Notes under the pieces: generated by a model
Seen by the model: only the letters and a program-made list of their open reading frames with translations
Told to the model about the DNA's origin: nothing
The model's database searches: none
IMG/VR virus record: IMGVR_UViG_3300035678_000001
Reading direction: 5' to 3' (one strand)
Origin: a virus
Lineage: Duplodnaviria > Heunggongvirae > Uroviricota > Caudoviricetes
Length of the DNA stretch: 64,000 nt
Program-made: the position numbers and the translations under genes
Shown: positions 1 to 64,000 of the stretch, piece after piece
How positions within the stretch are numbered: the first letter of the stretch is position 1
Layout of the letters: each line of letters starts with the position of its first letter

Positions 1-42
1 GGGTGGTCGTAGTAGAGGTTCGGGACGCCGCGACGGCGGTCG

Positions 43-603
43 TTACGCTCCATCGCCGCGAGCCTTCGTGTTGCGCAACACCGCATCGGTGTTGGCGTCC
101 ACAGCGACGGTGTTGCTGTCCATCGAGGCGTCGAGCGCACGAGACGCCTGCCCCTGCTCCTGGCGATCCATCGCAGCGGTGTTGCGGTTCATCGCCTCGG
201 TGTTGGCCTTCATCGACTCGTCGGAGGCGCCCTGGTCGATCTCCAAGATCCGACTCACCACCCTCTCGTCGCGGATCGTCAGGTAGCCCGTCGCGATCTC
301 GCTGGCGTAGAAGTAGCCGAGCACGAACAGGCCGTAGATGATGTTGTGGCTGAACGACGGCTTGTGGACGCCGTAGAGCGCGAGCACGCCGATGACGATG
401 CCGGTGACGGCCAGCCCGATGCGGACGGTGTAGCGAACGCGCTGGTTGATGGCGACCAGGGTCGAGCCCGTCTCCATGCCGCCAGCCGCTTCCATCTCGC
501 GGACGATCTTCAACTGCTGGTCGTACTGCCGGTAGACCCTGATGTGCCGGGTCAGCACGAAGGAGAGAATGGCGATCCAGATGATCGCCGGGATGTAGTT
601 CAT
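43..603 (-). CDS. Membrane protein (about 3 TM segments) with heptad NT-x-A repeats at the C-terminus; possible holin/lysis-cassette protein
   Basis: Hydrophobic segments (IIWIAILSFVL; IGLAVTGIVIGVLALYG; IIYGLFVLGYFY); ATGA coupling to the upstream gene; lies after the tail genes. Confidence 0.6.
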   Translation of the reverse strand: MNYIPAIIWIAILSFVLTRHIRVYRQYDQQLKIVREMEAAGGMETGSTLVAINQRVRYTVRIGLAVTGIVIGVLALYGVHKPSFSHNIIYGLFVLGYFYASEIATGYLTIRDERVVSRILEIDQGASDESMKANTEAMNRNTAAMDRQEQGQASRALDASMDSNTVAVDANTDAVLRNTKARGDGA

Positions 604-824
604 GGTCGCCCCTTCGGCTTCGGCTTGGCTTGGGCGACTGCGATCTCACGGCGGATCGTGCCGAACAGGCGCTGGGCCTCCTCTGCGTGACGCTGTGCCT
701 CTGCTGATGCTGCGATGGTGGCCGCGAGTGCTTCCGATGCCCGAGCAGCCATCTCGTCCTCGTTCGGGTCACGGTGCTCGTCATGCAACTCGGCCCTACG
801 CTTGGCCCAGCGCAGCCCCTTCAT
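600..824 (-). CDS. Small helical hypothetical protein (74 aa, MKGLRW...)
   Basis: ATG at 824 overlaps the stop of 821..1183 (ATGA); 3' part of the listed 600..1352 frame. Confidence 0.7.
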   Translation of the reverse strand: MKGLRWAKRRAELHDEHRDPNEDEMAARASEALAATIAASAEAQRHAEEAQRLFGTIRREIAVAQAKPKPKGRP

Positions 825-1183
825 CGCCCACCGCCGCCCCGCTTGGGTGGCATGGCCTCGCGCAGCAGTTCCAGACTCTGCTTGGCGCTCTCGGTCGCTG
901 CCGCCGACGTGTTGTTGGCCTGCTCCAATGCCTTCACCAGCGAGTCGCGCTGGGCCACCATGTCGTTGAAGCGGTTGTTGTCCGCCTCGCGCAGGCGGGC
1001 TACCGCCTTCGTCGTGGTCACCCGGTCGCTGTAGAACGCCCAGGCCACCAGCAGCAGGACAACGAGCGCCCCACCGGCACCTGTGACCAGCGGGACCAGA
1101 TCGGTGAAGGAAGTCCCCTTCACGATCTCGGATGCAGGGGCTGGGCTTGGCTCGACGGCCAGCAACAGCGCCAGAGGCGACAT
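821..1183 (-). CDS. Single-pass membrane protein with coiled-coil tail (lysis-cassette-like)
   Basis: TM segment LVTGAGGALVVLLLVAWAFY followed by a heptad-rich helix; GGAG RBS. Confidence 0.65.
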   Translation of the reverse strand: MSPLALLLAVEPSPAPASEIVKGTSFTDLVPLVTGAGGALVVLLLVAWAFYSDRVTTTKAVARLREADNNRFNDMVAQRDSLVKALEQANNTSAAATESAKQSLELLREAMPPKRGGGGR

Positions 1184-1215
1184 CGCTCATCGCTCCGTGC
1201 CGAGCACCCTGGCCG

Positions 1216-1419
1216 TCATGCCACCTGCTCCTTCTTGGTCTGCTCCGCAGCCAGCAAGGCCAGGAGTCGGGCGTGTTCATCCGCGAAGTACCAGTCCAAC
1301 TCGGCGCAGAAGTCGCGACCCCTCCGACCGAGCAGGAGCCACCACGCAGCATCGAACGCCGTGACGACGAACGCGCCGGACGCGGCCACGAAGCAACCGA
1401 TGTGGACGGCCCGCTTCAT
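1216..1419 (-). CDS. Small hydrophobic hypothetical protein
   Basis: AGGAGGT RBS before ATG 1419; downstream of the late motif. Confidence 0.6.
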   Translation of the reverse strand: MKRAVHIGCFVAASGAFVVTAFDAAWWLLLGRRGRDFCAELDWYFADEHARLLALLAAEQTKKEQVA

Positions 1420-1442
1420 GGTCACCTCCTGTGAGGACTCCC

Positions 1443-1454
1443 TCACCCCTTCAC
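1443..1454 (-). promoter_or_regulatory. GTGAAGGGGTGA motif copy (putative late promoter element)
   Basis: Exact 12-mer found 7 times, always intergenic or at a gene start, just upstream of an RBS on the coding strand. Confidence 0.7.
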
Positions 1455-1479
1455 AGGGCTGGAAGCACCCCAGACAGGA

Positions 1480-1800
1480 CTAGGTGACGGCTCTCAAGAC
1501 GAAGGTGTCCTCGCGGAGAGCGGTGCCGAGGGTGGCATCCAGAGCCTTGGCTCGCCACGTGTAGACGCCCGGCGCCATGCCGGTGGTGTCCAGCCGGTAG
1601 ATCCACTTGCCCTCGCCCGCCGAGGTGAAGACCGGCGAACCGACCGGGGTGGCCGGGACGTGCGGGGTCACGTTGGTCTGGATCACCGCGTCGAGGGCCA
1701 CGCCACCCGCCGGATCCGTGGGCGCTCGGGTCGCCGGGTCGAGGGTGTTGACCACCAGCACGATGGTCGCCCCCACGAGGAAGTCGGTCCGATCAGCCAC
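1480..1800 (-). CDS. Virion structural protein, Ig-like/beta-sandwich (tail-associated)
   Basis: Beta-rich 106 aa protein (GKWIYRLDTTGMAPGVYTWRAKA); GGGAGG RBS; tail-gene context. Confidence 0.55.
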   Translation of the reverse strand: MADRTDFLVGATIVLVVNTLDPATRAPTDPAGGVALDAVIQTNVTPHVPATPVGSPVFTSAGEGKWIYRLDTTGMAPGVYTWRAKALDATLGTALREDTFVLRAVT

Positions 1801-1812
1801 GGTGGCCTCCCT

Positions 1813-1824
1813 TCACCCCTTCAC
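1813..1824 (-). promoter_or_regulatory. GTGAAGGGGTGA motif copy
   Basis: Exact 12-mer directly before the RBS of 1480..1800. Confidence 0.7.
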
Positions 1825-1829
1825 TGGTG

Positions 1830-3671
1830 TCAGTCGCCCTCGGACAGCAAGTCCTGCTCGATGCTGGGCTGGACAACGCCCGCCATCTCGAACGGCGTGT
1901 CCTGCTCGCCCTCCAACAGGTAGAGCCCGGACACGGACAGCACCAACTCCATCGGGACTCCCTGGGCGGTCGTGAGGGCGAAGGCGAGCGCCTCGTCCAT
2001 GTCGAGGTCGAAGGGCTGCTCGAACGGGCTGCGGGGCAGCCGGTAGATCCGCTCGCGGACGGCGGTGTCGATCATCGCGGCCAGCGAGTCGGTCGCTGTA
2101 CGACGCAGCGTGATGAGCGCGATGAGCGCCAGGTCGAACGTGGGCGCCTCGACGGTCAGGCGACTCGCAGAGATGGTGCGCTGCGCCGTCTCTGTGGGCA
2201 CCAGCAGGGCGCTGACCGTCCGGGGGTACGTCGCCACCCTGCTGGCGTCATCGACCAGACTGACAGCCTCCTGCGCCCGCCGCAGGAAGATCCGTGTCTG
2301 GGTCGCCGTCGCATCGGCTTGCACGAGCGCCTCGACCAGCCGGGCGACCGTCGTCGTACGACGGACAGTTCCAACTGCGAGCACCGACTCGTTGGAGAGT
2401 CGGCTTACCGATGCAAGACGACTTGCAACGTCGGTGGTCGTCACCTGATCGAGTGAAGTCCGCCGGAGATCGCGGACGAAGGACGCGCTATCGGTCAGAA
2501 CCGATACCTCGTCGGCTGCCGACCGGCTCTGGGTGACCTGTCGGATGGCTCGCTGCGTTGATACTTCTATCCGCACGATGGTCCGACTGACCTGGGTGGT
2601 GCGCTGGGCCACGGCGAGCACGACGGCCAACTCGGTGGGCGAGCGGACCAGATCGAGTTGGCGGGCCACGAACTCGTCCACCCCGAGCGCCTCGCTGACG
2701 GCCCTGGTGTGCGTATGCAGGCGGGTCACCGTCTCGGACTGGACTACCTGCTCGCTGACGGGCCGGTTGTAGTCCACCCGGCGGGCCGGGTAGAGCCGCA
2801 GGTGGGCCGAGCCACCGATGCCCGTGATGGTCCGCACGAAGGTCGTGTTGGTGGCGACGGTGATCGTCTCGCGCACCTGCTCGGAGATGGTGCGAGACAC
2901 CATCAGGCTGGCGTCGGAGGAAGCATCTTCGGCCATGCTCTCCGAGGTCGAGCGCCCGAAGACGTGGTTGAACGACACCGCCACGGCCTCGGTCAGAGAC
3001 TCGCTGAACGACCGGACGTACGACACCTGCCGGAAACCACGCTGGCTCGATGCCGACAGCGACTCCGAGCCCGTGCGCGAGAAGGTCGAGGTGGTGGTGG
3101 CAGACACGACCTGGCCGGGTGCAGTGTCGAAGGCCGTCCGCAGGAACATCGACGCAGTACGAGCCGAGTCGGTCTGCGCGGTGGCCTCGTCAGCCTCTCG
3201 GCTGTACGCCGCTACTCGGTCGGCGGTGGCTCCTCCTCCTCGTCCCAACTCGACCAGATCGCGGAGGTAGTCCGCACGACGCTCGGCCTGTTGTTCCAGT
3301 GCATCGGCTGCCACCGTGGCCGACCGGGAGGCCGTGGTCCGGCGGTCGGCTGTGGCCGACATCGCCAGCACATCGTCAGCCTCCCTTACCAGCGACAGCG
3401 ACCGCGTGGCAGAAACGACCTCGGCATCTTGCGCCGACGCGGTGCGAACAAGGGCGAGTACGCGGGTCGCCACGGCGTCGAACGAGGTGCCATCTGCTGC
3501 GCTCCTAGCGGTCGATGTGCTCCGGTTCATCGTGTCGGTGGTGTCCACCGAGTTCAGGGCGGTACGGGCAGCAGCGACCGTGCGCGTTGCCGCATCGGAC
3601 AGCACGAGGGAGTCGCTGGCGGTGCGGGCGTAGTGCCGGGCGACCTGCCGCCAGAACAGGAGCAGTGACAC
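1830..3671 (-). CDS. Tail fibre/minor tail protein with short R/T/S/V-rich beta repeats
   Basis: 613 aa low-complexity periodic sequence (R-T-x-S-D/E units); strong GAGGAGGAG RBS. Confidence 0.6.
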   Translation of the reverse strand: MSLLLFWRQVARHYARTASDSLVLSDAATRTVAAARTALNSVDTTDTMNRSTSTARSAADGTSFDAVATRVLALVRTASAQDAEVVSATRSLSLVREADDVLAMSATADRRTTASRSATVAADALEQQAERRADYLRDLVELGRGGGATADRVAAYSREADEATAQTDSARTASMFLRTAFDTAPGQVVSATTTSTFSRTGSESLSASSQRGFRQVSYVRSFSESLTEAVAVSFNHVFGRSTSESMAEDASSDASLMVSRTISEQVRETITVATNTTFVRTITGIGGSAHLRLYPARRVDYNRPVSEQVVQSETVTRLHTHTRAVSEALGVDEFVARQLDLVRSPTELAVVLAVAQRTTQVSRTIVRIEVSTQRAIRQVTQSRSAADEVSVLTDSASFVRDLRRTSLDQVTTTDVASRLASVSRLSNESVLAVGTVRRTTTVARLVEALVQADATATQTRIFLRRAQEAVSLVDDASRVATYPRTVSALLVPTETAQRTISASRLTVEAPTFDLALIALITLRRTATDSLAAMIDTAVRERIYRLPRSPFEQPFDLDMDEALAFALTTAQGVPMELVLSVSGLYLLEGEQDTPFEMAGVVQPSIEQDLLSEGD

Positions 3672-3700
3672 GCGCTCCTCCTCTGGCTGTCAGCACGGGA

Positions 3701-4219
3701 CTAGGACTGGGTGATGGTCGAGACGTACACGATGGAGACGGCAGCCGTCTTGGTGAACGGGCCGATCACCACGCGGTTGAACATCACCGAGGTGCCGTTG
3801 GTCGTGCCGTTGAAGTAGCCCGCCTCGTTCCACTGGAAGTTGGCCGAGCCAGTGGCGAAGGTGGACTGGATGGTGAGCACCGTGCCCGCCACCGAGGGGT
3901 ACGTCGCGTCAGCAGCCTGCAACAGCACCGAGCCAGCGACCGTGGGGTTCAACTGGGTCTGGCCGACCGCAGCCGCCGTGGAGTCGGTGCCGACGCCCAG
4001 TGAGGTGAACGCAGCAGTCGCGTTGGTGCCACCGAGGCGCTGCAAGTACGCCGTCTTGCCCGACGTGACGATGGTGTTCTTGAAGGTCTTGTCGAACAGC
4101 ACCGGGTTGAGTGGCACCAGCAGGCCGGTGCGCTCGTCGGTGCCGTACTCGACATCGCCCTCGTAGGCGATGAAGCGGTGCAGGCCCACCAGCGGGCCAG
4201 CGAGGTCGAGGGTCTTCAC
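3701..4219 (-). CDS. Minor tail/baseplate-associated protein
   Basis: NTIVTSG...GTDSTAA...FATGSANFQWNEAGYFN...MFNRVV resembles common phage tail-fibre-base domains; GTG start overlaps the upstream stop. Confidence 0.65.
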   Translation of the reverse strand: MKTLDLAGPLVGLHRFIAYEGDVEYGTDERTGLLVPLNPVLFDKTFKNTIVTSGKTAYLQRLGGTNATAAFTSLGVGTDSTAAAVGQTQLNPTVAGSVLLQAADATYPSVAGTVLTIQSTFATGSANFQWNEAGYFNGTTNGTSVMFNRVVIGPFTKTAAVSIVYVSTITQS

Positions 4220-4554
4220 TGGTCTGTCTCCTTGGCTCCGCAGCCTTCGCAGACGAAGACGTGCTGGTGGGGTGGGTTGGCGTACTGCTCGGCGGTCACG
4301 TTCTCGACCTGCTGCGCACCACACGCGCAGCGGAAGGTCAGGTGGTGCTGGCCCTCGGTGATGCCAGCGCCGAGCAACACCCAGGCGTGCTCGTCGTCGG
4401 TGTGCTCGATCTTGTCGGTGTAGAAGATCGTGACGCTGCCGTCGTCGTTGTGCTTGATCGTGGCGATGGACTGACCAGCCGGGTCCGGCGGCAGCACGAT
4501 GGCAGCCCCGCCCTCGGTCGGCGTGTTGGCCTGCTCGTTGCTGTTGACGCTCAT
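4216..4554 (-). CDS. Hypothetical protein with CxC...CxxC (possible tail assembly chaperone)
   Basis: ORF with GGAG RBS, coupled to the downstream gene. Confidence 0.6.
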   Translation of the reverse strand: MSVNSNEQANTPTEGGAAIVLPPDPAGQSIATIKHNDDGSVTIFYTDKIEHTDDEHAWVLLGAGITEGQHHLTFRCACGAQQVENVTAEQYANPPHQHVFVCEGCGAKETDQ

Positions 4555-4570
4555 GCTGCTCTCCTAGTTG

Positions 4571-5584
4571 TCATGCTGCCCACCGGATCCGAACCTCGCC
4601 GCGCCCACCCGTTGAGCCAGCACCGGGAGCAGTGACAGAGCCACCGCCACCACCACCTCCACCACCACGAGGCGAGCCAGCAACACCAGCACCTGTTGCG
4701 CCAGCGCCACCGTTACCACCGTTGGCGACACCACCGGCACCGGCAGCGGGAGCCGCACCAGCGTTGCCACCGTTGTTGGCGTCACCGGCACCACCACCAC
4801 CGCCACCGCCGTTGGACAGCAAAGCACCTGCGGCACCCGTTCCTCCGACGAATGAGGTGGTGCCGATGTTGGTGCTGGCGCTGTTGCCGCCCTTGGCTCG
4901 GATGGTGGTCGCGGTGTTGAACCATGAGTCGTTGCCGACACCGGCCACAGCAGAGGTAGCGCCGACCGTGACGGTGTACGTGTTTCCGGGGACGACGGCC
5001 AGCACAGAGCGGGAGTACGACCCACCGATGCCACCCGTGCCGCCGTTGGTGGATGTGCCTGCCGCACCACCCTGCCCGCCACCCCAGCACTCGACGGTGA
5101 CCGAAGTGACCCCAGCAGGGCAGACCCAAGTCCCGGTGGCGATGTATTGGACCTGCATCGTCTGGGCTTCGGCAGGCGTCGTGCTCGTATCGGGAGCAGT
5201 GGCCTTGAGCGAGAAGGCTTCGGTCGGCGTCGTACTGGTGTCCGAGGACGTGTTGGTCAACGCGAAGGTCGCCACGTCGGTCGGCGTCGTGCTCGTATCG
5301 GGAGCAGTCACCTTGAGCGAGAAGGCTTCGGTCGGGGTGTTCACGGTGTCGGGTGTCGCAACCTTGAACGACAGCCCTTCGGTCGGCGTGTTCACGGTGT
5401 CTGGGGCGGTGAAGGACAGCGACAGCGCCTCGGTGGGCGTCGGGGAGATCTCGGCAGCGATGATCTTGATGAAGCCGATGGAGTCCACCGTCAGCGAGGA
5501 GCCTGCCGGGTTGCCACCAGGGGTGACGACGACAGGCGCGGCGGTGACAGCCGGGTTGTGAGAGCGGATGCGGGTGGCAGGCAT
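4571..5584 (-). CDS. Glycine-rich tail fibre protein with tandem T-A-P-D-T-x-x-T-P-T repeats
   Basis: TAATG overlap start; W-x-CPAGVTSVTVECWGGG glycine-rich domain typical of phage fibres. Confidence 0.7.
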   Translation of the reverse strand: MPATRIRSHNPAVTAAPVVVTPGGNPAGSSLTVDSIGFIKIIAAEISPTPTEALSLSFTAPDTVNTPTEGLSFKVATPDTVNTPTEAFSLKVTAPDTSTTPTDVATFALTNTSSDTSTTPTEAFSLKATAPDTSTTPAEAQTMQVQYIATGTWVCPAGVTSVTVECWGGGQGGAAGTSTNGGTGGIGGSYSRSVLAVVPGNTYTVTVGATSAVAGVGNDSWFNTATTIRAKGGNSASTNIGTTSFVGGTGAAGALLSNGGGGGGGAGDANNGGNAGAAPAAGAGGVANGGNGGAGATGAGVAGSPRGGGGGGGGGSVTAPGAGSTGGRGEVRIRWAA

Positions 5585-8208
5585 TACGGGGTCGCCCCAC
5601 CCAACTGGGCCACGCAGACACGCACCACGTCTGCACCCGTCGTCTCGACGGTCTTGATGCCCACCCGGTCGATCTGCGCGTTGGTGCCGTTCCACACCGG
5701 CTGGTCCACCAGCAGTGTCATCGCGGCGATGTCTGCGAAGACCCACGAGCGGTCAGCAAAGATCGACGCCTCGTAGACGGCATCTCCACTAGAGGTCAGC
5801 GTCTGGGTCAGCATGGTCGCCCCGATGGTGCCGCCGATCTGGTAGCGCACCCGGACCTGCGGCGAGACAGCAGGAGCGGGCTTGAGGGTGGCCGCGATGA
5901 CGGCGTACGCCGACGAGCCGGACAGCGTGCCCGAGTACGCCTGCGCCCCCGAGGCTGCCAGGGCCAGCGTGCCGACCGCAAGGTCAGCCGCAGAGCCACC
6001 GCCGCCCGTCACGGTGTCGGCCTGCTCTGTGAAGCCGTCCCCGAAGGTCATCGACCGCTGGCTCTCCGCGACCGCCTGGTACGCCAGACCCAGTGCCGTG
6101 CCCACGATGGAGTCGGCGTAGGTCGTGCCCGACGCAGGCGAGGGCAGGTTCTCGTGGTTGTCGAACGGCGTCGTCGGATCCACCCCGGTGATGCGGGACA
6201 CCGCGATGGAGCAGTTGGTCGCCGCTGCCGAGAACGACGCGGTGACCGGGCCGGTCGTGGTGACGGGCGTGGTGTTGTACCAGAGCGAGAGCCGCTGGGT
6301 CGCACCTGAACTAGTCACGTCCTCGATCTGCGCCCAGGTCGCACCCATGCCGGTGACACCCGACACGACAGAGGCTGCGTTGCGGCGAGCCACGGCCACG
6401 AGGTAGCGCGTGGACGGCGTGGGGTCGGCGGTGACCGCAGGGCTGGCGATAGACGTGACGTTGGCTCCGACCGCCGACACCGTGTCGATGTGGGTAGCCG
6501 TCAGGGTGGCAGCGGCAGCCGGATCCTTGCGCGCCTCGACCTGCAACCGCACATCGGCAAGGGCGGTGCCGGTACTGGGAGTGGAGAAGCCGGTGACCGA
6601 CAGCGCCGACAGCGCCGAGGTGAGGATGGCCCGTGCGTCGTCGGACAGCAGCACGTTGTCGGGGTTGGTGACAGCCGTGACACCGGAGGTCGCGGAGCCG
6701 TTGCGGGTGTAGGTGCTCGCGGCACCACCGATGGCTGCCAGCGTCCAGTAGAGCGTCGAGCCTTCCATCAGGTCGAGGTCGATGGACGAGCGGGCCATCA
6801 GCACGTCGCCCTGGCGGTTGGCGACCTTGGTCGCGGACTCGGAGTAGTAGCAGTCGAGGGTCGCGTGCGGGTTGGTGAAGCGCACCGTCGCACGAGTGGT
6901 GAGCGGCGTGGTGGGGAGCGGGATGACAGCGGCGCCGTTCACGTCACCCTGCTCCGTGATGAGGCTGGGCAGCGCCTTGAGGACCAGTCCTTCCTCAAGG
7001 TTGGTGACGTTGACATCGGCAGCCCGCTTGGACCCGACAGCCGTGGCCGTCGTGTGCGCGTAGGACGTGGCGTCCTCGGACTTCCGCATGATGGTGAGCG
7101 CCTTGGTCACCACGGCCATCGGCACGCCGTTGGGCGGCGCCTCGCCAATAGGCGATGCGGGGTTCACCGCACCTTGGAGGAAGGTGACATCCAGACCGAA
7201 GCGGGCCTGGGCAGCCGGGCCGTTGACGTAGCGGACGCGCACCCACCGGGACTGCATGGTGAAGGCGCGGCGAAAGAGCGCGTTCGCAGTGACCGGGATG
7301 GCCTGCGACAACTGGACGCTGGCATCTGTCGTGGGGACGGGCGCGGCCTCGTCGGAGAAGTCAACGTAGAGCGTGCCCGCAACATCAGCGAAGGCAGTGA
7401 GCGCCATGCCGCCGTACTTCGCCGCCCACTCGACCCACGGGCCTCGGAAGATGTGGTCCGTGCCGCCCGTGTCACCGTTGAGCGGCGTGCTCGTAGAACT
7501 CAACGAGTGGCGACCCTGCACGTTGACGTTGGTGAAGTCGTTGTCCGGGGTGAGGCCAGCCTGCACAGCGCGAGTTAGCAGCGCCTGGGAGAAGAACGAC
7601 AAGGCGCCGTCGAGGGCACCGTAGGAGCCGGTGAAGGGGAACTGGTTGCGGGCGAAGTAGACGATGGGGTTCTGCGTCTGCGGGGTCGCTCCGTTGGTCA
7701 CCTTGAGGCGGGCGTAGCGCCCCTGGTAGCCGCCGTTGGAGATGAGCAGGTAGACCGCGTAGGTGAACGGGCCGCTCGCCACGTCCCTGCGGACGAGCAC
7801 CGAGGTCGCCTTCACGGTGGCTGCGTCGTCGGAGTATTCGACCACTACCGAGGCAGGGGCTTCCGCGATGGGCTGGATGGCGTACAGCACAAGCAGATTG
7901 CCGTGCCGCTCGATGTTCTTCCAGACCCCGGTGAAGACCTCACCAGCGCCTTGCGGCGTCGAGAACTGGTTGTCGGTGTCGTCGCCCGAGGTCGCGCTGA
8001 TGTTGCGGACGACCAACGCGAAGTCGTCAGCGTTCGGCTCGTCCGAGCGAACTGCCGCGTCCGTGTTTGGACCCTGCCCAGCCAGCAGGAACCGCTGGCG
8101 ATCCCGCAGGTCGCCGGAGCCGTAGTCGATCTCGTGCGTATCGACCGTCGTGACGACGGTGCTTGTCGGGCCTGTCGGCTCATAGATCTTGGTGCCGTCG
8201 TCGGCCAT
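5584..8208 (-). CDS. Large minor tail/receptor-binding protein
   Basis: 874 aa Thr/Ala/Val/Ser-rich, multi-beta-domain sequence in the tail module. Confidence 0.65.
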   Translation of the reverse strand: MADDGTKIYEPTGPTSTVVTTVDTHEIDYGSGDLRDRQRFLLAGQGPNTDAAVRSDEPNADDFALVVRNISATSGDDTDNQFSTPQGAGEVFTGVWKNIERHGNLLVLYAIQPIAEAPASVVVEYSDDAATVKATSVLVRRDVASGPFTYAVYLLISNGGYQGRYARLKVTNGATPQTQNPIVYFARNQFPFTGSYGALDGALSFFSQALLTRAVQAGLTPDNDFTNVNVQGRHSLSSTSTPLNGDTGGTDHIFRGPWVEWAAKYGGMALTAFADVAGTLYVDFSDEAAPVPTTDASVQLSQAIPVTANALFRRAFTMQSRWVRVRYVNGPAAQARFGLDVTFLQGAVNPASPIGEAPPNGVPMAVVTKALTIMRKSEDATSYAHTTATAVGSKRAADVNVTNLEEGLVLKALPSLITEQGDVNGAAVIPLPTTPLTTRATVRFTNPHATLDCYYSESATKVANRQGDVLMARSSIDLDLMEGSTLYWTLAAIGGAASTYTRNGSATSGVTAVTNPDNVLLSDDARAILTSALSALSVTGFSTPSTGTALADVRLQVEARKDPAAAATLTATHIDTVSAVGANVTSIASPAVTADPTPSTRYLVAVARRNAASVVSGVTGMGATWAQIEDVTSSGATQRLSLWYNTTPVTTTGPVTASFSAAATNCSIAVSRITGVDPTTPFDNHENLPSPASGTTYADSIVGTALGLAYQAVAESQRSMTFGDGFTEQADTVTGGGGSAADLAVGTLALAASGAQAYSGTLSGSSAYAVIAATLKPAPAVSPQVRVRYQIGGTIGATMLTQTLTSSGDAVYEASIFADRSWVFADIAAMTLLVDQPVWNGTNAQIDRVGIKTVETTGADVVRVCVAQLGGATP

Positions 8209-8211
8209 CGG

Positions 8212-8649
8212 CTACGGCCCGAAGTCGATGCTCACGGTCTGGTTGAGCGAGTCGGTGCCCGTCAGGACCGGAGGGTTGGGCTCGGTCGTCTCGAAGACCA
8301 GCGTGCCGGTGTTGGCCGCACCAGGCACGCCAGCGACCGTGGGACTGACGACACCGACCGCGTAGATCGTGTGCGGGTTGGTGTTGGGCGAGGCCGAGTT
8401 GGTGAACGTCTTCTGCAACGTCGAGGTCTGCGCGCCACCCGTGTGCAGGTACACCGCGACGGCGCGAGCGAAGCCGTCAGCGGTGGCCTCGTGCGCCGTG
8501 TCGCCACCGAGGGTCGTGTGCGTGTTGGAGCCCTGCGGCGGCACCGTGAAGTTCACGTCAGCCAGCGCCAGCACGTTGGCCGGACTGGGCTGGGGCGACT
8601 TGAACAGGGCGTCCGACACGAAGTCGCGGCCCGCACTGGTACGGCTCAC
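8212..8649 (-). CDS. Minor tail protein
   Basis: ALADVNF...LGGD...GFARA...LQKTFT...TLVFET pattern typical of small tail proteins. Confidence 0.6.
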   Translation of the reverse strand: MSRTSAGRDFVSDALFKSPQPSPANVLALADVNFTVPPQGSNTHTTLGGDTAHEATADGFARAVAVYLHTGGAQTSTLQKTFTNSASPNTNPHTIYAVGVVSPTVAGVPGAANTGTLVFETTEPNPPVLTGTDSLNQTVSIDFGP

Positions 8650-9044
8650 TGGTCTGCTCCTGTCACGTCCACGGCCTCGACGCCCAGGAGGGCAGCGAGC
8701 CGAGCAGCGAACTGCGGGTTGTCCGCCGAGCCGACCCCGGTGATGTGGTCGGTCGCGACGTGGCGGTCCGTGAGCGACTGCACGAGGTGCGTGAGCGCCT
8801 GCGGGTTGGGGTCGTAGCCGTCCGGGATGTCGATGACCGTGCCGTTGCCCGGCTGCTCGACCGCGACCTTGTGGCGCTCCTCCGTCTCGCCCGACAGCGC
8901 ACTCTCGACCGAGTAGATGCCGAGCGACTCCACGACCTCGCCCTGGTAGGTCAGGTGACCGTCAGGCGTCTCGTCGGAGGCAGTCTCGTCCTTCACGATG
9001 TCGAAGTGGTTGTCGTGGAAGACCACGAGGCGGCAGGCGTCCAT
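8646..9044 (-). CDS. Hypothetical (probably structural) protein
   Basis: Coupled ORF with GAGAG RBS. Confidence 0.6.
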   Translation of the reverse strand: MDACRLVVFHDNHFDIVKDETASDETPDGHLTYQGEVVESLGIYSVESALSGETEERHKVAVEQPGNGTVIDIPDGYDPNPQALTHLVQSLTDRHVATDHITGVGSADNPQFAARLAALLGVEAVDVTGADQ

Positions 9045-9067
9045 CAGGGCTCTCTCTCGGGCTCGAA

Positions 9068-9355
9068 CTACTCGGGCGCTGCGGCGGGCTGGGGCATCTC
9101 GGCGTCAGGCTGCGGCTGGTGGGCGTCGATGGTCATGTTCACGACCTCCGCGTCCACGCTGTCGGGCTTGACGTAGAGGTTCGCCGGGTTGGTCGGAGAG
9201 GTCGGCACGTCGTAGCGGTGACCGACGAGGTAGCAGCCGAAGCCGTCCGGGTTGCCCAGCGCGGTCTTCAACTCGTCGGCCAACTGCGCGTAGTTCACCG
9301 GCTTGATGACCTCGAACATGGCCTCACCCTCGGCGGGCGCTGCGGGCTGCGTCAT
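9068..9355 (-). CDS. Hypothetical protein
   Basis: ATGA overlap with the stop of 9352..12306. Confidence 0.6.
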   Translation of the reverse strand: MTQPAAPAEGEAMFEVIKPVNYAQLADELKTALGNPDGFGCYLVGHRYDVPTSPTNPANLYVKPDSVDAEVVNMTIDAHQPQPDAEMPQPAAAPE

Positions 9356-12306
9356 GCCATCCACTCCTCATCGTCGTCGTCCAGAGAAGCCAGGCTGGCT
9401 TCGAGGGCTTCGTAGTGCGTACCAGCGATGTCGAGCCGGTCGAGGTTGGAGGCAACCACGTCCGCGCCCTCGCTGATGATCTGGGCCTGCTCGCCCGGCG
9501 TGAAGGTCTTCATCGCCATCTTGGCGAGCGCCTCCTTGGCCGCTGCCGCGATGTCGCTGCTGTCCTGTCCACCGCCGCCCTGCAAGTGCCCGGCGCTGCG
9601 CTGGAAGGCCGCGACGATCTGGTCCGTGCTCTGGGCGAGCAGCAGATCCTTCTCGGCCTCGGGGCGGGGCGCGCTGACCCGGCCCTCGCTCGTCATGTCC
9701 TCGTTCAGGTGCAGTTCAGGATCGGAGTCCGTCTCGCTGCCGGGGGTGCCGTCCGTCTCCGGCAGCGCAGCCTCGGGCTCGGGGTGGAACTCGGCCACCG
9801 ACTCCAAGTCGGCCAGCGCCGTCAGGGTGTCGGGCTCGAACATCGACTCGTCCATGTCCAGCGAGCCCATGCGACCGAAGGGGCTCTGCTGGCCCCAGCC
9901 AGCCGGGTCTTCGCCGGAGGCCCAGCCAGCACTGGCCGGGTTCTCCACGGGACGGTGGACGCCCGCGCCGCCGGGGTTCATGACGGCGGGGTGGTCGAGC
10001 ATCGGGTCTTCGCCAGGCTGGTCGAGTTCCATCGGCGGCGTCCACACCGGGGCAGCCGTCTTGGCCGCTCCGGCGCTCATGCTGCCGCCAGCGTCACCGC
10101 CCCCTGTGGAGCCCGTACCAGCGTCCCCAGCACCACCGGAGGCGTCAGCCTGGCCGGTGCCCTGGCAGTGCCCACAGCCACCGCCAGCGCACTGACTGCA
10201 CAGCCCGACGAGCCCGCCGTAGCCCCAGCCGGGACCGTAGGCGTGCGGGTGGCCGTGGTGCTTGTGGTGCTTCTTGTGGTGGCCCTTGGCCTCCTTGGCG
10301 AAGCCACCGCAGTCGCAGCCCGCCGCCGAGCACTTGCCGGTGTCGTTCTTGTGCAGCCCCTCGGGGTGGCCGCAGTGCTTGCACGGCATCTGGTCGCCAG
10401 CGGCCATGTGGAACCACGACTGGCCGTCGATCCCGGCAGCCGTCAGGGCCAGCACGATCTCGGCTGGCTCGACATCCGTCTCCATCGCCTCGATGACCAG
10501 CGTGGTGACCGGGCTCGCCTCGACCGGCACGAGCGAGGCGCGGTAGGTGCGGTTCACGTCGCGCTTGCGCGGCTGGGCCGGGCGGGACACGTTCTTCTGG
10601 TCATCCCGGTCGTACTCGGTGACGACGCGGGTGCGCGGGCGCAGCCACTCGGGCGCCTTCTGGTCCTCGGTGATCGAGCCACCGAACATGCCCCGGCTCT
10701 GGGCCTCGTACTGCAAGGCCAGGGCGTGCGAGCACATCCGGCCCTCGTACCGCTTCCAGCGACCGGAGCGACCCCACGAGTAGGCCGACCACTTGCAGCC
10801 GCAGTGCCACATGGCGATGGACTGCTGGCCGGGGACGCGCTGGATCTCCGTCTCGTAGACGTGGTGCTCGCCCTTGACGTTGGCCGCGATGGTGTTGTCA
10901 CCGACCGCGATCACGTTGACGTTGCCCTCGGCGCGCAGCCGCTTGGCCTTCGCTCGCACGTCCGACCACGAGGCCGTGATGTGGAAGCGGAAGTCGTCGT
11001 CGGTGGCCGCGACGACGAGCATCCGGTACGGCGACTCGATCAGTGCCGCGTACTTCTCCGGGTGCTTGGACATCTGCCCGCCACAGAGCAAGCACTCCGA
11101 CCCAGGTGAGGCATCTCGGTGCGCGTACCCGCAGTCCTTGCAGGTGGCGCCCATCGCCGGGTTGTGCTCGGTCGGTGAGTCTGGGGCGGGCATGACAGAG
11201 GCGGTCTTGGACGAGAACTTCGTCGGACCGTGCGGGTTGGTGTCGAGCAGGTTCTTGACGTGCGGGTTGTCGCCCATGATCGCGTCGATCTGCGAGGCCA
11301 CGTCGCCCACGTGCTCGGGGTTGCGCTCGTGGTGCTCGTGCCCGGCAGAGGTCCAGTTGCAGCCACCACGGGGGCAGCGCGCCTCGGCGTGCATCTCGTC
11401 GTGGTCGTGGTGCGGGGCACCCCAGCGGCGCAGCGTGGAGATGGCGTCGTCGGGCACGTCGTGCTCGCGGGAGAGGTGGTGGAGCACCTTCTCCTCGGGG
11501 ACGTACTCGTCCACCGGCTCGCGGGTCGGGTGGATCTGGTGGGCCTCCGGCAGCGGGTGTGGCCCACCCGTGGCGCCAGAGTCGGGGAAGTGCTTGTTGA
11601 ACCGCTCGTGGAAGTCCGAGCCCACCATGTCCGGGCCACCGCCGTGGCCGGGGTCGTGCCAGACGTTCGGGTAGTAGCCCGCGTCGTCCATCGCGTGGTG
11701 GAGGTGGTGCTCGGCCTCGGAGTAGGTGTCGTGCGCGCCGAGGTGCTTGCCGTCGAGCGAGGTGTGGTACTTGCCCCGGTCGGCGGTGATGAAGGCGTCG
11801 GACTCGTCCGGGTGGTCCACGTGCTCGGGGGTCGAGTGGGCACCGGACGAGCAGATCTCGCAGTGGCCGTGGGCCGGGTCAGGCATCCCCGGCAGGGCGT
11901 CCTGCTCGTCCTCGTGGTCCCAGTCGTCGTGCTCCTCGCCGGGCGTCAGGTGGGCCACACGAGAGGCCAGCACCGTATTGGGCGCGATGTCCGGGCGCTC
12001 CACGAGGATCTCGGACAACTCGGGGTAGTCCTGCGCCGCCGTGTTCTCCAAGGAGGCCGTGGACTCGGCACGGGCGCTCAACTGGCCGCTCGTGTAGAGC
12101 CCGCCGCCCATGCCGTTGTCGAGGGTGACCTCGTACGCCTCGTTGCCCGCGTGCGGCCCGTCCTGCACCGCTGTGACCACGCCAGGGAAGCCGTCGATGG
12201 TCATGACGGCCTGGCCGGGCTTGAAGTCCCACCAGAGCGTCGAGTCCACAGCGACCTTCGAGGCAGCAACCGACTGGTGTCGTGCCTCGCGTCGTCCGAG
12301 CGTCAT
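9352..12306 (-). CDS. 984-aa mosaic protein: N-terminal SH3/Tudor-like barrel, His-rich modules, SWIM-type zinc finger, acidic tail
   Basis: WHCGCKW...GRMCSHALAL (CxC...CxH SWIM pattern); several CxxC pairs; AGGAGG RBS after the late motif. Confidence 0.7.
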   Translation of the reverse strand: MTLGRREARHQSVAASKVAVDSTLWWDFKPGQAVMTIDGFPGVVTAVQDGPHAGNEAYEVTLDNGMGGGLYTSGQLSARAESTASLENTAAQDYPELSEILVERPDIAPNTVLASRVAHLTPGEEHDDWDHEDEQDALPGMPDPAHGHCEICSSGAHSTPEHVDHPDESDAFITADRGKYHTSLDGKHLGAHDTYSEAEHHLHHAMDDAGYYPNVWHDPGHGGGPDMVGSDFHERFNKHFPDSGATGGPHPLPEAHQIHPTREPVDEYVPEEKVLHHLSREHDVPDDAISTLRRWGAPHHDHDEMHAEARCPRGGCNWTSAGHEHHERNPEHVGDVASQIDAIMGDNPHVKNLLDTNPHGPTKFSSKTASVMPAPDSPTEHNPAMGATCKDCGYAHRDASPGSECLLCGGQMSKHPEKYAALIESPYRMLVVAATDDDFRFHITASWSDVRAKAKRLRAEGNVNVIAVGDNTIAANVKGEHHVYETEIQRVPGQQSIAMWHCGCKWSAYSWGRSGRWKRYEGRMCSHALALQYEAQSRGMFGGSITEDQKAPEWLRPRTRVVTEYDRDDQKNVSRPAQPRKRDVNRTYRASLVPVEASPVTTLVIEAMETDVEPAEIVLALTAAGIDGQSWFHMAAGDQMPCKHCGHPEGLHKNDTGKCSAAGCDCGGFAKEAKGHHKKHHKHHGHPHAYGPGWGYGGLVGLCSQCAGGGCGHCQGTGQADASGGAGDAGTGSTGGGDAGGSMSAGAAKTAAPVWTPPMELDQPGEDPMLDHPAVMNPGGAGVHRPVENPASAGWASGEDPAGWGQQSPFGRMGSLDMDESMFEPDTLTALADLESVAEFHPEPEAALPETDGTPGSETDSDPELHLNEDMTSEGRVSAPRPEAEKDLLLAQSTDQIVAAFQRSAGHLQGGGGQDSSDIAAAAKEALAKMAMKTFTPGEQAQIISEGADVVASNLDRLDIAGTHYEALEASLASLDDDDEEWMA

Positions 12307-12325
12307 TCGACCTCCTGTGGGGCTC

Positions 12326-12337
12326 TCACCCCTTCAC
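12326..12337 (-). promoter_or_regulatory. GTGAAGGGGTGA motif copy
   Basis: Exact 12-mer upstream of the 984-aa gene. Confidence 0.7.
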
Positions 12338-12342
12338 AGGCG

Positions 12343-12558
12343 TCAGGCTGGATCCGACAGGACCGGGCTCGGCTTCTCCGACGAGTGGGTGCCGTACTCG
12401 CGGGACTGGCGCTGCATCGGGATCACGTTGTCGGGCACCAGCAGCACCTTCGAGACGCAGCCCTGGCAGTAGAGCAGGCAGCCGACTTGGTAGGCGTACA
12501 TGCCGGGCGTCAGGGTCATCCCACAGCCCGGCTTGGCGCAGGTGTCGTCCAGTCGCAT
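12343..12558 (-). CDS. Small zinc-finger protein
   Basis: CxxxxC...YCxxC; GGGAGG RBS immediately after the late motif. Confidence 0.65.
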   Translation of the reverse strand: MRLDDTCAKPGCGMTLTPGMYAYQVGCLLYCQGCVSKVLLVPDNVIPMQRQSREYGTHSSEKPSPVLSDPA

Positions 12559-12568
12559 GATGCCTCCC

Positions 12569-12580
12569 TCACCCCTTCAC
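12569..12580 (-). promoter_or_regulatory. GTGAAGGGGTGA motif copy
   Basis: Exact 12-mer downstream of the portal gene, before the RBS of 12343..12558. Confidence 0.7.
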
Positions 12581-12632
12581 AGGAGCGGGGACGAACCGGA
12601 CAGTGTTACTGCCGGGTAACCGCCCGAAGGTG

Positions 12633-14780
12633 CTACCCGGCCTCGGCGTCCTTCTCGTCGCGCTGGCGCTCCTCCTCGCGGATGGCCTCGGTCAGGTGGA
12701 CGCGCATCCCGATGTGCTTGGGGTTGCCGAACCGGCCTGTGGGGCGCCGGTCGGCGGGTGCCTCGCCCTCGTCCTGCATCTTGGTCACCTCGTCCATGAC
12801 GAAGTTCTCGGAGGCCACCTTGCGCATCCGGCTGGCACCTCGGTACAGGGCTGCTGGCTTGGGCATCGAGTCGCGCATCTCGTCGCTCTCCGGGGGTCGC
12901 TGGGCGCCGGGCATCGGGATGATCTGCGCCCCAGCGGTCGGGTCCACCGCCATCGGCTGGCCGGTGTTGGGGTCCACGTTCTGGTCGTCCTCGCCGTTGC
13001 CGGGCATCGGCGTCAGGTTGGGCGTGTTCATCGGGTCCACGCCGAGCATCGGGATCTGTCCCTGCTCGGCAGCCTGCTGGGCGTCGAGCGCCTGGGCAGC
13101 CTTAGGCTCGAAGTCGTCCTTCAAGTCCTGCGGGATCGGCAGACCGGCAGCACGCAGGGCCAGGAAGGTGCCCTTGCGCGTCTCCTGCTCCTTGACGGCG
13201 CGCTGGATGTTCTCGTCCTTGACCTGCTCGATCTCGTCCTCGAACTCGATGGGGACGTTGATGAGGCGCGTCTTGATCGACACCGGCACGCCACCCTGCA
13301 CGAGGGCTTCGAGGAACTGGCGCTCGCTCTCCTCGTCGGAGATCGACATGGACTTCATGTGCATGTCGGGGATGAGCAACTTGGGCTGCTCAACGATGCG
13401 CTCCTCGCCCGTCTCCTCGTCAATCTCAAGCACTTCCTCCATCTTCACGTACCGCTTGCCGCCGCGAACGTCGAAGTCGAAGTGCTCCTGCGCCTCGGCC
13501 ACGACCAGTGCGCGGTCGCGGTAGTGGCTCTTGACGATGTTCTGGTACGTGGTGAGCAACTGCGAGATCAGGTCGCGGTTGAGGGCGTCGGCGGCGTACG
13601 TCTCGCCACCGCTCGCGCCGGAGAGCATCGTCTTGGACAGACCGAAGGTCTGCAAGATCCGCTCCTCAAGGCGGTCGAAGTCGTCGCCCATGTTCGGCAT
13701 GTTCTCCCGACCGAAGACGGGAGCCATGTCCACGGCGAAGTGGTGGACCAGCACGCGGAAGTCCGCAGCGAGTGCGCCGTCGAGCGCCTCCTCGAAGTCC
13801 GCGAGGTCATCCTGCGTGGGGATCCACGGCACCGTGGTGCCAAGGTCGGTTGCGCTGGCACCCAACTTCGCCAGGATCAGCGGGGTGTAGAGACGATCCG
13901 CGATGGCGTCCATCGCGCTGTTCATCATCTCCTCCTGCATCACGGCGCGGAACGCACGCATGAGGATCGGGATGCCGCGCTTGTGGAACGTGTCGCCCTT
14001 GAACTTGAACTGCTTGAGCAGCACGTTGCTGACCGGCATCAGCGAGTCTTCGGAGGCGTAGTGCTGCAACTCCGGGTACGCCGCCATCAACTTCTCGTAC
14101 TCCCAGCGCGGCGACTGCTTCTGGATCAGGTCGCGCAGCGTCTGCGGGAGGTGGATGAGGTAGCGCGGGTCGCGCATGAACGGGCTGCGCTCCACCTCGC
14201 AGTCGTCGGGGTTGAGCAACTCGTCGTCCTCCCAGACGCCGAGCACCTCGTTGAAGGAGCCGAACGGCCACGCCTCCCCGACCATCCAGTATTCGCGCCC
14301 GAAGTCGATCAGGAACTCGTTGTAGTTCAGGCCGTTCTGCTCATCGAAGAACAGGTTGGTGTAGAACTCCGTGATCTGCTCGTCCTTGCACGTCAACTCC
14401 ATGCCGAGCAGCGGGTACTTCGAGTAGATGTCGATGCACGACGCGATGATCGGGTGCGTCATGTAGAGGATCCGGCAGTAGGCACGGATCTTCTTGAGTT
14501 CCTCCTCCTTGCTGATGTCCCAGGGGAGGTTGTTCTGGCGCCAGTAGAACATCGGGTCGCGGGGGCGCCCGGTGGCGAACGACAGGTCAGCACCACCACG
14601 GCCCGGTGCGTTGCCGGTCTTCTCCATCGCACGGGCGAGCCGCTGGTTGACCGCACGGTTGCGGCCCATCTCGCCCACCAGCGGGTCTTGCTCGGCGGCG
14701 GCAGCACGGCGACGGAACGGGTTCATCCCGCCCAGTCGCTTGTGGACCTCGGCGTCGTACGGGTTGGTCGGGGTGGTCAC
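12633..14780 (-). CDS. Portal protein
   Basis: 715 aa; HPIIASCIDIY helix, GEAWPF, LLNPDDC, RGIPILMRAFR and LILAKLG segments match the general portal pattern; long acidic/Pro C-tail. Confidence 0.75.
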   Translation of the reverse strand: MTTPTNPYDAEVHKRLGGMNPFRRRAAAAEQDPLVGEMGRNRAVNQRLARAMEKTGNAPGRGGADLSFATGRPRDPMFYWRQNNLPWDISKEEELKKIRAYCRILYMTHPIIASCIDIYSKYPLLGMELTCKDEQITEFYTNLFFDEQNGLNYNEFLIDFGREYWMVGEAWPFGSFNEVLGVWEDDELLNPDDCEVERSPFMRDPRYLIHLPQTLRDLIQKQSPRWEYEKLMAAYPELQHYASEDSLMPVSNVLLKQFKFKGDTFHKRGIPILMRAFRAVMQEEMMNSAMDAIADRLYTPLILAKLGASATDLGTTVPWIPTQDDLADFEEALDGALAADFRVLVHHFAVDMAPVFGRENMPNMGDDFDRLEERILQTFGLSKTMLSGASGGETYAADALNRDLISQLLTTYQNIVKSHYRDRALVVAEAQEHFDFDVRGGKRYVKMEEVLEIDEETGEERIVEQPKLLIPDMHMKSMSISDEESERQFLEALVQGGVPVSIKTRLINVPIEFEDEIEQVKDENIQRAVKEQETRKGTFLALRAAGLPIPQDLKDDFEPKAAQALDAQQAAEQGQIPMLGVDPMNTPNLTPMPGNGEDDQNVDPNTGQPMAVDPTAGAQIIPMPGAQRPPESDEMRDSMPKPAALYRGASRMRKVASENFVMDEVTKMQDEGEAPADRRPTGRFGNPKHIGMRVHLTEAIREEERQRDEKDAEAG

Positions 14781-15121
14781 GCCGAGTCCTCCTTGTAAGC
14801 CCTCATGGCGATGGCTCGCACGAGGTTGCCGAACTCACGACGGGCCTCCCAAGGGAGGTTGCCGCCATGCGCTGCCATCAGCGACAGCATCACGTTGACG
14901 TTCGCGGCACACGTGCCGCACAGCCACACCGACCCAGGGACCGTAGCGCCCAACTGCTCGATGAGTCCGCCCTTCGCCACGACGTACTCCGAGACGAGCA
15001 TGGGCTGCGGGCTGTGGAACTTGGCGCCCTCGCACGACACAGGGCTCTCGGCCAGGATGCCGGGCAGCACGAGTCCGCCCACCTCCGCGATGAGCCGAGC
15101 GACCGTGTGAGGGACGGCCAC
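14777..15121 (-). CDS. Hypothetical protein upstream of portal (LCGTC motif)
   Basis: GTG overlaps the TAG of the upstream gene; 3' part of the listed 14777..15487 frame. Confidence 0.65.
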   Translation of the reverse strand: MAVPHTVARLIAEVGGLVLPGILAESPVSCEGAKFHSPQPMLVSEYVVAKGGLIEQLGATVPGSVWLCGTCAANVNVMLSLMAAHGGNLPWEARREFGNLVRAIAMRAYKEDSA

Positions 15122-17112
15122 TACGGGGCCAGGTTCTCGGCGCGGACCTGCACGAGCACGCCAGGGTCGCGGTCGCTGACCTTGAGCGCGAGGTGCTTGA
15201 TGAACGAGTCCTCGTCCAGCACGGCACCACTCTCGGTGCGGTAGGCGCCCTTGAGCCACGGCGGCTGGTTGTTCGGGCCAGGAGGACCAGCGAAGGACGC
15301 CGGGTCGCCGTCGCCCATCTGGCTCGGGTCCATCGGGGCGTTGGGATCGCTGACGGCGTTGGGGTCGTTCTGCTGGACCTGGCCGGGCATCCCAGGCACG
15401 TCCACCGGGGCGCCGTCGATGGTCTGCGGGAAGGCCGAGAACTCCGGCTGCACCTGCACCGTGAACGACGTGTGGCAGAAGTCGCACTCGATGGTGCGGT
15501 CGCTGCGCGCCACGACCTGACCGGAGCCGCAGAACGGGCAGTGGTAGATCGTCTCGCCGTCGCCGGAGTCGTGGGCCACCTTGGTGAGCCCGGCCTCGAT
15601 CTGCACGCGAGCCTGACGCAGCAGTGCCAGTCCGGCCTCTCGCGCATCCTCGGGTGTCAGGTTGGCTCGGACGAAGTGCTCGCCCGTGTCGTCCTGCGCG
15701 TTCATGGCGATGGTCTTCATGGCGTGGTGCCCTTCACTCGGCGGCTCGTAGTTGTGGCTCATGCCCTCGCCCGCCGCACAGGCGAGGCAGTCACTCGGGT
15801 GGTGGTTTCGGCTGTCCGGGTGGGGCTCGTGCGAGTGGTCCTCGTTCATGACGCCGCTCTCGTGCGCCCGCTCGTGGACTTCGTTGAGGGCGTCGTCGGA
15901 CATGTGGTACGAGCGGTGGATTCCGTGGTCCTCGGCCAGGTGTCGATGGCGCCAGTCGTGCTGCTGCTCGTGGTCAGCGTTGAGGCCACCGTTGTGCTGA
16001 CCACCGCCGACCTCTTGCAGGTCACCACCGTGATGGGTGACGTGCATCTGCGCAGCCTCGTTGACCGACATGCTGCCGGGGATCTCGTAGCCGTGGTGCT
16101 GCGACAGGTGCGTCTGCAACTCCGTCCGGCGCTGCGGAGTGTTGGGGTTCTCGTACTGGGCCGGGGTGCGATGCCGGTGGCCTGTCCCCGTCGAGCCGTG
16201 ACCCCACGAGTTGTTGAAGTATTCGCTGTGGTCGGAGGCGTGGAAGATGCCCTCGTCGTTCGAGAGCGGCTGGCCGGGACGGTCGCGGCGCTCCAACGAG
16301 AACGAGTGCTGGTGGTCGGGTGACTCCTGGGAGTGGATCATCCGGTGCAGGTCACGTAGCGGAGCGCCTGCTCGGCGCATGTTGTCGAGCGTGCCGTCGT
16401 CGTGGTAGCCGTGGCCGTGCGGCTCGGGATCCATCATGTGCCCGTGCAACTGGCTCTCGTTGCCGTACTCGTGCAGATCGCTGTCGTGGCCCTCGCGGCT
16501 CGGGTGGTTGGCGGGCAAGTTCTCGTGGACGCGGTTGTCGCGCTCGCGCATCCGCTTGAGGTAGTCGTCCAGTCCCTCGCCCGGCAGCGGCACCTCGTCC
16601 TCGTGCGGCGCCTGGTTGCGTGGCGCCTTGTCCATCTCCTCGGCGTGGTCGAACGCCTTGTGGATGTGCGGGTGCAGCGACTTGGGCATGTCGTCGGGGC
16701 GGTCCAGTGCGATGTCCTTGCCGAACCGCTCGGGGTACTCGCTCTCGCCGTCAGGTGAGTCGATGCGGACCTCGTGACGGCCACCAGGGCGACCTGGCGG
16801 CACGACGTGGATCGAGTGCCCTGTCGGGTGCTCGTGGACCACCGTGTCGTTGTAGTGCAGCCCGTTGCCACCGGCCTCGTCGTAGTGGTGGTTGTGCGTC
16901 TCGGGCGCCGACATGTCGGCGTACTCCAACGCACGCCGGTCGTTCTCGCGGTTGTACGGGACGTGGGTGTCACTGGGCTCGTGCAGGTGACGACCCTCGC
17001 CGTAGGTGCCTGTCATCTGGTCGCGCCCGACCCAGCCCTCACCCATGCTGGCAGGGCGAATCGCCCGCTCGCAGTGACGACACGTGTGGTCGTAGTCCAT
17101 GTCGTCAGGCAT
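15121..17112 (-). CDS. His-rich mosaic protein with C-terminal zinc ribbon
   Basis: YHCPFCGSGQVVARSDRTIECDFC zinc ribbon; repeated HLxxxHG modules. Confidence 0.75.
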   Translation of the reverse strand: MPDDMDYDHTCRHCERAIRPASMGEGWVGRDQMTGTYGEGRHLHEPSDTHVPYNRENDRRALEYADMSAPETHNHHYDEAGGNGLHYNDTVVHEHPTGHSIHVVPPGRPGGRHEVRIDSPDGESEYPERFGKDIALDRPDDMPKSLHPHIHKAFDHAEEMDKAPRNQAPHEDEVPLPGEGLDDYLKRMRERDNRVHENLPANHPSREGHDSDLHEYGNESQLHGHMMDPEPHGHGYHDDGTLDNMRRAGAPLRDLHRMIHSQESPDHQHSFSLERRDRPGQPLSNDEGIFHASDHSEYFNNSWGHGSTGTGHRHRTPAQYENPNTPQRRTELQTHLSQHHGYEIPGSMSVNEAAQMHVTHHGGDLQEVGGGQHNGGLNADHEQQHDWRHRHLAEDHGIHRSYHMSDDALNEVHERAHESGVMNEDHSHEPHPDSRNHHPSDCLACAAGEGMSHNYEPPSEGHHAMKTIAMNAQDDTGEHFVRANLTPEDAREAGLALLRQARVQIEAGLTKVAHDSGDGETIYHCPFCGSGQVVARSDRTIECDFCHTSFTVQVQPEFSAFPQTIDGAPVDVPGMPGQVQQNDPNAVSDPNAPMDPSQMGDGDPASFAGPPGPNNQPPWLKGAYRTESGAVLDEDSFIKHLALKVSDRDPGVLVQVRAENLAP

Positions 17113-20100
17113 CGTCGTCCCGCGCCTTCTCCATCATCCGCTTGAACATCTCGTGGGCCTTGCGCTCTGACTCCATGTCCGCAGGCACCCGGCGCAGGTC
17201 GTCGGTGATGTCCTTCTGCTCGGCCATCTGCCCGAACACGTCGGCGTAGTGCTCGGCGTGCTGCTGGGTGTGGGCGATGGCGTTGTTGACGTGCTTGAGC
17301 ACGTGCAGTGGCGGACGCGGGTGCGTCACGCCGTACTGGTCCACCCGGCGCTCGCCAGCCTCCCAGGGCTGGTTCTCGCCAGACGGGGCGTGCTTGAAGT
17401 TGAAGCGAGCACCCGTGTCGGCGTGGTGCAGCACCACGTCCTGATGCACCTTGGCGCCGTAGCCCTCGCGCAGGTCACGGGAGGGCTCGCAGTGCTCGAC
17501 GTGGACCGACCAGCCCGAGTGCGGTGCGCGCCACCACAGCGTCGGCTGCATCGGGTCTTCACCGCGAGGCGTCTCTCCTCGGGCGTTCATGCTCTGGCGC
17601 AGCGGCGTGAAGTGCATCGTGTCGTGCGGCAGGTGCCAGTTGCGCGGCGGGTGCTCGGTCTGGGCGTAGAGCCGGTCGGTGCAGACATCGCACGCCTGGT
17701 CCGACATCTTCCACTCGGACCCGTCCGTCTTCTTGTAGCCGCCGAGCGGGTAGGTGCCCTCGCGGGTGTGGCAGATCGCGCACGTGCGCACGGCCTTGCG
17801 CGGGACGTACTCGCCTTCGCTGTTGGGCTCACCGACGCGGCGGCGGAACTCATCGAACTTCTCGCCGGGACGCGGGCCGTACTTCTCCTTGTCCACGCCG
17901 TCGCCGTAGATGTCCCAGTGCTCACCGTCGCCCTTGGCTGCCGACTTGGAGCCGGTGCTCTCGATGAAGTCCACGTCCTTCTGCGGGATGTCCTCGGCGG
18001 TCGGGTACGACTTGGACCGAGCCCGGTGCGTCTTGACGAAGAAGCCGTCGTCGTCCTTGTCGAGGCTGACGCCCTTGAAGCGGTCGTCCTTGGACGCGGT
18101 GTAGCCACGGCGCTGCTGCCAGCGCGGGATGCGCGGATCGTGGTGCTCGGCGTCAGCACCGTGGTCCTGCACCCAGGCGTGCAACTCCCGGTGCAGATCC
18201 TCATGACCGAAGCCAGCGGGCTTCTCGCCCTTGGTGAAGAAGTCGCCCTCGGTGCCACCGTGGATACCCACGAGGTCGTGCGCCATCTCGCCGGTCGCTG
18301 CGTGGTAGATGTGGATGTTGTTGCCGCCGTAGTCGCGAGCCTTGTAGCCGGACGGGTGGCTGACCTCGTAGTACGGCTGCCCCTCACCGTCGCCCTCGTG
18401 CTCGTGGTCGTCGGCGCCGAAGCGACCAGGCGTCAGCGGGTGGTGCGTGCCGCCCTCGTAGCGGTGCCCGAGGTCGTTGAGGCGCTCGGTGTGCCGCTCG
18501 GTCTGACGCGACTCCGGCGTGCCACCGGGGTCGAGAATGTCCATCGTGCTGTTGAAGATCTGCTCACCGATCTGCCTGCCAACCTGCTTGCTGCGCTGAC
18601 GCCCCTCGGCGTAGTCGCGGCGCTCCTCGGCGGTGTGCTGGTGCTCCATGCCCTCGCGACCGCCGAAGTCGGTGAGCCGACCCTGGTTGTCAGCGACGTG
18701 GTACTTGCCGGTCTGGGCGTGCTGGATGACCTTGTACGGCCCGTGGTACTCGTCGCTCGGTGACGGGTCGTGGAACGCGCCAGGGCGGTCGTACTCCTCC
18801 GGCGTGGCCCGGCGGTAGGTCGTGCCGTGCTCGCGGCTGCTGGTGTCCGTGACGATCTTCGGCGGTAGCACGCGGGGCGCAGGCTGGTGCCGAGCCCGGT
18901 TGCGGTACATCTCGTCGCGAGGGTCTTCGGTCGAGTGCTCGAACGGTGGCGCGGGCGCGTGGAACTGGACGTGCTGGGTGTCCACGTGCTGGGCGTCTTC
19001 GAGCGGCTCACCCTTGCGACGGGCCTTCTCGGTGCCCGGCAAGATCAGGCCACGGCCCATGTGGTTGCGCAGCGACAGGCCCGTCTCGGGCACCTCGTTG
19101 CCCTCACGGTCCTGCCACTTGGGGATGTGGCCGTGGTCTTGGTTCGCAGCCGTCCAGTCGTTGACGGCGCGGCTCTCGGCGTTCTGGTCATGCCGCTCGT
19201 ACGACGGGTGGCCGGGCGTCGAGTAGGAGTGGACCAGCCGGTTCTGGTTGTCCACCAACTGGTACGCCCGCGTCTCGGGGTGCCGGGTGATGTGCCAGGG
19301 TCCGTGGCCCTCCTGCTTGGGCTCGACACCGTGGTGGGCCATCACCGGGTCGTACGGCGCCTTCGGGCCAGGGTGCGCCCAGAAGTCGTCGGTCTGCGAC
19401 TCCTCGTTGAGGTAGCCGCCCGGCAACTTGGCCTCGCTGGCTGTCTTGCGGGACGAGCCCTTGAAGATGTCGTTGATCGAGTTCTTGAGGTCGTCGTCCA
19501 CACCGTCGTTGTGCCAGATCGCCTTGGAGTGGTCGCCCTCGACGCCAGAGCGGTGCATCGGCATCGCCCGGTCGTGCAACTTGAGCAGCGTGTCGGTCGT
19601 GCCGACGATGTGGCTCACCTTGCCGCTGTCCCAGAGCAGCGAGTCGCCCACGTCGAGCCGGGTGCGCCCAGACGGGTGCTTGACCGGGTAGCCGGGAGTG
19701 TGGGTGATGCGCTCGCCGGAGTAGATGGGACGGTGGACCCATTCAGCCGTGCGCACGAACGACAGCGGACCAGGCAGCCGAGGCTGGTGGCCCTGCACCG
19801 TGTCGTCGTGGTGCCGGTTGTCCCGAGGGTTGTTGCAGTCCACGCACTGGCTGGGGTCGTCCGGGTGCGGCGTGAACGGGTGCAGCGGCATCTGCAACGG
19901 GCGCGGCTTCGGCTTGAAGGCTGACGTGCTCGGCGTGAAGCGCGAGTGCTCGTGCTCGATGCCGTGGCCCTGCCGCTCGCGCTGACGGGTGCGCTCGGGG
20001 TTGCGGTTGTGCTCGCGGTGCTCGCTCTCGTGCAGCGACAGCACGCGCTCCGGCGACAGCCCGGCGACCATCTCGGGAGCGAACCCGTGATCCTGCTCCA

Positions 20101-20971
20101 TGTGCCCAGCCGGGTTGCTGTGGTGGTCGATCAGGAAGTCGGCATAGCGGTCGTCACCGACGACCTTGCCGCCCTCGCTGGGGGCGTAGGAGCCACCGTC
20201 GAACGGGTGCCCGCCAGTCCAGTCCTCGAACGGCACGGTGCCCTCGTTGTGGGCCGTCTTGAAGGCGTCGTTGATCGAGTCGCGGGTGCAGGCGATGCAG
20301 GTGCCGTCCTGCTTGTCGCGGGCTCGCCAGCCGTAGATCGGACGGTGCTGCGTGTTGCTCTCGTCCGACGCATCGAGCATCTTCTGGTTCACGTCATCGA
20401 GGTCGTGCCGCAACTTCCAGAGGTGGTCATCGCACAGCGCGATGGGCGGCTTGGCCTCGGTCTGACGGGCGTGCTGGTGGCCGGTGTGGACGTAGACGGT
20501 GACGTGGTGGACCTGCTGCGCTGTCTTGGACGACAGGTGGCTCGGCCCCTCGCCCTGGTGGTTGAGCAGCCAGGCGTCGGGGTGGTTCGCCAGGGCGTCG
20601 TTGATGACCTTCTCGGCGGACTGGTAGTCGGGGTGGCCGGGGTCGAGGTGCGGCGGATCCATGTGCTCGGCCTTGGTGTGCTCGGGCTCGTGATCGACGC
20701 ACCAGGGGTTGTCGCAGGGCTCGTCCCCTTCGGTCGGCTCGGTGTAGCCGCAGGACATGCACTGGCCGTGCAGGTTGTGGACGGTGTTGTGGTCGCACTC
20801 GTTCGGGTCGCGGGACAGCCCGGCTGTCGCAGCGATGTCCGTGCCGGGCCGGTAGCGCCCGCTGGGGGCGTCTACGTCCTTGGCGCAGGTCTGGCACCAC
20901 AACTGGCGCCCGCGACGGACACGAGGGCGTCCAGCAGCCATCGTGGCGTCACACCGCTGGCACTTACGCAA
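17105..20971 (-). CDS. 1288-aa His/Cys-rich mosaic protein
   Basis: Long uninterrupted ORF with phage-like codon use; many small CxxC and His modules separated by KTA-type linkers. Confidence 0.8.
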   Translation of the reverse strand: MRKCQRCDATMAAGRPRVRRGRQLWCQTCAKDVDAPSGRYRPGTDIAATAGLSRDPNECDHNTVHNLHGQCMSCGYTEPTEGDEPCDNPWCVDHEPEHTKAEHMDPPHLDPGHPDYQSAEKVINDALANHPDAWLLNHQGEGPSHLSSKTAQQVHHVTVYVHTGHQHARQTEAKPPIALCDDHLWKLRHDLDDVNQKMLDASDESNTQHRPIYGWRARDKQDGTCIACTRDSINDAFKTAHNEGTVPFEDWTGGHPFDGGSYAPSEGGKVVGDDRYADFLIDHHSNPAGHMEQDHGFAPEMVAGLSPERVLSLHESEHREHNRNPERTRQRERQGHGIEHEHSRFTPSTSAFKPKPRPLQMPLHPFTPHPDDPSQCVDCNNPRDNRHHDDTVQGHQPRLPGPLSFVRTAEWVHRPIYSGERITHTPGYPVKHPSGRTRLDVGDSLLWDSGKVSHIVGTTDTLLKLHDRAMPMHRSGVEGDHSKAIWHNDGVDDDLKNSINDIFKGSSRKTASEAKLPGGYLNEESQTDDFWAHPGPKAPYDPVMAHHGVEPKQEGHGPWHITRHPETRAYQLVDNQNRLVHSYSTPGHPSYERHDQNAESRAVNDWTAANQDHGHIPKWQDREGNEVPETGLSLRNHMGRGLILPGTEKARRKGEPLEDAQHVDTQHVQFHAPAPPFEHSTEDPRDEMYRNRARHQPAPRVLPPKIVTDTSSREHGTTYRRATPEEYDRPGAFHDPSPSDEYHGPYKVIQHAQTGKYHVADNQGRLTDFGGREGMEHQHTAEERRDYAEGRQRSKQVGRQIGEQIFNSTMDILDPGGTPESRQTERHTERLNDLGHRYEGGTHHPLTPGRFGADDHEHEGDGEGQPYYEVSHPSGYKARDYGGNNIHIYHAATGEMAHDLVGIHGGTEGDFFTKGEKPAGFGHEDLHRELHAWVQDHGADAEHHDPRIPRWQQRRGYTASKDDRFKGVSLDKDDDGFFVKTHRARSKSYPTAEDIPQKDVDFIESTGSKSAAKGDGEHWDIYGDGVDKEKYGPRPGEKFDEFRRRVGEPNSEGEYVPRKAVRTCAICHTREGTYPLGGYKKTDGSEWKMSDQACDVCTDRLYAQTEHPPRNWHLPHDTMHFTPLRQSMNARGETPRGEDPMQPTLWWRAPHSGWSVHVEHCEPSRDLREGYGAKVHQDVVLHHADTGARFNFKHAPSGENQPWEAGERRVDQYGVTHPRPPLHVLKHVNNAIAHTQQHAEHYADVFGQMAEQKDITDDLRRVPADMESERKAHEMFKRMMEKARDDDA

Positions 20972-21101
20972 CGTCGTCCTCTGTCCTGGGTCGCATCTCG
21001 ATCACCCTGGCGAGGTTCTCCGGGGTCAACTCACGCTTGGCCTTGATGATCTTCGGCACCTGCCACGCGATCACGCCCAGCATCGCCAACGACCACCACA
21101 T
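20964..21101 (-). CDS. Small membrane peptide (45 aa, MWWSLAMLGVIAWQV...)
   Basis: GAGGAGG RBS directly after the late motif; stop overlaps the start of the 1288-aa gene; not in the ORF track. Confidence 0.65.
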   Translation of the reverse strand: MWWSLAMLGVIAWQVPKIIKAKRELTPENLARVIEMRPRTEDDVA

Positions 21102-21111
21102 GACTGCCTCC

Positions 21112-21123
21112 TCACCCCTTCAC
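21112..21123 (-). promoter_or_regulatory. GTGAAGGGGTGA motif copy
   Basis: Exact 12-mer in the gap after the ParB-like gene. Confidence 0.7.
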
Positions 21124-21150
21124 AGGGTCCATCGCGGGCTGGACAGGAGG

Positions 21151-21693
21151 TCAGGGCCGCAACTCGCGGAAGTGGTACGGGTGGACCTCTGGCGGGACAT
21201 AGGGGTACTCCTCGTCCTCCGAGAAGTTGGTGGTCATGTGCAGCGGGGCACCGCCGGTCCCGCCGATGGACTGCCGAGCCCGGCGCTGGGCGCGTTCGGA
21301 CAGATCACGAGCCCGGCTGACCACCCGGACGGGCACGTGGGGGACGCCCTCCTCGACAGCGGCTGCGAGGCGGTGGTTGCCCTCTCCGAGCGAGCCCCAG
21401 TGCTGGTCCGGGTCGTGCTCCATCATCAGCGGCGTGTGGATGCCCTTGCCGCTGCGGATGTCAGCCCGGATGCCGTCGATGATCTCTCGGTCGCGCTCGG
21501 GCATGTGGGGGTTCTGGCGCCCATCGTGCTCGCGGTAGGGCAGCAACTTATGGGTGGGCACCATGCCCACGATGGAGCGACTCTCGTCGCCTTCGAGGTG
21601 GCCGATGCCGCCGGAGCGCCGGTCCTCGACCTCGGGGTGGATCTCGTCAGCGGCGGGCGAGATGGCCGCGACCTTCGCCCAGAGCAGGGCCAC
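21151..21693 (-). CDS. ParB/Srx-like N-terminal domain protein
   Basis: IRSGKGIHTPL...LGEGNHRLAAA...HVPVRV matches the ParB GxHR motif. Confidence 0.75.
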   Translation of the reverse strand: MALLWAKVAAISPAADEIHPEVEDRRSGGIGHLEGDESRSIVGMVPTHKLLPYREHDGRQNPHMPERDREIIDGIRADIRSGKGIHTPLMMEHDPDQHWGSLGEGNHRLAAAVEEGVPHVPVRVVSRARDLSERAQRRARQSIGGTGGAPLHMTTNFSEDEEYPYVPPEVHPYHFRELRP

Positions 21694-21695
21694 GG

Positions 21696-22190
21696 CTAGT
21701 CCTCGACGCCGAAGGCATCCCGGAGCAGGACGGAGGACGCCAGGGAGATCAGGCGCTCCCCGGCCTCCTCACCGAGTTGGGCGGCGCAGGCGCGGATCGC
21801 CGGGTCTTGCCGAAGCCGGGCCTGGATGAGCCCCAGAGCGTCCTGGGCGATCTCCCCGAAGCCGTCGAGACGCCCCTCGGCTGCCAGGGCGTTGAGCACC
21901 CCGACCTCGCCCTCCTCGTCGTACGCCGCGAGCACGCCGGTCGCCTCGATGACGCCCACGTCGAGGGAGTCGTCCAGCCCGTCGTCCACCACGTTGGCCT
22001 GCTTGCCGAGCACTGCGATGTCGTACTGGTCGAGCAGCACGATGGCGCCCGTGGCCGAGCCAGTCGAGACGAGCACGTGGGCCGACCGCTGGTCGGACTG
22101 CACGACCGTGCCCTGGTCACCCATCACCAGGGTGTGGTCATCGCAGGCCGGGCCGATGTACGACACCTTCTGGCCCTCGTGTGCGGTCAT
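21696..22190 (-). CDS. Hypothetical protein (N-terminal SH3-like barrel, helical C-terminus)
   Basis: Coupled ORF (ATGA). Confidence 0.65.
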   Translation of the reverse strand: MTAHEGQKVSYIGPACDDHTLVMGDQGTVVQSDQRSAHVLVSTGSATGAIVLLDQYDIAVLGKQANVVDDGLDDSLDVGVIEATGVLAAYDEEGEVGVLNALAAEGRLDGFGEIAQDALGLIQARLRQDPAIRACAAQLGEEAGERLISLASSVLLRDAFGVED

Positions 22191-24319
22191 CGCTGGACCC
22201 TCTCGACCAGAGCGGGAAACCGCTCGATAGCGCGGTTGCCGATGACGAGCGCGGCCTGCCGGGACAGGCTCGGGTCAGAGCGCAGCGCCGTGTTGGCGAT
22301 CTCGCGCACGACCTTGGCCTCGATGCCGCGCTGCTTCATGCGCTGCACCTGGCGCTCGTTCATCCGCTTGTTGTAGTCATCGAAGTGCTCACCCGGCAGC
22401 GGCGGCGCCTCGTCGTTCATCGGGTCGTCGTGGGTGTGCGGGTTCATGCCCGGCCCGTGGGTGTGCTCGCGCTCGTGGAACTTCACCGCGTGCTCACCGG
22501 CCATGTCACCGATGACGCTGGCGCCGTAGCCGTGGTGCTCGTCCAAGTGCTGATGCACGTCGAACTCGTTGGGCGCAGGGTGAACCTCGCGGCTCGGCTG
22601 GCGGTGCGTGAAGCCGCTGTAGTCGCCCTCCTCCGGGCGCTGGCTGTCGGCATCGGCCAACTCGCGCCGGTCACGCTCGCGGCTGTAGTTGGCGCCCGGC
22701 GTGCCGTGGTCCTCACCGAAGGGACGGAAGGCCCGAGGCGTCGGGTTGAACATGCGGTGCAGGTCATCGTGGTTGGTGTACGGGCTCGGGTTCGACATCT
22801 GGTCCATGTAGGACCGGGTGTCCACCGGGGTGACCGTACGGCCAGCGCCCTGGGTGTGGCGGTCCACGTGGTTGTCCGGGTACGGACGGCCCCAGATGCC
22901 GTGGCCGCGAGGTGCTGCCTCGGCCTGGTGCGGGTGCGCGTTGGAGTAGTCGGGCTCGCGGCTCGCGCCGCCCATCCGCATCCCGTCGTGGAAGTCGTGG
23001 ACCTGGCCCTGCACGCGGTCGTAACCACCCCACTGGGTGTCCACGTGCTCGGTGGTGGACACGTCCGGGTGCCGGTCGTGCAGGTACATCATCCGGCGGC
23101 TCTGGCTGAACGAGTGGTGCGGGTCGCCCCACTGGTCGAGCGCGGCCCGCGTCGTCTGGGTCGCGTAGCCGCCCGTGTTGTACGTGACATCGCCGTTGGG
23201 GTGGTGCCGCACGATGTCGGTGTCGTGCAGGCGGACCACGCGGTCGCCCGTGCTTGGGTCCATGCGCGCCGTCAGGTTGCGACCGAGGCGGTGCTCTCCG
23301 GCGTACGGCCCGGTGCGGACCTTCTTGCGCGGGTTGGACAGCACGCGGTCGATGTCGGTGACCGGGTGGTTGGCGCTAATGCGGTTGTCCGACCCGCCAC
23401 GGTCTGCCTCGGTCTGCAAGGTGTCCTCCAAGGCGTTGAGTGAGCGGCGCAGCCAGTGCTGGTCTGACGGGTGCGTGGGCAGTTGGTGCTGCCACAGGGT
23501 GTACGGCGTGCCGTACTGCACGTGATCCACCTGCGGCACGAGGCCGGGCGGGCGCGGGCCGATGTGCTCGCGGATCTTGCGCTCGTACGGGTCTTGGTGA
23601 TCGTCCTTGCCCCGGCTCATGTCCATGACGGCAGGGCCGTTGGTCGAGTGCTCGATAGGCACCGTGCGCTCCATCAGCGGCTTGGCTGCCGTCTCGGCGT
23701 CCTTGCGGCGGTCGAACTCACCGCCGTGCGAGCCGATGATCTCGTCCTGACAGGTCGGGCAGACCTCGCCGTTGCCGTGCGGGTACTTGATCCGGCAGCC
23801 AGGGCACACGTCCGGGTGGATCCGGCCATGCACCGGGTCGTCGTCGGCGTGGATGAAGTCGTCGTCGTACGACGCATGACGCCACGAGAACGGGTCGCCC
23901 TCGTCGTAGTTGTAGCGGCCAGCCGCGTCCTCGTTGGGCTCGGCGTGGTTCTGGCCGTCCTCGCACTGCTGGCGCTCGTAGCGAGGGGTGTCGGGGTCGA
24001 TGTGCGTCCAGTCGGAGCCGAAGTTGTGGTTCCTGATCGCGACCGGCTCGCCGCAGTGCTTGCACGGCAGGTGGGCCTTCGCCCCGGTGACCGTCCGACC
24101 GTCGATGGTGCGCATCAGACGCTGGCGCTGACGCTGACGGTGCGGACGGCCCCCGTTGCCGTCGTCCTGGCACAGCGGGCACAGCCCTACCGCCGTCTCG
24201 GCACCAGCAAGGGTCGCGCCGCAGTTCTTGCACGAGGCGCGAGGCGTCTTGTTGAGGTCGAGCGGCGGGAGGTTGGTGAGGTCGTTGACCTCCTCCGCGC
24301 TGGCTGCTGTGAGGTCCAT
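22187..24319 (-). CDS. 710-aa His/Cys-rich mosaic protein
   Basis: CxxC pairs, LHDTDIV...NTGGYATQTT module, HLDEHHG module. Confidence 0.75.
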   Translation of the reverse strand: MDLTAASAEEVNDLTNLPPLDLNKTPRASCKNCGATLAGAETAVGLCPLCQDDGNGGRPHRQRQRQRLMRTIDGRTVTGAKAHLPCKHCGEPVAIRNHNFGSDWTHIDPDTPRYERQQCEDGQNHAEPNEDAAGRYNYDEGDPFSWRHASYDDDFIHADDDPVHGRIHPDVCPGCRIKYPHGNGEVCPTCQDEIIGSHGGEFDRRKDAETAAKPLMERTVPIEHSTNGPAVMDMSRGKDDHQDPYERKIREHIGPRPPGLVPQVDHVQYGTPYTLWQHQLPTHPSDQHWLRRSLNALEDTLQTEADRGGSDNRISANHPVTDIDRVLSNPRKKVRTGPYAGEHRLGRNLTARMDPSTGDRVVRLHDTDIVRHHPNGDVTYNTGGYATQTTRAALDQWGDPHHSFSQSRRMMYLHDRHPDVSTTEHVDTQWGGYDRVQGQVHDFHDGMRMGGASREPDYSNAHPHQAEAAPRGHGIWGRPYPDNHVDRHTQGAGRTVTPVDTRSYMDQMSNPSPYTNHDDLHRMFNPTPRAFRPFGEDHGTPGANYSRERDRRELADADSQRPEEGDYSGFTHRQPSREVHPAPNEFDVHQHLDEHHGYGASVIGDMAGEHAVKFHEREHTHGPGMNPHTHDDPMNDEAPPLPGEHFDDYNKRMNERQVQRMKQRGIEAKVVREIANTALRSDPSLSRQAALVIGNRAIERFPALVERVQR

Positions 24320-26038
24320 CTACTCGCCCGGCGGGATCTTGGTGTCGGTCGCCTCGGGACCAGGCTGCGGCGTGTTGCTGCCACCAGGCATCTGGCGCGG
24401 CTTGGTCGTCAGCGAGCCACCACCGGGCTCACCCGGTACGCCGTCGTTGGGCAGGCCACCAGCGAGGTTCTGGGTGGCCGGGTTCTTGTCGTCGTCCTGG
24501 GCACCGTCATAGGCGTTGTCCTTGCCACCAGGCGACTTGAACGGGTTGTCGTCGGTGTAGGGGTTGGCCTGCGTCGAGAGCGAGCCCTGCTTGCCGAGCC
24601 CGTCCTTGATCGCACGAGTGATCGTCTCCCGCAGCGACGGGGAGGCCCACTGCACGGCGCTCGGGTCGGTCCAGTGGCCCTGCTGCGCCATCTGGTGGGC
24701 GTGCTCGTACGCCTCCTTCTTCCAGCAGCCCTCGCAGACGGGCGTGTAGGCGCCGTCCAACTTGTCGGGCTTGGCGCCACCGCAGTCCTGGCACGGCTGG
24801 CCCGTCCACGATGCCTCGCGAGCGAGACGGTTGTGGCACTGCGGGCACTCGACGGGACGGCCATCGGACTGCCACTGGTGGCCGCAGCGGGCGCACGTCA
24901 TCTGACGAGCGGCACCCTTGGCGAACGGGTTGTCGCTGTCGTCGGCGGGCGGCGCGTTGGGGTCGGCATCCGGGTCGGCGTCGGGGTCAGCATCGGGGTC
25001 CACGTCGCCGCCACCGTTCTCGGCCACCGTGCCCTTCTGCACCGTGACGCCCTCGGGGTCAGCATCGAAGACACCAGCGTCGATGGCATCCGAGGCGTCG
25101 GCCTTGCTGGCGTACGGGCCACCGATGTCGAGGTTGGAGTCCTCGTCCAGCACGTAGTAGCCGGGGCTCGGAGCGACCGCGTTGGGGTCGTCGTCGTCCT
25201 GGCCGTCGCCGTCCATGTCGGCCTGCTGGTCGTCGTCGCCGTCCGAGGGCGGGAAGCCCGCGACGTGGACGATGGCGAGACGCCGGACCTTCGCGTTCAG
25301 GGCTCCGAAGTGGTGGAAGAACGGCACGTCACCCTGCACCTTGGGGTCGTTCTCCAACAGGTGCTCGTCCTCGCGGTCGGGGTAGCCATGCTGGCCGGGC
25401 TGGGCCTTCACCCGAGCCCAGAACCCCTTCTTGCCCTCGTGCTCGGAGTCGCCCATGAAGTGCTGGACGAAGACGCGAGAGCCGACAGGGTGGACGGTCG
25501 GCTCGTAGCCAGCCGTCTTGGCCGTCTTGTGGGGCTCGCTGATCTCGTCGTGGCACGTGCCGCAGTGCTCGCCCTCGGCAGGCACCTCGTCGGACTCGAA
25601 GACAGGGTGGACATCGTTGCCCTCGCTGTCCTTGCCGTGGACCTCGCCGTCAGCGTTCTTGCCGAACCGCTTCTCGGCGCAGCGAGGGCAGTGCATGTCG
25701 GCGTCGTAGGTGTACGCCCGCACATCCCACGCCTTGGCGGCGCTATGGGAGAAAGGGGGCGGCTCCGGTGCGGCAGCAGCCCGCGCCTCGGCCACCAAGT
25801 CCCAGTCGGCCTTGAGTGCCTGCGCGAGAGCCACCGTGGTGATGCCAGCGGCCTCGGCAGCGAGGGTGATCTTCTCCTCGGCCAGTGCCTCGCGGTGGAC
25901 GTACTCCCGCTCGGTCTGCGCGCCAGCGAGGAAGGGCAGGAACCCCATGCACGCGGCCTTCGCCATCGCGAGGGCGTGGTCGTCGGCGGCTACTTGCGCA
26001 GCATCACCAGCGCCATCCCACAGGCTCGTGAACTCCAT
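24320..26038 (-). CDS. Mosaic head-associated protein (Zn fingers, SH3-like barrel, DADP repeats)
   Basis: ATG at 26038 overlaps the upstream TGA, with AGGAG RBS; the listed 26446 start is unlikely. Confidence 0.7.
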   Translation of the reverse strand: MEFTSLWDGAGDAAQVAADDHALAMAKAACMGFLPFLAGAQTEREYVHREALAEEKITLAAEAAGITTVALAQALKADWDLVAEARAAAAPEPPPFSHSAAKAWDVRAYTYDADMHCPRCAEKRFGKNADGEVHGKDSEGNDVHPVFESDEVPAEGEHCGTCHDEISEPHKTAKTAGYEPTVHPVGSRVFVQHFMGDSEHEGKKGFWARVKAQPGQHGYPDREDEHLLENDPKVQGDVPFFHHFGALNAKVRRLAIVHVAGFPPSDGDDDQQADMDGDGQDDDDPNAVAPSPGYYVLDEDSNLDIGGPYASKADASDAIDAGVFDADPEGVTVQKGTVAENGGGDVDPDADPDADPDADPNAPPADDSDNPFAKGAARQMTCARCGHQWQSDGRPVECPQCHNRLAREASWTGQPCQDCGGAKPDKLDGAYTPVCEGCWKKEAYEHAHQMAQQGHWTDPSAVQWASPSLRETITRAIKDGLGKQGSLSTQANPYTDDNPFKSPGGKDNAYDGAQDDDKNPATQNLAGGLPNDGVPGEPGGGSLTTKPRQMPGGSNTPQPGPEATDTKIPPGE

Positions 26039-28056
26039 CAGGACTCCTCCTTGTTGACGGCGAGCAGTCCGGCCTGCACCTGCTGGCGGAAGGCGCTCAT
26101 GGCGGGCGTCAGCGACAGGTTCGGCGCCGACGTGAGGGTGGGCTCCTGGCCCTGCTTGCTCGGGTCCACCCACTCGGGGTCGGGAGCGACCGGGGAGGAG
26201 TACGGCGGGGCGCCGTTGTACGGGGCGCTGCCGCCGGGGGCTGCCGGGTCCATGCCGCCAGCGAGCGGCGGGACGGTGCCGGGGCCGTTGAACGGCGTGT
26301 TGACGGTCGGGCTGGACGAGCCGTCCATCGTGTCGAGGTCCACCGAGGTCGCGGCCTGCTTGGCAGCCGTGAAGGCCCGGTGCAGGGCGATCCGCCGGGT
26401 GAACTGCGGATCCTTCTCGCCCCACTTCTCGTGGTCGGCCAGCCATGCCTGCTTGGCCGCGAGCGAGTCGTTGTCCATCATCCCGGCGTAGAGCCCGGAC
26501 TCGAACTCGACCGACCCGGTGGTGACCAGGCGGGTGCCCGGCTTCCAGCGGGCGGCGAAGCGGTAGCCCTTGCGGAACTCCTTGGACTGCAAGGTCGCCT
26601 CGCTGACGATGCCTGCGTGGCGCTTCATCGTGGCCTCGGTGACGAGCCCAGCAGTGACGCCCGCGTCGTTGCCCTTGGTGCGGTCCTGGCTGACCGAAGG
26701 CGGCACGTCGTTGCGCTGCTGCACGAGCGGCTGCGAGGAGTAGCCCTGCACGTAGCCCTGCACGTACGGGTCCACACCACTGCTGGCGTCGGCGTACGTC
26801 GGACGGGCGTTGGGGTCGGCAGCGTCGGCAGCACCAGCGGCGCGACCGGCGTTGAAGTCGCCGTTCGGCGCCACCGGGTAGTCGCTGGCGTTGTCCTGCA
26901 CCGACTGGCCGGGCACGGCGTGCGGGGCGTCACCGCCACCGAACATGTCGGCCTCCTTGCGCTGCGCGTAGGCAGGCAGCACCTGGGTGTTGCCGACCTC
27001 CATCGACTTGTCCAGCGGGGCATCGCGGTTGGTCACGAGCCGGGGAGGCAGTGCCTCGTCCGGGAACGCGACCTCCTCGGGGAGGGGGGTCGGAGACGGG
27101 TTGCCGTCCACGTCCACTGCCTGCTGGATCTGCGGCAGTCCCGAGTTGGCGACCGTGCGGGTCACGCGGGCCACGACGGTCCGGGTGCCCGGCGCGGGCC
27201 GGGCCTCAACGAAAGGGCGCGGCTCCGGCTGGGCCGCAGCCGTCTTGGCTGCGCGCTGCTCGGCCACGAACTGGTCGAGGTCCATGACGTGGTTGACCGC
27301 CACCGAGGGGTAGTCCACCAGCGAGCCCTCGGTCGCCAGCGAGGCGCCGACGTTCATGCCGGAGCCACCGCCAGCGGGCTGCGAGGGGGCGTCCCAGCGG
27401 TGACCGCCAGGGACATCGGGTGCGCCCTGGCCGTTGCCCTCCTGCAAGATCTCGTTGAGCAGCGGCGCGTTGTAGGACGACTGCATCTCGTCCACGCCCT
27501 GGTTCTCGGGAGCGACCGGCTCCTCGAAGGTGTCGAACGTCTCCGTGGGGAGCGGCGTCGTCTTCGGGTTGTTGTTCGGGTCCACCGTCTGCTGGATCTG
27601 GTCCAGCCCGGACGCGGCCTCGCGGCGGTGCAGGAACGCCACGTAGTCGAGGAACGCCTGCTCGGCCTCGGGAGCCTGCTCGCCGTAGGCACCGGCCACG
27701 CGGCGGGCCTGGCCCTTGGCCTGCTCGTTGAACTCGTCCTCGTCGCTCTTGACGAACGACGACGTGCGACCGAACCAGAGGCTGGCCTCGGCCATCACGG
27801 CGGTGTGGGCGACCTGCGGGTCCGAGGTCGTGGCGACCTCATCGAGCCAGTCGGTGCTGGCCGTGTGCATCTCGTGGACGCGCACCGGCTGCAACGTCTG
27901 CTCGACCACCGCGTTCGCGAGGTCCACGTCGCGGGACGCGGCGACCTGACGGGCGCGGTCGTTGCGCAGCGCGTCCAACTCGGTGACGAGTGCGGCCTGC
28001 TCCTTGAACGTGGATGCGGCTGCGATCTCCCGCAGCAGTGTGGCTTCGGTCTTCAC
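26038..28056 (-). CDS. Head-associated/scaffold-like protein with internal SGLxQIQQxVD repeat
   Basis: GTG at 28056 overlaps the upstream TGA, with GGAGG RBS; helical N-terminus and Pro/Gly-rich segments. Confidence 0.7.
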   Translation of the reverse strand: MKTEATLLREIAAASTFKEQAALVTELDALRNDRARQVAASRDVDLANAVVEQTLQPVRVHEMHTASTDWLDEVATTSDPQVAHTAVMAEASLWFGRTSSFVKSDEDEFNEQAKGQARRVAGAYGEQAPEAEQAFLDYVAFLHRREAASGLDQIQQTVDPNNNPKTTPLPTETFDTFEEPVAPENQGVDEMQSSYNAPLLNEILQEGNGQGAPDVPGGHRWDAPSQPAGGGSGMNVGASLATEGSLVDYPSVAVNHVMDLDQFVAEQRAAKTAAAQPEPRPFVEARPAPGTRTVVARVTRTVANSGLPQIQQAVDVDGNPSPTPLPEEVAFPDEALPPRLVTNRDAPLDKSMEVGNTQVLPAYAQRKEADMFGGGDAPHAVPGQSVQDNASDYPVAPNGDFNAGRAAGAADAADPNARPTYADASSGVDPYVQGYVQGYSSQPLVQQRNDVPPSVSQDRTKGNDAGVTAGLVTEATMKRHAGIVSEATLQSKEFRKGYRFAARWKPGTRLVTTGSVEFESGLYAGMMDNDSLAAKQAWLADHEKWGEKDPQFTRRIALHRAFTAAKQAATSVDLDTMDGSSSPTVNTPFNGPGTVPPLAGGMDPAAPGGSAPYNGAPPYSSPVAPDPEWVDPSKQGQEPTLTSAPNLSLTPAMSAFRQQVQAGLLAVNKEES

Positions 28057-28943
28057 AGCGATCCCTCCGGGGCGTTGAGCACGGCGTGCGCTCGACTGGC
28101 GATGGCCGACTTGGTGTTGGCCGTCGTGGTGATGTACGAGTCGAAGCCCTTGACCTCGACCCACTCCTTCTTGGCACCCGTCGCGTGCTGCACGTTCTGC
28201 AACTGGTGCTCCATGCCGCAGTCCTCGCAGTGCGCGTGGACCGTGCTCTCGTTGTGGTCCACGGCGTCGGTCAGCAACTTGCCACCGCAGCCCCGGCACT
28301 CGGGCTTGCCGCGCATGTCGGCTGTCGTGTCCAAGGTGGACCTCCGTTGTGGGAGTAGGTCTGGGTCGGTGGCCGCGCCGATGCCGTTGGCCTGCACGCT
28401 GTAGCCGTCTCGGGGGCAGACGTAGAGGGCGTTGCCGCTGGCACGCCGCAACTGCATCCGTGCGCCGCACACCGGGCACTGGTCGCCCTGGTGTCCCTGC
28501 GACGGGTCTTGCTGGCCCTTGCCACCCATCGGCAGGTCGGTCGTCGGGGCACCAGCGACCGGACCCTGGTCCGGCAACTCGCGCTGGCGGTTGTTGACCG
28601 GCACGAGGGTGAACGCCTGGCTGCGCGGCACGACGAGAGTGCCGCTCTCGGTGTCCACCAGCACCTTGGACGAGTCGGCCTTGTGCAGCCGCACCTGCTT
28701 GACGGTGACGGTCGTGTTGTTCGGACCACGGATCACGTCGCCGGGCCGCAACTTGTCGGCACTGCTGGGGATCTCGGTGGCAGTGCGCTGGTTGCGCGCC
28801 ATCTGGCGGCGCACGCGCTTCTGGTCGGTGGTCGGGTTCTTCTGCACGACCTCGCGAGGACGCATGGGCACGGTGCGCGGCTCATCGTCGGACGAGCGCA
28901 GCCCCTTGGGCTTCGCCGCCACGCACTCGAACCCGATCTCCAC
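28053..28943 (-). CDS. Protein with SH3-like barrel and two zinc ribbons
   Basis: LRPGDVI barrel; CPVCG...YVCPRDG; CRGCGG...HCEDCG; preceded by the late motif. Confidence 0.7.
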   Translation of the reverse strand: MEIGFECVAAKPKGLRSSDDEPRTVPMRPREVVQKNPTTDQKRVRRQMARNQRTATEIPSSADKLRPGDVIRGPNNTTVTVKQVRLHKADSSKVLVDTESGTLVVPRSQAFTLVPVNNRQRELPDQGPVAGAPTTDLPMGGKGQQDPSQGHQGDQCPVCGARMQLRRASGNALYVCPRDGYSVQANGIGAATDPDLLPQRRSTLDTTADMRGKPECRGCGGKLLTDAVDHNESTVHAHCEDCGMEHQLQNVQHATGAKKEWVEVKGFDSYITTTANTKSAIASRAHAVLNAPEGSL

Positions 28944-28958
28944 CGATGCTCCCTGTCC

Positions 28959-28970
28959 TCACCCCTTCAC
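28959..28970 (-). promoter_or_regulatory. GTGAAGGGGTGA motif copy
   Basis: Exact 12-mer between the tRNA cluster and the head-module genes. Confidence 0.7.
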
Positions 28971-29032
28971 GGCGGTGGGGACAGGTTGGACAGGATCAGC
29001 ACGCCGACGTAAGCCTCGACGTGTCCTTGAGG

Positions 29033-29106
29033 TGGCTCCCCAGCGAGGACTCGAACCTCGATCTCGTGGACCAGACCCACGCCGGTTGCCATTACCGCAC
29101 CGGGGA
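29033..29106 (-). tRNA. trnQ: tRNA-Gln(CTG)
   Basis: Acceptor TCCCCGG/CTGGGGA, G73, encoded CCA; anticodon stem CGTGG/CCACG, loop GT-CTG-GT; T-loop TTCGAGT. Confidence 0.9.
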
Positions 29107-29123
29107 CCGTTGATACATCTATC

Positions 29124-29198
29124 TGGCGAGGTGCCGAGGAGTTGAACCCCGGTCTGTCGGGTTGGAGCCGACCGTCCGTTCCGCTGGACCAGCACCCC
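29124..29198 (-). tRNA. trnW: tRNA-Trp(CCA)
   Basis: Acceptor GGGGTGC/GCACCTC, encoded CCA; GTCGG-CT-CCA-AC-CCGAC. Confidence 0.92.
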
Positions 29199-29303
29199 TT
29201 GGGTGGTGGCCGGGAGGACTCGCTACGTCAGCGTTGCTGTCGGCGCGGGGTCCACCCGGCGCCGGTCCATCGCTGCGTGCTCATGAGATGGACGGTAACA
29301 CGT

Positions 29304-29373
29304 TGGGGTGAGGCGGGGAATCGAACCCCTCCACCCGGATCACAACCGGGTGCCCTGACCACAGGAACCTCAC
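29304..29373 (-). tRNA. trnH: tRNA-His(GTG), short D-arm, no encoded G-1
   Basis: CCCGG-TT-GTG-AT-CCGGG; C73 plus CCA; T-loop TTCGATT. Confidence 0.82.
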
Positions 29374-29375
29374 AG

Positions 29376-29447
29376 TCCGCTCCCGAGGAGTTGAACCTCG
29401 CTTTCCCGGTTATCAGCCGGGTGCCCTCACCGATGGACGAGGAGCGG
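29376..29447 (-). tRNA. trnI: tRNA-Ile(GAT)
   Basis: Acceptor CCGCTCC/GGAGCGG, A73, no encoded CCA; CCCGG-CT-GAT-AA-CCGGG. Confidence 0.9.
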
Positions 29448-29457
29448 TTGTCTCTCG

Positions 29458-29530
29458 TCGGGGAGGGAGGACTCGAACCTCCGTCTACCTGCACCCAAGG
29501 CAGGTGGCCTAGCCGCTGGCCCACACCCCG
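29458..29530 (-). tRNA. trnP: tRNA-Pro(TGG)
   Basis: C1:G72 acceptor, A73; CCTGC-CT-TGG-GT-GCAGG; T-loop TTCGAGT. Confidence 0.9.
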
Positions 29531-29533
29531 TTG

Positions 29534-29563
29534 TAGCCCGAGGCGCAGGTGCGCGTCGGGCTA
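29534..29563. other. Stable hairpin TAGCCCGA-GGCGC-AGGT-GCGCG-TCGGGCTA immediately 5' of tRNA-Pro
   Basis: 8-bp plus 4-bp inverted repeat. Confidence 0.55.
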
Positions 29564-29650
29564 GTTCGGAATGGGATGCCGCTGGGTCACGTCGAGGACG
29601 GTACAGCAGGAGGCCGGACAGATCCACGAGGTTCGGCGTCTACCGGGTGT

Positions 29651-29752
29651 ATGGACACCACAGAGTTGGCCCGCATCGTCATCGAGCGCCTCGACGCACT
29701 GCTCGCGTTGATCGAGGAGGTGCTCAACGACGAAGACCCGCCACCGAAGTGA
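29651..29752 (+). CDS. Possible 33-aa amphipathic peptide (MDTTELARIVIERLDALLALIEEVLNDEDPPPK)
   Basis: C/G-ending codons and helical pattern; no obvious RBS; opposite strand to all neighbours. Confidence 0.4.
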   Translation: MDTTELARIVIERLDALLALIEEVLNDEDPPPK

Positions 29753-29953
29753 CGGGCCTTGCCGACAGGTGTGACCTGCGTACCACCTCACGACCCCGCC
29801 GCTCGTGGACCTCGGGTGGCTCCTTGCGGATCGACCTCTGGTGGACGTACGACGAGCCGGTGTCGGTGCTGTCGGCACCAGGGACTCATCGGCCAGCGTC
29901 GAGTCGATGGGTCGGCCACCGAACAAGATGGTCTTGATGGCCCTGGTGCCTTG

Positions 29954-30026
29954 TAGCGGGAGTGGGACTTGAACCCACGACCTCCGGGTTATGAGCCCAG
30001 CGCGCTCCCAACTGCGCCATCCCGCG
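29954..30026 (-). tRNA. trnfM: Initiator tRNA-fMet(CAT)
   Basis: C1:U72 mismatch, three G:C pairs at the base of the anticodon stem (CTGGG-CT-CAT-AA-CCCGG). Confidence 0.92.
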
Positions 30027-30153
30027 TTGCACGAAGCCGAGCGCCTGTTCATCGAGTTCACCTGCCGAAGCAGTCACCCCGAAGGCCGGTCAATGAAGGG
30101 TTAGCCAGCCGTGTGCGCTGCCCCTCGTCTTCGTGGATGGGACCGTAGCCGGT

Positions 30154-30543
30154 TCAAGCGGACTCGCGCAAGACCATTCGGCAGCGGACCTTCACGCAGA
30201 CCGTGCCGTCCTGGCTCGGGATGTGGTTGCAGCGCGGGATCACGTCCCAGTGCGGCAGCCGCTCCACCTTGCGGGCACCCTTGACCTTCACGTTGCTCGG
30301 CCTGCTGTAGCCCTCGAAGGTCCGCTCGGCCTCGATGCACCCGTGGCACGGGCACACGGCACGGAGCGAGCCCTTGAAGCCGTTGCAGTCCCGGCAAGCC
30401 GCTGTCAGGTTCCAGCGGCGCGACGGCCCACCCACGCTCTTGGGGACGATGTGGTCCACGGTGGTGGCAGGGTCGCCGCAGTAGTGACATCGCCAGCCGC
30501 ACGCGGCGAACACCTTGGTGCGCGCACTCGGGTTGATGTTCAT
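30154..30543 (-). CDS. HNH endonuclease (McrA/HNH_5 type)
   Basis: CHYCG...TVDHIVPKSVGG...NLTAACRDCNGFKG. Confidence 0.9.
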   Translation of the reverse strand: MNINPSARTKVFAACGWRCHYCGDPATTVDHIVPKSVGGPSRRWNLTAACRDCNGFKGSLRAVCPCHGCIEAERTFEGYSRPSNVKVKGARKVERLPHWDVIPRCNHIPSQDGTVCVKVRCRMVLRESA

Positions 30544-30600
30544 GCCGGGACGGTACGGACCCGGCGGGGCTCACGCCAACAAGTTGTGCCCTTGCTGCGG

Positions 30601-30786
30601 TTAGAGCAGGTACTGCGGGAACTTGTCCAGCGCGAGTTCGAGGCGGAAGGCCGTCTGCAAGTCGCGGTGCTCGCGCTCGATGCGCTCCATCTCGTGGGCC
30701 TGGGCATCGCTGGCGGCAACGGCCTGCTCTACGCGCTGCTGCGACACGTCCGCCTCCCCCGTGATCCACCGCTGCATGAGACGCAC
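30601..30786 (-). CDS. Small coiled-coil hypothetical protein
   Basis: 61-aa ORF with phage-like codon use. Confidence 0.5.
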   Translation of the reverse strand: MRLMQRWITGEADVSQQRVEQAVAASDAQAHEMERIEREHRDLQTAFRLELALDKFPQYLL

Positions 30787-30870
30787 CTGCCCACTGTCGG
30801 GCTAGATCACTCAACGTGCAAGCCGTCAATAGGTGACTCTGACCACCCTGCGGTGCGGAATACGGACGAA

Positions 30871-31470
30871 CTACGTCCACCACCGCTCGGGCTCGTCGCG
30901 GCGCATGATGCTCGACCAGCCAGCCCGCTGCCCGGCCAGCCACGGCGTGGCTGCGTACGCCTTGATCGCCCCAGACTTGCTGGCCTCGATCAGGGCGGCG
31001 TCGAGGTGCATAGGGAGTCCCCTGGTGGCGTCCAGCGCCCGCATGGCCGACTCGTTGCCTCGCAGCACGTACGCATGGGTTCGATGCCACCAGCCGCCCT
31101 CCACGAGGCCGGGAGCGACCGGCACGGGGCTGCTGCGGCGGTCTGTCTCACCGCCGAGGTAGATCACGTCCCAGTCATCCGGTGCGTGCTTGAGGACGGC
31201 GAGCAGGCGCTCCTCGAAGTCGTCCACCAGCACGGCGTCGTCCTCGAAGACCAGCGTCGGTCCTTCCACCGTGAACCACAGCGACTGGTGCGAGCGGGTG
31301 CAGCCGTACGCCGCAGCGTTCAGTGGCGGCTGCCAGTTCGGCGGCAGAGCGAGGTCGTCACCGAGGGTGCCCCACCACCGCTTGGGCTCGATCAGGTGGA
31401 TGCTGCGGCGCCAGTCCGAGATGAACTCGTTCCACCGGCTGGGGCTGACGGTGATGACCTCGCAGCGCAT
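30871..31470 (-). CDS. Glycosyltransferase family 25-like
   Basis: GCTRSH, LVFEDDA, VIYLGG, THAYVL and LDAAL motifs; TGATG coupling with dcd. Confidence 0.8.
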   Translation of the reverse strand: MRCEVITVSPSRWNEFISDWRRSIHLIEPKRWWGTLGDDLALPPNWQPPLNAAAYGCTRSHQSLWFTVEGPTLVFEDDAVLVDDFEERLLAVLKHAPDDWDVIYLGGETDRRSSPVPVAPGLVEGGWWHRTHAYVLRGNESAMRALDATRGLPMHLDAALIEASKSGAIKAYAATPWLAGQRAGWSSIMRRDEPERWWT

Positions 31471-32030
31471 CAGTCGCGGATCTTGTAGCGGCTCTCGACC
31501 GGCCCCTGCTGGCCCTGGTAGTGGCCCTTGTTGCCGTACGGCTCGATGGCGGGCTGGGTCATCCGCTGGAAGGCGATCTGGGCGATCCTCATGCCCGCGT
31601 GCAGCCGGATCGGCCACGGGCCGAGGTTGCCGATCTCCAAGGTGATCTGGCCCTCGAAGCCGGGGTCGATGAAGCCTGCGGTGATGTGGACCGCGAGCCC
31701 CACTCGTCCGACGCTCGACTTGCCCTCGACGCGGCCCACGATGTCCGGCGGCAACTCGACCGTCTCGTTGGTGCAGGCGAGCAGGAACTCACCGGGCTTG
31801 ATGACGTGGCCGGACGCCATGATCTTCATGGGCACGGTGTGGTTCTCGGGCACCTCACGCATGTCGATCTCGGGGAAGACCAGACCGGAGAGCCGGTAGT
31901 GCCGGGGCTCGCGGATGATCTCGTTCAGCGTCATGTCGATGCTGGCAGGATTGAGGTACTTCTCGTCGTACGGCGAGTAGCCGATCCACTTGCCCTCGAT
32001 GGCTGTGGTGATCTCACCGTCTGACAGCAC
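31470..32030 (-). CDS. dcd: dCTP deaminase
   Basis: LSDGEI, NPASIDMTL, GKSSVGRVGL, AGFIDPGFEGQITLEI, GMRIAQIAF, YQGQ. Confidence 0.95.
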   Translation of the reverse strand: MLSDGEITTAIEGKWIGYSPYDEKYLNPASIDMTLNEIIREPRHYRLSGLVFPEIDMREVPENHTVPMKIMASGHVIKPGEFLLACTNETVELPPDIVGRVEGKSSVGRVGLAVHITAGFIDPGFEGQITLEIGNLGPWPIRLHAGMRIAQIAFQRMTQPAIEPYGNKGHYQGQQGPVESRYKIRD

Positions 32031-32054
32031 GTGTTCTCCCTGGTGTTGTTGAAG

Positions 32055-32128
32055 TAGCCCGCCGGGGAGTCGAACCCCGAACATCACGCTCTTGAGGCGT
32101 GCGCGTCTGCCAGTTGCGCCAGCGGGCC
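32055..32128 (-). tRNA. trnL: tRNA-Leu(CAA) with short variable loop
   Basis: Acceptor GGCCCGC/GCGGGCT, A73; CACGC-CT-CAA-GA-GCGTG; 5-nt variable region. Confidence 0.88.
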
Positions 32129-32829
32129 TAGCCGAAGTCGCGCAAGCCTGCCACAACAAGTGGTGTATCTCGATAGAGCAAGGAGCGATAGATCGGCACG
32201 ATCTTCTGGTGCATGATCCGCACGCCGTCGAGCGAGTAGACGACAGGCAAGATGTCGGACGGGTAGCCCCGCATCGACCCGTCATCCATCATCCATCGCT
32301 CCATCCAGTTCTGCTTCAAGGCATGGCTGACGATGCGACCGATGATCCGCCCCCCGGCGTCGGAGTCCACGAAGTTCGGGAAGTTCAACAACGGCCACCA
32401 GTGATCGGTGGTGACTTCCTCTCGCTCTAGGCAGACCTGCTGGGCGACAGGGATGGCTGTGTCGATCCAGTGCCTCGTGGCCTCCTTGGCATCCCACGAG
32501 GCATAGATCGAGTCGATCACCTCCCTGTCTCCGGCCTTGACAGCAGAGTCATGTGGACGGGGTGGCAGCACCTCGCTGCTGGTCGGCGGCGGGGTCGCGG
32601 GGTCGTTGTCGATGCCGTCCCTGACCTCGCCCTTCACCTTGTCTCGCTCGGGCTTGGCGAGCAGCCCACGGCCCGGCCACGTCACCTGGGTGCCGAGCAC
32701 GAAGTGGTAGCCCATGTGGCTGCCACCCTGCTCGACCTCCTTGGTGCAGCGCACCTCGGGGTTCTCCGGGTGGGGCGCATCGCAGTAGGTCAGTTCGGGG
32801 TCGCGGGGCCAGGCGCCGGTCAGGTCCAT
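32128..32829 (-). CDS. Hypothetical protein (N-terminal C...C-x5-GxHxGxH-like motif)
   Basis: 233-aa ORF; A/T-ending codons in the 3' half. Confidence 0.65.
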   Translation of the reverse strand: MDLTGAWPRDPELTYCDAPHPENPEVRCTKEVEQGGSHMGYHFVLGTQVTWPGRGLLAKPERDKVKGEVRDGIDNDPATPPPTSSEVLPPRPHDSAVKAGDREVIDSIYASWDAKEATRHWIDTAIPVAQQVCLEREEVTTDHWWPLLNFPNFVDSDAGGRIIGRIVSHALKQNWMERWMMDDGSMRGYPSDILPVVYSLDGVRIMHQKIVPIYRSLLYRDTPLVVAGLRDFG

Positions 32830-33107
32830 CAGCGGATACTACCGATCTTGTTTGTAGGCCGAGGCGGCGGCAGCACGGTGAGCGGGACCATCACCGTCTC
32901 CTCCTCGATCTCGTCGTTGTGGAAGCGCATGGGCTGCACGATGCGGTCGTAGACGACGTGGCCGTCACCCTCGGCGGTGATCCGCACCCGGCGGATGCCC
33001 TGGTGGAAGGGCGCCTCGACGCCGAGCACCTCAAGCCAGTCCAGCACCTTGACTTGGAAGTCCAGCGGATCGAGGTAGTCCGCTGTCCACGATGCCCAGT
33101 CGCTCAC
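32829..33107 (-). CDS. Hypothetical protein
   Basis: GTGA/TGATG coupled small ORF. Confidence 0.55.
   Translation of the reverse strand: MSDWASWTADYLDPLDFQVKVLDWLEVLGVEAPFHQGIRRVRITAEGDGHVVYDRIVQPMRFHNDEIEEETVMVPLTVLPPPRPTNKIGSIR
32839..32857 (-). promoter_or_regulatory. Degenerate copy of the early operator/promoter spacer
   Basis: ctaccgatcttgtttgtag retains the CTAC...GTAG ends; lies just before the ATG at 32829. Confidence 0.4.
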
Positions 33108-33640
33108 ACGTCCTCGATGTGGCCGACCGTCGTCCTGTTGTCCCACTGCCGCTCGCCGTGGGTGTGCCAGCCAGCATGGCGTTCCAGTGCCTCGCAGCGC
33201 ACGTACCTGCCGTCGTCCTCGGCCACCATCGCTGTGCAGAGCCTGGCCCACGTCGGCAGTTCGGTGCTCATCACCACGCGGTCCAGTCGGACGGCAGCGG
33301 TGTAGTCCTCGTTGTGGCTCTCGAACCGCACCAGCATGTCGTCGGGGTGGCCTGCGTGCCGCTCGACGCGGGCATAGACCAGCACCCAGTCGCCGGGCCG
33401 GAAGCGTCCGTGGACCGGGCACGCCTCGTCTGGCCCCTCGATGTCCGGGCCGCTGGTGCGGCAGGTGCAGGACGGGTCTTTCGCCACGGCGGGCTCCCTC
33501 TTGGGCACGGGCAGGTTGCGGGACGACACGTCGAAGCAGGCGGCGATCTTCTTGCAGATCTCGCAGGCGCCTCGACTACGAGGGAGCCACATGTCGCTGG
33601 GCCAGTCGCGCTCCTTGGCACAGGGCTCGCAGTAGAACAT
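33104..33640 (-). CDS. Multi-module Cys/His-rich hypothetical protein
   Basis: CxxC pairs, FRPGDWV barrel, C-terminal CEALERHAGWH. Confidence 0.65.
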   Translation of the reverse strand: MFYCEPCAKERDWPSDMWLPRSRGACEICKKIAACFDVSSRNLPVPKREPAVAKDPSCTCRTSGPDIEGPDEACPVHGRFRPGDWVLVYARVERHAGHPDDMLVRFESHNEDYTAAVRLDRVVMSTELPTWARLCTAMVAEDDGRYVRCEALERHAGWHTHGERQWDNRTTVGHIEDV

Positions 33641-34020
33641 CAGGCCATCCGGCTGCGGGTGATGTCGTCCACAGCGAGGGTGGCGATGATCGTTAGCCGC
33701 TTCGGGCCTGGGGGCACGTCAGCGACCTGGGCCACCATGTCGGCACGGGCGTGGAACTCCGGGTCGTAGTGGAAGCGGCGCATCGCCAACTCGTGGAGGT
33801 CGAAGCCTCGCGGCGGGTCGGGCCAGGCCGGGTTGTGCCACTGACAGTTCACCAAGATGCACGGCAGCGCGTGGGCTGCCTCGGCTCGCCCGGTGATGAT
33901 GCGCTCGGCGGCGTCATCGAACGCCTTGGCGGCAGCGGCGACCTTCGGGTTGGTCCTGGCGAGTTCGTCCAACTGGGCACCAAGGGTGAACAGGTGCGGG
34001 TCGCTCGGTCGTCTGCCCAT
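33640..34020 (-). CDS. Hypothetical protein, probably leaderless
   Basis: ATG 5 nt after a TAAGGT -10 box. Confidence 0.6.
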   Translation of the reverse strand: MGRRPSDPHLFTLGAQLDELARTNPKVAAAAKAFDDAAERIITGRAEAAHALPCILVNCQWHNPAWPDPPRGFDLHELAMRRFHYDPEFHARADMVAQVADVPPGPKRLTIIATLAVDDITRSRMA

Positions 34021-34025
34021 GACTC

Positions 34026-34055
34026 ACCTTACTCCAAGGATTGTTGCTACGACAG
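34026..34055 (-). promoter_or_regulatory. SigA-like promoter with degenerate operator spacer
   Basis: CTGTCG-N18-TAAGGT on the minus strand; spacer resembles the CTACAAGGATCCTTGTAG family. Confidence 0.5.
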
Positions 34056-34259
34056 GGGTAGGTGGTCAGTCCACCACTTCGGGATGGCGTCGTCTCTGTG
34101 GACGCCGCCCTCCACCGACTCGAAGTGGGCCTGGTCCACGTCCACGAGGCCGAGCACGTGCTCGGTCGCCTCCTTGTCGGTGAGGCCGTCCGGCACCTCC
34201 GCGATGACGACGTTGGTGTGCCACACCGCGACCCTCACGTGACCTTCTGTCCACTCCAC
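34047..34259 (-). CDS. Hypothetical protein
   Basis: 70-aa ORF in a coupled series. Confidence 0.5.
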   Translation of the reverse strand: MEWTEGHVRVAVWHTNVVIAEVPDGLTDKEATEHVLGLVDVDQAHFESVEGGVHRDDAIPKWWTDHLPLS

Positions 34260-34396
34260 GGGTCGTCGTGGCGCTCCTTGCCGTCGCTGCGCTTAGTGTC
34301 CAACTTCTTCGCCATCCGGCGCTGCTCGCGGTTGCCCTGCGGGTCACCGAGCACCCGCCGTGGCTGGACGACCTGCTTCATCCGTCGCTGGGGCAT
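34235..34396 (-). CDS. Small basic hypothetical protein
   Basis: TGATG coupling. Confidence 0.45.
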   Translation of the reverse strand: MPQRRMKQVVQPRRVLGDPQGNREQRRMAKKLDTKRSDGKERHDDPWSGQKVT

Positions 34397-34662
34397 CAGG
34401 CCAGCCTCTCCAACTCGGTGTCGTTCCACGGCACGTTCTTCTCGTCGCGCTCGTGGTCGATCTGGTCGATCCACACATCGTCGTCACCGGACTGCAACCA
34501 GTCGAGACAGTCCTGGGGCGTGATGCTTTCGGGGGTGCGGTCCGGGTCGTCCTTGGACCGCCGGTTGTACGACTCGTTGAGCCAGGCGGCAACCTCGGCC
34601 TCGGGCACGTCGATCTCCGAGACGCCCGTCGTCTCGCGCTTCCACTCGACCTTGATCTTCAT
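34396..34662 (-). CDS. Acidic hypothetical protein
   Basis: ATGA coupling. Confidence 0.6.
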   Translation of the reverse strand: MKIKVEWKRETTGVSEIDVPEAEVAAWLNESYNRRSKDDPDRTPESITPQDCLDWLQSGDDDVWIDQIDHERDEKNVPWNDTELERLA

Positions 34663-34841
34663 GCAGCCCACCGGAAGCCGGTGCGCGAGATGTGCCGGTA
34701 GTCGTGGTCCATCGGGTCCACCTCGCACTCGTAGACCTGCTCGTTCACGATGATCTGCTCGCCGCAGAACTCGCGCCGGTCCTCGGTCGGCCACCACCAC
34801 GGCGTGTTGTTCTGGATCCGTCGTCGCAACTTGGTCAGCAT
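34659..34841 (-). CDS. Hypothetical protein with C...C-x4-H-x3-H motif
   Basis: TGATG coupling. Confidence 0.55.
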   Translation of the reverse strand: MLTKLRRRIQNNTPWWWPTEDRREFCGEQIIVNEQVYECEVDPMDHDYRHISRTGFRWAA

Positions 34842-35014
34842 CAGCCTGCTCCTACCAACTCGATGTCGTGGTCGCGCTCCATGTGTCCGGCGAGCGCCAT
34901 CAGCCAGGTCGCGAACCCAGGCTGCGGGTCACGACGCTCCCGCTCGCAGTAGCCGCAGCCGTCCTGCCACGGGATGTTGTCGGTGTCGCTCGGATTGACC
35001 GCCACCCGCCTCAC
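34841..35014 (-). CDS. Small zinc-finger-like protein
   Basis: CGYC...HMERDH; GTGA coupling. Confidence 0.55.
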   Translation of the reverse strand: MRRVAVNPSDTDNIPWQDGCGYCERERRDPQPGFATWLMALAGHMERDHDIELVGAG

Positions 35015-35781
35015 GACCCCTTCTCGCAGTCGCACGGGTCTTCATCCGAGCCGCAGACAGAGCACGCTTCCAGCCCGCCCGCGATGGCCTTGGTGGTGGG
35101 CATCATCGGCAGCGCCATCAGGCCAGCAGCCTCGGCGGTCGTGAGCCCCAACTGCACGGCCTTGTTGGTGACCATCGCCTCGATGTCGGCACGGGCGCGC
35201 TGCACGACGTTCTCGGCGTGCTCGTTGAGGCTCTTGGCTGCGAAGTCCATGTTGGCCTCGACGTGCATGAGCGCGCTGCGGATCTTGTCCACCGCCTCGC
35301 GCTTGGTCTTCGGCGTGGCGTCCTTGGGTAGCGCGTCGTACGCCGCCATCGCCTTGGTGGCGCGGTCGAAGACCTTCTTGGCTGCGCCCCGCACCTCCTC
35401 CATCGAGTGGCCCAGGCGCGGGTCGTACGGCAGCCCTGGGATGTCCCACTGCTCCCCGACACGGCGCAGGGTGCAGGGCACGCCGGAGGTGTTCATGGAG
35501 GACACGAACGACGCCCACTGCGCCTCGCTCATCTCGACCTCGACCAGCGGCGTCATGTCGGCGTGGATCCAGTCGCGGTTGAGGTCGCGATGGCGGGTGG
35601 CCGAGTGGACCGAGATCCGCACCTTGTGCTGATGCTGGATGTCGCTGTCGAACAGCACCGACTCGCCACCCGAGGTGCGGCTGGCAGAGATCATGCCGAA
35701 GGCCGGGTGCTCCTCGGCGTAGGCACTGTCGGTGCCCCACGACGGGCCGGGCTTGCGAGTTGGCTCCTGCGGCTCGTGCAT
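35011..35781 (-). CDS. Conserved-looking phage hypothetical protein
   Basis: HPAFG...LFDSDIQH...VEVEMSEAQWASFVSSMNTSGVPCTL pattern recalled from diverse phages; function unknown. Confidence 0.75.
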   Translation of the reverse strand: MHEPQEPTRKPGPSWGTDSAYAEEHPAFGMISASRTSGGESVLFDSDIQHQHKVRISVHSATRHRDLNRDWIHADMTPLVEVEMSEAQWASFVSSMNTSGVPCTLRRVGEQWDIPGLPYDPRLGHSMEEVRGAAKKVFDRATKAMAAYDALPKDATPKTKREAVDKIRSALMHVEANMDFAAKSLNEHAENVVQRARADIEAMVTNKAVQLGLTTAEAAGLMALPMMPTTKAIAGGLEACSVCGSDEDPCDCEKGS

Positions 35782-35939
35782 CACTGCCCCTCCGAGGCGT
35801 TAGCAGCGGGGGCCAACGGGCACTCGCACTCCCCGTCATCCACCAGGCATCCAACGGGTTCCGCGTGGTCGGCGGCGTCGTGAGCGCAGACGGGACACTC
35901 GGTGTCTTCGCTCACGACCTCCCATACAACCTGCGTCAT
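35781..35939 (-). CDS. Small Cys-rich protein (CPVCAH...CEC)
   Basis: ATGA/TGATG coupling on both sides; not in the ORF track. Confidence 0.55.
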   Translation of the reverse strand: MTQVVWEVVSEDTECPVCAHDAADHAEPVGCLVDDGECECPLAPAANASEGQ

Positions 35940-36163
35940 GAGGCGTTGAAGCGCATGTAGACCACGGGCGTCTGGCCGATCAGGTCGTCGGTCATCTCGG
36001 TGTTGCGCAGCGCGTTGACGACAGCCTGGCCGAGGTCACGCAGGAACTCGTCCTTGGGTCGCACGAGGTTGAAGCGGTTGATCCAGATGTGGTTGTCCTT
36101 GGCCTGCTGCACGATCTCCTCGGGCGTGTGCTCGCCCTCGCGCTTGCCCTGGCCCTCGGGCAT
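35936..36163 (-). CDS. Hypothetical protein
   Basis: Coupled ORF. Confidence 0.5.
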   Translation of the reverse strand: MPEGQGKREGEHTPEEIVQQAKDNHIWINRFNLVRPKDEFLRDLGQAVVNALRNTEMTDDLIGQTPVVYMRFNAS

Positions 36164-36173
36164 CCCGCCGATG

Positions 36174-36503
36174 TCAGACGGTGGCACTGGCTTCCTCCGG
36201 TGGGTTCTCGTTGAGTGCCCGAGCCATCGCCTTGGCCTCATCCAGAGCGCCGGTCACGGCGTGTACGCGGTCACCGTTGGCGGTGTCCACGATGGCGATG
36301 TTGGCGCCCTGCTCGCGGGCCACGAAGCGGCCAGGTGCGGGTTCGGGCTCTGGGGTCGGCTCGGGCTCGGGCGCGGCCTCCTTCGACGCCTGCGACTTGT
36401 GGGCGTTGCAGTAGTCGCCAGCAGTGGAGACGAACCGCTTGCACGGCGAGCCGTCCTTGTTGGTCCCTGCGCAGTTGGGCTGCTCGGTCACGTCGTCGGT
36501 CAT
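36174..36503 (-). CDS. Hypothetical protein with N-terminal C-x-G-x-x-K-x-G-x-x-C...YC-x-x-H finger
   Basis: AAGGAG RBS; PEPEP linker. Confidence 0.65.
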   Translation of the reverse strand: MTDDVTEQPNCAGTNKDGSPCKRFVSTAGDYCNAHKSQASKEAAPEPEPTPEPEPAPGRFVAREQGANIAIVDTANGDRVHAVTGALDEAKAMARALNENPPEEASATV

Positions 36504-36528
36504 CGGTGCTCCTTGGTCGGGGCGCTCA

Positions 36529-36969
36529 TCATCCCTTGTTCAACTCGCGCAGTTCGCGTTCGAGGTGAGCCCGGCGCGATGCGACGGCCTGTTGCTCCTG
36601 CGCTCGCTTCCAGCGGTCGTAGGACTCGGCCTCCTCGGGAGTGGCGTCCCGCATCGAGGCGAAGTGCAGGTTGGCCTTGGCGCTGTCGCCGTCGCCGTAC
36701 GAGCCCGGCTCGATGCCGACCTCGACCTCGATGTACGGCTCGGGCATCCCGCGAGCCAGGAACTCGCCCACGGTCTGACGGATCAGCGCGACGAACTCCT
36801 CGGCGTTCTTCGGCAGCGCCTCCACGTCAGTGCGGTCGTGCATCACCACGACGTGCTTGTAGACGTAGCGACTGGGCCGCGACTTCGCCCGGTCCACCAT
36901 GACCTGCACGCCACCGGGGTGGATGGGCAGGTGGTGGTTGGCGTCCGGTACGTGCTCGAACTCGGTCAC
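36529..36969 (-). CDS. Hypothetical protein
   Basis: GTGA coupling, GGAG RBS. Confidence 0.6.
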   Translation of the reverse strand: MTEFEHVPDANHHLPIHPGGVQVMVDRAKSRPSRYVYKHVVVMHDRTDVEALPKNAEEFVALIRQTVGEFLARGMPEPYIEVEVGIEPGSYGDGDSAKANLHFASMRDATPEEAESYDRWKRAQEQQAVASRRAHLERELRELNKG

Positions 36970-37307
36970 GAGGGATCTCCATACCAGTCGTCGGTCCAGT
37001 GCAGCAGCGCCACGTCCTCGATCACAGCGCGAGCGTTCTGCTTGCACTCGGTGCAGCGCAGGATGACCACGGCTGGCTCGGTGGGGTTCTCCCAGCCCTC
37101 GATCTCCGGCTCGGCCACGATCTCGGCGTGACCACACCGCTCCTTGCGCTCCCTCTCGACGGCCTGCCTCTGCCATGCGCGCCAGCGGCTGTAGTGGCTG
37201 CGCTCCCGGTCGCGCCCACTGGCGCAGCACGGTGTGCCCGGCTGCTGATGGCACGTCGGGCAGACGACCTCCTGGGCCATCTTGCTGCTCGTCTCGGAGA
37301 GCGGCAT
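36966..37307 (-). CDS. Zinc-finger protein (CPTC...PGTPC...H-x-x-R)
   Basis: Motif typical of actinophage small Zn fingers. Confidence 0.6.
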   Translation of the reverse strand: MPLSETSSKMAQEVVCPTCHQQPGTPCCASGRDRERSHYSRWRAWQRQAVERERKERCGHAEIVAEPEIEGWENPTEPAVVILRCTECKQNARAVIEDVALLHWTDDWYGDPS

Positions 37308-37480
37308 CAGGACTCCCACTCGGCGCTGACGAACGTGCCGGTGATGCGGTTGCGGCTGGCGAACGTCTCGCCGGGCGCGAAGGTGTCGATCTCGTCGCCC
37401 AGCAGGTCGTCCACGACCTCGTGCGGGTCGTGCAGGCTCGGCGGCACATCCACGTCGAGCACGATGACGAGTCGGGCCAT
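37307..37480 (-). CDS. Hypothetical protein
   Basis: TAATG coupling, GGAGGAGG RBS. Confidence 0.6.
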   Translation of the reverse strand: MARLVIVLDVDVPPSLHDPHEVVDDLLGDEIDTFAPGETFASRNRITGTFVSAEWES

Positions 37481-37791
37481 TAGCCCTCCTCCTCCATCTG
37501 CTTCGGGCTGGCCCACTTGTCGTACGAGCGGAGCAGGCCGGTGATGGTGTCAGCCGTGTACCACGTGTCGATGACGACGGCTCCGGTGCAGACCTGCTTG
37601 TTCAGCGAGCCGTCGCCCTTGTCGAACATCAGGATGACGACGCTGCCGTCCTCCTGAACGCCTGTGGTCACCGGCCACATGGCCTGGCGACGACCCTTCG
37701 CTGCGAAGTCCCGAGCGGGCCTGCCGATGGCCTCGGCGGGGGTGATCTCGGAGCCGTCCGGCAGGGTGATCTTCTCGGTCACGTCGTACAT
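37480..37791 (-). CDS. Hypothetical protein
   Basis: TGATG coupling. Confidence 0.6.
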   Translation of the reverse strand: MYDVTEKITLPDGSEITPAEAIGRPARDFAAKGRRQAMWPVTTGVQEDGSVVILMFDKGDGSLNKQVCTGAVVIDTWYTADTITGLLRSYDKWASPKQMEEEG

Positions 37792-38057
37792 CAGATTCCT
37801 TCGGTGTGCAGTTCGTGGGACGCGGTGGCGTACTGGTTCAGCCGCTTGAGGTTGGACTGCATCGCCTCGCCCAGCGTCAGGTAGTCGTCCAGCGGGATGG
37901 CCGCGAGTCGCTCCATCGCGGCGGGTGCTTCGAGGTCACCGATGTCGGTGATCTGCAAGGCGTACGTCGCCAGCCGTCGTACGGCACGCAAGTGCGACAG
38001 CGCCTTGCGGGCGTCCTGCTCGGACGGCTTGATCTCGACCTTCGGTGCCGGGCTCAC
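37791..38057 (-). CDS. Helical hypothetical protein
   Basis: GTGA coupling. Confidence 0.6.
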   Translation of the reverse strand: MSPAPKVEIKPSEQDARKALSHLRAVRRLATYALQITDIGDLEAPAAMERLAAIPLDDYLTLGEAMQSNLKRLNQYATASHELHTEGI

Positions 38058-38365
38058 GCCTTCTGCCCTCGGTCCTCGCACCAGCGCACGATGGTCGTGC
38101 AGTGGACGCTCGGGATCGCGTCCCAGTGCAGGTCGTAGCCCAGCGACAGGTCAGCGGGCACCTCGGGGGCGATGGACACCTGGGCTCGCCGTTCGCCCAG
38201 CCTGCCGTCTGCCTTGTAGGTGGCGCCGTACGCCGTGACCTCCATCAGGCGCCCGTCCTGGCACTCGGCCAGCAGCCGGTCCACCTGCATCTTGCCGCCG
38301 TTGACCGGGAGGTCGAAGCGGCTGTTCTCGGGGATGCGGATGGTGAGGGCGAGTTCCTCGCTCAT
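38054..38365 (-). CDS. Hypothetical protein
   Basis: Coupled ORF. Confidence 0.55.
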   Translation of the reverse strand: MSEELALTIRIPENSRFDLPVNGGKMQVDRLLAECQDGRLMEVTAYGATYKADGRLGERRAQVSIAPEVPADLSLGYDLHWDAIPSVHCTTIVRWCEDRGQKA

Positions 38366-38373
38366 GCTGCCGG

Positions 38374-38562
38374 TCACTTCGCACCCACCCGGACGACACA
38401 CTTCTCGCCGGTCGCTGTGAGGACCGTGGCGTGCTTGGGGCTGTACGGGTAGATGCCCGTCACGAGGCCGCTGACGATGCGGGCCGGACGTGCCAGGTGG
38501 AACTGGTCGTCGTCCTGGCAGACGCGCCCGATGACGCGATCACCGAAGTCGAGCGCCTTCAC
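38374..38562 (-). CDS. Small beta-barrel-like hypothetical protein
   Basis: GTGA coupling. Confidence 0.5.
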   Translation of the reverse strand: MKALDFGDRVIGRVCQDDDQFHLARPARIVSGLVTGIYPYSPKHATVLTATGEKCVVRVGAK

Positions 38563-38837
38563 TGGTTGTCCAGACCGAGCAGGTCGTTGACGAGGTGCAT
38601 CAGCGTGCTGGTGTGGTTCAGCGCCGCGCAGCGGGCGTACTCCTCGCGGACGGCAGCGAGTGCGTCGTTGGAGAGAGCGACGAAGGTGACGCTGTGCTCG
38701 GCCTCGTGGCGCCGCAAGATCAGGTCTGGCGAACCAAGGCGGTGCTCGACGCTGCCCCACGACTCGTCACCCTCGGGGATCTTGGCAAGGAGGACGGCGG
38801 GGTGGTCGTAGATGGTGGTGAGGTCGGTGGACTCCAT
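38559..38837 (-). CDS. Hypothetical protein, first gene after an early promoter
   Basis: AGGAG RBS downstream of the promoter at 38873-38902. Confidence 0.65.
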   Translation of the reverse strand: MESTDLTTIYDHPAVLLAKIPEGDESWGSVEHRLGSPDLILRRHEAEHSVTFVALSNDALAAVREEYARCAALNHTSTLMHLVNDLLGLDNQ

Positions 38838-38872
38838 GACGCTCCTGGCTTGTGGGTGGCTCTGACCCGCAC

Positions 38873-38902
38873 ACGGTACTACAAGGATCTCCGGTAGCGC
38901 AA
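38873..38902 (-). promoter_or_regulatory. SigA-like promoter TTGCGC-N18-TACCGT with operator-like spacer
   Basis: Member of a repeated promoter family; followed by the GTCAGAGCCACCCAC leader. Confidence 0.7.
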
Positions 38903-38904
38903 CG

Positions 38905-38940
38905 GAGAGGCCCGACCCCGTGGTGGGGGCCGGGCCTCTC
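38905..38940 (-). terminator. GC-rich hairpin (GAGAGGCCCG...CGGGCCTCTC)
   Basis: 10-bp perfect outer stem directly upstream of a promoter. Confidence 0.65.
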
Positions 38941-38992
38941 ACTAGGTAGGAAGTGCAGTCATGTGAACGTCAGGCGCAACAAGGGCTTGCAG

Positions 38993-39160
38993 TCAAGCGG
39001 GGCGCGTCTCGACCTCGCCCCACCACAGGCGCCTCGATGTGGGCACGGACGGGTCGTGCCTCTGCGCTCTAACCTGCTCGTCTCTGCGGGCTGTTGCTGG
39101 CCCGAGCAGGGACAGTGCGGCCACCATGAGCAGCAGCACCGTCAACGTCAGGACGACCAC
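38993..39160 (-). CDS. Possible 55-aa membrane peptide (MVVLTLTVLLLMVAALSLLG...)
   Basis: Clear TM segment; overlaps the 3' end of 39069..39443 in another frame. Confidence 0.45.
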   Translation of the reverse strand: MVVLTLTVLLLMVAALSLLGPATARRDEQVRAQRHDPSVPTSRRLWWGEVETRPA

Positions 39161-39443
39161 GTGATCGTTCTACGCCTCGAAGCGGCGTAGCGGTAGCCCC
39201 CACACAGACCTTCTTGTGCTGGTCGAGGATCAGCGCCCGCAGGTCGGCTCGCTTGACCATGATGATCGTCCGGGGCTCGTAGAACCACGAGCACGTCGGG
39301 CAGCGCAGCGCGTACTGGCTCGGCGCCTCATCTTGGTCGGCGTGCCACCGCTCGTGGGCCACGGCGACAGAGCGCATCGCGTCGGTGAGGATCGCGTTGC
39401 GCTCGATGATGCCGCAGTCAGTGCAGCGGAGGATCGTCGCCAT
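39069..39443 (-). CDS. Double zinc-finger-like protein (CxxC...H-x3-H twice)
   Basis: LRCTDC...HERWH; LRCPTC...QHKKVC. Confidence 0.55.
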   Translation of the reverse strand: MATILRCTDCGIIERNAILTDAMRSVAVAHERWHADQDEAPSQYALRCPTCSWFYEPRTIIMVKRADLRALILDQHKKVCVGATATPLRGVERSRGRPDVDGAAAHGGRTVPARASNSPQRRAG

Positions 39444-39521
39444 GTCGTCGCCATGATGATGGGTCGAGCAGCGCAACGCACCAGGGTTCGTGCGGGTCGT
39501 CGCCGCAGTTGCAGTCCGGCG

Positions 39522-39719
39522 TCAGTGATGCGCGTGCTGCGGGTACAGCCCGTCGCTCGTCCACTTCACGTTGTCGCCCGTCTCGATGCGCACGCCACAG
39601 GTGTGACAAGGCGCGGGCCACTTGGCCTCCCACGTCGGCACACCTTCCCTTGGAGCGGGCTTGCATGTGCCGCACTGGTTGACCAGCAGGTCGTGGATAC
39701 AGCGCACCTCGTCAGTCAT
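39522..39719 (-). CDS. Small Zn-binding protein
   Basis: CIHDL...CGTC; AKWPAPCHTCG. Confidence 0.6.
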   Translation of the reverse strand: MTDEVRCIHDLLVNQCGTCKPAPREGVPTWEAKWPAPCHTCGVRIETGDNVKWTSDGLYPQHAHH

Positions 39720-39867
39720 CAGTGCCCTTCGCTGTTCGCAGTTCGGTGATGCGGCGCTCCAAGGTGGCGTTGCGCATCGCGAGCCGGTGGTTCTCCTCGG
39801 TCAGTACCCGCACCCGCTCGTACAGCGCCTGTGCGTCCAGTTCGCCATCGGCGTGCGGCAGTGTCAC
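39712..39867 (-). CDS. Small coiled-coil protein (MTLPHADGELDAQALYERV...)
   Basis: GTGA coupling; not in the ORF track. Confidence 0.5.
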   Translation of the reverse strand: MTLPHADGELDAQALYERVRVLTEENHRLAMRNATLERRITELRTAKGTDD

Positions 39868-40058
39868 TGGAACTCCGGGTAGAGCCCTTGAAGCATCTGC
39901 TCCTCGCGGCGCTTGAGGGCGACGTGGCCCGAGATGTGCAACGAGCCGTCGCCAGGCAACTCGCTGTGCTCGGTGAGGTCAGACAGGTATCTGTGCAGGA
40001 TCTTGCCCAGTGCCTTGAGTTGCTTCTCGGTCGGCTCCGGCGGCAAGTCCCTGGGCAC
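39864..40058 (-). CDS. Hypothetical protein
   Basis: GGAG RBS; coupled. Confidence 0.55.
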   Translation of the reverse strand: MPRDLPPEPTEKQLKALGKILHRYLSDLTEHSELPGDGSLHISGHVALKRREEQMLQGLYPEFQ

Positions 40059-40419
40059 TGATGGCTCTCCTTCTGGTCAAGATGATCTCGGCGGCTGCCC
40101 ACATGGCCGAAGGCACGTCGATGCTGTCAGGCATGGCCTCCATCAGCGTCATGATGAGCCGCCGGTCGAACTCGCGCTCCTCCTTCGAGGGGTAGGTGTC
40201 CGGCATCCGCCGGTACTCCTTGCCCGCCTCGGTGACGGCCTCACCGCGCTGACTGTTCACCCACGCACCTGCTTCCTCGCGGTCGTGGAACGACGACATC
40301 GACACGCTCATGACGTAGAGCGGGTGCAGGTTGTCGTTGTAGCGGTCGAGCACGCCCCAGTGGCGTCCATCGTGCGTGACGTAGCCGACCCAGCGGCCAG
40401 GCGGATCGGGCTCGGTCAT
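39979..40419 (-). CDS. Hypothetical protein
   Basis: ATGA coupling; 3' end overlaps the next gene. Confidence 0.5.
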   Translation of the reverse strand: MTEPDPPGRWVGYVTHDGRHWGVLDRYNDNLHPLYVMSVSMSSFHDREEAGAWVNSQRGEAVTEAGKEYRRMPDTYPSKEEREFDRRLIMTLMEAMPDSIDVPSAMWAAAEIILTRRRAISAQGLAAGADREATQGTGQDPAQIPV

Positions 40420-40754
40420 CCGAAGTCTCGCAGCGCGTTGGGCTGCCACGAGCAGGCGTTCAGCAGCGGCGAGCAGTCCGGGATGTTGTGGACCGGGCAG
40501 CGGGGTGGGGCGCTCACGTCACGCAGCGTTGGCAGTGGCTGCTTGCCCTCCCGCTCGGCCACCGCGTTGATGGCGTCCTTGGCGGCGATCAGGTACTCGC
40601 GGCTCGGCGTCTTGGTGATCTCCTGGCCGGGCATGTAGGTCGCCCACACGGCGTCTTGGAGGTGGCGCGGCACCATCTTCCAGTGCTTGCCGCACATCAG
40701 CATCCGGGGCGGCACGTTGCGCTTGCAGTCACGGGCATGGCACTCGTGCGCCAT
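40416..40754 (-). CDS. Small Cys/His protein (CHARDC...LMCGKHW)
   Basis: Motif recalled from many phages; GGGAG RBS. Confidence 0.65.
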   Translation of the reverse strand: MAHECHARDCKRNVPPRMLMCGKHWKMVPRHLQDAVWATYMPGQEITKTPSREYLIAAKDAINAVAEREGKQPLPTLRDVSAPPRCPVHNIPDCSPLLNACSWQPNALRDFG

Positions 40755-40852
40755 CAGCGTCCTCCCCGATGCGACCAGAGCAGCCCGGCGATCCCCATGA
40801 GTGTCACAGCGGCGCCGGTCGAAACACCAAGGAAGAACGACAGCGGGTCCAT
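40754..40852 (-). CDS. 32-aa membrane peptide
   Basis: Hydrophobic; TGATG coupling on both sides. Confidence 0.55.
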   Translation of the reverse strand: MDPLSFFLGVSTGAAVTLMGIAGLLWSHRGGR

Positions 40853-41271
40853 CAGCGGGAGGCCCACCACGTCTGCGCCCGGTCGCGCACTCGGATGGCT
40901 GTGGGCTTGGCGCGCTCCTTGGCCCGCTCGACGGCCAGCAGTGCCTTGGTCACCGTGGTGAGCACCGGGCTGTCGATGACCTTGGCGATGCGCTGCTGGT
41001 TGCGCCGGGCGGTGTGCTGGATCACCCAGTCCTGCACGGAGGGATCGTTGCGCTCGGACAGCAAGATGCCCTCGAAGATGCTGACCTCGCCACCATCCAA
41101 GCGGGCCTGCTTGCGGGCCGTCTCGTCGTGCAGGAGTCGCTCCTGGCCCTCGGGCGGCAGTGGCACCTCGGCCTGCTCGCGCAGCACAGCGATGTCGCGC
41201 AGGGGCGGACCCTCCACCCATGCCTGCTCGGTGGTGATGTCCTCGCGGAAGGTGTAGCCGAGCACGCTCAT
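40852..41271 (-). CDS. Hypothetical protein
   Basis: ATGA coupling. Confidence 0.6.
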   Translation of the reverse strand: MSVLGYTFREDITTEQAWVEGPPLRDIAVLREQAEVPLPPEGQERLLHDETARKQARLDGGEVSIFEGILLSERNDPSVQDWVIQHTARRNQQRIAKVIDSPVLTTVTKALLAVERAKERAKPTAIRVRDRAQTWWASR

Positions 41272-41729
41272 CCTTCGATCCCCTCGATGGTGTCGGGGAC
41301 ACGCTGTCCCCCACGGAGCAGGCGATGCACTTCGTCGCTGGGGACGTAGTGCGCTTCCCAGTTGGGCACGTCTCGCCCGGCGTACGTCTCGTGAGTCAGC
41401 ACGGCCTCGATGCGGGCCTCCAACTCGCTGTGGTCGGCCACGAGTTGGCGCACGCCCTCGACCACAGGGATGGCACCCATGCCGTCGTACTCGGGCACCT
41501 TCGACAGGATGATCTGCACGTCGCGCAGGGTGTCGATCAGACCGTCGCGCTCGGCAGCGATGGCGAGCAGGTCAGCCTTTGCCATGTCGCGCTCGTTGGA
41601 GATGTGGACGATCTCGTGGCTCATCCCCTCGATCACCGAGCCGTACTCGGTGGCCTTGCGGTGCGCCTCGGTGGTGAGCCCCTTGGCGTACTCGACCCAC
41701 TTCTTGTGGGTCTTGCGCAGCATGAACAT
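41268..41729 (-). CDS. Coiled-coil hypothetical protein
   Basis: Heptad pattern; coupled. Confidence 0.6.
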   Translation of the reverse strand: MFMLRKTHKKWVEYAKGLTTEAHRKATEYGSVIEGMSHEIVHISNERDMAKADLLAIAAERDGLIDTLRDVQIILSKVPEYDGMGAIPVVEGVRQLVADHSELEARIEAVLTHETYAGRDVPNWEAHYVPSDEVHRLLRGGQRVPDTIEGIEG

Positions 41730-41980
41730 CAGAGCCCCGCTCTCGACTGGCGCTTGCGTGCATGGTCACGGTCGTGCGCCTTGGCGTCCCAAACGACAGA
41801 GCCGCAGTCACGGCAGCCCACCAGAGGCATGGCAGCGGACGCACCCATCGACTTGCCGTCCGCACTGACCCACTGCACCGGCTGGGTTGGCACCTCGATG
41901 TAGCGCCCGCGAGGCGGGGTGCTGTCGTCCACGTCGTAGTCCTTGAGCAGGTCGTTGATCTTCTCCACCGGGTCACTCAC
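41729..41980 (-). CDS. Small Zn-finger-like protein (CRDCG...HDRDH)
   Basis: Coupled ORF. Confidence 0.55.
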   Translation of the reverse strand: MSDPVEKINDLLKDYDVDDSTPPRGRYIEVPTQPVQWVSADGKSMGASAAMPLVGCRDCGSVVWDAKAHDRDHARKRQSRAGL

Positions 41981-42152
41981 CGAAGACCTCCGCAGCGAAC
42001 CAGCCGACCGGGCAGAACAGCAGCGCGGCAGCCACGGCCATGTCGCCCCACACGTCGTTGCCTGGTGTGTAGACAGCCAGGAACACGAAGGCCACGAAGG
42101 AGCAGATGAGGCCGAACAGCAGTAGCGCCGTCAGGAAGGCGAAGAACCTCAC
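41973..42152 (-). CDS. Two-TM membrane protein (59 aa)
   Basis: MRFFAFLTALLLFGLICSFVAFVFLAVY...; GTGA coupling; not in the ORF track. Confidence 0.6.
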   Translation of the reverse strand: MRFFAFLTALLLFGLICSFVAFVFLAVYTPGNDVWGDMAVAAALLFCPVGWFAAEVFGE

Positions 42153-42337
42153 GAGCCCCAGCCCATCCCGTCCCTGATCGTGCAGAGCGCCTGCCCGGTG
42201 ACCTTCTCCCAGCGGTCCTGCTCCTCGCGGTCCTTGAAGTCGCGGGTCGGCAGGATCACCAGCATCGTGTCGGCCTTGAACTCGACAGTGGTGCCCTCGT
42301 GGTGCGTCACGTCAGGCAGGTCGAGCACGAGCCTCAT
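42149..42337 (-). CDS. Hypothetical protein
   Basis: ATGA coupling. Confidence 0.55.
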   Translation of the reverse strand: MRLVLDLPDVTHHEGTTVEFKADTMLVILPTRDFKDREEQDRWEKVTGQALCTIRDGMGWGS

Positions 42338-42816
42338 GCCTCGATGGCCTTCCTTGTGGCGCTGGGCGGCAGCAACTTGCCCGGCATCCCGCCGGTCCGG
42401 TACGCCTTCTCGATCTCGGGGAGCAGGTGGTCAGCAACAGTGCCGCCATCAGGCAGCACGATGTGCGCCATGAACTCCTCCTCGAAGGTCGTGATCCCCG
42501 TCTCGACGGCTTCCAACTTCGCCTTGATTGCGAGGAGTAAAGCACGCCATCTTGTACGGAGGACTTGTTCGTACGCCTCCTGTGCGGCCTTCTCGGTGCG
42601 ACTTCTACCGCCGGGTGACGTGTAGAACTTCGGGTCGTTCTCGTCAGGAAGTGGCAGGAGAAACTTGATGTGCCTGTCGTGCGCACGGAAGGCAACCATC
42701 GCCTGGTTTCCCTCCCACCCGTACATGAAGCCGTTGGCTCCGTACTTGCGCAGCGTCTCGCTGATCTGCGACTGCGACTTCTCCGGGGAGACAGTGGTGT
42801 TCTCGGCGTAGACCAT
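42334..42816 (-). CDS. Widespread phage hypothetical protein (YAENTTVS...RWRALLLAIKAKLEAV)
   Basis: Recognisable conserved family of unknown function; TGATG coupling. Confidence 0.75.
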   Translation of the reverse strand: MVYAENTTVSPEKSQSQISETLRKYGANGFMYGWEGNQAMVAFRAHDRHIKFLLPLPDENDPKFYTSPGGRSRTEKAAQEAYEQVLRTRWRALLLAIKAKLEAVETGITTFEEEFMAHIVLPDGGTVADHLLPEIEKAYRTGGMPGKLLPPSATRKAIEA

Positions 42817-43133
42817 CAGTGCATCAGGCTCGCAGACTTGTGGGCTCCGGGTGTCTCCAAGATGAGCAACTTGGCGCCCACCTCGTACAGCACGTCGATC
42901 TCTGGGTGCCACCGCTCGATGAGCACCATGAGCGAGATGAGCACGTCGGCGGCTTCCTCACCGAGCGTGCCCTTCCCCGTGGCGCTGGCGGTTCCCACGA
43001 GAGCAAGGACCGCATCCGCGACCTCACCCATCTCGCTGCACCCCTTGAGGGTCACGTGCTCGGGCTTGGCGGCAGGGAACCGCTCCTCGTGCCAGGCGCG
43101 TGCGCGCTGCGCCAGCGCATCCCAGTTGCTCAT
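42816..43133 (-). CDS. MazG-like NTP pyrophosphohydrolase
   Basis: KGCSEMGEVADAV...LGEEAADVL all-alpha E-x-x-E...E-x-x-D motif. Confidence 0.75.
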   Translation of the reverse strand: MSNWDALAQRARAWHEERFPAAKPEHVTLKGCSEMGEVADAVLALVGTASATGKGTLGEEAADVLISLMVLIERWHPEIDVLYEVGAKLLILETPGAHKSASLMH

Positions 43134-43336
43134 CGGACGTGGTGGCGGGCCTGGTACGCCTTCGCGCAGTCCGGGCAGGTGTCCACCTCGGTGCTGCCGG
43201 TGGGCTTGTCCCCCGGCTTGAACTGCACGCCGCAGAAGGACTCGACAGTCCCGCCCGAGGCACGTGCAGCCATCACCAGGGCCAGCGCGGTGTTGCCGAC
43301 CTGCGGCTTGGCGATGTGGTTGGGCGTGGTGGTCAC
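43130..43336 (-). CDS. DUF3039-like small metal-binding protein
   Basis: H...VESFCG...CPDCAKAY resembles the actinobacterial DUF3039 pattern. Confidence 0.6.
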   Translation of the reverse strand: MTTTPNHIAKPQVGNTALALVMAARASGGTVESFCGVQFKPGDKPTGSTEVDTCPDCAKAYQARHHVR

Positions 43337-43542
43337 GGGTGGCTCCTGACGAGGGTGGGCTCGCATGTGGCGGCGGCGATCTGGTCGGTGCGCCGGTCGA
43401 TCACGCCGAACTCCATCCACGGCGTCTGGTACTTGAACTCCCACATCCTGCGCTTGGCGAACCAGAGCCAGCGGTGTCGGGTGAGGGTGCCATGCGGTGC
43501 GCCGATCAGGCGGCTACCGAAGGACACGACGGTCCACCTCAC
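43333..43542 (-). CDS. Trp-rich hypothetical protein
   Basis: GTGA coupling. Confidence 0.5.
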   Translation of the reverse strand: MRWTVVSFGSRLIGAPHGTLTRHRWLWFAKRRMWEFKYQTPWMEFGVIDRRTDQIAAATCEPTLVRSHP

Positions 43543-44027
43543 AGCGCCTTCATCTCAAGCCAGAAGTCGTCCTCGTCCTGACGGATGACCGCGTAGGCCG
43601 GGCTGTCCCAGCCGGTGAAGTCCGTCTCGCGGGCGGCGGTGGTGAACATGCAGCCGATCAGGTTGCCCGTCTCTCGGCAGTTGGACGAGTGCATGATCGT
43701 CCAGCCACCCTGGTCCAGCACGACCACGTGCTCGGTCGGGTGCTGCTTGGTCATCTCGACCGCCCGGTCCCGCACGGACTCCGCGACGTGGCCGACGACG
43801 GGCTCGACCGCTCCCGAGACGTGGATGGCGACCGTGGCGTTGGCCCACTGGGCAGCGGACTGCAAGTCCGTCAGCGCGAGCGACTTCTCGCGGCTCTCCG
43901 GCAGCATCTCGTTGAGCCGGACAGCCAGGTCGGTGAACTTGGCCCGGATCTCCTCGTGCAGTTCGACTGCCAGTCCGAGCGGCGGGTGGTGCTTGAAGCG
44001 GTTGCGGATCTCGTCCTCGGTTGGCAT
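43539..44027 (-). CDS. Acb2/Tad1-like helical hairpin domain fused to a C-terminal H-x-x-x-C domain
   Basis: RFKHH...LPESREKSLALTDLQSAAQWAN resembles the Tad1 S-R-E-x-x-x-A-L-T-x-x-E-x-A-x-x-W-x-N helix. Confidence 0.6.
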   Translation of the reverse strand: MPTEDEIRNRFKHHPPLGLAVELHEEIRAKFTDLAVRLNEMLPESREKSLALTDLQSAAQWANATVAIHVSGAVEPVVGHVAESVRDRAVEMTKQHPTEHVVVLDQGGWTIMHSSNCRETGNLIGCMFTTAARETDFTGWDSPAYAVIRQDEDDFWLEMKAL

Positions 44028-44033
44028 GACGGG

Positions 44034-44062
44034 ACCATACCGAAGATGTCTGTAGTACGCGA
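44034..44062 (-). promoter_or_regulatory. SigA-like promoter (TCGCGT-N17-TATGGT) giving a leaderless mRNA
   Basis: ATG 6 nt after the -10 box; spacer CTACAGACATCTTCGG of the operator family. Confidence 0.6.
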
Positions 44063-44073
44063 GCACCGGGCGA

Positions 44074-44361
44074 CTACGGGCAGAACATGCCCATGTCGTG
44101 CTCGCTCTGGGGCTTGCCGCAGCCCTCACGGGTGCAGATCCCGTCGTCCCGCTTGATCCCGCTCACCAGCCGCTTGACCTCCTCGGCGTGCAGCCGGTCA
44201 CCAGCGGCGTGCCGGGTGGCGTCGATGTCGAAACCCATCTGGGTGAGGCCACGCACGACCTCCTTGGCCTTCGCCATCGGCATCCCGATGATGCCGCCCG
44301 GCTCCTGCACCCCGGCGTTGAACATCGCCACCGCCATCGCCTGCTCGACGGTGTACGTCAC
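44074..44361 (-). CDS. Hypothetical protein
   Basis: GTGA coupling, GGAGG RBS. Confidence 0.6.
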   Translation of the reverse strand: MTYTVEQAMAVAMFNAGVQEPGGIIGMPMAKAKEVVRGLTQMGFDIDATRHAAGDRLHAEEVKRLVSGIKRDDGICTREGCGKPQSEHDMGMFCP

Positions 44362-44483
44362 TGACCCTCCGGGTCTTTCTGTGTCGGTGTGCTGCGGTGC
44401 CACCCCTCGCAGTACGCAGGCGTGATCTTCGCGTCTCGTGTCTGCCCGCACCATGAGCATGTCTCTGGTGGATCGTCGCTCAT
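44358..44483 (-). CDS. Small Cys protein
   Basis: ATGA coupling. Confidence 0.45.
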   Translation of the reverse strand: MSDDPPETCSWCGQTRDAKITPAYCEGWHRSTPTQKDPEGQ

Positions 44484-44662
44484 CTCGCCCCCAAGTCGAT
44501 GACGTTGAAGCACGCAGCGCAGCGGACCAGGCCACCGCGCTTCCACTCCTCCGGGTGAACGACATGCTGGTCCGAGCCGACACACAGGGTGATCTTGTGC
44601 TCGCGCACCTTCTCGATGGCGTCGAGCACCATCTGCCTGGTCAGCCCGACTGACCCACTCAT
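44480..44662 (-). CDS. Small Zn-finger-like protein
   Basis: LC...HVVH...RCAAC; GGAGG RBS. Confidence 0.55.
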   Translation of the reverse strand: MSGSVGLTRQMVLDAIEKVREHKITLCVGSDQHVVHPEEWKRGGLVRCAACFNVIDLGAR

Positions 44663-44940
44663 CGGTACATCCTCCTGCGCCCGAAGGCAGCCAGCGTCTC
44701 TATGCGTTCCTCGGCCAGCAGCCGGGTGCGAGTGGGGGTGGCAAGCCGTTCCTCGCGCTCGGCCAACCAGTGCGCTCTGGCAGCGGCTTGCCGGGCACGC
44801 GCAGCGCGGAGACGAGCCAGCGCCAGTTCATTCTTCGGCAGAGGTGGTGCTGGCTTGGGCTGGATCTGCGGGACAGCAGGCGGCTCGGGCACGACGATCT
44901 CCGGCCAGCGAGGTAGGCCACCCCTGGGTTGCAGGCTCAC
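44659..44940 (-). CDS. Basic Pro/Arg-rich hypothetical protein
   Basis: GTGA coupling. Confidence 0.5.
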   Translation of the reverse strand: MSLQPRGGLPRWPEIVVPEPPAVPQIQPKPAPPLPKNELALARLRAARARQAAARAHWLAEREERLATPTRTRLLAEERIETLAAFGRRRMYR

Positions 44941-45266
44941 GGCAACCACTCCGTCCAGACGGTCATCTCGGTGTACGGCACGAACTCGATCAGCGCGTCG
45001 TCCACCCGGTCGTTGAGACGATGCGGCCACTCACCGTCGCGGTAGCCCGCCTTGACGACCACGAGGGTGCCTCCGCGCCTGCCACGCAGAGCACGATGGG
45101 CCTCACGGCCACCGATGATGTGCGGCTTCTTGGTGAGGCCGGGCAGCCACATCGGGTTGATGGTGTGCAGCCACGTCTCACCCATCCGCACGTCGGGAGC
45201 CAGCGCCAGCGGGTGCGGCTCGTGCGACCACTCGATGAGGGTCGCGATGCGGTCGATGTCCACCAT
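44937..45266 (-). CDS. Hypothetical protein
   Basis: TGATG coupling. Confidence 0.55.
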   Translation of the reverse strand: MVDIDRIATLIEWSHEPHPLALAPDVRMGETWLHTINPMWLPGLTKKPHIIGGREAHRALRGRRGGTLVVVKAGYRDGEWPHRLNDRVDDALIEFVPYTEMTVWTEWLP

Positions 45267-45409
45267 CAGCGAGCCGCCTCCCAGAGGCGGCGGCGTTCTG
45301 CTTCGTGGTGCTCGCCACCGTAGAAGCGCCGGGCCGTACGCAGCGCCATCAGCCACAGCATCCACGAGGCGGGGTGGCGCAGGCGCTCACGCAGCGGTGG
45401 CTGCCACAT
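45266..45409 (-). CDS. Small hypothetical protein
   Basis: TGATG coupling. Confidence 0.45.
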   Translation of the reverse strand: MWQPPLRERLRHPASWMLWLMALRTARRFYGGEHHEAERRRLWEAAR

Positions 45410-45735
45410 CAGGTCTTCACCCTGCGCTCGTTCATCTTCAAGGTGATGAACGTGGTGACCGTCTCCATGCAGGCGGTGTTCCAGATGGTGTTGGGCTCGG
45501 GGCGGAACGTGTATTGCCGCCACGGGCCGTACCAGCGGACCTGCGCCAGCCGGTAGCCACCCGACTTGGACAGCACGTCCCACACCTTGGTCTTGCCGGT
45601 GTCATGGACCTCGATGAAGGTCAGGTACTCGCTGTCGCCAGCCCACGAGCCGGTCGAGCAGTCGTGCGGCGGGTCCGGCGGCTGGGGTGAGATCTGTGGC
45701 GGCGTGCTGTGCTCGGACACCTGCTGCTCACCCAC
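45409..45735 (-). CDS. Hypothetical protein (GKTKVWDV...VRWYGPWRQYTF)
   Basis: Motif recalled from phage small proteins; start uncertain. Confidence 0.6.
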   Translation of the reverse strand: MGEQQVSEHSTPPQISPQPPDPPHDCSTGSWAGDSEYLTFIEVHDTGKTKVWDVLSKSGGYRLAQVRWYGPWRQYTFRPEPNTIWNTACMETVTTFITLKMNERRVKT

Positions 45736-46072
45736 CGGACTGGTCCGGCATCACGAGGACCGGCGTGGTGGCGATGGCCTCCAACGTGACCTCCCACTTG
45801 ATGTTGATGTGGCTCAACTCGCGGCCCAGGCTGGCTGCCCACTCGTGGGACTGCCGGATCAACTCGCGATGCACGGCCTCGATGGCATCAGGCCCACCCA
45901 GCAGCGTGTGCAGGGCCACCTCGCCCGAGTTGGTGACCAGCAGCGGCACCAGGGGCGGCACGGTGGTCGGGTCGGTGACCGGAGTGCCCGGCTCCGGGGC
46001 TGTGGGGCTCTCTGGCGCCTTCTTGCCGATCCGCGCACCCGCCAGGGCACCGGGGACCAGTTCGCCGCTCAC
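45728..46072 (-). CDS. Hypothetical protein
   Basis: GTGA coupling. Confidence 0.5.
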   Translation of the reverse strand: MSGELVPGALAGARIGKKAPESPTAPEPGTPVTDPTTVPPLVPLLVTNSGEVALHTLLGGPDAIEAVHRELIRQSHEWAASLGRELSHINIKWEVTLEAIATTPVLVMPDQSGG

Positions 46073-46272
46073 ACGGGCCGTCCAGCCGCCGCGAAGCAGC
46101 CGTTGCACCACCAGCGACCGTCCGGTGCCTTGCCCAGCGAGATGGACACCACGTTGCCCCGGCTGTCCGCGATCTGCTGGCGGTTGCGGCCACAGCCGGT
46201 GCAGGGCGGTGAGTCGCTGCCGATGGTGGCGACCGGGGTGCCGGTGGCGAAGCCGCTGTAGTCGGCGCTCAC
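46069..46272 (-). CDS. Small Zn-ribbon protein
   Basis: CTGCG...WWCNGC. Confidence 0.55.
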   Translation of the reverse strand: MSADYSGFATGTPVATIGSDSPPCTGCGRNRQQIADSRGNVVSISLGKAPDGRWWCNGCFAAAGRPV

Positions 46273-46547
46273 GACTGCTGCTCCTGGGCGTTAGGCGACG
46301 GCCAGGCAGGCGATCCCGGCAGCGACTCGTAGTGGCATGGGTCGCCGTCCCGACAGGGGCAGGTTGGATCGCCATGCGGGCACGGCGGGGCGCTCTGCGT
46401 CGGTGTACCGGAACACTCGTCGCTGGCGTGGACGACGTTGTTCAGCACAAACCGCGAGGCAACAGCGTGCAGGAGGACGGCTCTACACGCACACCGCACC
46501 TCGCCAGTCGGTGTCGCAGAAGGCTGCGGAGAAGTCGGCTGGCTCAC
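46269..46547 (-). CDS. Cys-rich protein (CPHGDPTCPCRDGDPCHY)
   Basis: GTGA coupling, GGAGG RBS. Confidence 0.55.
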   Translation of the reverse strand: MSQPTSPQPSATPTGEVRCACRAVLLHAVASRFVLNNVVHASDECSGTPTQSAPPCPHGDPTCPCRDGDPCHYESLPGSPAWPSPNAQEQQS

Positions 46548-47071
46548 CCGGCCTCCTCGTCTTCCTCGTGGCACTCCTCGCAGCACGTCTCGCCCTTGGC
46601 CCGGTGCTCGGCCTGGTGGGCGTAGCGGGCCTGCTCGTCCGCGATGAACTCGTCCAACGCGCCCACCGAGTGGTACGAGAGCACCGAGACGTTGTGGGCG
46701 TGCTCGTACTGGCAGTCGGGGTCGCCGCAGTTCAGCCCAGCCACGCCGAGCAGGTAGCGGTCCCCCGCCGCCTTGGCGTCCTGGCGCGTCTCGAACGGGC
46801 CGAAGAAGACAGAGGACATGCCCTCCATCTCGATCTCGCCCGTCTCCTCGTCCTTGCGCATGATCGGCTGGGACAGGCACAGCAGGTGCCCAGCGACATC
46901 GACGGCGTTCTCCTCGGCCACCATCTCGGCCACGTCGCTCATCTCGCTCTGCCGGAGCAACTCCCTGGCCGGGCCGCACTCCTCGAAGTGCTCGGCCATC
47001 TTGGCGATCAGCACCTCGGGGTCGGGATAGACCAGCAGCACGCCGCAGCCGACGCAGGTCAACTCGTCCAT
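46544..47071 (-). CDS. Acidic Cys/His-rich hypothetical protein
   Basis: 175-aa coupled ORF. Confidence 0.65.
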   Translation of the reverse strand: MDELTCVGCGVLLVYPDPEVLIAKMAEHFEECGPARELLRQSEMSDVAEMVAEENAVDVAGHLLCLSQPIMRKDEETGEIEMEGMSSVFFGPFETRQDAKAAGDRYLLGVAGLNCGDPDCQYEHAHNVSVLSYHSVGALDEFIADEQARYAHQAEHRAKGETCCEECHEEDEEAG

Positions 47072-47280
47072 CAGATGTCCTTCGGGATCTTGGCGCGGGT
47101 GCGCTCGGCAGCAGTGAGCATCCCATCCCGCTCGAACTCCTCGGCCAGGTTTGCGAGCGCGTTGGCGACCGCCTTGCGCAGTCGCTTGGCCGTCGCGCTG
47201 CTCTTGGGCTCCTGCTGCGCGGTCGAGTGGATCTTGTGGCCGGGCTGCTCCCGGACACAGCCCGGCTCGGGGCAGGTCAT
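47071..47280 (-). CDS. Hypothetical protein
   Basis: ATGA coupling. Confidence 0.5.
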   Translation of the reverse strand: MTCPEPGCVREQPGHKIHSTAQQEPKSSATAKRLRKAVANALANLAEEFERDGMLTAAERTRAKIPKDI

Positions 47281-47387
47281 CGTTGCCACGGCCAGGTGCC
47301 CTTCTCGTCCGGCGCTGGCCCGAGCACGGCGTTGATGAAGGCCAGGCAGCCGCAGAACGCGCCGAGCAGCACCAACACCTCGATCAC
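47277..47387 (-). CDS. 36-aa membrane peptide
   Basis: Hydrophobic N-terminus; GTGA coupling. Confidence 0.5.
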   Translation of the reverse strand: MIEVLVLLGAFCGCLAFINAVLGPAPDEKGTWPWQR

Positions 47388-47527
47388 AGCACCTCTCCCT
47401 CGACCTGCACGTCCTCTGGTGGCGGGCAGTGCAGTCGGTGCTCCTTGTCCCAGGCCACAGCCTCGGGGATCGAGGTGGTGATGATCTGGGCGCCGCACGT
47501 GGTGCAGCCATAGAGGATCTGGCTCAC
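47384..47527 (-). CDS. Small CxxC...H-x3-C protein
   Basis: MSQILYGCTTCG...; GTGA coupling; not in the ORF track. Confidence 0.5.
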   Translation of the reverse strand: MSQILYGCTTCGAQIITTSIPEAVAWDKEHRLHCPPPEDVQVEGEVL

Positions 47528-47997
47528 TGGGTGATGTCCCGCACGGTCTGGATGTCGGCCATCGACATCTTGCTGCCGCCCATCATCACGCCGTGGAAGC
47601 GCACCGCAGCAGCGAGATGGAGGATGGCGTCGGCCTGCTTGTCGTACTCCATCCGCACGCCGCCGACCTCGATGGCCGAGGGCTCGGGCTCCTCACGCAG
47701 CGTGGCGTCGGTGCCAGCGGCCACCAGCCGCTCCCAGGCAGCCTCGGTCATCGTGACCTGCCCCTTGCCGGTGATGAGCACGTGCGTGCAGGTGCCGGTC
47801 GCCAGCGGGATGTTGCACAGCGAGCACTGCGGATAGGCGATGACGGACTGGCCCACCTCGCCCGTGAACGCCGCTTGGATGGCAGGTGAGGAGAGCACGT
47901 CCGACACCCGCTGCAAGCCGTGCTGGGTCACGAGGTCCAGCAGCCAGGCCATGAAGATCCGCTCCACGGTGTCGGCGTCGATCAGGTGCTCGCTCAT
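47524..47997 (-). CDS. Hypothetical protein
   Basis: ATGA coupling. Confidence 0.6.
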   Translation of the reverse strand: MSEHLIDADTVERIFMAWLLDLVTQHGLQRVSDVLSSPAIQAAFTGEVGQSVIAYPQCSLCNIPLATGTCTHVLITGKGQVTMTEAAWERLVAAGTDATLREEPEPSAIEVGGVRMEYDKQADAILHLAAAVRFHGVMMGGSKMSMADIQTVRDITQ

Positions 47998-48272
47998 ACG
48001 TTGTCCCAGGTGACGTTGGTGGTGCGCGGGATGATGCCCCCACCGTTGGGGACGATCTTGAGGTGCGAGCCCTCGTGCCCGAGAGTGCGCTGGCAGCGCA
48101 GGATCGAGTCGGGCGTGTAGTCGCTGCCGATCACAGCACGGATCTCGCCCGAGGTGAGGATGGCGCTCGGGCACTCCTCGACGCGCTTGGTCTGCGTCAC
48201 GTGGATCGTCTTGTCGGGGGTCACCGCCACGTCAGCCACCGCCAGTAGTAGCGCCACAGGGCCGGGTGCCAC
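47994..48272 (-). CDS. Possible exported protein with CQRTLGHEGSH motif
   Basis: Hydrophobic N-terminus. Confidence 0.5.
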   Translation of the reverse strand: MAPGPVALLLAVADVAVTPDKTIHVTQTKRVEECPSAILTSGEIRAVIGSDYTPDSILRCQRTLGHEGSHLKIVPNGGGIIPRTTNVTWDNV

Positions 48273-48557
48273 CTAGGACGCATGTGGAGCACGATCACGG
48301 CTCTGCTCGATCCCGTAGACGCGGCCAGTGCGGACGATGCTGTCGATGAGGTGACGGGTGAGGCTCTCGATCTCGGCTCGCGCCACTTGGTAGATCTCCG
48401 GGTCGGACTCCATCTCGGCCAGGATGTTCAGCGCCGTGAGGTCGGCCTGCACCCGCTTGCGGTCGTGGTAGTGGTGGCGCGGAGCACCGAGGCGATCTCG
48501 CTCGGGGATCGCGGCCAGGATGCGCTTCGCCAGGGCGGCGACCTCTGGTGGTGTCAC
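48273..48557 (-). CDS. Helical hypothetical protein (paralogue of the next gene)
   Basis: A-x-RILA...VQADL...YG. Confidence 0.6.
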   Translation of the reverse strand: MTPPEVAALAKRILAAIPERDRLGAPRHHYHDRKRVQADLTALNILAEMESDPEIYQVARAEIESLTRHLIDSIVRTGRVYGIEQSRDRAPHAS

Positions 48558-48820
48558 GGCTGGACTCCGTAGACCTTGGCGATGCGGTACAGCCCGCCCT
48601 CGGCGTGGTTGAGGTAGTAGTTGCTCGGCCCCAACTTGGCGCCGTGGATGTCGAACCACCATCGCTTGATCGCAGCGAGGTCAGCCTCGACGCCATCACG
48701 GTCAGCCTGCATCCGGCGGGTCATGTGCGACTCGGGGTCGATGCGCTGGTAGCCTGCGATCTCGCGGTCGATCTGGGCGAGGATGCGCCCAGCGAACTCC
48801 TCGGCCTCCTCCTGGGTCAT
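48554..48820 (-). CDS. Helical hypothetical protein (paralogue of the previous gene)
   Basis: AGRILA...VEADL...VYG. Confidence 0.6.
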   Translation of the reverse strand: MTQEEAEEFAGRILAQIDREIAGYQRIDPESHMTRRMQADRDGVEADLAAIKRWWFDIHGAKLGPSNYYLNHAEGGLYRIAKVYGVQP

Positions 48821-49020
48821 CGCAGCCTCACGTCCACACCCTGGTCCTGGGCAGCACCGTTGCTGGTGATGGTCCAGATGACGGCGTAGACCTCACCTTG
48901 GAGCCGGTCGTCGTCAATGACCACCGTGTCGCCCCGGCGGGGTACGGCATCCATCTCGACGGTGAACGCACGCGGCAGTTCAGCGAACGGCTCGCGGTGG
49001 GGGACGAAGGTGACCTTCAC
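48817..49020 (-). CDS. Small beta-rich protein (VPRRGDTV)
   Basis: GTGA coupling. Confidence 0.55.
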   Translation of the reverse strand: MKVTFVPHREPFAELPRAFTVEMDAVPRRGDTVVIDDDRLQGEVYAVIWTITSNGAAQDQGVDVRLR

Positions 49021-50552
49021 GACTGGATGCCCTTGAGGGCGTCGTACGCCTTGGACTGGACCATCGGGACGCTGCGCTCGGTCGAGCAGGCCGTGCAGCC
49101 CTCGTAGGACACCGTGTCAGAGCCGTCCGACAGGTTGGTGAAGACGCGGCCCTTGTGCAGCGGCTGCCAGTCGTGCTTGCCGTCGATGGCGGTGTCGGCC
49201 TCGCACACGTCAGGGTTCGACTCGTGGCGCTCGTCCGAGGTCGGGAAGGAGGACGCCAGCGAGGCAGCCCCACCGATCTGGTCGCGGTCGCGTGGGCTCA
49301 CCGTGTCGGCCAGCGTCTCCACGGGGGCGTCGTACAGCGGGCAGTACGAGTAGTGCAGGCCGGTGGGATCGTGCTCGTCCTTGCCTGGCGGGTTGATCGG
49401 CCCCTCGTTGTTGGAGTCTCGGCACTGGCAGGTGGGCTTCTGCTCCCACCAGCACAGCAGGTGACCGTCAGCGTCGTGAGCCTGGTGGTCGCCAGCGTGG
49501 CCCTGGTCACGGTCACAAGAGAAGGCGACAGCCATCGCATCCTTGGCTGCCTGGGTGACGTTCGCTCCGTCCGGGCCGAAGGTCGCTGGTGCGTTGCACA
49601 GCGTGGGCTCGGCTCGCGGGTCGCACTGATCGCAGCGCCGTCGCAGGTCGGTGACCTGTCCGACACCACAGAAGCGGCACGTGTGGCCGACAGGCTCGCT
49701 CTCGCCGTCCTCGACCGGCAGGCACATGCCGTGGTTGCCCTCGCGGTGACGCTGCTCGACCATCGCGCAGTCGAGGTGAGGCTGGCCCAGGCATCGCTGG
49801 GTGCGCTCATGGAAGTCAGCGATCAGCCGCTGCTGCGGGCTGCCCTCGGGCGGGTAGCCCAGCAGGTCAGCGATCTTGTCCTGCTCGGCTGGTGGGCTGT
49901 CGCTGGTGACGACCTGCACCTCGCCCGTGCAGAAGGCCAGCGCCAGTGCGTGGGTGCCGAAGTCGTGGGTCGTGACGGTGTGCCCCTTGAGCCCGAAGTC
50001 GTGCATCAGCCGCCGGTAGGCATCGCCCTCGGTGGGCAGCAGGAAGGTCCAGCACGAGCCGTTGAGGTCACGCACCACCCGCCAAGTGTTCTCCCTGGTC
50101 AGGGCGCCGCCGTTGGGGTCCGGGTCGTGAGCGATGTGGCTGCCGTCCGGCAGAGCGAAGGACACCGCTGGCCCCTTGGTGTCGAGCACCACCTTCATGC
50201 CCTCGACCGGAGTGAAGGCAGGCGAGTCGAGAGGGCCAGGCCAGACGAACTTCACGATGTCGCCCGGCTTGAGCAGGTGGGCGTTGGTGATGGTCGCCAA
50301 GTTGTCCTTGATCTCGGCCACCACGCCTTCTGGTGTGGATGCCTCGATGGCGCCCTTGGTCGGCTCCTTGCCCTCGAACATGGCGGGCTCCAACAGCGGA
50401 CGCCCCCGGTCGTTGCCCCAGCGCGCCAGGTTGTAGTGCTTGGCGCACAGGCTGGACCCCTCCCACACCACCGTGGTCTGCACCTGCTGGGAGCGGTAGT
50501 CGATGCCCTCGGCAGCCCAGTTGTCGTAGCAGGACACGCACATCGGACCCAT
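49017..50552 (-). CDS. About 510-aa multi-module Cys/His-rich accessory protein
   Basis: Many CxxC and C...GHxGxH motifs; start may be 50552 or 50561. Confidence 0.7.
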   Translation of the reverse strand: MGPMCVSCYDNWAAEGIDYRSQQVQTTVVWEGSSLCAKHYNLARWGNDRGRPLLEPAMFEGKEPTKGAIEASTPEGVVAEIKDNLATITNAHLLKPGDIVKFVWPGPLDSPAFTPVEGMKVVLDTKGPAVSFALPDGSHIAHDPDPNGGALTRENTWRVVRDLNGSCWTFLLPTEGDAYRRLMHDFGLKGHTVTTHDFGTHALALAFCTGEVQVVTSDSPPAEQDKIADLLGYPPEGSPQQRLIADFHERTQRCLGQPHLDCAMVEQRHREGNHGMCLPVEDGESEPVGHTCRFCGVGQVTDLRRRCDQCDPRAEPTLCNAPATFGPDGANVTQAAKDAMAVAFSCDRDQGHAGDHQAHDADGHLLCWWEQKPTCQCRDSNNEGPINPPGKDEHDPTGLHYSYCPLYDAPVETLADTVSPRDRDQIGGAASLASSFPTSDERHESNPDVCEADTAIDGKHDWQPLHKGRVFTNLSDGSDTVSYEGCTACSTERSVPMVQSKAYDALKGIQS

Positions 50553-50571
50553 GAAGACCAACCGACTTTCT

Positions 50572-50590
50572 CTACAAGGATGTTGGGGAG
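50572..50590 (-). promoter_or_regulatory. Half-conserved operator copy (ctacaaggatgttgg)
   Basis: CTACAAGGAT half-site in the intergenic gap before the 510-aa gene. Confidence 0.45.
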
Positions 50591-50609
50591 TGGAAGCGTA
50601 GCGGGCACA

Positions 50610-50777
50610 TCAAGATGTTTGGAGTCTCTTGCTCCCTCGGTGCTCCATGCACTGGGAGAACACGTGCTCGCCCGCATGGCCGTTGGTGAGCACGCACTGG
50701 TGGGGGTGGGCGTCGTACTCGTTGATGCCGTAGTCAGCCTTCGCCCGGCAGCGCAGGTGGCGTCCCTTGATCTTCAC
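50610..50777 (-). CDS. 55-aa protein with CVLTNGHAGEH motif
   Basis: GTGA coupling; not in the ORF track. Confidence 0.5.
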   Translation of the reverse strand: MKIKGRHLRCRAKADYGINEYDAHPHQCVLTNGHAGEHVFSQCMEHRGSKRLQTS

Positions 50778-51427
50778 TCGTCCGTCCCGACGTAGTGGCT
50801 GTCGTTCATCCGGGTGCGCAGCAGGTCCAGCGCCATCGTCACGCGCCGGTACGTCTCCCCGGTCGCGTTGTCGTTGCCGACCACCCGGATCAGCGCGTTC
50901 AGCAGGTTCGCCGCGTCGTTGAGGGCGTTGATGAGCACTGCCGTGTCGTGGGTGCCGGAGTGGCCGGTGGCGTTGTGGTCCAGCAGCACCGTCTTGGCGT
51001 CGGTGAGCCTCGACAGGTGCTCCATCTGGTAGGCGTGCCAGGTCATCGCTGCCTGGGCGACTCCCGGCTCGCAGGGGACAGCATCGCCCCAGCCGACCTT
51101 GCGCTCATGGGTGTGGGGCTCGGGCTTGCGCAGCGGCTCACCGTGGCCGTGGGTCAGCCCCAGGCACTCGGGGTGGGTGTGCCAGTTGGGCAGGTCGGTC
51201 ACCGCGTGGACGCCCAGCGGGAAGGACACCCCGCTGTCACTGGGTGGGTCCATCTGCACCACGGTGGCCCCGGCCTCGCCCTGGGCGATCAGGACGGCCT
51301 GCTCGCGCTCGGCGTCGTTCTTGTCGCCGGGGATCCACACGCCCTGTCGCCAGACGCCCACCCGGTACGTCTCGCCGTCGTCGGACAGCACGCCCCAGTG
51401 CTCGTGCTCGGTCGTCGTCTCGGTCAT
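50774..51427 (-). CDS. Hypothetical protein
   Basis: 217 aa; ATGA coupling. Confidence 0.65.
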   Translation of the reverse strand: MTETTTEHEHWGVLSDDGETYRVGVWRQGVWIPGDKNDAEREQAVLIAQGEAGATVVQMDPPSDSGVSFPLGVHAVTDLPNWHTHPECLGLTHGHGEPLRKPEPHTHERKVGWGDAVPCEPGVAQAAMTWHAYQMEHLSRLTDAKTVLLDHNATGHSGTHDTAVLINALNDAANLLNALIRVVGNDNATGETYRRVTMALDLLRTRMNDSHYVGTDE

Positions 51428-51693
51428 CGGTAGAGGCTCCTGTAGCGCGGCTGGATGGAGATGTGGACGGTGATCGCACCGATCTCGCCCCGCTCCTGGC
51501 GGGCTCGGCTGGCGGCGATCTCTGCGAGCAGTGCGGCCTTGGAGGTCAGGCGCACCTCGATGGCGAGGTCGCCCTCCTTGACGTGGCCCCTGGCGCGCTT
51601 GTGGGGCTTGCTGCCGTAGTAGCAGCGCAGGATGTACGCCTCGTGCGGGCCGAGGTCACGCTTCTGGTAGAGCGGGTCGTCAACGAGGGCCAT
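51424..51693 (-). CDS. Hypothetical protein
   Basis: GGAGG RBS. Confidence 0.55.
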   Translation of the reverse strand: MALVDDPLYQKRDLGPHEAYILRCYYGSKPHKRARGHVKEGDLAIEVRLTSKAALLAEIAASRARQERGEIGAITVHISIQPRYRSLYR

Positions 51694-51967
51694 AGAGCAC
51701 CTCGTCCATGCGCAGCATCAGCGAGCACAGGTAGGTGCCCAGGAGCAGGAAGGGCAGGAAGATCCCGGCGCCCAGCCAACCCACGGTCGCCGTGGCGTTC
51801 CAGAAGCACAGGTAGAGGAAGGCCGGGGCGAAGTAGCAGGTCCAGCGGGCCTGGGTGCGCATCACGGGCTGCGGGTCGGCGTGGCGGGCTCTGAACAGCC
51901 CGATCATCGGCACGAACATGCCGACCGGGTAGACCAGGGCCATCAGCCACAGCGGGACGGTGGGCAT
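51680..51967 (-). CDS. Three-TM membrane protein
   Basis: MPTVPLWLMALVYPVGMF...; TGATG coupling. Confidence 0.6.
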   Translation of the reverse strand: MPTVPLWLMALVYPVGMFVPMIGLFRARHADPQPVMRTQARWTCYFAPAFLYLCFWNATATVGWLGAGIFLPFLLLGTYLCSLMLRMDEVLYGPR

Positions 51968-52410
51968 CAGACCTCCACCGGGTGGTCGGTGTACCAGCCG
52001 ACCGGCAGCCGCTCGGCGTGCGGGTGGCGCGTCTCCCTGACCTCGTTCGCCGGGTAGCCCAGCCGCACGTCGGTGAGGTTGAGGCACCGCTTGCCGTCCA
52101 CCGCTCGGCACTTGGGGCAGATCCTCTTGAGCGCCTCGTCCCACGCCTCGTCGGTGGTGCGGGCTCGGGCCTCTCGTGCCTGCGCCCTCTTGAACCGCTC
52201 GGCCTGGGCAGCCTCGCGCTCGGGGCAGTTGTGGAAGGTGAAGACCTCGGTCTGGACGTAGCCGGTCCGGGCGAACGGCTGCTTGCCCTGCGTCTCCTTG
52301 ACCGAGCGGCTCTGGCTGTCCAGCGGCGGGCTCCACTTGTTGGAGCCGTCCTCGTTGGTGCCCAGCAGCACGAAGCGGACCGGCTGCTTGCAGTCCTGGC
52401 AGTCGCTCAT
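51967..52410 (-). CDS. Zinc-finger protein (CQDC...FHNC; CPKC...C...H-x-x-R)
   Basis: Two Zn-binding motifs. Confidence 0.65.
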   Translation of the reverse strand: MSDCQDCKQPVRFVLLGTNEDGSNKWSPPLDSQSRSVKETQGKQPFARTGYVQTEVFTFHNCPEREAAQAERFKRAQAREARARTTDEAWDEALKRICPKCRAVDGKRCLNLTDVRLGYPANEVRETRHPHAERLPVGWYTDHPVEV

Positions 52411-52694
52411 GCGTCAGCCGCCAACTCGTGGGCCAGCGGGGAGAGCAGGCGGGCGGCGAGGGTGGCCTCGATCCGCTCCTCCGGCCAGCCCGCCATCACG
52501 TAGACCGGGATCTCCACGTCCCACAGCGTGATGGTGCGGCGCTCGTAGCGGACGTGGGTCGGCGGGTGCATGGTGCCCAGATGCACGTCGGCCAGCCGGA
52601 AGCGGGGCGGGACCAAGCCCTCGATGGTGCTGGTCGCCTCTGTCACGTCCAAGACGCAGCCGTCTTGGTAGCCGCCGACCATCAGCGCCTTCAT
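52407..52694 (-). CDS. Hypothetical protein (VGGYQDG)
   Basis: ATGA coupling. Confidence 0.55.
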   Translation of the reverse strand: MKALMVGGYQDGCVLDVTEATSTIEGLVPPRFRLADVHLGTMHPPTHVRYERRTITLWDVEIPVYVMAGWPEERIEATLAARLLSPLAHELAADA

Positions 52695-52960
52695 GACTTG
52701 CCCTGGTGGGTCAGGCACAGCGACCGCGCCACGACGAACTCACCCTCGGTGCGCACTGTGCCCTCTGCGAAGTCGTGGCCGCACTTCTGCCACTCGATCA
52801 GGACGCGCTCCACCTTGCGTCGGGCTGCGGGCTCGCCGTACCGCTCGGTGCTCGCCCACGCCATGATCGTGCCGTCGTCGTGGTGCTCGATGATCGTGCC
52901 GACCTCCTTGCCGCTCGGGTGAGGAGGTCGGTTCCACTGCGAGCCCTCGGGCAGCGTCAT
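52691..52960 (-). CDS. Hypothetical protein
   Basis: ATGA coupling. Confidence 0.55.
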   Translation of the reverse strand: MTLPEGSQWNRPPHPSGKEVGTIIEHHDDGTIMAWASTERYGEPAARRKVERVLIEWQKCGHDFAEGTVRTEGEFVVARSLCLTHQGKS

Positions 52961-53172
52961 ACGCGCAGCATCCGGCGCAGGGCCGGGCGGACCGTCACGA
53001 CCTTGCCCTCGGCGGTGAACCGCTCGATCCAGTTGAGGCCGCACCGCTGGCACAGGGTGGCCGAGCGCATGTCCCGGACGACGCCGACCGGCCACGTGAC
53101 GATCCAGTGCGGCTCACCTGCGCACTCCTCGGTGCCGTCGAGGTTCGCCACCTGGCAGCGGTCCTCGCTCAC
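52957..53172 (-). CDS. Small Cys protein
   Basis: GTGA coupling. Confidence 0.5.
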   Translation of the reverse strand: MSEDRCQVANLDGTEECAGEPHWIVTWPVGVVRDMRSATLCQRCGLNWIERFTAEGKVVTVRPALRRMLRV

Positions 53173-53465
53173 GGCATCACCCTCAACTGGTAGCAGGCAT
53201 CCAGCACCGACTGGCGTCCGGCGTTCCATGCGTTCGCCCAGGCGACTGCCTCGCCGTCAGGGTCGGGGTAGGGCTCGGGCGCCTCGCGGACCTTCTCGGC
53301 CAACTTGGCACGCAGCCGCTCACGCCAGCCGGTGGGGACGCGGGCCGACCACGTGCTGCCGATGGGACTGCGGTGCTCGGCACCCTCGTGCCCAGCGGGC
53401 TCGTCGCAGCGCATCTCGTAGGTCGTGTTCCTGATCGTCACAGTCAGGTGGGCATCGCAGGCCAT
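53169..53465 (-). CDS. Hypothetical protein with CDEPAGHEGAEH motif
   Basis: TGATG coupling. Confidence 0.55.
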   Translation of the reverse strand: MACDAHLTVTIRNTTYEMRCDEPAGHEGAEHRSPIGSTWSARVPTGWRERLRAKLAEKVREAPEPYPDPDGEAVAWANAWNAGRQSVLDACYQLRVMP

Positions 53466-53677
53466 CAGACGGACACCGCTGCCAGCGAGAACGTGAAGGT
53501 GTCGCCCTTGCTGACGTGCTTGAGCGGGTAGCCGCACTCGATGATCGGCACGCCGTCGCGGCAGATCCACGCGACCACGCCCTGCTCTCGGGCCACCAGG
53601 GACACCGAGTTGGTCAGGGCGTCCAACTCCTCGGCCCCACCGATGACGGTGCCCTCGTGGTTCAGCATCGTGAACAT
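53465..53677 (-). CDS. Hypothetical protein
   Basis: TGATG coupling. Confidence 0.5.
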   Translation of the reverse strand: MFTMLNHEGTVIGGAEELDALTNSVSLVAREQGVVAWICRDGVPIIECGYPLKHVSKGDTFTFSLAAVSV

Positions 53678-54123
53678 CACGTCTCCTGTTCGCAGGCGCC
53701 GATCATGCACAGGTTGGGGCCGTCGAAGCGGTTGCCGCAGACGCAGACCTCGGGCACTGGTGGCAGCCGGATCTTGTCGGGCGCGTCCTCGAACTGCACG
53801 CGGATCTCGTGCCGGGGGTCGTGCCGGTAGCGCGCCCCGACCTCGACGTTGATCGCCTCGATGTCGTCCGGGACGGCCAAGGTCAGCACTCGATCCCTGA
53901 CCTTGGACAGCACCCTGGTGACCATCTCGTGGTCGGTGGGGCTCCACAGGACGGTCACTGCCCCCTGGTCGTAGAGCCACTGGATGCCCGCCGACCGCAC
54001 TCCGGCGTACGTGCCACGGGTGACCATGCCGCCGTCCCGAGTGACCGTCCAGACGTGCTGCTCGCCGTCGCTCTCGGTCGCCAGCAGAGCGGTGCCGTCC
54101 GGGTGGACCTCGTAGGGACTCAT
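53677..54123 (-). CDS. Hypothetical protein
   Basis: ATGA coupling. Confidence 0.6.
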   Translation of the reverse strand: MSPYEVHPDGTALLATESDGEQHVWTVTRDGGMVTRGTYAGVRSAGIQWLYDQGAVTVLWSPTDHEMVTRVLSKVRDRVLTLAVPDDIEAINVEVGARYRHDPRHEIRVQFEDAPDKIRLPPVPEVCVCGNRFDGPNLCMIGACEQET

Positions 54124-54236
54124 CCGCCCAGCCAGTGCAGCAGGCCGGTCACGCCGAAGATGGCGCCGCCGACGATGAGCACGTCATGCCACCAGGGCCA
54201 GTCCACCTTGCCGTAGATCTTGGACTCGTACCTCAT
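54120..54236 (-). CDS. 38-aa membrane peptide
   Basis: C-terminal TM segment; ATGA coupling. Confidence 0.55.
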   Translation of the reverse strand: MRYESKIYGKVDWPWWHDVLIVGGAIFGVTGLLHWLGG

Positions 54237-54553
54237 GAGCCCTCCACCGGCTCGGTGACCGGCATGAGCGGCTCGACGTACGCCGTGCCGGTCGGGCTCA
54301 CCTTGAGGCGGCACCAGGGCACCCCGTGGATCTCCACGAGCACCTCACGCACAGTAGCGCCGATGGCACTGCGAGCGACGGTGTGGTTGAAGAAGCGGAA
54401 CGCCTCAAGCGCCTTGCCCATCGCCAGCGCCTGCTCGACGTTGAGGGCTGATACTTCTATCTGCGGCTCGGGCTCTGCCTCAGCCTGCTCCCCAGAGGCT
54501 ACCTCGGGACCGGCCTGCATGTCAGCCAGAACGTCCTCGGGCTCGTCAGCCAC
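54233..54553 (-). CDS. Acidic hypothetical protein
   Basis: Coupled ORF. Confidence 0.55.
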   Translation of the reverse strand: MADEPEDVLADMQAGPEVASGEQAEAEPEPQIEVSALNVEQALAMGKALEAFRFFNHTVARSAIGATVREVLVEIHGVPWCRLKVSPTGTAYVEPLMPVTEPVEGS

Positions 54554-54830
54554 TGCTCGGCGCCTTCAACTCGTAGAGGTGCCACACGAGCCCGGTCTGC
54601 GGGTCGAAGGCCGAGCCGATGTGGTCGGCGTCAGCCGGACCCCAGGGGATCTCGTGGCCGGTGCCCACGAAGCCGATGGTGCGCTGCACGAGCGGCGCTC
54701 CCTCCTCGACCTCGTACCAGACAGTCGGTGTGCCCATCTGGATGGAAACGAGCCGCAGCGGCGCGTGGAAGGGCACGAAGATGCGCGTGCCTTCCGGCAA
54801 GTTGATCGGGTACTTGAGGACGCGCCTCAT
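54546..54830 (-). CDS. Widespread small phage protein (KYPI...VWYEV...GTGH...VWHLYE)
   Basis: Recognisable family of unknown function; ATGA coupling. Confidence 0.7.
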   Translation of the reverse strand: MRRVLKYPINLPEGTRIFVPFHAPLRLVSIQMGTPTVWYEVEEGAPLVQRTIGFVGTGHEIPWGPADADHIGSAFDPQTGLVWHLYELKAPSSG

Positions 54831-55204
54831 CGGCTGATGATGCCGTGCTCGCCTCGGTGCCCGGCCTCCTTGTTGCAGTACGACTCGTCGCAGAAGTTGA
54901 GCAGCGGCGGCTTGGTGCCGAGCAGGCGGATCACGGTGTCCACCGGGCTCTCCTCGCCCTCGGGCTGGACCACGGGCGGACGACCGATTGAAACGAGGTG
55001 GGCTCGGAGGCGGTCGATCTCCTCCTGCGGGGTACGACCACCTTGAACGGAGGTGGCGGGCTCGGGGTCGTGGTTCTTGCCCGTCACCTCCGTCCCCATC
55101 GGCTGGTCGAGCGCACCCTGCTGCTGCTGGTGCGCCGGGATGCCGGGCTGACCGCCCACGTCCTCGGTGCCAGCGGGGTTGGTCTGGGAGAGCGGTGCGG
55201 TCAT
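54827..55204 (-). CDS. Hypothetical protein with C-terminal CNKEAGHRGEH motif
   Basis: ATGA coupling. Confidence 0.55.
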   Translation of the reverse strand: MTAPLSQTNPAGTEDVGGQPGIPAHQQQQGALDQPMGTEVTGKNHDPEPATSVQGGRTPQEEIDRLRAHLVSIGRPPVVQPEGEESPVDTVIRLLGTKPPLLNFCDESYCNKEAGHRGEHGIISR

Positions 55205-55347
55205 GCGCAGTACCTCGTGATCTTGTAGGCGGGAGCGTGCTCGGCACGCAAGGTGTCGCAGCGGCGGTTGCCGCCTATGACGAACGCCGCCACGAGGGCG
55301 GCGATCAGGGCGAGGCTCGCGGTGATCGCGAGCAGTGTGCGGGTCAT
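55201..55347 (-). CDS. 48-aa membrane/exported peptide
   Basis: GAGGAG RBS after the promoter; hydrophobic N-terminus; not in the ORF track. Confidence 0.6.
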   Translation of the reverse strand: MTRTLLAITASLALIAALVAAFVIGGNRRCDTLRAEHAPAYKITRYCA

Positions 55348-55367
55348 CTGGCTCCTCTGACGAGCGG

Positions 55368-55396
55368 ACTTTACTACCGAGAAGGTCCGTAGTCAC
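55368..55396 (-). promoter_or_regulatory. SigA-like promoter GTGACT-N17-TAAAGT with operator-like spacer
   Basis: CTAC...GTAG ends; followed by a GTCAGAG leader. Confidence 0.6.
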
Positions 55397-55633
55397 CTAC
55401 CGTCGCGAGAATGGTGTCGGGCGCCCGCAGGCGACCGCCTTCTCACACTTGGTGCAGAGCACCTCGCCCTCGGGCTTGGTGGTGCTGATGCGGGCGTTGA
55501 AGCCACGGACCTTGGATCCACACCACGACTGGTAGCGACCGGGGAGCATCGCGTGCCACGGGCCGGGGTTGGGCTGGTCGGTGCCAGCCACGCGACGGTT
55601 CAGGCGCTTGTAGCCATCCACGGTGTAGGTCAT
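55397..55633 (-). CDS. Small protein (WH...SWCG...LCTKC), leaderless
   Basis: ATG 6 nt after a TACCTT -10 box. Confidence 0.65.
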   Translation of the reverse strand: MTYTVDGYKRLNRRVAGTDQPNPGPWHAMLPGRYQSWCGSKVRGFNARISTTKPEGEVLCTKCEKAVACGRPTPFSRR

Positions 55634-55639
55634 GGAGGA

Positions 55640-55669
55640 AAGGTACTACAAGGATGCTTGGAGCCGCAA
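55640..55669 (-). promoter_or_regulatory. SigA-like promoter TTGCGG-N18-TACCTT with palindromic spacer
   Basis: Spacer CTCCAAGCATCCTTGTAG. Confidence 0.7.
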
Positions 55670-56071
55670 GCCCCGACACACCGGGCAACGTCTGCCATGT
55701 CCGTGGTTCTTCATCCGGCGCTCCTCGTTGCGGTCGCCGTAGTAGATGGCGACCACCTTCCAGTCGATCCCAGCCTGGGTCACCGCGTCCATCAGGCGGG
55801 CTCCACGGCCAGCCCGGTGCAGCAGCAGCCGAACACCGAGGTTCTGGGTCCACCCCATGTAGTGCTTGGCGTGAGAGAAGGGGCGGTCGAAGCAGATCAG
55901 GTAGACGACCCCTCCGCGCTGCTGTGCGAGCCGCAGGCAGGCTCTGCACGTCGGCAGCGGCTCCTCGGGTGCAGCGAGCCGGATGCGGCGCCCACAGAGC
56001 GCCTGGGGGCCGTCCACAACGTGAACGAGCCCGCCGAAGCGGGCTCGTCCATGCGTCCAGTCCTTCTTCAC
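55646..56071 (-). CDS. GIY-YIG nuclease-like protein with N-terminal H...LCG...CRAC finger
   Basis: VVYLICF...HYMGWTQNLGVRLLLHRAGRGARL. Confidence 0.75.
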   Translation of the reverse strand: MKKDWTHGRARFGGLVHVVDGPQALCGRRIRLAAPEEPLPTCRACLRLAQQRGGVVYLICFDRPFSHAKHYMGWTQNLGVRLLLHRAGRGARLMDAVTQAGIDWKVVAIYYGDRNEERRMKNHGHGRRCPVCRGLRLQASL

Positions 56072-56725
56072 CTAGTTGATCTCCACCGTCGTCGGAGCGA
56101 GCACCTGCACGTCGAGGCCGACCTCGACCAGGCTGGCAAGCGTGTCACCGACCTCTGACGGAAAGTAGAAGCCGACCTTGCCCTTGCAGAGCAGGGCGCA
56201 CTTGTCGCCACGGGTGCGGACCAGGCTGCTGTCAGCGTCCGCCTCGTAGGGGAGCGCCTCAAGGCGCAGCGTCTGGACCTGCTCCTTCTTGGAGATCTGG
56301 CGGCGACCGCAGCCCTCGCACTGATTGCAGGAGTTGAACGCGCAAACGTGGGTCGGGTCAGCAGCGACGACAGCCTGCGCGGCCAGCCTGGCGTGGTACT
56401 CAACGCTGTCGAGGTGGCAGAGCACCGTCCGCTGGATCACCGAGGCCAGGGAGTCGTGGTCGAGGTAGCCGGGGTTCATCGAGCCGTCAGCGGTCTTGTA
56501 CGTGAAGTCGTAGCGCCCGACGCCGTGCTGGGTGACCGTACCGACGTAGTTCTCGCGCAGGATGCTGGTGCCGATGTAGACGTGGTACTGGCCGCGACCG
56601 GCACCACCGATGTTGACGATCTCGACCTCGATCTCGCCGTGGTTGGAGAGGGCCATCGAGCCCTGCTTGACCTTGCGGCCAGCGATGGAGCGGTCCTTGA
56701 GGGTGAGGGCGCGGAACTCGGTCAT
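56072..56725 (-). CDS. Hypothetical early protein
   Basis: AGGAG RBS after the promoter. Confidence 0.7.
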   Translation of the reverse strand: MTEFRALTLKDRSIAGRKVKQGSMALSNHGEIEVEIVNIGGAGRGQYHVYIGTSILRENYVGTVTQHGVGRYDFTYKTADGSMNPGYLDHDSLASVIQRTVLCHLDSVEYHARLAAQAVVAADPTHVCAFNSCNQCEGCGRRQISKKEQVQTLRLEALPYEADADSSLVRTRGDKCALLCKGKVGFYFPSEVGDTLASLVEVGLDVQVLAPTTVEIN

Positions 56726-56764
56726 CGGGGTTCTCCTGACATGTGGGTGGCTCTGACAACAGGA

Positions 56765-56794
56765 ACGATACTACAAGGATCCTTGTAGCCGCAA
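56765..56794 (-). promoter_or_regulatory. SigA-like promoter TTGCGG-N18-TATCGT; the spacer is a perfect 18-bp palindrome CTACAAGGATCCTTGTAG (56771-56788)
   Basis: Read directly from sequence. Confidence 0.75.
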
Positions 56795-56826
56795 GAGGCC
56801 CACCCGAAGTTCTCGGATGGGCCTCT
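56794..56826 (-). terminator. Hairpin AGAGGCCCA...TGGGCCTCT
   Basis: Inverted repeat just after the stop of 56841..57314 and abutting the next -35. Confidence 0.65.
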
Positions 56827-56840
56827 CTTGGGTCAGAGCA

Positions 56841-57314
56841 CTAGCCGTACACGACCTCCCCGAAGATGCCTGCCTGCACGATGCAGTCCGCTGCGGAGGA
56901 GTCGATCATCCCGCCACCGTCCGTAGGGTCAGCCGCGTTGGCGAGCACGTCGGTGAGGATGTAGCCGAGGATCGAGTCGTTGACGCTGGCCTGGCCGGAG
57001 AGCAGCCGCTCGATACCGAGCATCACCACGTCGGCGTCGAGCACGGTCACGAACTCCGAGCCGTTGCCCGCCTCGATCCAGTCATCCAGCGCGATCTGGC
57101 CGCAGCCGCTGGGGAGCCCGGACTCCGTGAAGGCGTCCTCGTGGTCGTAGCCAGCGATCCACGAGTAGCCCTGCTCGGACTGCTTGTGGTCGAGGCCACG
57201 GAACCAGTAGCCGATGCCGCCCTCGTAGGCGGTGACGAGGATGCCCTCAAGGAAGTCCTCGGTCACGTTGAGGGTGACGGCCAGCGGGCGGGTGGTGAGG
57301 GTCTTGGTGCTCAT
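56841..57314 (-). CDS. Hypothetical early protein (AYEGGIGYW...DSSAADCIVQAGIFGEVVYG)
   Basis: C-terminal D-x-x-x-A-D-x-I-x-Q-x-x-x-F-G-E-V-V-Y-G motif recalled from many phages. Confidence 0.75.
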   Translation of the reverse strand: MSTKTLTTRPLAVTLNVTEDFLEGILVTAYEGGIGYWFRGLDHKQSEQGYSWIAGYDHEDAFTESGLPSGCGQIALDDWIEAGNGSEFVTVLDADVVMLGIERLLSGQASVNDSILGYILTDVLANAADPTDGGGMIDSSAADCIVQAGIFGEVVYG

Positions 57315-57347
57315 CGTGATGTCCTTCTTCGCAGGTAGGTGGGGGCG

Positions 57348-57671
57348 TCAGACGGACGCGATGACGGAGACGAGGCGCAGCATGTCGGCGGACGAGCCGT
57401 AGGCCCAGGTGCCGAGGTAGCGGTACGCCTGCCAGATGTACGTGCCGCGTCCCGTCTCGCCCACCTCGGCCTGCTTGGTGAAGGGGTGCTCGGTGAACTG
57501 GACGAACTCGGCGCGGCGGTCGGTGCCCTCACCGACGATGCCCAGGAAGATGGCGGGCTCGATGCGCTCGCTGCGCTGGCTGCCGTTGCAGAACATCAGC
57601 GTGACGTGCGTGCCGGGGGTGAGCCGGTCGATGCGGTCCGGGGTCTTCTTGGCGACGGTGGCGGTGCTCAT
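57348..57671 (-). CDS. Hypothetical early protein
   Basis: AGGAG RBS after the promoter. Confidence 0.7.
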   Translation of the reverse strand: MSTATVAKKTPDRIDRLTPGTHVTLMFCNGSQRSERIEPAIFLGIVGEGTDRRAEFVQFTEHPFTKQAEVGETGRGTYIWQAYRYLGTWAYGSSADMLRLVSVIASV

Positions 57672-57711
57672 GGGGTGCTCCTGGGGTCGTGAGGTGACTC
57701 TGACAACAGGA

Positions 57712-57741
57712 ACGGTACTACAAGGATCCTTGGAGGCGCAA
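57712..57741 (-). promoter_or_regulatory. SigA-like promoter TTGCGC-N18-TACCGT with near-palindromic spacer
   Basis: Spacer CTCCAAGGATCCTTGTAG; GTCAGAGTCACC leader. Confidence 0.72.
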
Positions 57742-57745
57742 GTAC

Positions 57746-58147
57746 CTACCTCGGAGCGTCCGGGCAGGCGTAGTGGGTGACCTCTGGATCGTCGTGCTTC
57801 GCCTCCAACTCGGAGCGCGTCTTCTTGCAGTACCGGCACGTCGGCACGCCGCTGCGAGGGATCAGGTGATGGGTGGGGCCGTCAGGGGGCCAGGGCGCCT
57901 TCGTGTCGCTCCTGGCTGTCCGTTCTGCGACAGGTCGCCCGCCGTGCTCCAAGACGGCCTCCACCACCATGTCGAACTGCTCGGGGTTGACGTGCATCGA
58001 GCCCGAGCCGTCGTCCGGGATGCTGACGGTGAGCAGCCAGCGGTTGTACGGCTGGGGCGACACCCTGGCGACGAACATCGGCTCGATCTTGCGCTGTGCC
58101 TCGATGGCCTGCTGCTCGGTGTCGAAGACGGCCCGGTAGAGGTTCAC
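57746..58147 (-). CDS. Hypothetical protein with C-terminal CRYC finger
   Basis: GTGA coupling. Confidence 0.55.
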   Translation of the reverse strand: MNLYRAVFDTEQQAIEAQRKIEPMFVARVSPQPYNRWLLTVSIPDDGSGSMHVNPEQFDMVVEAVLEHGGRPVAERTARSDTKAPWPPDGPTHHLIPRSGVPTCRYCKKTRSELEAKHDDPEVTHYACPDAPR

Positions 58148-58692
58148 CGGCCCTGGTCCCAGTGCGACAGGTCTTGGGTCGGCACGAAGGTGGAGTAGGG
58201 CGACTCGGGCCTCGGCATGGCCGCTGCCACAGCCCGACCGATGCGGTCAGCCTCCTTCTGCTCGTGGTGCTCGTACAACTTGTAGCCCGCGTAGGCCACG
58301 GTGGCGGCGCCCATGAGGGCGGCGGCGTTCGGGTGGCGCTGATACCAGCGGTGCCTCCACAGGAACCACGCCATGAGGGCGCACCAGCCCGCTGACAGGC
58401 CGAAGCACCAGCCCCAGAGGTGAGGGAGAGGGGCGTAGCAGTCCGAGTCGTAGCCGTTGTTGTAGAGGTCGCTGCACTTCTGGGTCCAGTCGCTGCCCAG
58501 GTGCATGAGCCCCCAACTGATCGCGTTGAGCACGATGACGATGAGGACGCTGCCGACGACCGCGAACCAGATCGCGACCGAGGCGTCGGTCTTCATCGGC
58601 TCACGCGGTGGGGCTGGCGGCGTGTAGTTGTAGGTGGCGATCCGGGGGACCGCTGGCAGTGACGTGATCCGGTGAACCGGCTCGATGCTCAT
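58144..58692 (-). CDS. Multi-pass membrane protein
   Basis: Three hydrophobic segments; ATGA coupling. Confidence 0.65.
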   Translation of the reverse strand: MSIEPVHRITSLPAVPRIATYNYTPPAPPREPMKTDASVAIWFAVVGSVLIVIVLNAISWGLMHLGSDWTQKCSDLYNNGYDSDCYAPLPHLWGWCFGLSAGWCALMAWFLWRHRWYQRHPNAAALMGAATVAYAGYKLYEHHEQKEADRIGRAVAAAMPRPESPYSTFVPTQDLSHWDQGR

Positions 58693-59117
58693 GCTGTGAC
58701 CCCCAGGTACTCGGCCAACTTCTCGGCCTCGAAGATGGCCTCTCCGTTCCTGATCTCGACCGGCGGCATCTTCTGCTTGGCGGCTGCCTTGCGCAGCGCG
58801 TCAGGGCTCCACGTTGGGCCGACTGGCTGTTGTTCGCGCCACTCGGCCTCGGTCTTCACCAGCAGGCGGGGCTCGATGGCGACAGGCACCTTGCGCTGGC
58901 GCCGACCGGGGATGCGGTAGGCACGGATGCAGCCGTTGGTCTGGTACGGCACGTGGCCCTTGCCCGGCATGAAGCGGGTGGCTGTCTGGGGGTCAGCCAC
59001 CCACTCGCCGTTCTCGACCCGCCAGCCGGGCTCGGTGTCCACGACCTCGAACACCACTCCGGCTGACGTGACGTACCGCTCGCCAGGCTTCAAGTCCTTG
59101 CGCTTCATGCCTCTCAT
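58689..59117 (-). CDS. Hypothetical protein (SH3-like N-terminus LKPGERY)
   Basis: Start may be 59117 or 59108. Confidence 0.6.
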   Translation of the reverse strand: MRGMKRKDLKPGERYVTSAGVVFEVVDTEPGWRVENGEWVADPQTATRFMPGKGHVPYQTNGCIRAYRIPGRRQRKVPVAIEPRLLVKTEAEWREQQPVGPTWSPDALRKAAAKQKMPPVEIRNGEAIFEAEKLAEYLGVTA

Positions 59118-59150
59118 GTTCTCACGGGATCCTCGGTAGTAGAGCAGGGA

Positions 59151-60134
59151 CTAGCGGGACAGGGAGTAGACCTTCTCGGACTGCTTGAACGGCATGTCCT
59201 CTGGTCCCTTGATGTAGGGCGCAATCCAGATCTTGCGGTAGGTCACCGAGCCGTCCTCGGCCTTGTAGGGCTGGTTGCGCCAGTGGCCCCGCACGACCCA
59301 GCGGTGACTCCACTCGACCATCGACTCGCCCTCGGAGCGGCTGCCAGCGGTGCGGCGCAGTTGGACGACGGTGACGCGGCTCGGGAGGTTCATCCGGCCC
59401 ATGCGCTTCTGCGTCCGGCGGTCCACCTCGGCCTCCTTGAGGGAGGTGACCGTCTGGTTGAGCATCATCAGCAGCGCGAGGATGAAGCGGGTGTCGTTGT
59501 CCACCTCGGAGGCCAGCGTCTGGCCCGTGCCGACAGCCCACTTGGCGTAGTCCGCCTCGGGCACGATGACCGGCGGGCCAGCCAGTTGGCTGTCCGCGAT
59601 GAACTGGATGTGGTGGACGTGCAGCCGACCCATGTCGGCCAGTTCCTGGCGGCGATTGCTCGTGAGCACGTCCTTGTTGACCTCATCGCGGGGGTCGTTG
59701 ATGTCGGTGTAGAACACGACGAGAGTGCCGGGCCGACCGTTGGCGACGAGGCGCCCCCACGACATGGCGCAGGTGGTGACCGTGCGACCCCACATCTCGC
59801 GGGTGATGAGCGAGTCCTCGAAGATCACGAAGCCGTGGTCGGTGGGCCACAGGTCGTGGGCGAAGGAGTCGGTGTTGTCGAGCCCGGCGGACGCCCACCG
59901 CACCAGCGGCATCATCTCGGCGGTGACGAAGTACGCCTCACTCATGTTCAGCCGGACGACCTCGCGGGTGGTGAAGGCCCGCCCGTCCGGGTGGCCCTGG
60001 CCGTTGGTGTATTCCGGTCCGACGTGCTTGCGCATCACGTCGGTGACGAAGTTCGTCATGTACCGCTGGTAGGCCCGCGTAGAGAGCCGGTCCCGCAGGA
60101 TGGCGCGCTCATCGAGCACCTGCACGGGAGTCAC
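59151..60134 (-). CDS. Phage protein with C-terminal HRWVVRGHWR...WIAPYIKG motif
   Basis: Motif recalled from many phage proteins of unknown function; GTGA coupling. Confidence 0.75.
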   Translation of the reverse strand: MTPVQVLDERAILRDRLSTRAYQRYMTNFVTDVMRKHVGPEYTNGQGHPDGRAFTTREVVRLNMSEAYFVTAEMMPLVRWASAGLDNTDSFAHDLWPTDHGFVIFEDSLITREMWGRTVTTCAMSWGRLVANGRPGTLVVFYTDINDPRDEVNKDVLTSNRRQELADMGRLHVHHIQFIADSQLAGPPVIVPEADYAKWAVGTGQTLASEVDNDTRFILALLMMLNQTVTSLKEAEVDRRTQKRMGRMNLPSRVTVVQLRRTAGSRSEGESMVEWSHRWVVRGHWRNQPYKAEDGSVTYRKIWIAPYIKGPEDMPFKQSEKVYSLSR

Positions 60135-60301
60135 CGCGACACCACCGTCATGGAGCACTCGTCGGCGGCGGCGCTGCCCTGGATCTGGCCCACGATGTAG
60201 GACTTCACGTCCTCGCGGATCTCCTTGGCCCCCTCGACGCCGTACGTCTGGGTCCACTCCTGCGGGTTCACCTCGACGGTGACACTGATCTTGACCTTCA
60301 C
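60131..60301 (-). CDS. 56-aa protein (MKVKISVTVEVNPQEW...), first gene after a promoter
   Basis: GGAGG RBS; not in the ORF track. Confidence 0.65.
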   Translation of the reverse strand: MKVKISVTVEVNPQEWTQTYGVEGAKEIREDVKSYIVGQIQGSAAADECSMTVVSR

Positions 60302-60340
60302 GATCTTCCTCCGAACAGACTGATGGCTCTGACGAGAGGA

Positions 60341-60369
60341 ACGGTACTACCGAAGATCCTTGTAGTCAA
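60341..60369 (-). promoter_or_regulatory. SigA-like promoter TTGACT-N17-TACCGT with operator-like spacer
   Basis: CTACAAGGATCTTCGGTAG; GTCAGAGCCATC leader. Confidence 0.72.
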
Positions 60370-60553
60370 TGTCGGTCACGGGGGCTGGGACGATGCCCTC
60401 CGGGGTGGTGATGGCGAGATCGGCCAAGAAGGCGCCCAGCGGATCACGGCGCTCGCCGGTATGGCACGGGCACTCGCACCAGGCCCAGTAGTCCAGCAGG
60501 AGCGCCTTGCACTCCATGTGCTGGCGCTTCAAGCAGGGGTCGCATCGCTCCAT
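60347..60553 (-). CDS. Small Cys/His protein (CDPC...HMEC...CECPCH)
   Basis: TGATG coupling. Confidence 0.55.
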   Translation of the reverse strand: MERCDPCLKRQHMECKALLLDYWAWCECPCHTGERRDPLGAFLADLAITTPEGIVPAPVTDIDYKDLR

Positions 60554-60873
60554 CAGACGCCCCGGTACACACCATCAGTGACGAAGCCGTGCATCCCACA
60601 GCAGCCCGGCCAGTAGACCGAGGGCGTGAGAGTCAGAGGCTCTCTCTGTACGACCGTGTGCGCAGCCGTGCCCCAGGGACACCAGTGCGGCGCAGTGCCC
60701 TTGCGGCAGTACGCCGCCGCCTCCTCGTTCTTCGGTTCGCACCAGTGCCAGAGCACGGGATGCGACTCGGGCTCGCCGTTGCGGTCGGTGAAGAAGACCG
60801 AGTAGAGGTCGTCGGACAACTTGGTGAAGCCCTCGCTCGGGGGCTGGCTGTGGTCGCGCCAGTTGTCGGGCAT
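60553..60873 (-). CDS. DUF6527-like protein
   Basis: LTLTPSV...CCGMHGFVTDG C-terminal motif. Confidence 0.6.
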   Translation of the reverse strand: MPDNWRDHSQPPSEGFTKLSDDLYSVFFTDRNGEPESHPVLWHWCEPKNEEAAAYCRKGTAPHWCPWGTAAHTVVQREPLTLTPSVYWPGCCGMHGFVTDGVYRGV

Positions 60874-60875
60874 CG

Positions 60876-63287
60876 CTACTTGCCCTTGAGCGGGAAGGAC
60901 TCCCAGCGTCCTCCGATGCAGCACCACACCTCGCGGACCTTGAACTCCATGCGCTCGATCTTCGGCAGGAAGCGCACGTGGTGCTTCTCGTACGACATCG
61001 TGAGGTGCGGGGTCCAGCCGTGGTTCTCCTTGAAGGCGTAGCCGTGGGCCTTGAGAGTGTCGGCCAGGGACACCCACATGTGGTTGCCACCAGGGATGTC
61101 GGCTGCTGCCCAGAGGACGTGGCTGCCAGGGTTGGAGAAGGTGCCCACGCCCTGCACGGTGGCGTCGAGGGGCTTCTGGACCTCGCCCCACGACTCGATC
61201 AACTCGGGCAGGTACTCGACCTGCTCCTTGGTGAAGTCGGTGATCTTGCCGAGGTAGAGCAGCGTGATGTGGACGTTGCTCGGGTGCTCGCCGTTCTCGG
61301 GCAGCGGCAACTTGTCGATGACGCGCTTCGGCGGCACCAGGGCGATCATGATGCCGTCAGCGGGCTCGCCGTTCGGCCCCTCGACGGGGTGGTGGACGCG
61401 GGCCTGCTTGCTGGCGTACCGGGCGCGAGTCATCTTGTTGCCGTCGCGGTCGGTGCGGTGCTCGTCGCCGTTGTCGTCGTACGGCAGCCCGGTGTGCTCG
61501 CCCTTCTCGTTGAACTCGTTCCAGCCGTAGCCCTGCACGTCGTGTAGGTAGTCGCGCAGCCGGTGCAGGTGCCGCGTGTGCTCCTCGGGCGTGAACGAAC
61601 GCACGTCCTTGGCCTCGGGCTCGGAGGACACCTTGGCCGGGTGGCCCCAGTCGGTCTTGGCGATGGGCTCGTCAGTCTCGTAGTGCGTGCCGTGGTACTC
61701 CTCGACGGTGCCGGGCTCGCCGTACTTCTCGCGCTGGTGGGCGTCGAACGGAATGACCCGGTTGACCTTGATCTTGTCGAAGTGCTCGGCGGGGATGAAC
61801 TTCTCGCCGTGCCACCGCTCCTGGCGGGCCAGGCCGTGGGGCACGTGGATCTCTGCGACATAGGGCCGGTGGTAGCCGTTCGCCCGCCAGGTGTCGGGGC
61901 TGTCGGTGACGTAGAGCCCCTTGTAGTGCGAGCGGTCCTGCATGGCGAAGGCGTTGTCCTGCGGCGACTTCTCGGCGTCCGGGTGGAAGTGGTGTTGGTC
62001 GGTCAGGTGATAGAGCGTCTCGTAGCCACTGGCCGTCTTGAACACGTCGTTGACGGCCCGCTGTACGCAGGTGTGACAGGTCGGGTTCTCGCTCTTGTCC
62101 ACCGGCCAGGTGTCGTGCTCGATGGACAGGTTGGTGTGCTGTGCCGGGTCGGCGTTGTGCTTGACCAGTTCGCTGCCCAACTCCGCGATGTGGCCCTCGC
62201 ACATACGTCCACGCAGGATCGTGCCCTCGCTGCCGTTGTGCCGGTTCTTGGCCCGGACCCACATGTCCCAGACGGTATGCTTGGCAGCCGTCTTCTCGGT
62301 GCAGCCGTGCTTCTCGCCGTCCGTGAAGTAGTCCTCGCCACAGTCGTCGCAGCGCAACTTGATCGCGGCGCCCTTCGCCATCGTCTCGGCATCGCACCGG
62401 CCCCAGGCGCCCTTCTCCTCGCCGCTGGCGTCACAGCGATGGCACTCATGGCCGCTGGGGTGCTCGCCAGAGCCACCGCAGCACTTGCAGGGCTCGTCAT
62501 CGCCCCAAGAGACGGCTGCCGTCTTGCCGTACTGGGCCTGCATCAGGGGCTCCCAGAGCCCGGCCTGGTCGAGGTACTTCTCGGTCGCGTTGCCTCGGTC
62601 GAAGGCGCCTGTGCCGTGGGGACCGAAGGCCCGTGAACGGTCAGCGTGCAAGAAGTGCCAGATGCGCCGCAGCGCGTTCTTGCGGGCGGGCTCGGGCAAC
62701 TCCATCGCGGCCTTGATCTGCTCCGCGAAGCCCTCCATGTAGTACCACTCGGACGGGCTGAACTGGTGGCCGGTCGGCTCATGGATCGGCTCGACCGCCC
62801 AGGTGTTGTCGCCCACGTCGTACGCCGCGTAGGGCTTGATCGCCCGGATGTCGTAGGAGTCCTTGTTCACGTAGCCGGTGCGGTGCCACTCGTGCTCGGG
62901 GTCGAACTTGGGGTGCCAGTGCTCGTCGTTGAACTGGGTCTGGAACTCGTGGTTGAACTGGCGGGTGATCTCCTCGTTGGAGCCGGTCGCCCCGGTCGCC
63001 TTGCGGAACGCCTCGTAGTTGACGCCGAGCAGCAGATCGAAGTCGTTGTTGCCGTACCACTCGCTCGCCTGCGAGCCCGCGAGGTAGACCCGAGCCCAGG
63101 AGCGCCAGTCGCCGTACTTGGGCATCCAGAAGGCGTCGATCAGGTCGAGGATCTCCTTGCGGACGCCGGGCAGCATCTCGCGGTCAGCGTCGAACAGCCG
63201 AGGATCCACGCCGCCCTTGGTCGGGGAGAACAGACGCTCGGTGGGCTTCCAGTCCGTCAGGACGTGAGCCTTCTTCTGGACGTACAC
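60876..63287 (-). CDS. Multidomain protein: Pol-beta-superfamily nucleotidyltransferase, Zn fingers, ADP-ribosyltransferase-like domain, 2H phosphoesterase (Acb1/2'-5' RNA ligase-like)
   Basis: LAGSQAS...DFDLLL; CKCCGGSG; LYHLT...GLYVT...GEKFIP; HITLLYLG and PHLTMSY; GTG 63287 after a GGGAGG RBS. Confidence 0.78.
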   Translation of the reverse strand: MYVQKKAHVLTDWKPTERLFSPTKGGVDPRLFDADREMLPGVRKEILDLIDAFWMPKYGDWRSWARVYLAGSQASEWYGNNDFDLLLGVNYEAFRKATGATGSNEEITRQFNHEFQTQFNDEHWHPKFDPEHEWHRTGYVNKDSYDIRAIKPYAAYDVGDNTWAVEPIHEPTGHQFSPSEWYYMEGFAEQIKAAMELPEPARKNALRRIWHFLHADRSRAFGPHGTGAFDRGNATEKYLDQAGLWEPLMQAQYGKTAAVSWGDDEPCKCCGGSGEHPSGHECHRCDASGEEKGAWGRCDAETMAKGAAIKLRCDDCGEDYFTDGEKHGCTEKTAAKHTVWDMWVRAKNRHNGSEGTILRGRMCEGHIAELGSELVKHNADPAQHTNLSIEHDTWPVDKSENPTCHTCVQRAVNDVFKTASGYETLYHLTDQHHFHPDAEKSPQDNAFAMQDRSHYKGLYVTDSPDTWRANGYHRPYVAEIHVPHGLARQERWHGEKFIPAEHFDKIKVNRVIPFDAHQREKYGEPGTVEEYHGTHYETDEPIAKTDWGHPAKVSSEPEAKDVRSFTPEEHTRHLHRLRDYLHDVQGYGWNEFNEKGEHTGLPYDDNGDEHRTDRDGNKMTRARYASKQARVHHPVEGPNGEPADGIMIALVPPKRVIDKLPLPENGEHPSNVHITLLYLGKITDFTKEQVEYLPELIESWGEVQKPLDATVQGVGTFSNPGSHVLWAAADIPGGNHMWVSLADTLKAHGYAFKENHGWTPHLTMSYEKHHVRFLPKIERMEFKVREVWCCIGGRWESFPLKGK

Positions 63288-63304
63288 GCGGCAGCCGCCT
63301 CCCT

Positions 63305-63316
63305 TCACCCCTTCAC
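63305..63316 (-). promoter_or_regulatory. GTGAAGGGGTGA motif copy
   Basis: Exact 12-mer before the RBS of the NTase-ART-2H gene. Confidence 0.7.
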
Positions 63317-63350
63317 AGGGCTCGGCTGGGGTCTGACAGGCTCCGTCATG

Positions 63351-63392
63351 CGACGAGGCCCGACCCTCCGGGGAGGAGGTCGGGCCTCGTCG
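63351..63392 (-). terminator. Hairpin CGACGAGGCCCGACC...GGTCGGGCCTCGTCG
   Basis: 15-bp perfect stem downstream of terL. Confidence 0.7.
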
Positions 63393-63504
63393 GCTCTCCG
63401 CTTCAAGGGTGCGCCAGGAGTCGTCCTACCGGAGTCCCGCCAGAGATCCGGTTGAGCGCACAAGGGTGCGAAGCAGAGGTGCTGCGCAACATGTTGGCGT
63501 GTCT

Positions 63505-63522
63505 GGTTGACAGATGTCAACC
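63505..63522. promoter_or_regulatory. Palindrome GGTTGACA-GA-TGTCAACC (TTGACA on both strands)
   Basis: Perfect 8-bp arms just downstream of the terL stop. Confidence 0.5.
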
Positions 63523-63533
63523 CAAGATGATTG

Positions 63534-64000
63534 CTAACGCCTCCGAGGACGACCCATACCGGGCTGGGACATGTGCCCGCGCCCTCGTGAGAACTGGGAC
63601 AAAGCCGCCAGTGCATCCTCGTGGTTGTCGCCACCACCAGGGAATGGCGTGACACCTCCCTGCACCGAAGCACCGGGCCGGAAGTTCGAGAGGTCGGCGT
63701 GCAGGAAGTTGTTGACCTGCTCACCGATCAACGTCATGACGCACTCCATCATGCAGTCCGCCACGTCCTTGGTCTGCACCGGGCCGACCGAGGGCTTGTC
63801 CACCTTGCCGTTCTTCTCTTGGAGGAAGCGCAACTCCAACTCGGCCTGCTCGTAGTACGGCGCGTGGACCCACTCCATGTTGATCGCGGTCTTGAACGTC
63901 TCGGCGCGGTTCCAGTTGTGGGCTGCCGTCGCGGTCTTCTCGAAGACGTTCACTCGCTTGGGCATCCCGGTGTCGCGGATGCGCTTCTGGAACCGCTGGA
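63534..64000 (-). CDS. terL: Terminase large subunit, C-terminal nuclease end (partial; runs off the window)
   Basis: Frame stays open to the window edge (…QRFQKRIRDTG-MPKRV); KVDKP...TKDVADC matches the TerL RNase H-like C-terminal K-D-x-x-D motif. Confidence 0.75.
   Translation of the reverse strand, partial: QRFQKRIRDTGMPKRVNVFEKTATAAHNWNRAETFKTAINMEWVHAPYYEQAELELRFLQEKNGKVDKPSVGPVQTKDVADCMMECVMTLIGEQVNNFLHADLSNFRPGASVQGGVTPFPGGGDNHEDALAALSQFSRGRGHMSQPGMGRPRRR

Follow-up and report, generated by a model that had tools for sequence, protein, structure and literature searches.

The DNA analysed here, referred to below as the window, is a stretch of 64,000 nucleotides from a tailed virus (Caudoviricetes; IMG/VR record IMGVR_UViG_3300035678_000001), a soil actinophage with a contig of 153.9 kb that counts Bxz1-type mycobacteriophages, Gordonia phages and Bacillus phage G among its relatives. 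Six giant late genes flank its portal gene, and a seventh encodes a polyvalent protein. The features of interest are:

9352..12306, minus strand: P0001, a 984-aa giant late protein encoded directly downstream of the portal gene; a mosaic of an N-terminal module of ~108 aa, a SWIM-type Zn module (about 430-545), a linker rich in Gly and, at the C-terminus, a conserved segment
11200-11208 (residue 367) and 10054-10062 (residue 749), minus strand: the two KTA of P0001
12250-12258 (residue 17, N-terminal leader), 9592-9600 and 9514-9522: KVA, RSA and KMA, positional variants in P0001
12326..12337, minus strand: late-gene motif GTGAAGGGGTGA, one of seven exact copies, the others being at 1443, 1813, 12569, 21112, 28959 and 63305
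12633..14780, minus strand: portal protein (phrog_2833, E 1e-151), with KVA at residue 654 (12813-12821)
15121..17112, minus strand: P0002, a His-rich late protein of 663 aa, free of KTA
17105..20971, minus strand: P0003, a giant late protein of 1288 aa (or 1265 aa)
20519-20527 (residue 149), 20252-20260 (residue 238) and 19439-19447 (residue 509), minus strand: the three KTA of P0003
22187..24319, minus strand: P0004, a His-rich late protein of 710 aa with Zn-ribbon motifs, free of KTA
24320..26038, minus strand: P0005, a late protein of 572 aa
25511-25528 (residues 171-176): tandem KTAKTA of P0005 (KTA at 171 and 174), directly after a CxxC Zn-ribbon
26038..28056, minus strand: P0006, a late protein of 672 aa
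27238-27246 (residue 271): KTA of P0006, followed by a Pro-rich linker
60876..63287, minus strand: P0008, an 803-aa late polyvalent protein, 46 kb from the head module (the 810-aa ORF P0007 starts at 63308); nucleotidyltransferase-like domain, Cys-rich modules and 2H phosphoesterase, in that order
62517-62525, 62286-62294 and 62031-62039: the three KTA of P0008 (residues 262, 339 and 424, counted in the 60876-63308 ORF)
61401-61409 and 63267-63275: KQA before the 2H domain and KKA in the N-terminal leader of P0008

The sizes of the giants around the portal gene are those given by an earlier, sequence-only reading of this DNA. The late-gene motif GTGAAGGGGTGA has 8 matches against 0.37 expected, and its copies place all the KTA-rich giants in late transcription units. 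The giants flank the portal behind these motifs and are encoded among late and virion genes, as polyvalent proteins are. The portal protein shares 39.5% identity with Bixzunavirus portals. As for the giants themselves, the N-terminal module of P0001 is a stand-alone gene in two other genomes (L002 and L004), and relatives of P0001 bear ParB and NUDIX domains. Conservation of P0002 is limited to its C-terminal ~170 aa, a Zn-ribbon module that several relatives encode as a separate protein of 206 aa, and P0004 shows weak similarity to P0002 and P0003. P0007/P0008 combines an NTase-like domain and a 2H phosphoesterase (the latter from Pfam matches) in one polypeptide; the architectures of its homologues vary, as is typical of polyvalent proteins, and they add NUDIX, GNAT, ParB, PARP, Arr and ART-PolyVal domains.

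The sequence-only reading had counted 11 exact K-T-A tripeptides in the seven giants, and all 11 are present where it placed them. Based on the composition of each protein, 1.08 would be expected (Poisson p 2.2e-8). KTA ranks first among all tripeptides in these proteins, none of 3000 within-protein shuffles reached 11, and the enrichment holds after Bonferroni correction over 8000 tripeptides. Across all 84 called genes there are 17 KTA versus 3.3 expected. The motif is written in nine codon combinations and 17 of the 18 coding-strand hits of AAGACNGC are in frame, with almost none on the opposite strand; KTA is therefore a protein-level motif, and a motif at the level of the DNA was ruled out. 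RTA is not enriched in the giants of the window (1 vs 1.7). The remaining genes containing KTA (63534-63965, 56072-56725, 9068-9364 and 3701-4219) match no terminase or tail family, and the remark that KTA also occurs in TerL and in one tail protein was therefore not confirmed.

The broader pattern [KR]-x-A, which the earlier reading took as the signal, did not fare as well. It occurs 70 times in the giants against 50.6 expected (p 0.006), but once KTA is removed the excess is not significant (58 vs 47.8, p 0.08), and the broad pattern is not statistically detectable alone. The only variants that appear credible are those aligned with [KR]TA in homologues, namely KQA634, KKA12, KVA17, KVA511, KSA1009 and KQA566. 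In P0008, homologues have KTA or RTA in place of the KQA and the KKA. The KVA of P0002 (15574-15582, residue 511) is aligned with K-[VFML]-[AS] preceding HDSGD, and the KSA of P0003 (17939-17947, residue 1009) lies opposite an RTA of P0068. The KQA of P0006 (26353-26361, residue 566) matches the N-terminal leaders 'MSLV-RTA-' and 'MNLY-RLA-' of a separate gene in relatives. In P0001, KTA749 lies opposite K-[TAQE]-A in all relatives, and the RSA and KMA have RTA and KTA as their counterparts in relatives and in Mangeria gp96. Motif conservation in homologues, which had been suggested as a check, was borne out: the position is kept, K and R as well as T, Q, E, A and V are exchanged, and the flanks diverge.

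Several lines of evidence support the view that [KR]TA marks the joints between modules, in keeping with the earlier description of the giants as strings of modules. First, alignment edges are four times denser at the motif: among 57 polyvalent homologues, the frequency of HSP endpoints within 12 aa is 0.102 at [KR]TA versus 0.025 at random positions, and about 0.01-0.05 for control tripeptides. In these homologues, modules start at offset 0 to +12 from [KR]TA and end at -3 to -30. Secondly, protein termini of one phage correspond to KTA joints of another in the P0003 family. The module at 55-148 of P0003 stops at KTA149, the counterparts of the module that begins at KTA509 start at KTA705 in P0068 and at KTA636 in P0067, and the C-terminal module is internal and bracketed by KTA in P0069. 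Thirdly, in the AlphaFold (AF2) model of P0008 the confident domains span residues 11-253 and about 635-803. The proposed agreement between motif and domain edges held for KTA255 and KQA627, whereas KTA332 and KTA417 fall in the unmodelled region; KKA5 lies within a disordered leader. The linkers end in Lys/Arg-Thr-Ala, and the next residue is usually Ala, Ser or Gly. Flank hydrophobicity did not separate [KR]TA sites, and is uninformative as a linker test because hydrophobic residues are scarce throughout the giants. When the Cys/His module of P0003 bracketed by KTA (149-243) was used as the query in an exhaustive phmmer search, the protein itself was the sole match. The boundary between the P0006 and P0005 genes was rejected as a motif-equivalent joint, relatives reading '...EET-MTVDLW...' there.

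An unbiased tripeptide test was applied to five other lineages, namely the soil relatives, Mangeria, Stormageddon, Phrappuccino and the AT-rich phage G. In all five, [KR]TA ranks first or near the top among the tripeptides of the head-region giants and is at background in tail and early proteins, although it should be noted that homologous sets inflate the motif counts. In the giants downstream of the portal of the soil relatives, RTA occurs 30 times versus 4.8. The corresponding values are 17 versus 3.7 for the head giants and portal of Mangeria (5 vs 8.0 in 13 kaa of its other proteins), 13 versus 1.45 for Stormageddon, where RTA has rank 1 (2 vs 1.5 in other proteins), and 10 versus 2.5 for Phrappuccino. 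The giants of Mangeria are gp83, gp88, gp96 and gp97. In phage G, KTA has rank 1 in gp2-gp28 (11 vs 1.9, the 11 sites being in gp2-gp21) and is absent from the 4.7 kaa of gp1 and gp29-57. The complete relative G001 has no genome-wide excess of [KR]TA (37 vs 30). Together, the sequences of these six lineages support a restriction of [KR]TA to late proteins, proteins of the head region and polyvalent proteins. Two candidate instances were set aside as ordinary in-domain sequence: the ParB core DGHH-RTA-AA, a coincidence, and the C-terminal 'YRT[AREV]SG' of the family upstream of the portal, which reads Y-R-T-x-S-G with varying x.

These observations bear on the possibility that [KR]TA is not a processing signal at all, and would instead be a structural N-cap or linker shared by descent, or a relic of module-shuffling recombination. 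Some modules do end in a conserved '[IV]ND.FKTA' helix, so that part of the signal reflects shared ancestry, and the inflation of the counts by homologous sets points in the same direction. However, the flanks of roughly 93 distinct [KR]TA sites are unrelated to each other, the variation between K and R and between codons rules out a DNA joint, and the motif is top-ranked in phage G despite its very different proteins and base composition. Moreover, N-terminal leaders of 4-10 residues and sites placed after the protease domain have no structural rationale. We consider a purely structural or historical origin very unlikely.

The phages encode a head-maturation protease of their own. No protease, cement or major capsid protein (MCP) gene could be found inside the window by tblastn and family HMM searches in six frames. 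Just beyond the start of the window, upstream of the cement and MCP genes on the gene map, lies the gene for the 1047-aa P0123, which carries a domain of the phage G gp19 type. Mangeria gp97 and giants of the relatives have a homologue of gp19 (E 1e-24 to 1e-28) as their N-terminal domain; this domain matches phrog_18299, 'head maturation protease' (E down to 5e-24 in relatives), and the annotation of Stormageddon gp13 reads capsid maturation protease. Among the conserved residues of the domain are the Ser of 'SMG' and the His of 'VNH', and a search yielded 643 homologues of the protease. P0123 has a KTA (KTA229) after the protease domain. In 69 of 120 family members a [KR]TA lies a median of 18 aa past this domain, with K-A-A or K-V-A in most of the others, and in G001 the protease ORF ends 30 aa after the domain-boundary [KR]TA. 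Agreement in K versus R between the protease's own site and downstream sites is a trend only (OR 2.5, p 0.12). As for the family to which the protease belongs, PF04586 gave no match in four genomes, though positive controls were detected, and PF14550 was below the cut-off (E 0.094). PF03420, the T4 gp21 family, gave no match, but its controls were silent too, and no S77 homology was detected in a test whose control was uninformative. A profile search of the domain against the PDB gave no match, and AF2 prediction from 5 sequences (pLDDT 33) did not confirm a fold.

Short leaders of the form M-x(4-10)-[KR]TA recur in many head and polyvalent proteins, including gp13 and gp20 of phage G. The MCP leaders of six phages end in R-x-A or K-x-A before a conserved SD[DE]YV; in most MCPs this is [KR]-x-A and not [KR]TA, an RTA-ending leader being present only in one genome (G002). 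In the portal protein, a conserved K-[TVI]-A follows the invariant RPPESDE..MPKPA block ~60 aa before the C-terminus. According to PMC5646251 (Table 1), proteolysis shortens the MCP of phage G from 282 to 255 aa. The protease of this lineage is therefore active and cuts after Ala. The site, EGRVALA|QAMA, is the only one mapped in the lineage and lies two residues past R-V-A (PMC5646251); it fits the [KR]TA idea loosely and is not a KTA site.

On the one hand, this displaced cut might indicate that [KR]TA, together with the L-T-x-L-F-like context before it, acts as a signal for head targeting or docking that is bound by the protease, the scaffold or the portal, while cutting takes place elsewhere. 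The resemblance of the motif-ended leaders to the capsid-targeting sequences of T4 and the limitation of the motif to head proteins would agree with this. On the other hand, targeting would not need up to six copies per protein, nor sites precisely between modules or at the C-terminal boundary of the protease domain. We regard a separate targeting role as unlikely; it also largely merges with cleavage at the motif, because the T4 targeting sequence itself ends in a protease site.

Based on these comparisons, we consider it likely that the lineage's own head-maturation protease recognises and cuts polyproteins at [KR]TA. Both the giants encoded around the portal gene and the polyvalent protein of 803 aa would be polyproteins made of shuffled modules with [KR]TA-ended linkers. 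The protease would be the serine-protease-like domain (phrog_18299) homologous to gp19, at the N-terminus of the giant beyond the window start that is followed by the cement and MCP genes. During prohead maturation it may release itself by cutting at the [KR]TA on its C-terminal side, trim the M-x4-10-[KR]TA leaders and divide the polyproteins into pieces of module size. These would be kept in the head, and some are probably ejected into the host. The scissile bond probably follows the Ala of the motif, in analogy to the capsid of phage G. The comparisons show the enrichment of the motif in head and late proteins, its protein-level nature, its place at module joints, its conservation across the lineage and the presence and location of the protease; that the modules are cleaved, packaged and injected is inferred. 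The earlier proposal of maturation cleavage is partly supported, by comparative evidence on the module joints, the confinement to head and late proteins, the boundary of the lineage's protease and the leaders; the broad [KR]-x-A pattern is not supported.

The same sites might be cut by another enzyme or at another time, for example by a host protease, or by the phage protease after ejection, releasing effectors in the new cell. Proteolytic activation after delivery has been proposed for polyvalent proteins (PMC5512222), and the distance of the polyvalent gene from the head module could be seen in this light. However, the motif is found at the boundary of the protease itself and in the termini of capsid and portal proteins. 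Furthermore, it co-occurs with the gp19-type protease in phages of Bacillus/Lysinibacillus, Mycobacterium, Gordonia and Streptomyces, and co-occurrence over such different hosts argues against a host enzyme. We therefore judge cleavage by another protease or at a later stage to be improbable.

Processing by the head-maturation protease would resemble several known systems. Like T4 gp21, the protease would recognise a three-residue motif (L/I-x-E in T4) and process itself, and in T4, too, head-packaged proteins destined for ejection (IPI-III) have N-terminal leaders that end in the motif. Unlike in T4, the motif here is basic-Thr-Ala rather than hydrophobic-x-Glu, the putative substrates are multi-module polyproteins with several internal sites, and S77 homology was not detected in the test with the uninformative control. 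The proteases gp175 of phiKZ and gp245 of SPN3US cut many large proteins inside the head at a short motif (S/A/G-x-E), often at several sites (PMC10052503, PMC5694885), and in these large myoviruses, too, it was the recurrence of sites among head proteins that first revealed the motif. The lineage, the protease family and the motif all differ, and their motif was set by mass spectrometry, whereas ours comes from comparative sequence analysis.

Polyvalent proteins are giant late proteins with NTase, 2H, NUDIX, GNAT, ParB, ART and Zn-ribbon modules in changing order (Iyer et al. 2017, PMC5512222), encoded beside virion genes and predicted to be packaged, injected and released by proteolysis (PMC5512222). 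That work proposes an embedded zincin-like or other peptidase and no site motif (PMC5512222); searches of Pfam and PHROGs found no peptidase family in the seven giants of the window, and we propose a defined junction motif tied to the head-maturation protease. As regards phage G gp19/gp27, the protease, portal and MCP are homologous to those described here, and KTA is enriched in its head-region proteins. Removal of the N-terminal 27 residues of its MCP, with Ala at P1, has been shown experimentally (PMC5646251; PMC12484599). Unlike the sites proposed here, the mapped cut (RVALA|Q) is not [KR]TA, and the phage G protease is a separate 300-aa protein without a giant fusion.

The literature searched contained neither a published description of the motif nor a mention of a KTA site, and for Bxz1-type phages it offered no data on the virion proteome or its processing. 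Herpesvirus assemblin, which cuts at x-A|S, and HK97-type S78 enzymes are serine proteases of capsid maturation, each freeing itself from a larger precursor. The predicted cut after Ala before a small residue is reminiscent of these enzymes, although neither the PF04586 and PF14550 searches nor the fold prediction described above linked the protease to them.

Should [KR]TA prove to be where the protease cuts, it would provide a specificity rule for the head-maturation protease of a phage lineage that is large and for the most part lacks annotation. To this lineage belong >200 sequenced Cluster C mycobacteriophages as well as the largest cultured phage. Its giant 'hypothetical proteins', in their hundreds, could then be parsed into mature functional units. 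This would yield a catalogue of modules likely to be packaged in the head and possibly injected (NTase, 2H, NUDIX, ParB, ART, GNAT and Zn-ribbons), which is relevant to anti-defence biology, and would illustrate how the shuffling of modules can become independent of gene boundaries. More tentatively, and with some doubt on our part, the lineage (phage G, Bxz1-type, Gordonia and about 155-kb Streptomyces-associated phages) may use an RNA-virus-like polyprotein logic for its head-internal proteome. Dozens of effector, zinc-ribbon and enzyme modules would be swapped as [KR]-T-A cassettes, the protease would be one such cassette, and gene boundaries and cleavage sites would be interchangeable. Finally, a 613-aa protein of repeat-protein appearance encoded at 1830-3671 contains six RTA; it was excluded from the evidence.

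Giant late proteins surround the portal gene in the window, which has a G+C content of 67% and carries every credible gene on the minus strand; the 803-aa protein is encoded at a distance.
9352-12306, minus strand: P0001
12633-14780, minus strand: portal (phrog_2833, E 1e-151)
15121-17112, minus strand: P0002
17105-20971, minus strand: P0003
22187-24319, minus strand: P0004
24320-26038, minus strand: P0005
26038-28056, minus strand: P0006
60876-63287, minus strand: 803-aa protein (P0008)

The sequence-only reading had located eleven K-T-A sites in these proteins, all of which are indeed present, versus 1.08 expected in the seven giants from per-protein composition (Poisson p 2e-8). KTA ranks first among all tripeptides there, and none of 3000 within-protein shuffles attained eleven. 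The sites use nine different codon combinations, and AAGACNGC on the coding strand is in frame in 17 of its 18 occurrences; thus, selection acts on the KTA peptide. The broader claim for [KR]-x-A was not confirmed: its excess in the giants is only 1.4-fold and, once KTA is subtracted, loses significance (58 versus 47.8). RTA shows no enrichment in these giants, and KTA is absent from P0002 and P0004.

The giants (9352-28056, 60876-63308) are also His-rich (6.5% versus 3.1% in other genes), with unusually high Asp and Pro, and contain many CxxC...CxxC mini-modules that resemble zinc ribbons, of which several directly adjoin KTA; P0002, P0003 and P0004 share a weak His-rich similarity. A 613-aa late protein without a family match (1830-3671, minus strand) shares a 64-aa segment with 28053-28943 and has six RTA, five within its first 180 residues, in an apparent degenerate repeat '..RTA[ST].[SD]..'; these six were left out of the motif evidence.

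Relatives were tested without a prior, by determining which tripeptide is most over-represented. Soil relatives were retrieved via the portal; in their giants downstream of it, the top tripeptides were TAA (42 versus 8.5) and RTA (30 versus 4.8). Mycobacterium phage Mangeria has 17 [KR]TA versus 3.7 expected in gp83, gp88, gp96, gp97, gp105, gp106, gp89 and the portal, mostly in the form [KR]TAG, and 5 versus 8.0 in its other proteins (thirteen thousand residues, all tail proteins included). RTA ranks first in the head giants of Gordonia phage Stormageddon (13 versus 1.45, p 5e-9), with neighbours at background, and in Phrappuccino the count is 10 versus 2.5 expected. In Bacillus phage G, which is AT-rich and has a homologous portal, protease and capsid protein, KTA ranks first in gp2-gp28 (11 versus 1.9, p 6e-6) and is absent from gp1 plus gp29-57 (4.7 kaa). 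A complete 155-kb relative (G001) shows no genome-wide excess (37 versus 30), the surplus being concentrated in the head region. On these results, composition cannot account for the signal.

The motif lies at module joints. The 57 homologues of the 803-aa protein have highly diverse architectures (NUDIX, GNAT, ParB, PARP, Arr, ART-PolyVal, 2H), and on account of these varied multi-domain architectures they are polyvalent proteins as defined in PMC5512222. KTA is enriched 5-fold in them and RTA 3-fold; KSA, RSA and KVA are not. With the endpoints of all-against-all BLAST alignments as an unbiased stand-in for module edges, the endpoint fraction within 12 residues was 0.102 at [KR]TA versus 0.025 at random positions and about 0.01-0.05 at composition-matched control tripeptides, [KR]QA being a partial exception. 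Alignments begin anywhere from the K/R itself to 12 residues past it and finish 3-30 residues ahead of it, so that a module is followed by a short variable linker, then by [KR]TA and then by the next module. The 93 distinct [KR]TA contexts are mutually unrelated, save that the motif tends to be followed by A, S or G and, in a subset, has an L-T-x-L-F element upstream.

Individual giants show the same arrangement. In P0003, KTA149 ends the module 55-148, a large module shared with another protein, P0068, begins exactly at KTA509, aligned with KTA705 of P0068, and KSA1009 aligns with an RTA joint of P0068 where the adjoining modules stand in a different order; its C-terminal module is internal and KTA-bracketed in a further protein, P0069. 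The N-terminal ~108 residues of P0001 correspond to a gene of their own in two relatives (L002 and L004), and several relatives have the conserved part of P0002 as a free-standing protein of 206 aa. AlphaFold2 gave two confident domains for the 803-aa protein: KTA255-257 lies one residue past the last helix of the first confident domain (11-253), KQA627-629 ends the low-confidence linker ahead of the second (about 635-803) and KKA5-7 lies inside the disordered leader; the middle third has no usable model.

The giant downstream of the portal in the relative L003 (12997-17073) has a ~450-aa intein-like insertion within a SWIM zinc-finger module (alignment columns about 1100-1590), which begins 'CFLPDAPV...', contains a LAGLIDADG-like 'LAYWLGWYTAEGF' and closes '...VHN' right before 'CGC'; the window protein lacks it.

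Individual variant sites were borne out by alignment; the degenerate pattern by itself was not. Homologues have KTA or RTA opposite KVA17, RSA903 and KMA929 (P0001), KVA511 (P0002), KSA1009 (P0003), KQA566 (P0006), and KQA634 and KKA12 (810-aa numbering of the 803-aa protein), and the joint ahead of the conserved 'AWDPISN' segment is K-[T/A/Q/E]-A in all relatives. At these aligned joints, K/R and A are thus the fixed positions and T the preferred one; the degenerate pattern is not recognisable without alignment support.

The head-maturation protease of phage G is gp19 (PMC12484599). Mangeria has no protease annotation, and the N-terminal ~230 residues of its gp97 are a gp19 homologue, as are those of the giants at the equivalent place in three relatives' genomes (G001-G003), with E values of 1e-24 to 1e-28 across these homologues and with the cement and capsid genes following immediately. 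These domains match phrog_18299 'head maturation protease', and the Stormageddon equivalent has a corresponding annotation; S78 profiles gave no match. A gp19-type gene is absent from the window. On the phage's gene map, a 1047-aa gene lies a few kilobases past the window start, with a Phage_cement_3 gene and then a 328-aa gene after it; the 1047-aa gene is matched by P0123, with the protease domain followed by '...GLASTAS-KTA-SESHEW'. [KR]TA occurs in 69 of 120 family members, a median of 18 residues past the domain, with K-A-A or K-V-A in most others; the G001 ORF ends 30 residues past its RTA, and 550-1150 more residues follow elsewhere. This is where a site for self-release would be expected.

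Immediately before the protease core, on its N-terminal side, there is a second conserved site, [KR]-x-A-[AH] (KTA at residue 43 of phage G gp19, RTA in L003, and RNA, RVA or RYA in other members), possibly for N-terminal self-processing. On the 153,872-bp map, genes for a response-regulator receiver-domain protein (229 aa), a DUF1003 protein and a DUF6011 protein lie between the window start and the protease giant, and one for an fn3-domain protein (283 aa) follows the MCP-sized gene.

Related tripeptides were also seen in other proteins of canonical substrate kinds. In six phages, the conserved SD[DE]YV of the capsid protein is preceded by a variable leader of 13-20 residues, which ends in R-F-A, R-V-A, R-T-A, K-Q-A, R-V-A or R-Y-A; K-[TVI]-A is retained in the portal, some 60 residues short of the C-terminus; and M-x(4-10)-[KR]TA forms the start of numerous head proteins and polyvalent proteins, gp13 and gp20 of phage G among them. 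The 282-residue capsid protein of phage G was found by N-terminal sequencing to be cut down to 255 residues (PMC5646251, Table 1). The mass calculated for residues 28-282, 28.2 kDa, agrees with this, which places the cut at EGRVALA|QAMA. This cut, two residues past R-V-A, is not a [KR]TA site; it shows that the lineage's protease is active and takes Ala at P1, a basic residue being close by. Literature searches found no proteomic data for Bxz1-type phages and no published mention of the [KR]TA motif.

The most economical reading, which we hold with moderate confidence, is that [KR]-T-A would be the preferred site recognised and cleaved by the gp19-type protease, and that the giants would be polyproteins cut into modules inside the prohead. 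The motif could instead be a docking signal at which no cleavage occurs, cleavage could be due to another enzyme or follow ejection, or the motif could be a purely structural or ancestral element. All three sit less well with the recurrence of the motif at joints, with the short N-terminal leaders, and with the fact that it accompanies the protease regardless of host. Cleavage by the gp19-type protease, as read from sequence, would resemble the action of T4 gp21 on internal-protein leaders and phiKZ/SPN3US inner-body processing. The candidate substrates fall in the class of polyvalent proteins. Unlike in those systems, the motif is [KR]TA, the protease is of a different family and is one domain of a polyprotein, and the site apparently serves as the boundary of freely shuffled cassettes.

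The late-gene motif GTGAAGGGGTGA has seven exact copies (8 matches with one mismatch allowed, versus 0.37 expected), upstream of the transcription units holding all giants, the distant 803-aa gene included. Public gene calls have later starts than the longest ORFs, with 1265 aa (P0066) versus 1288 for the ORF from 20971 and 803 aa (P0008) versus 810 for the ORF from 63308. The GTG at 63308 is overlapped by the late motif at 63305-63316, which makes 63287 the likelier start of the 803-aa gene. The P0006 tail and P0005 head (junction 26038) form one gene in five relatives (L005, L006, L011, L013, L016), and P0006 also takes in what these encode as a separate upstream gene.

The portal is 39.5% identical to those of Cluster C (Bixzunavirus) mycobacteriophages and is a more distant relative of the portals of phages of Gordonia, Rhodococcus and Bacillus. 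Proteins near-identical to the window's occur on 153.9 kb contigs, and no isolate of the ~150-157 kb group was found in the phage collection. Soil metagenomes and assemblies of Streptomyces and Kitasatospora are the sources of related contigs of about 150-156 kb. Ten protease-giant homologues (P0132, P0136, P0150, P0154, P0165, P0168, P0176, P0179, P0184, P0187) lie on contigs of about 150-157 kb deposited as part of assemblies of these two genera, which suggests that these genera are the hosts of this phage group and that the phages are carried in cultures.
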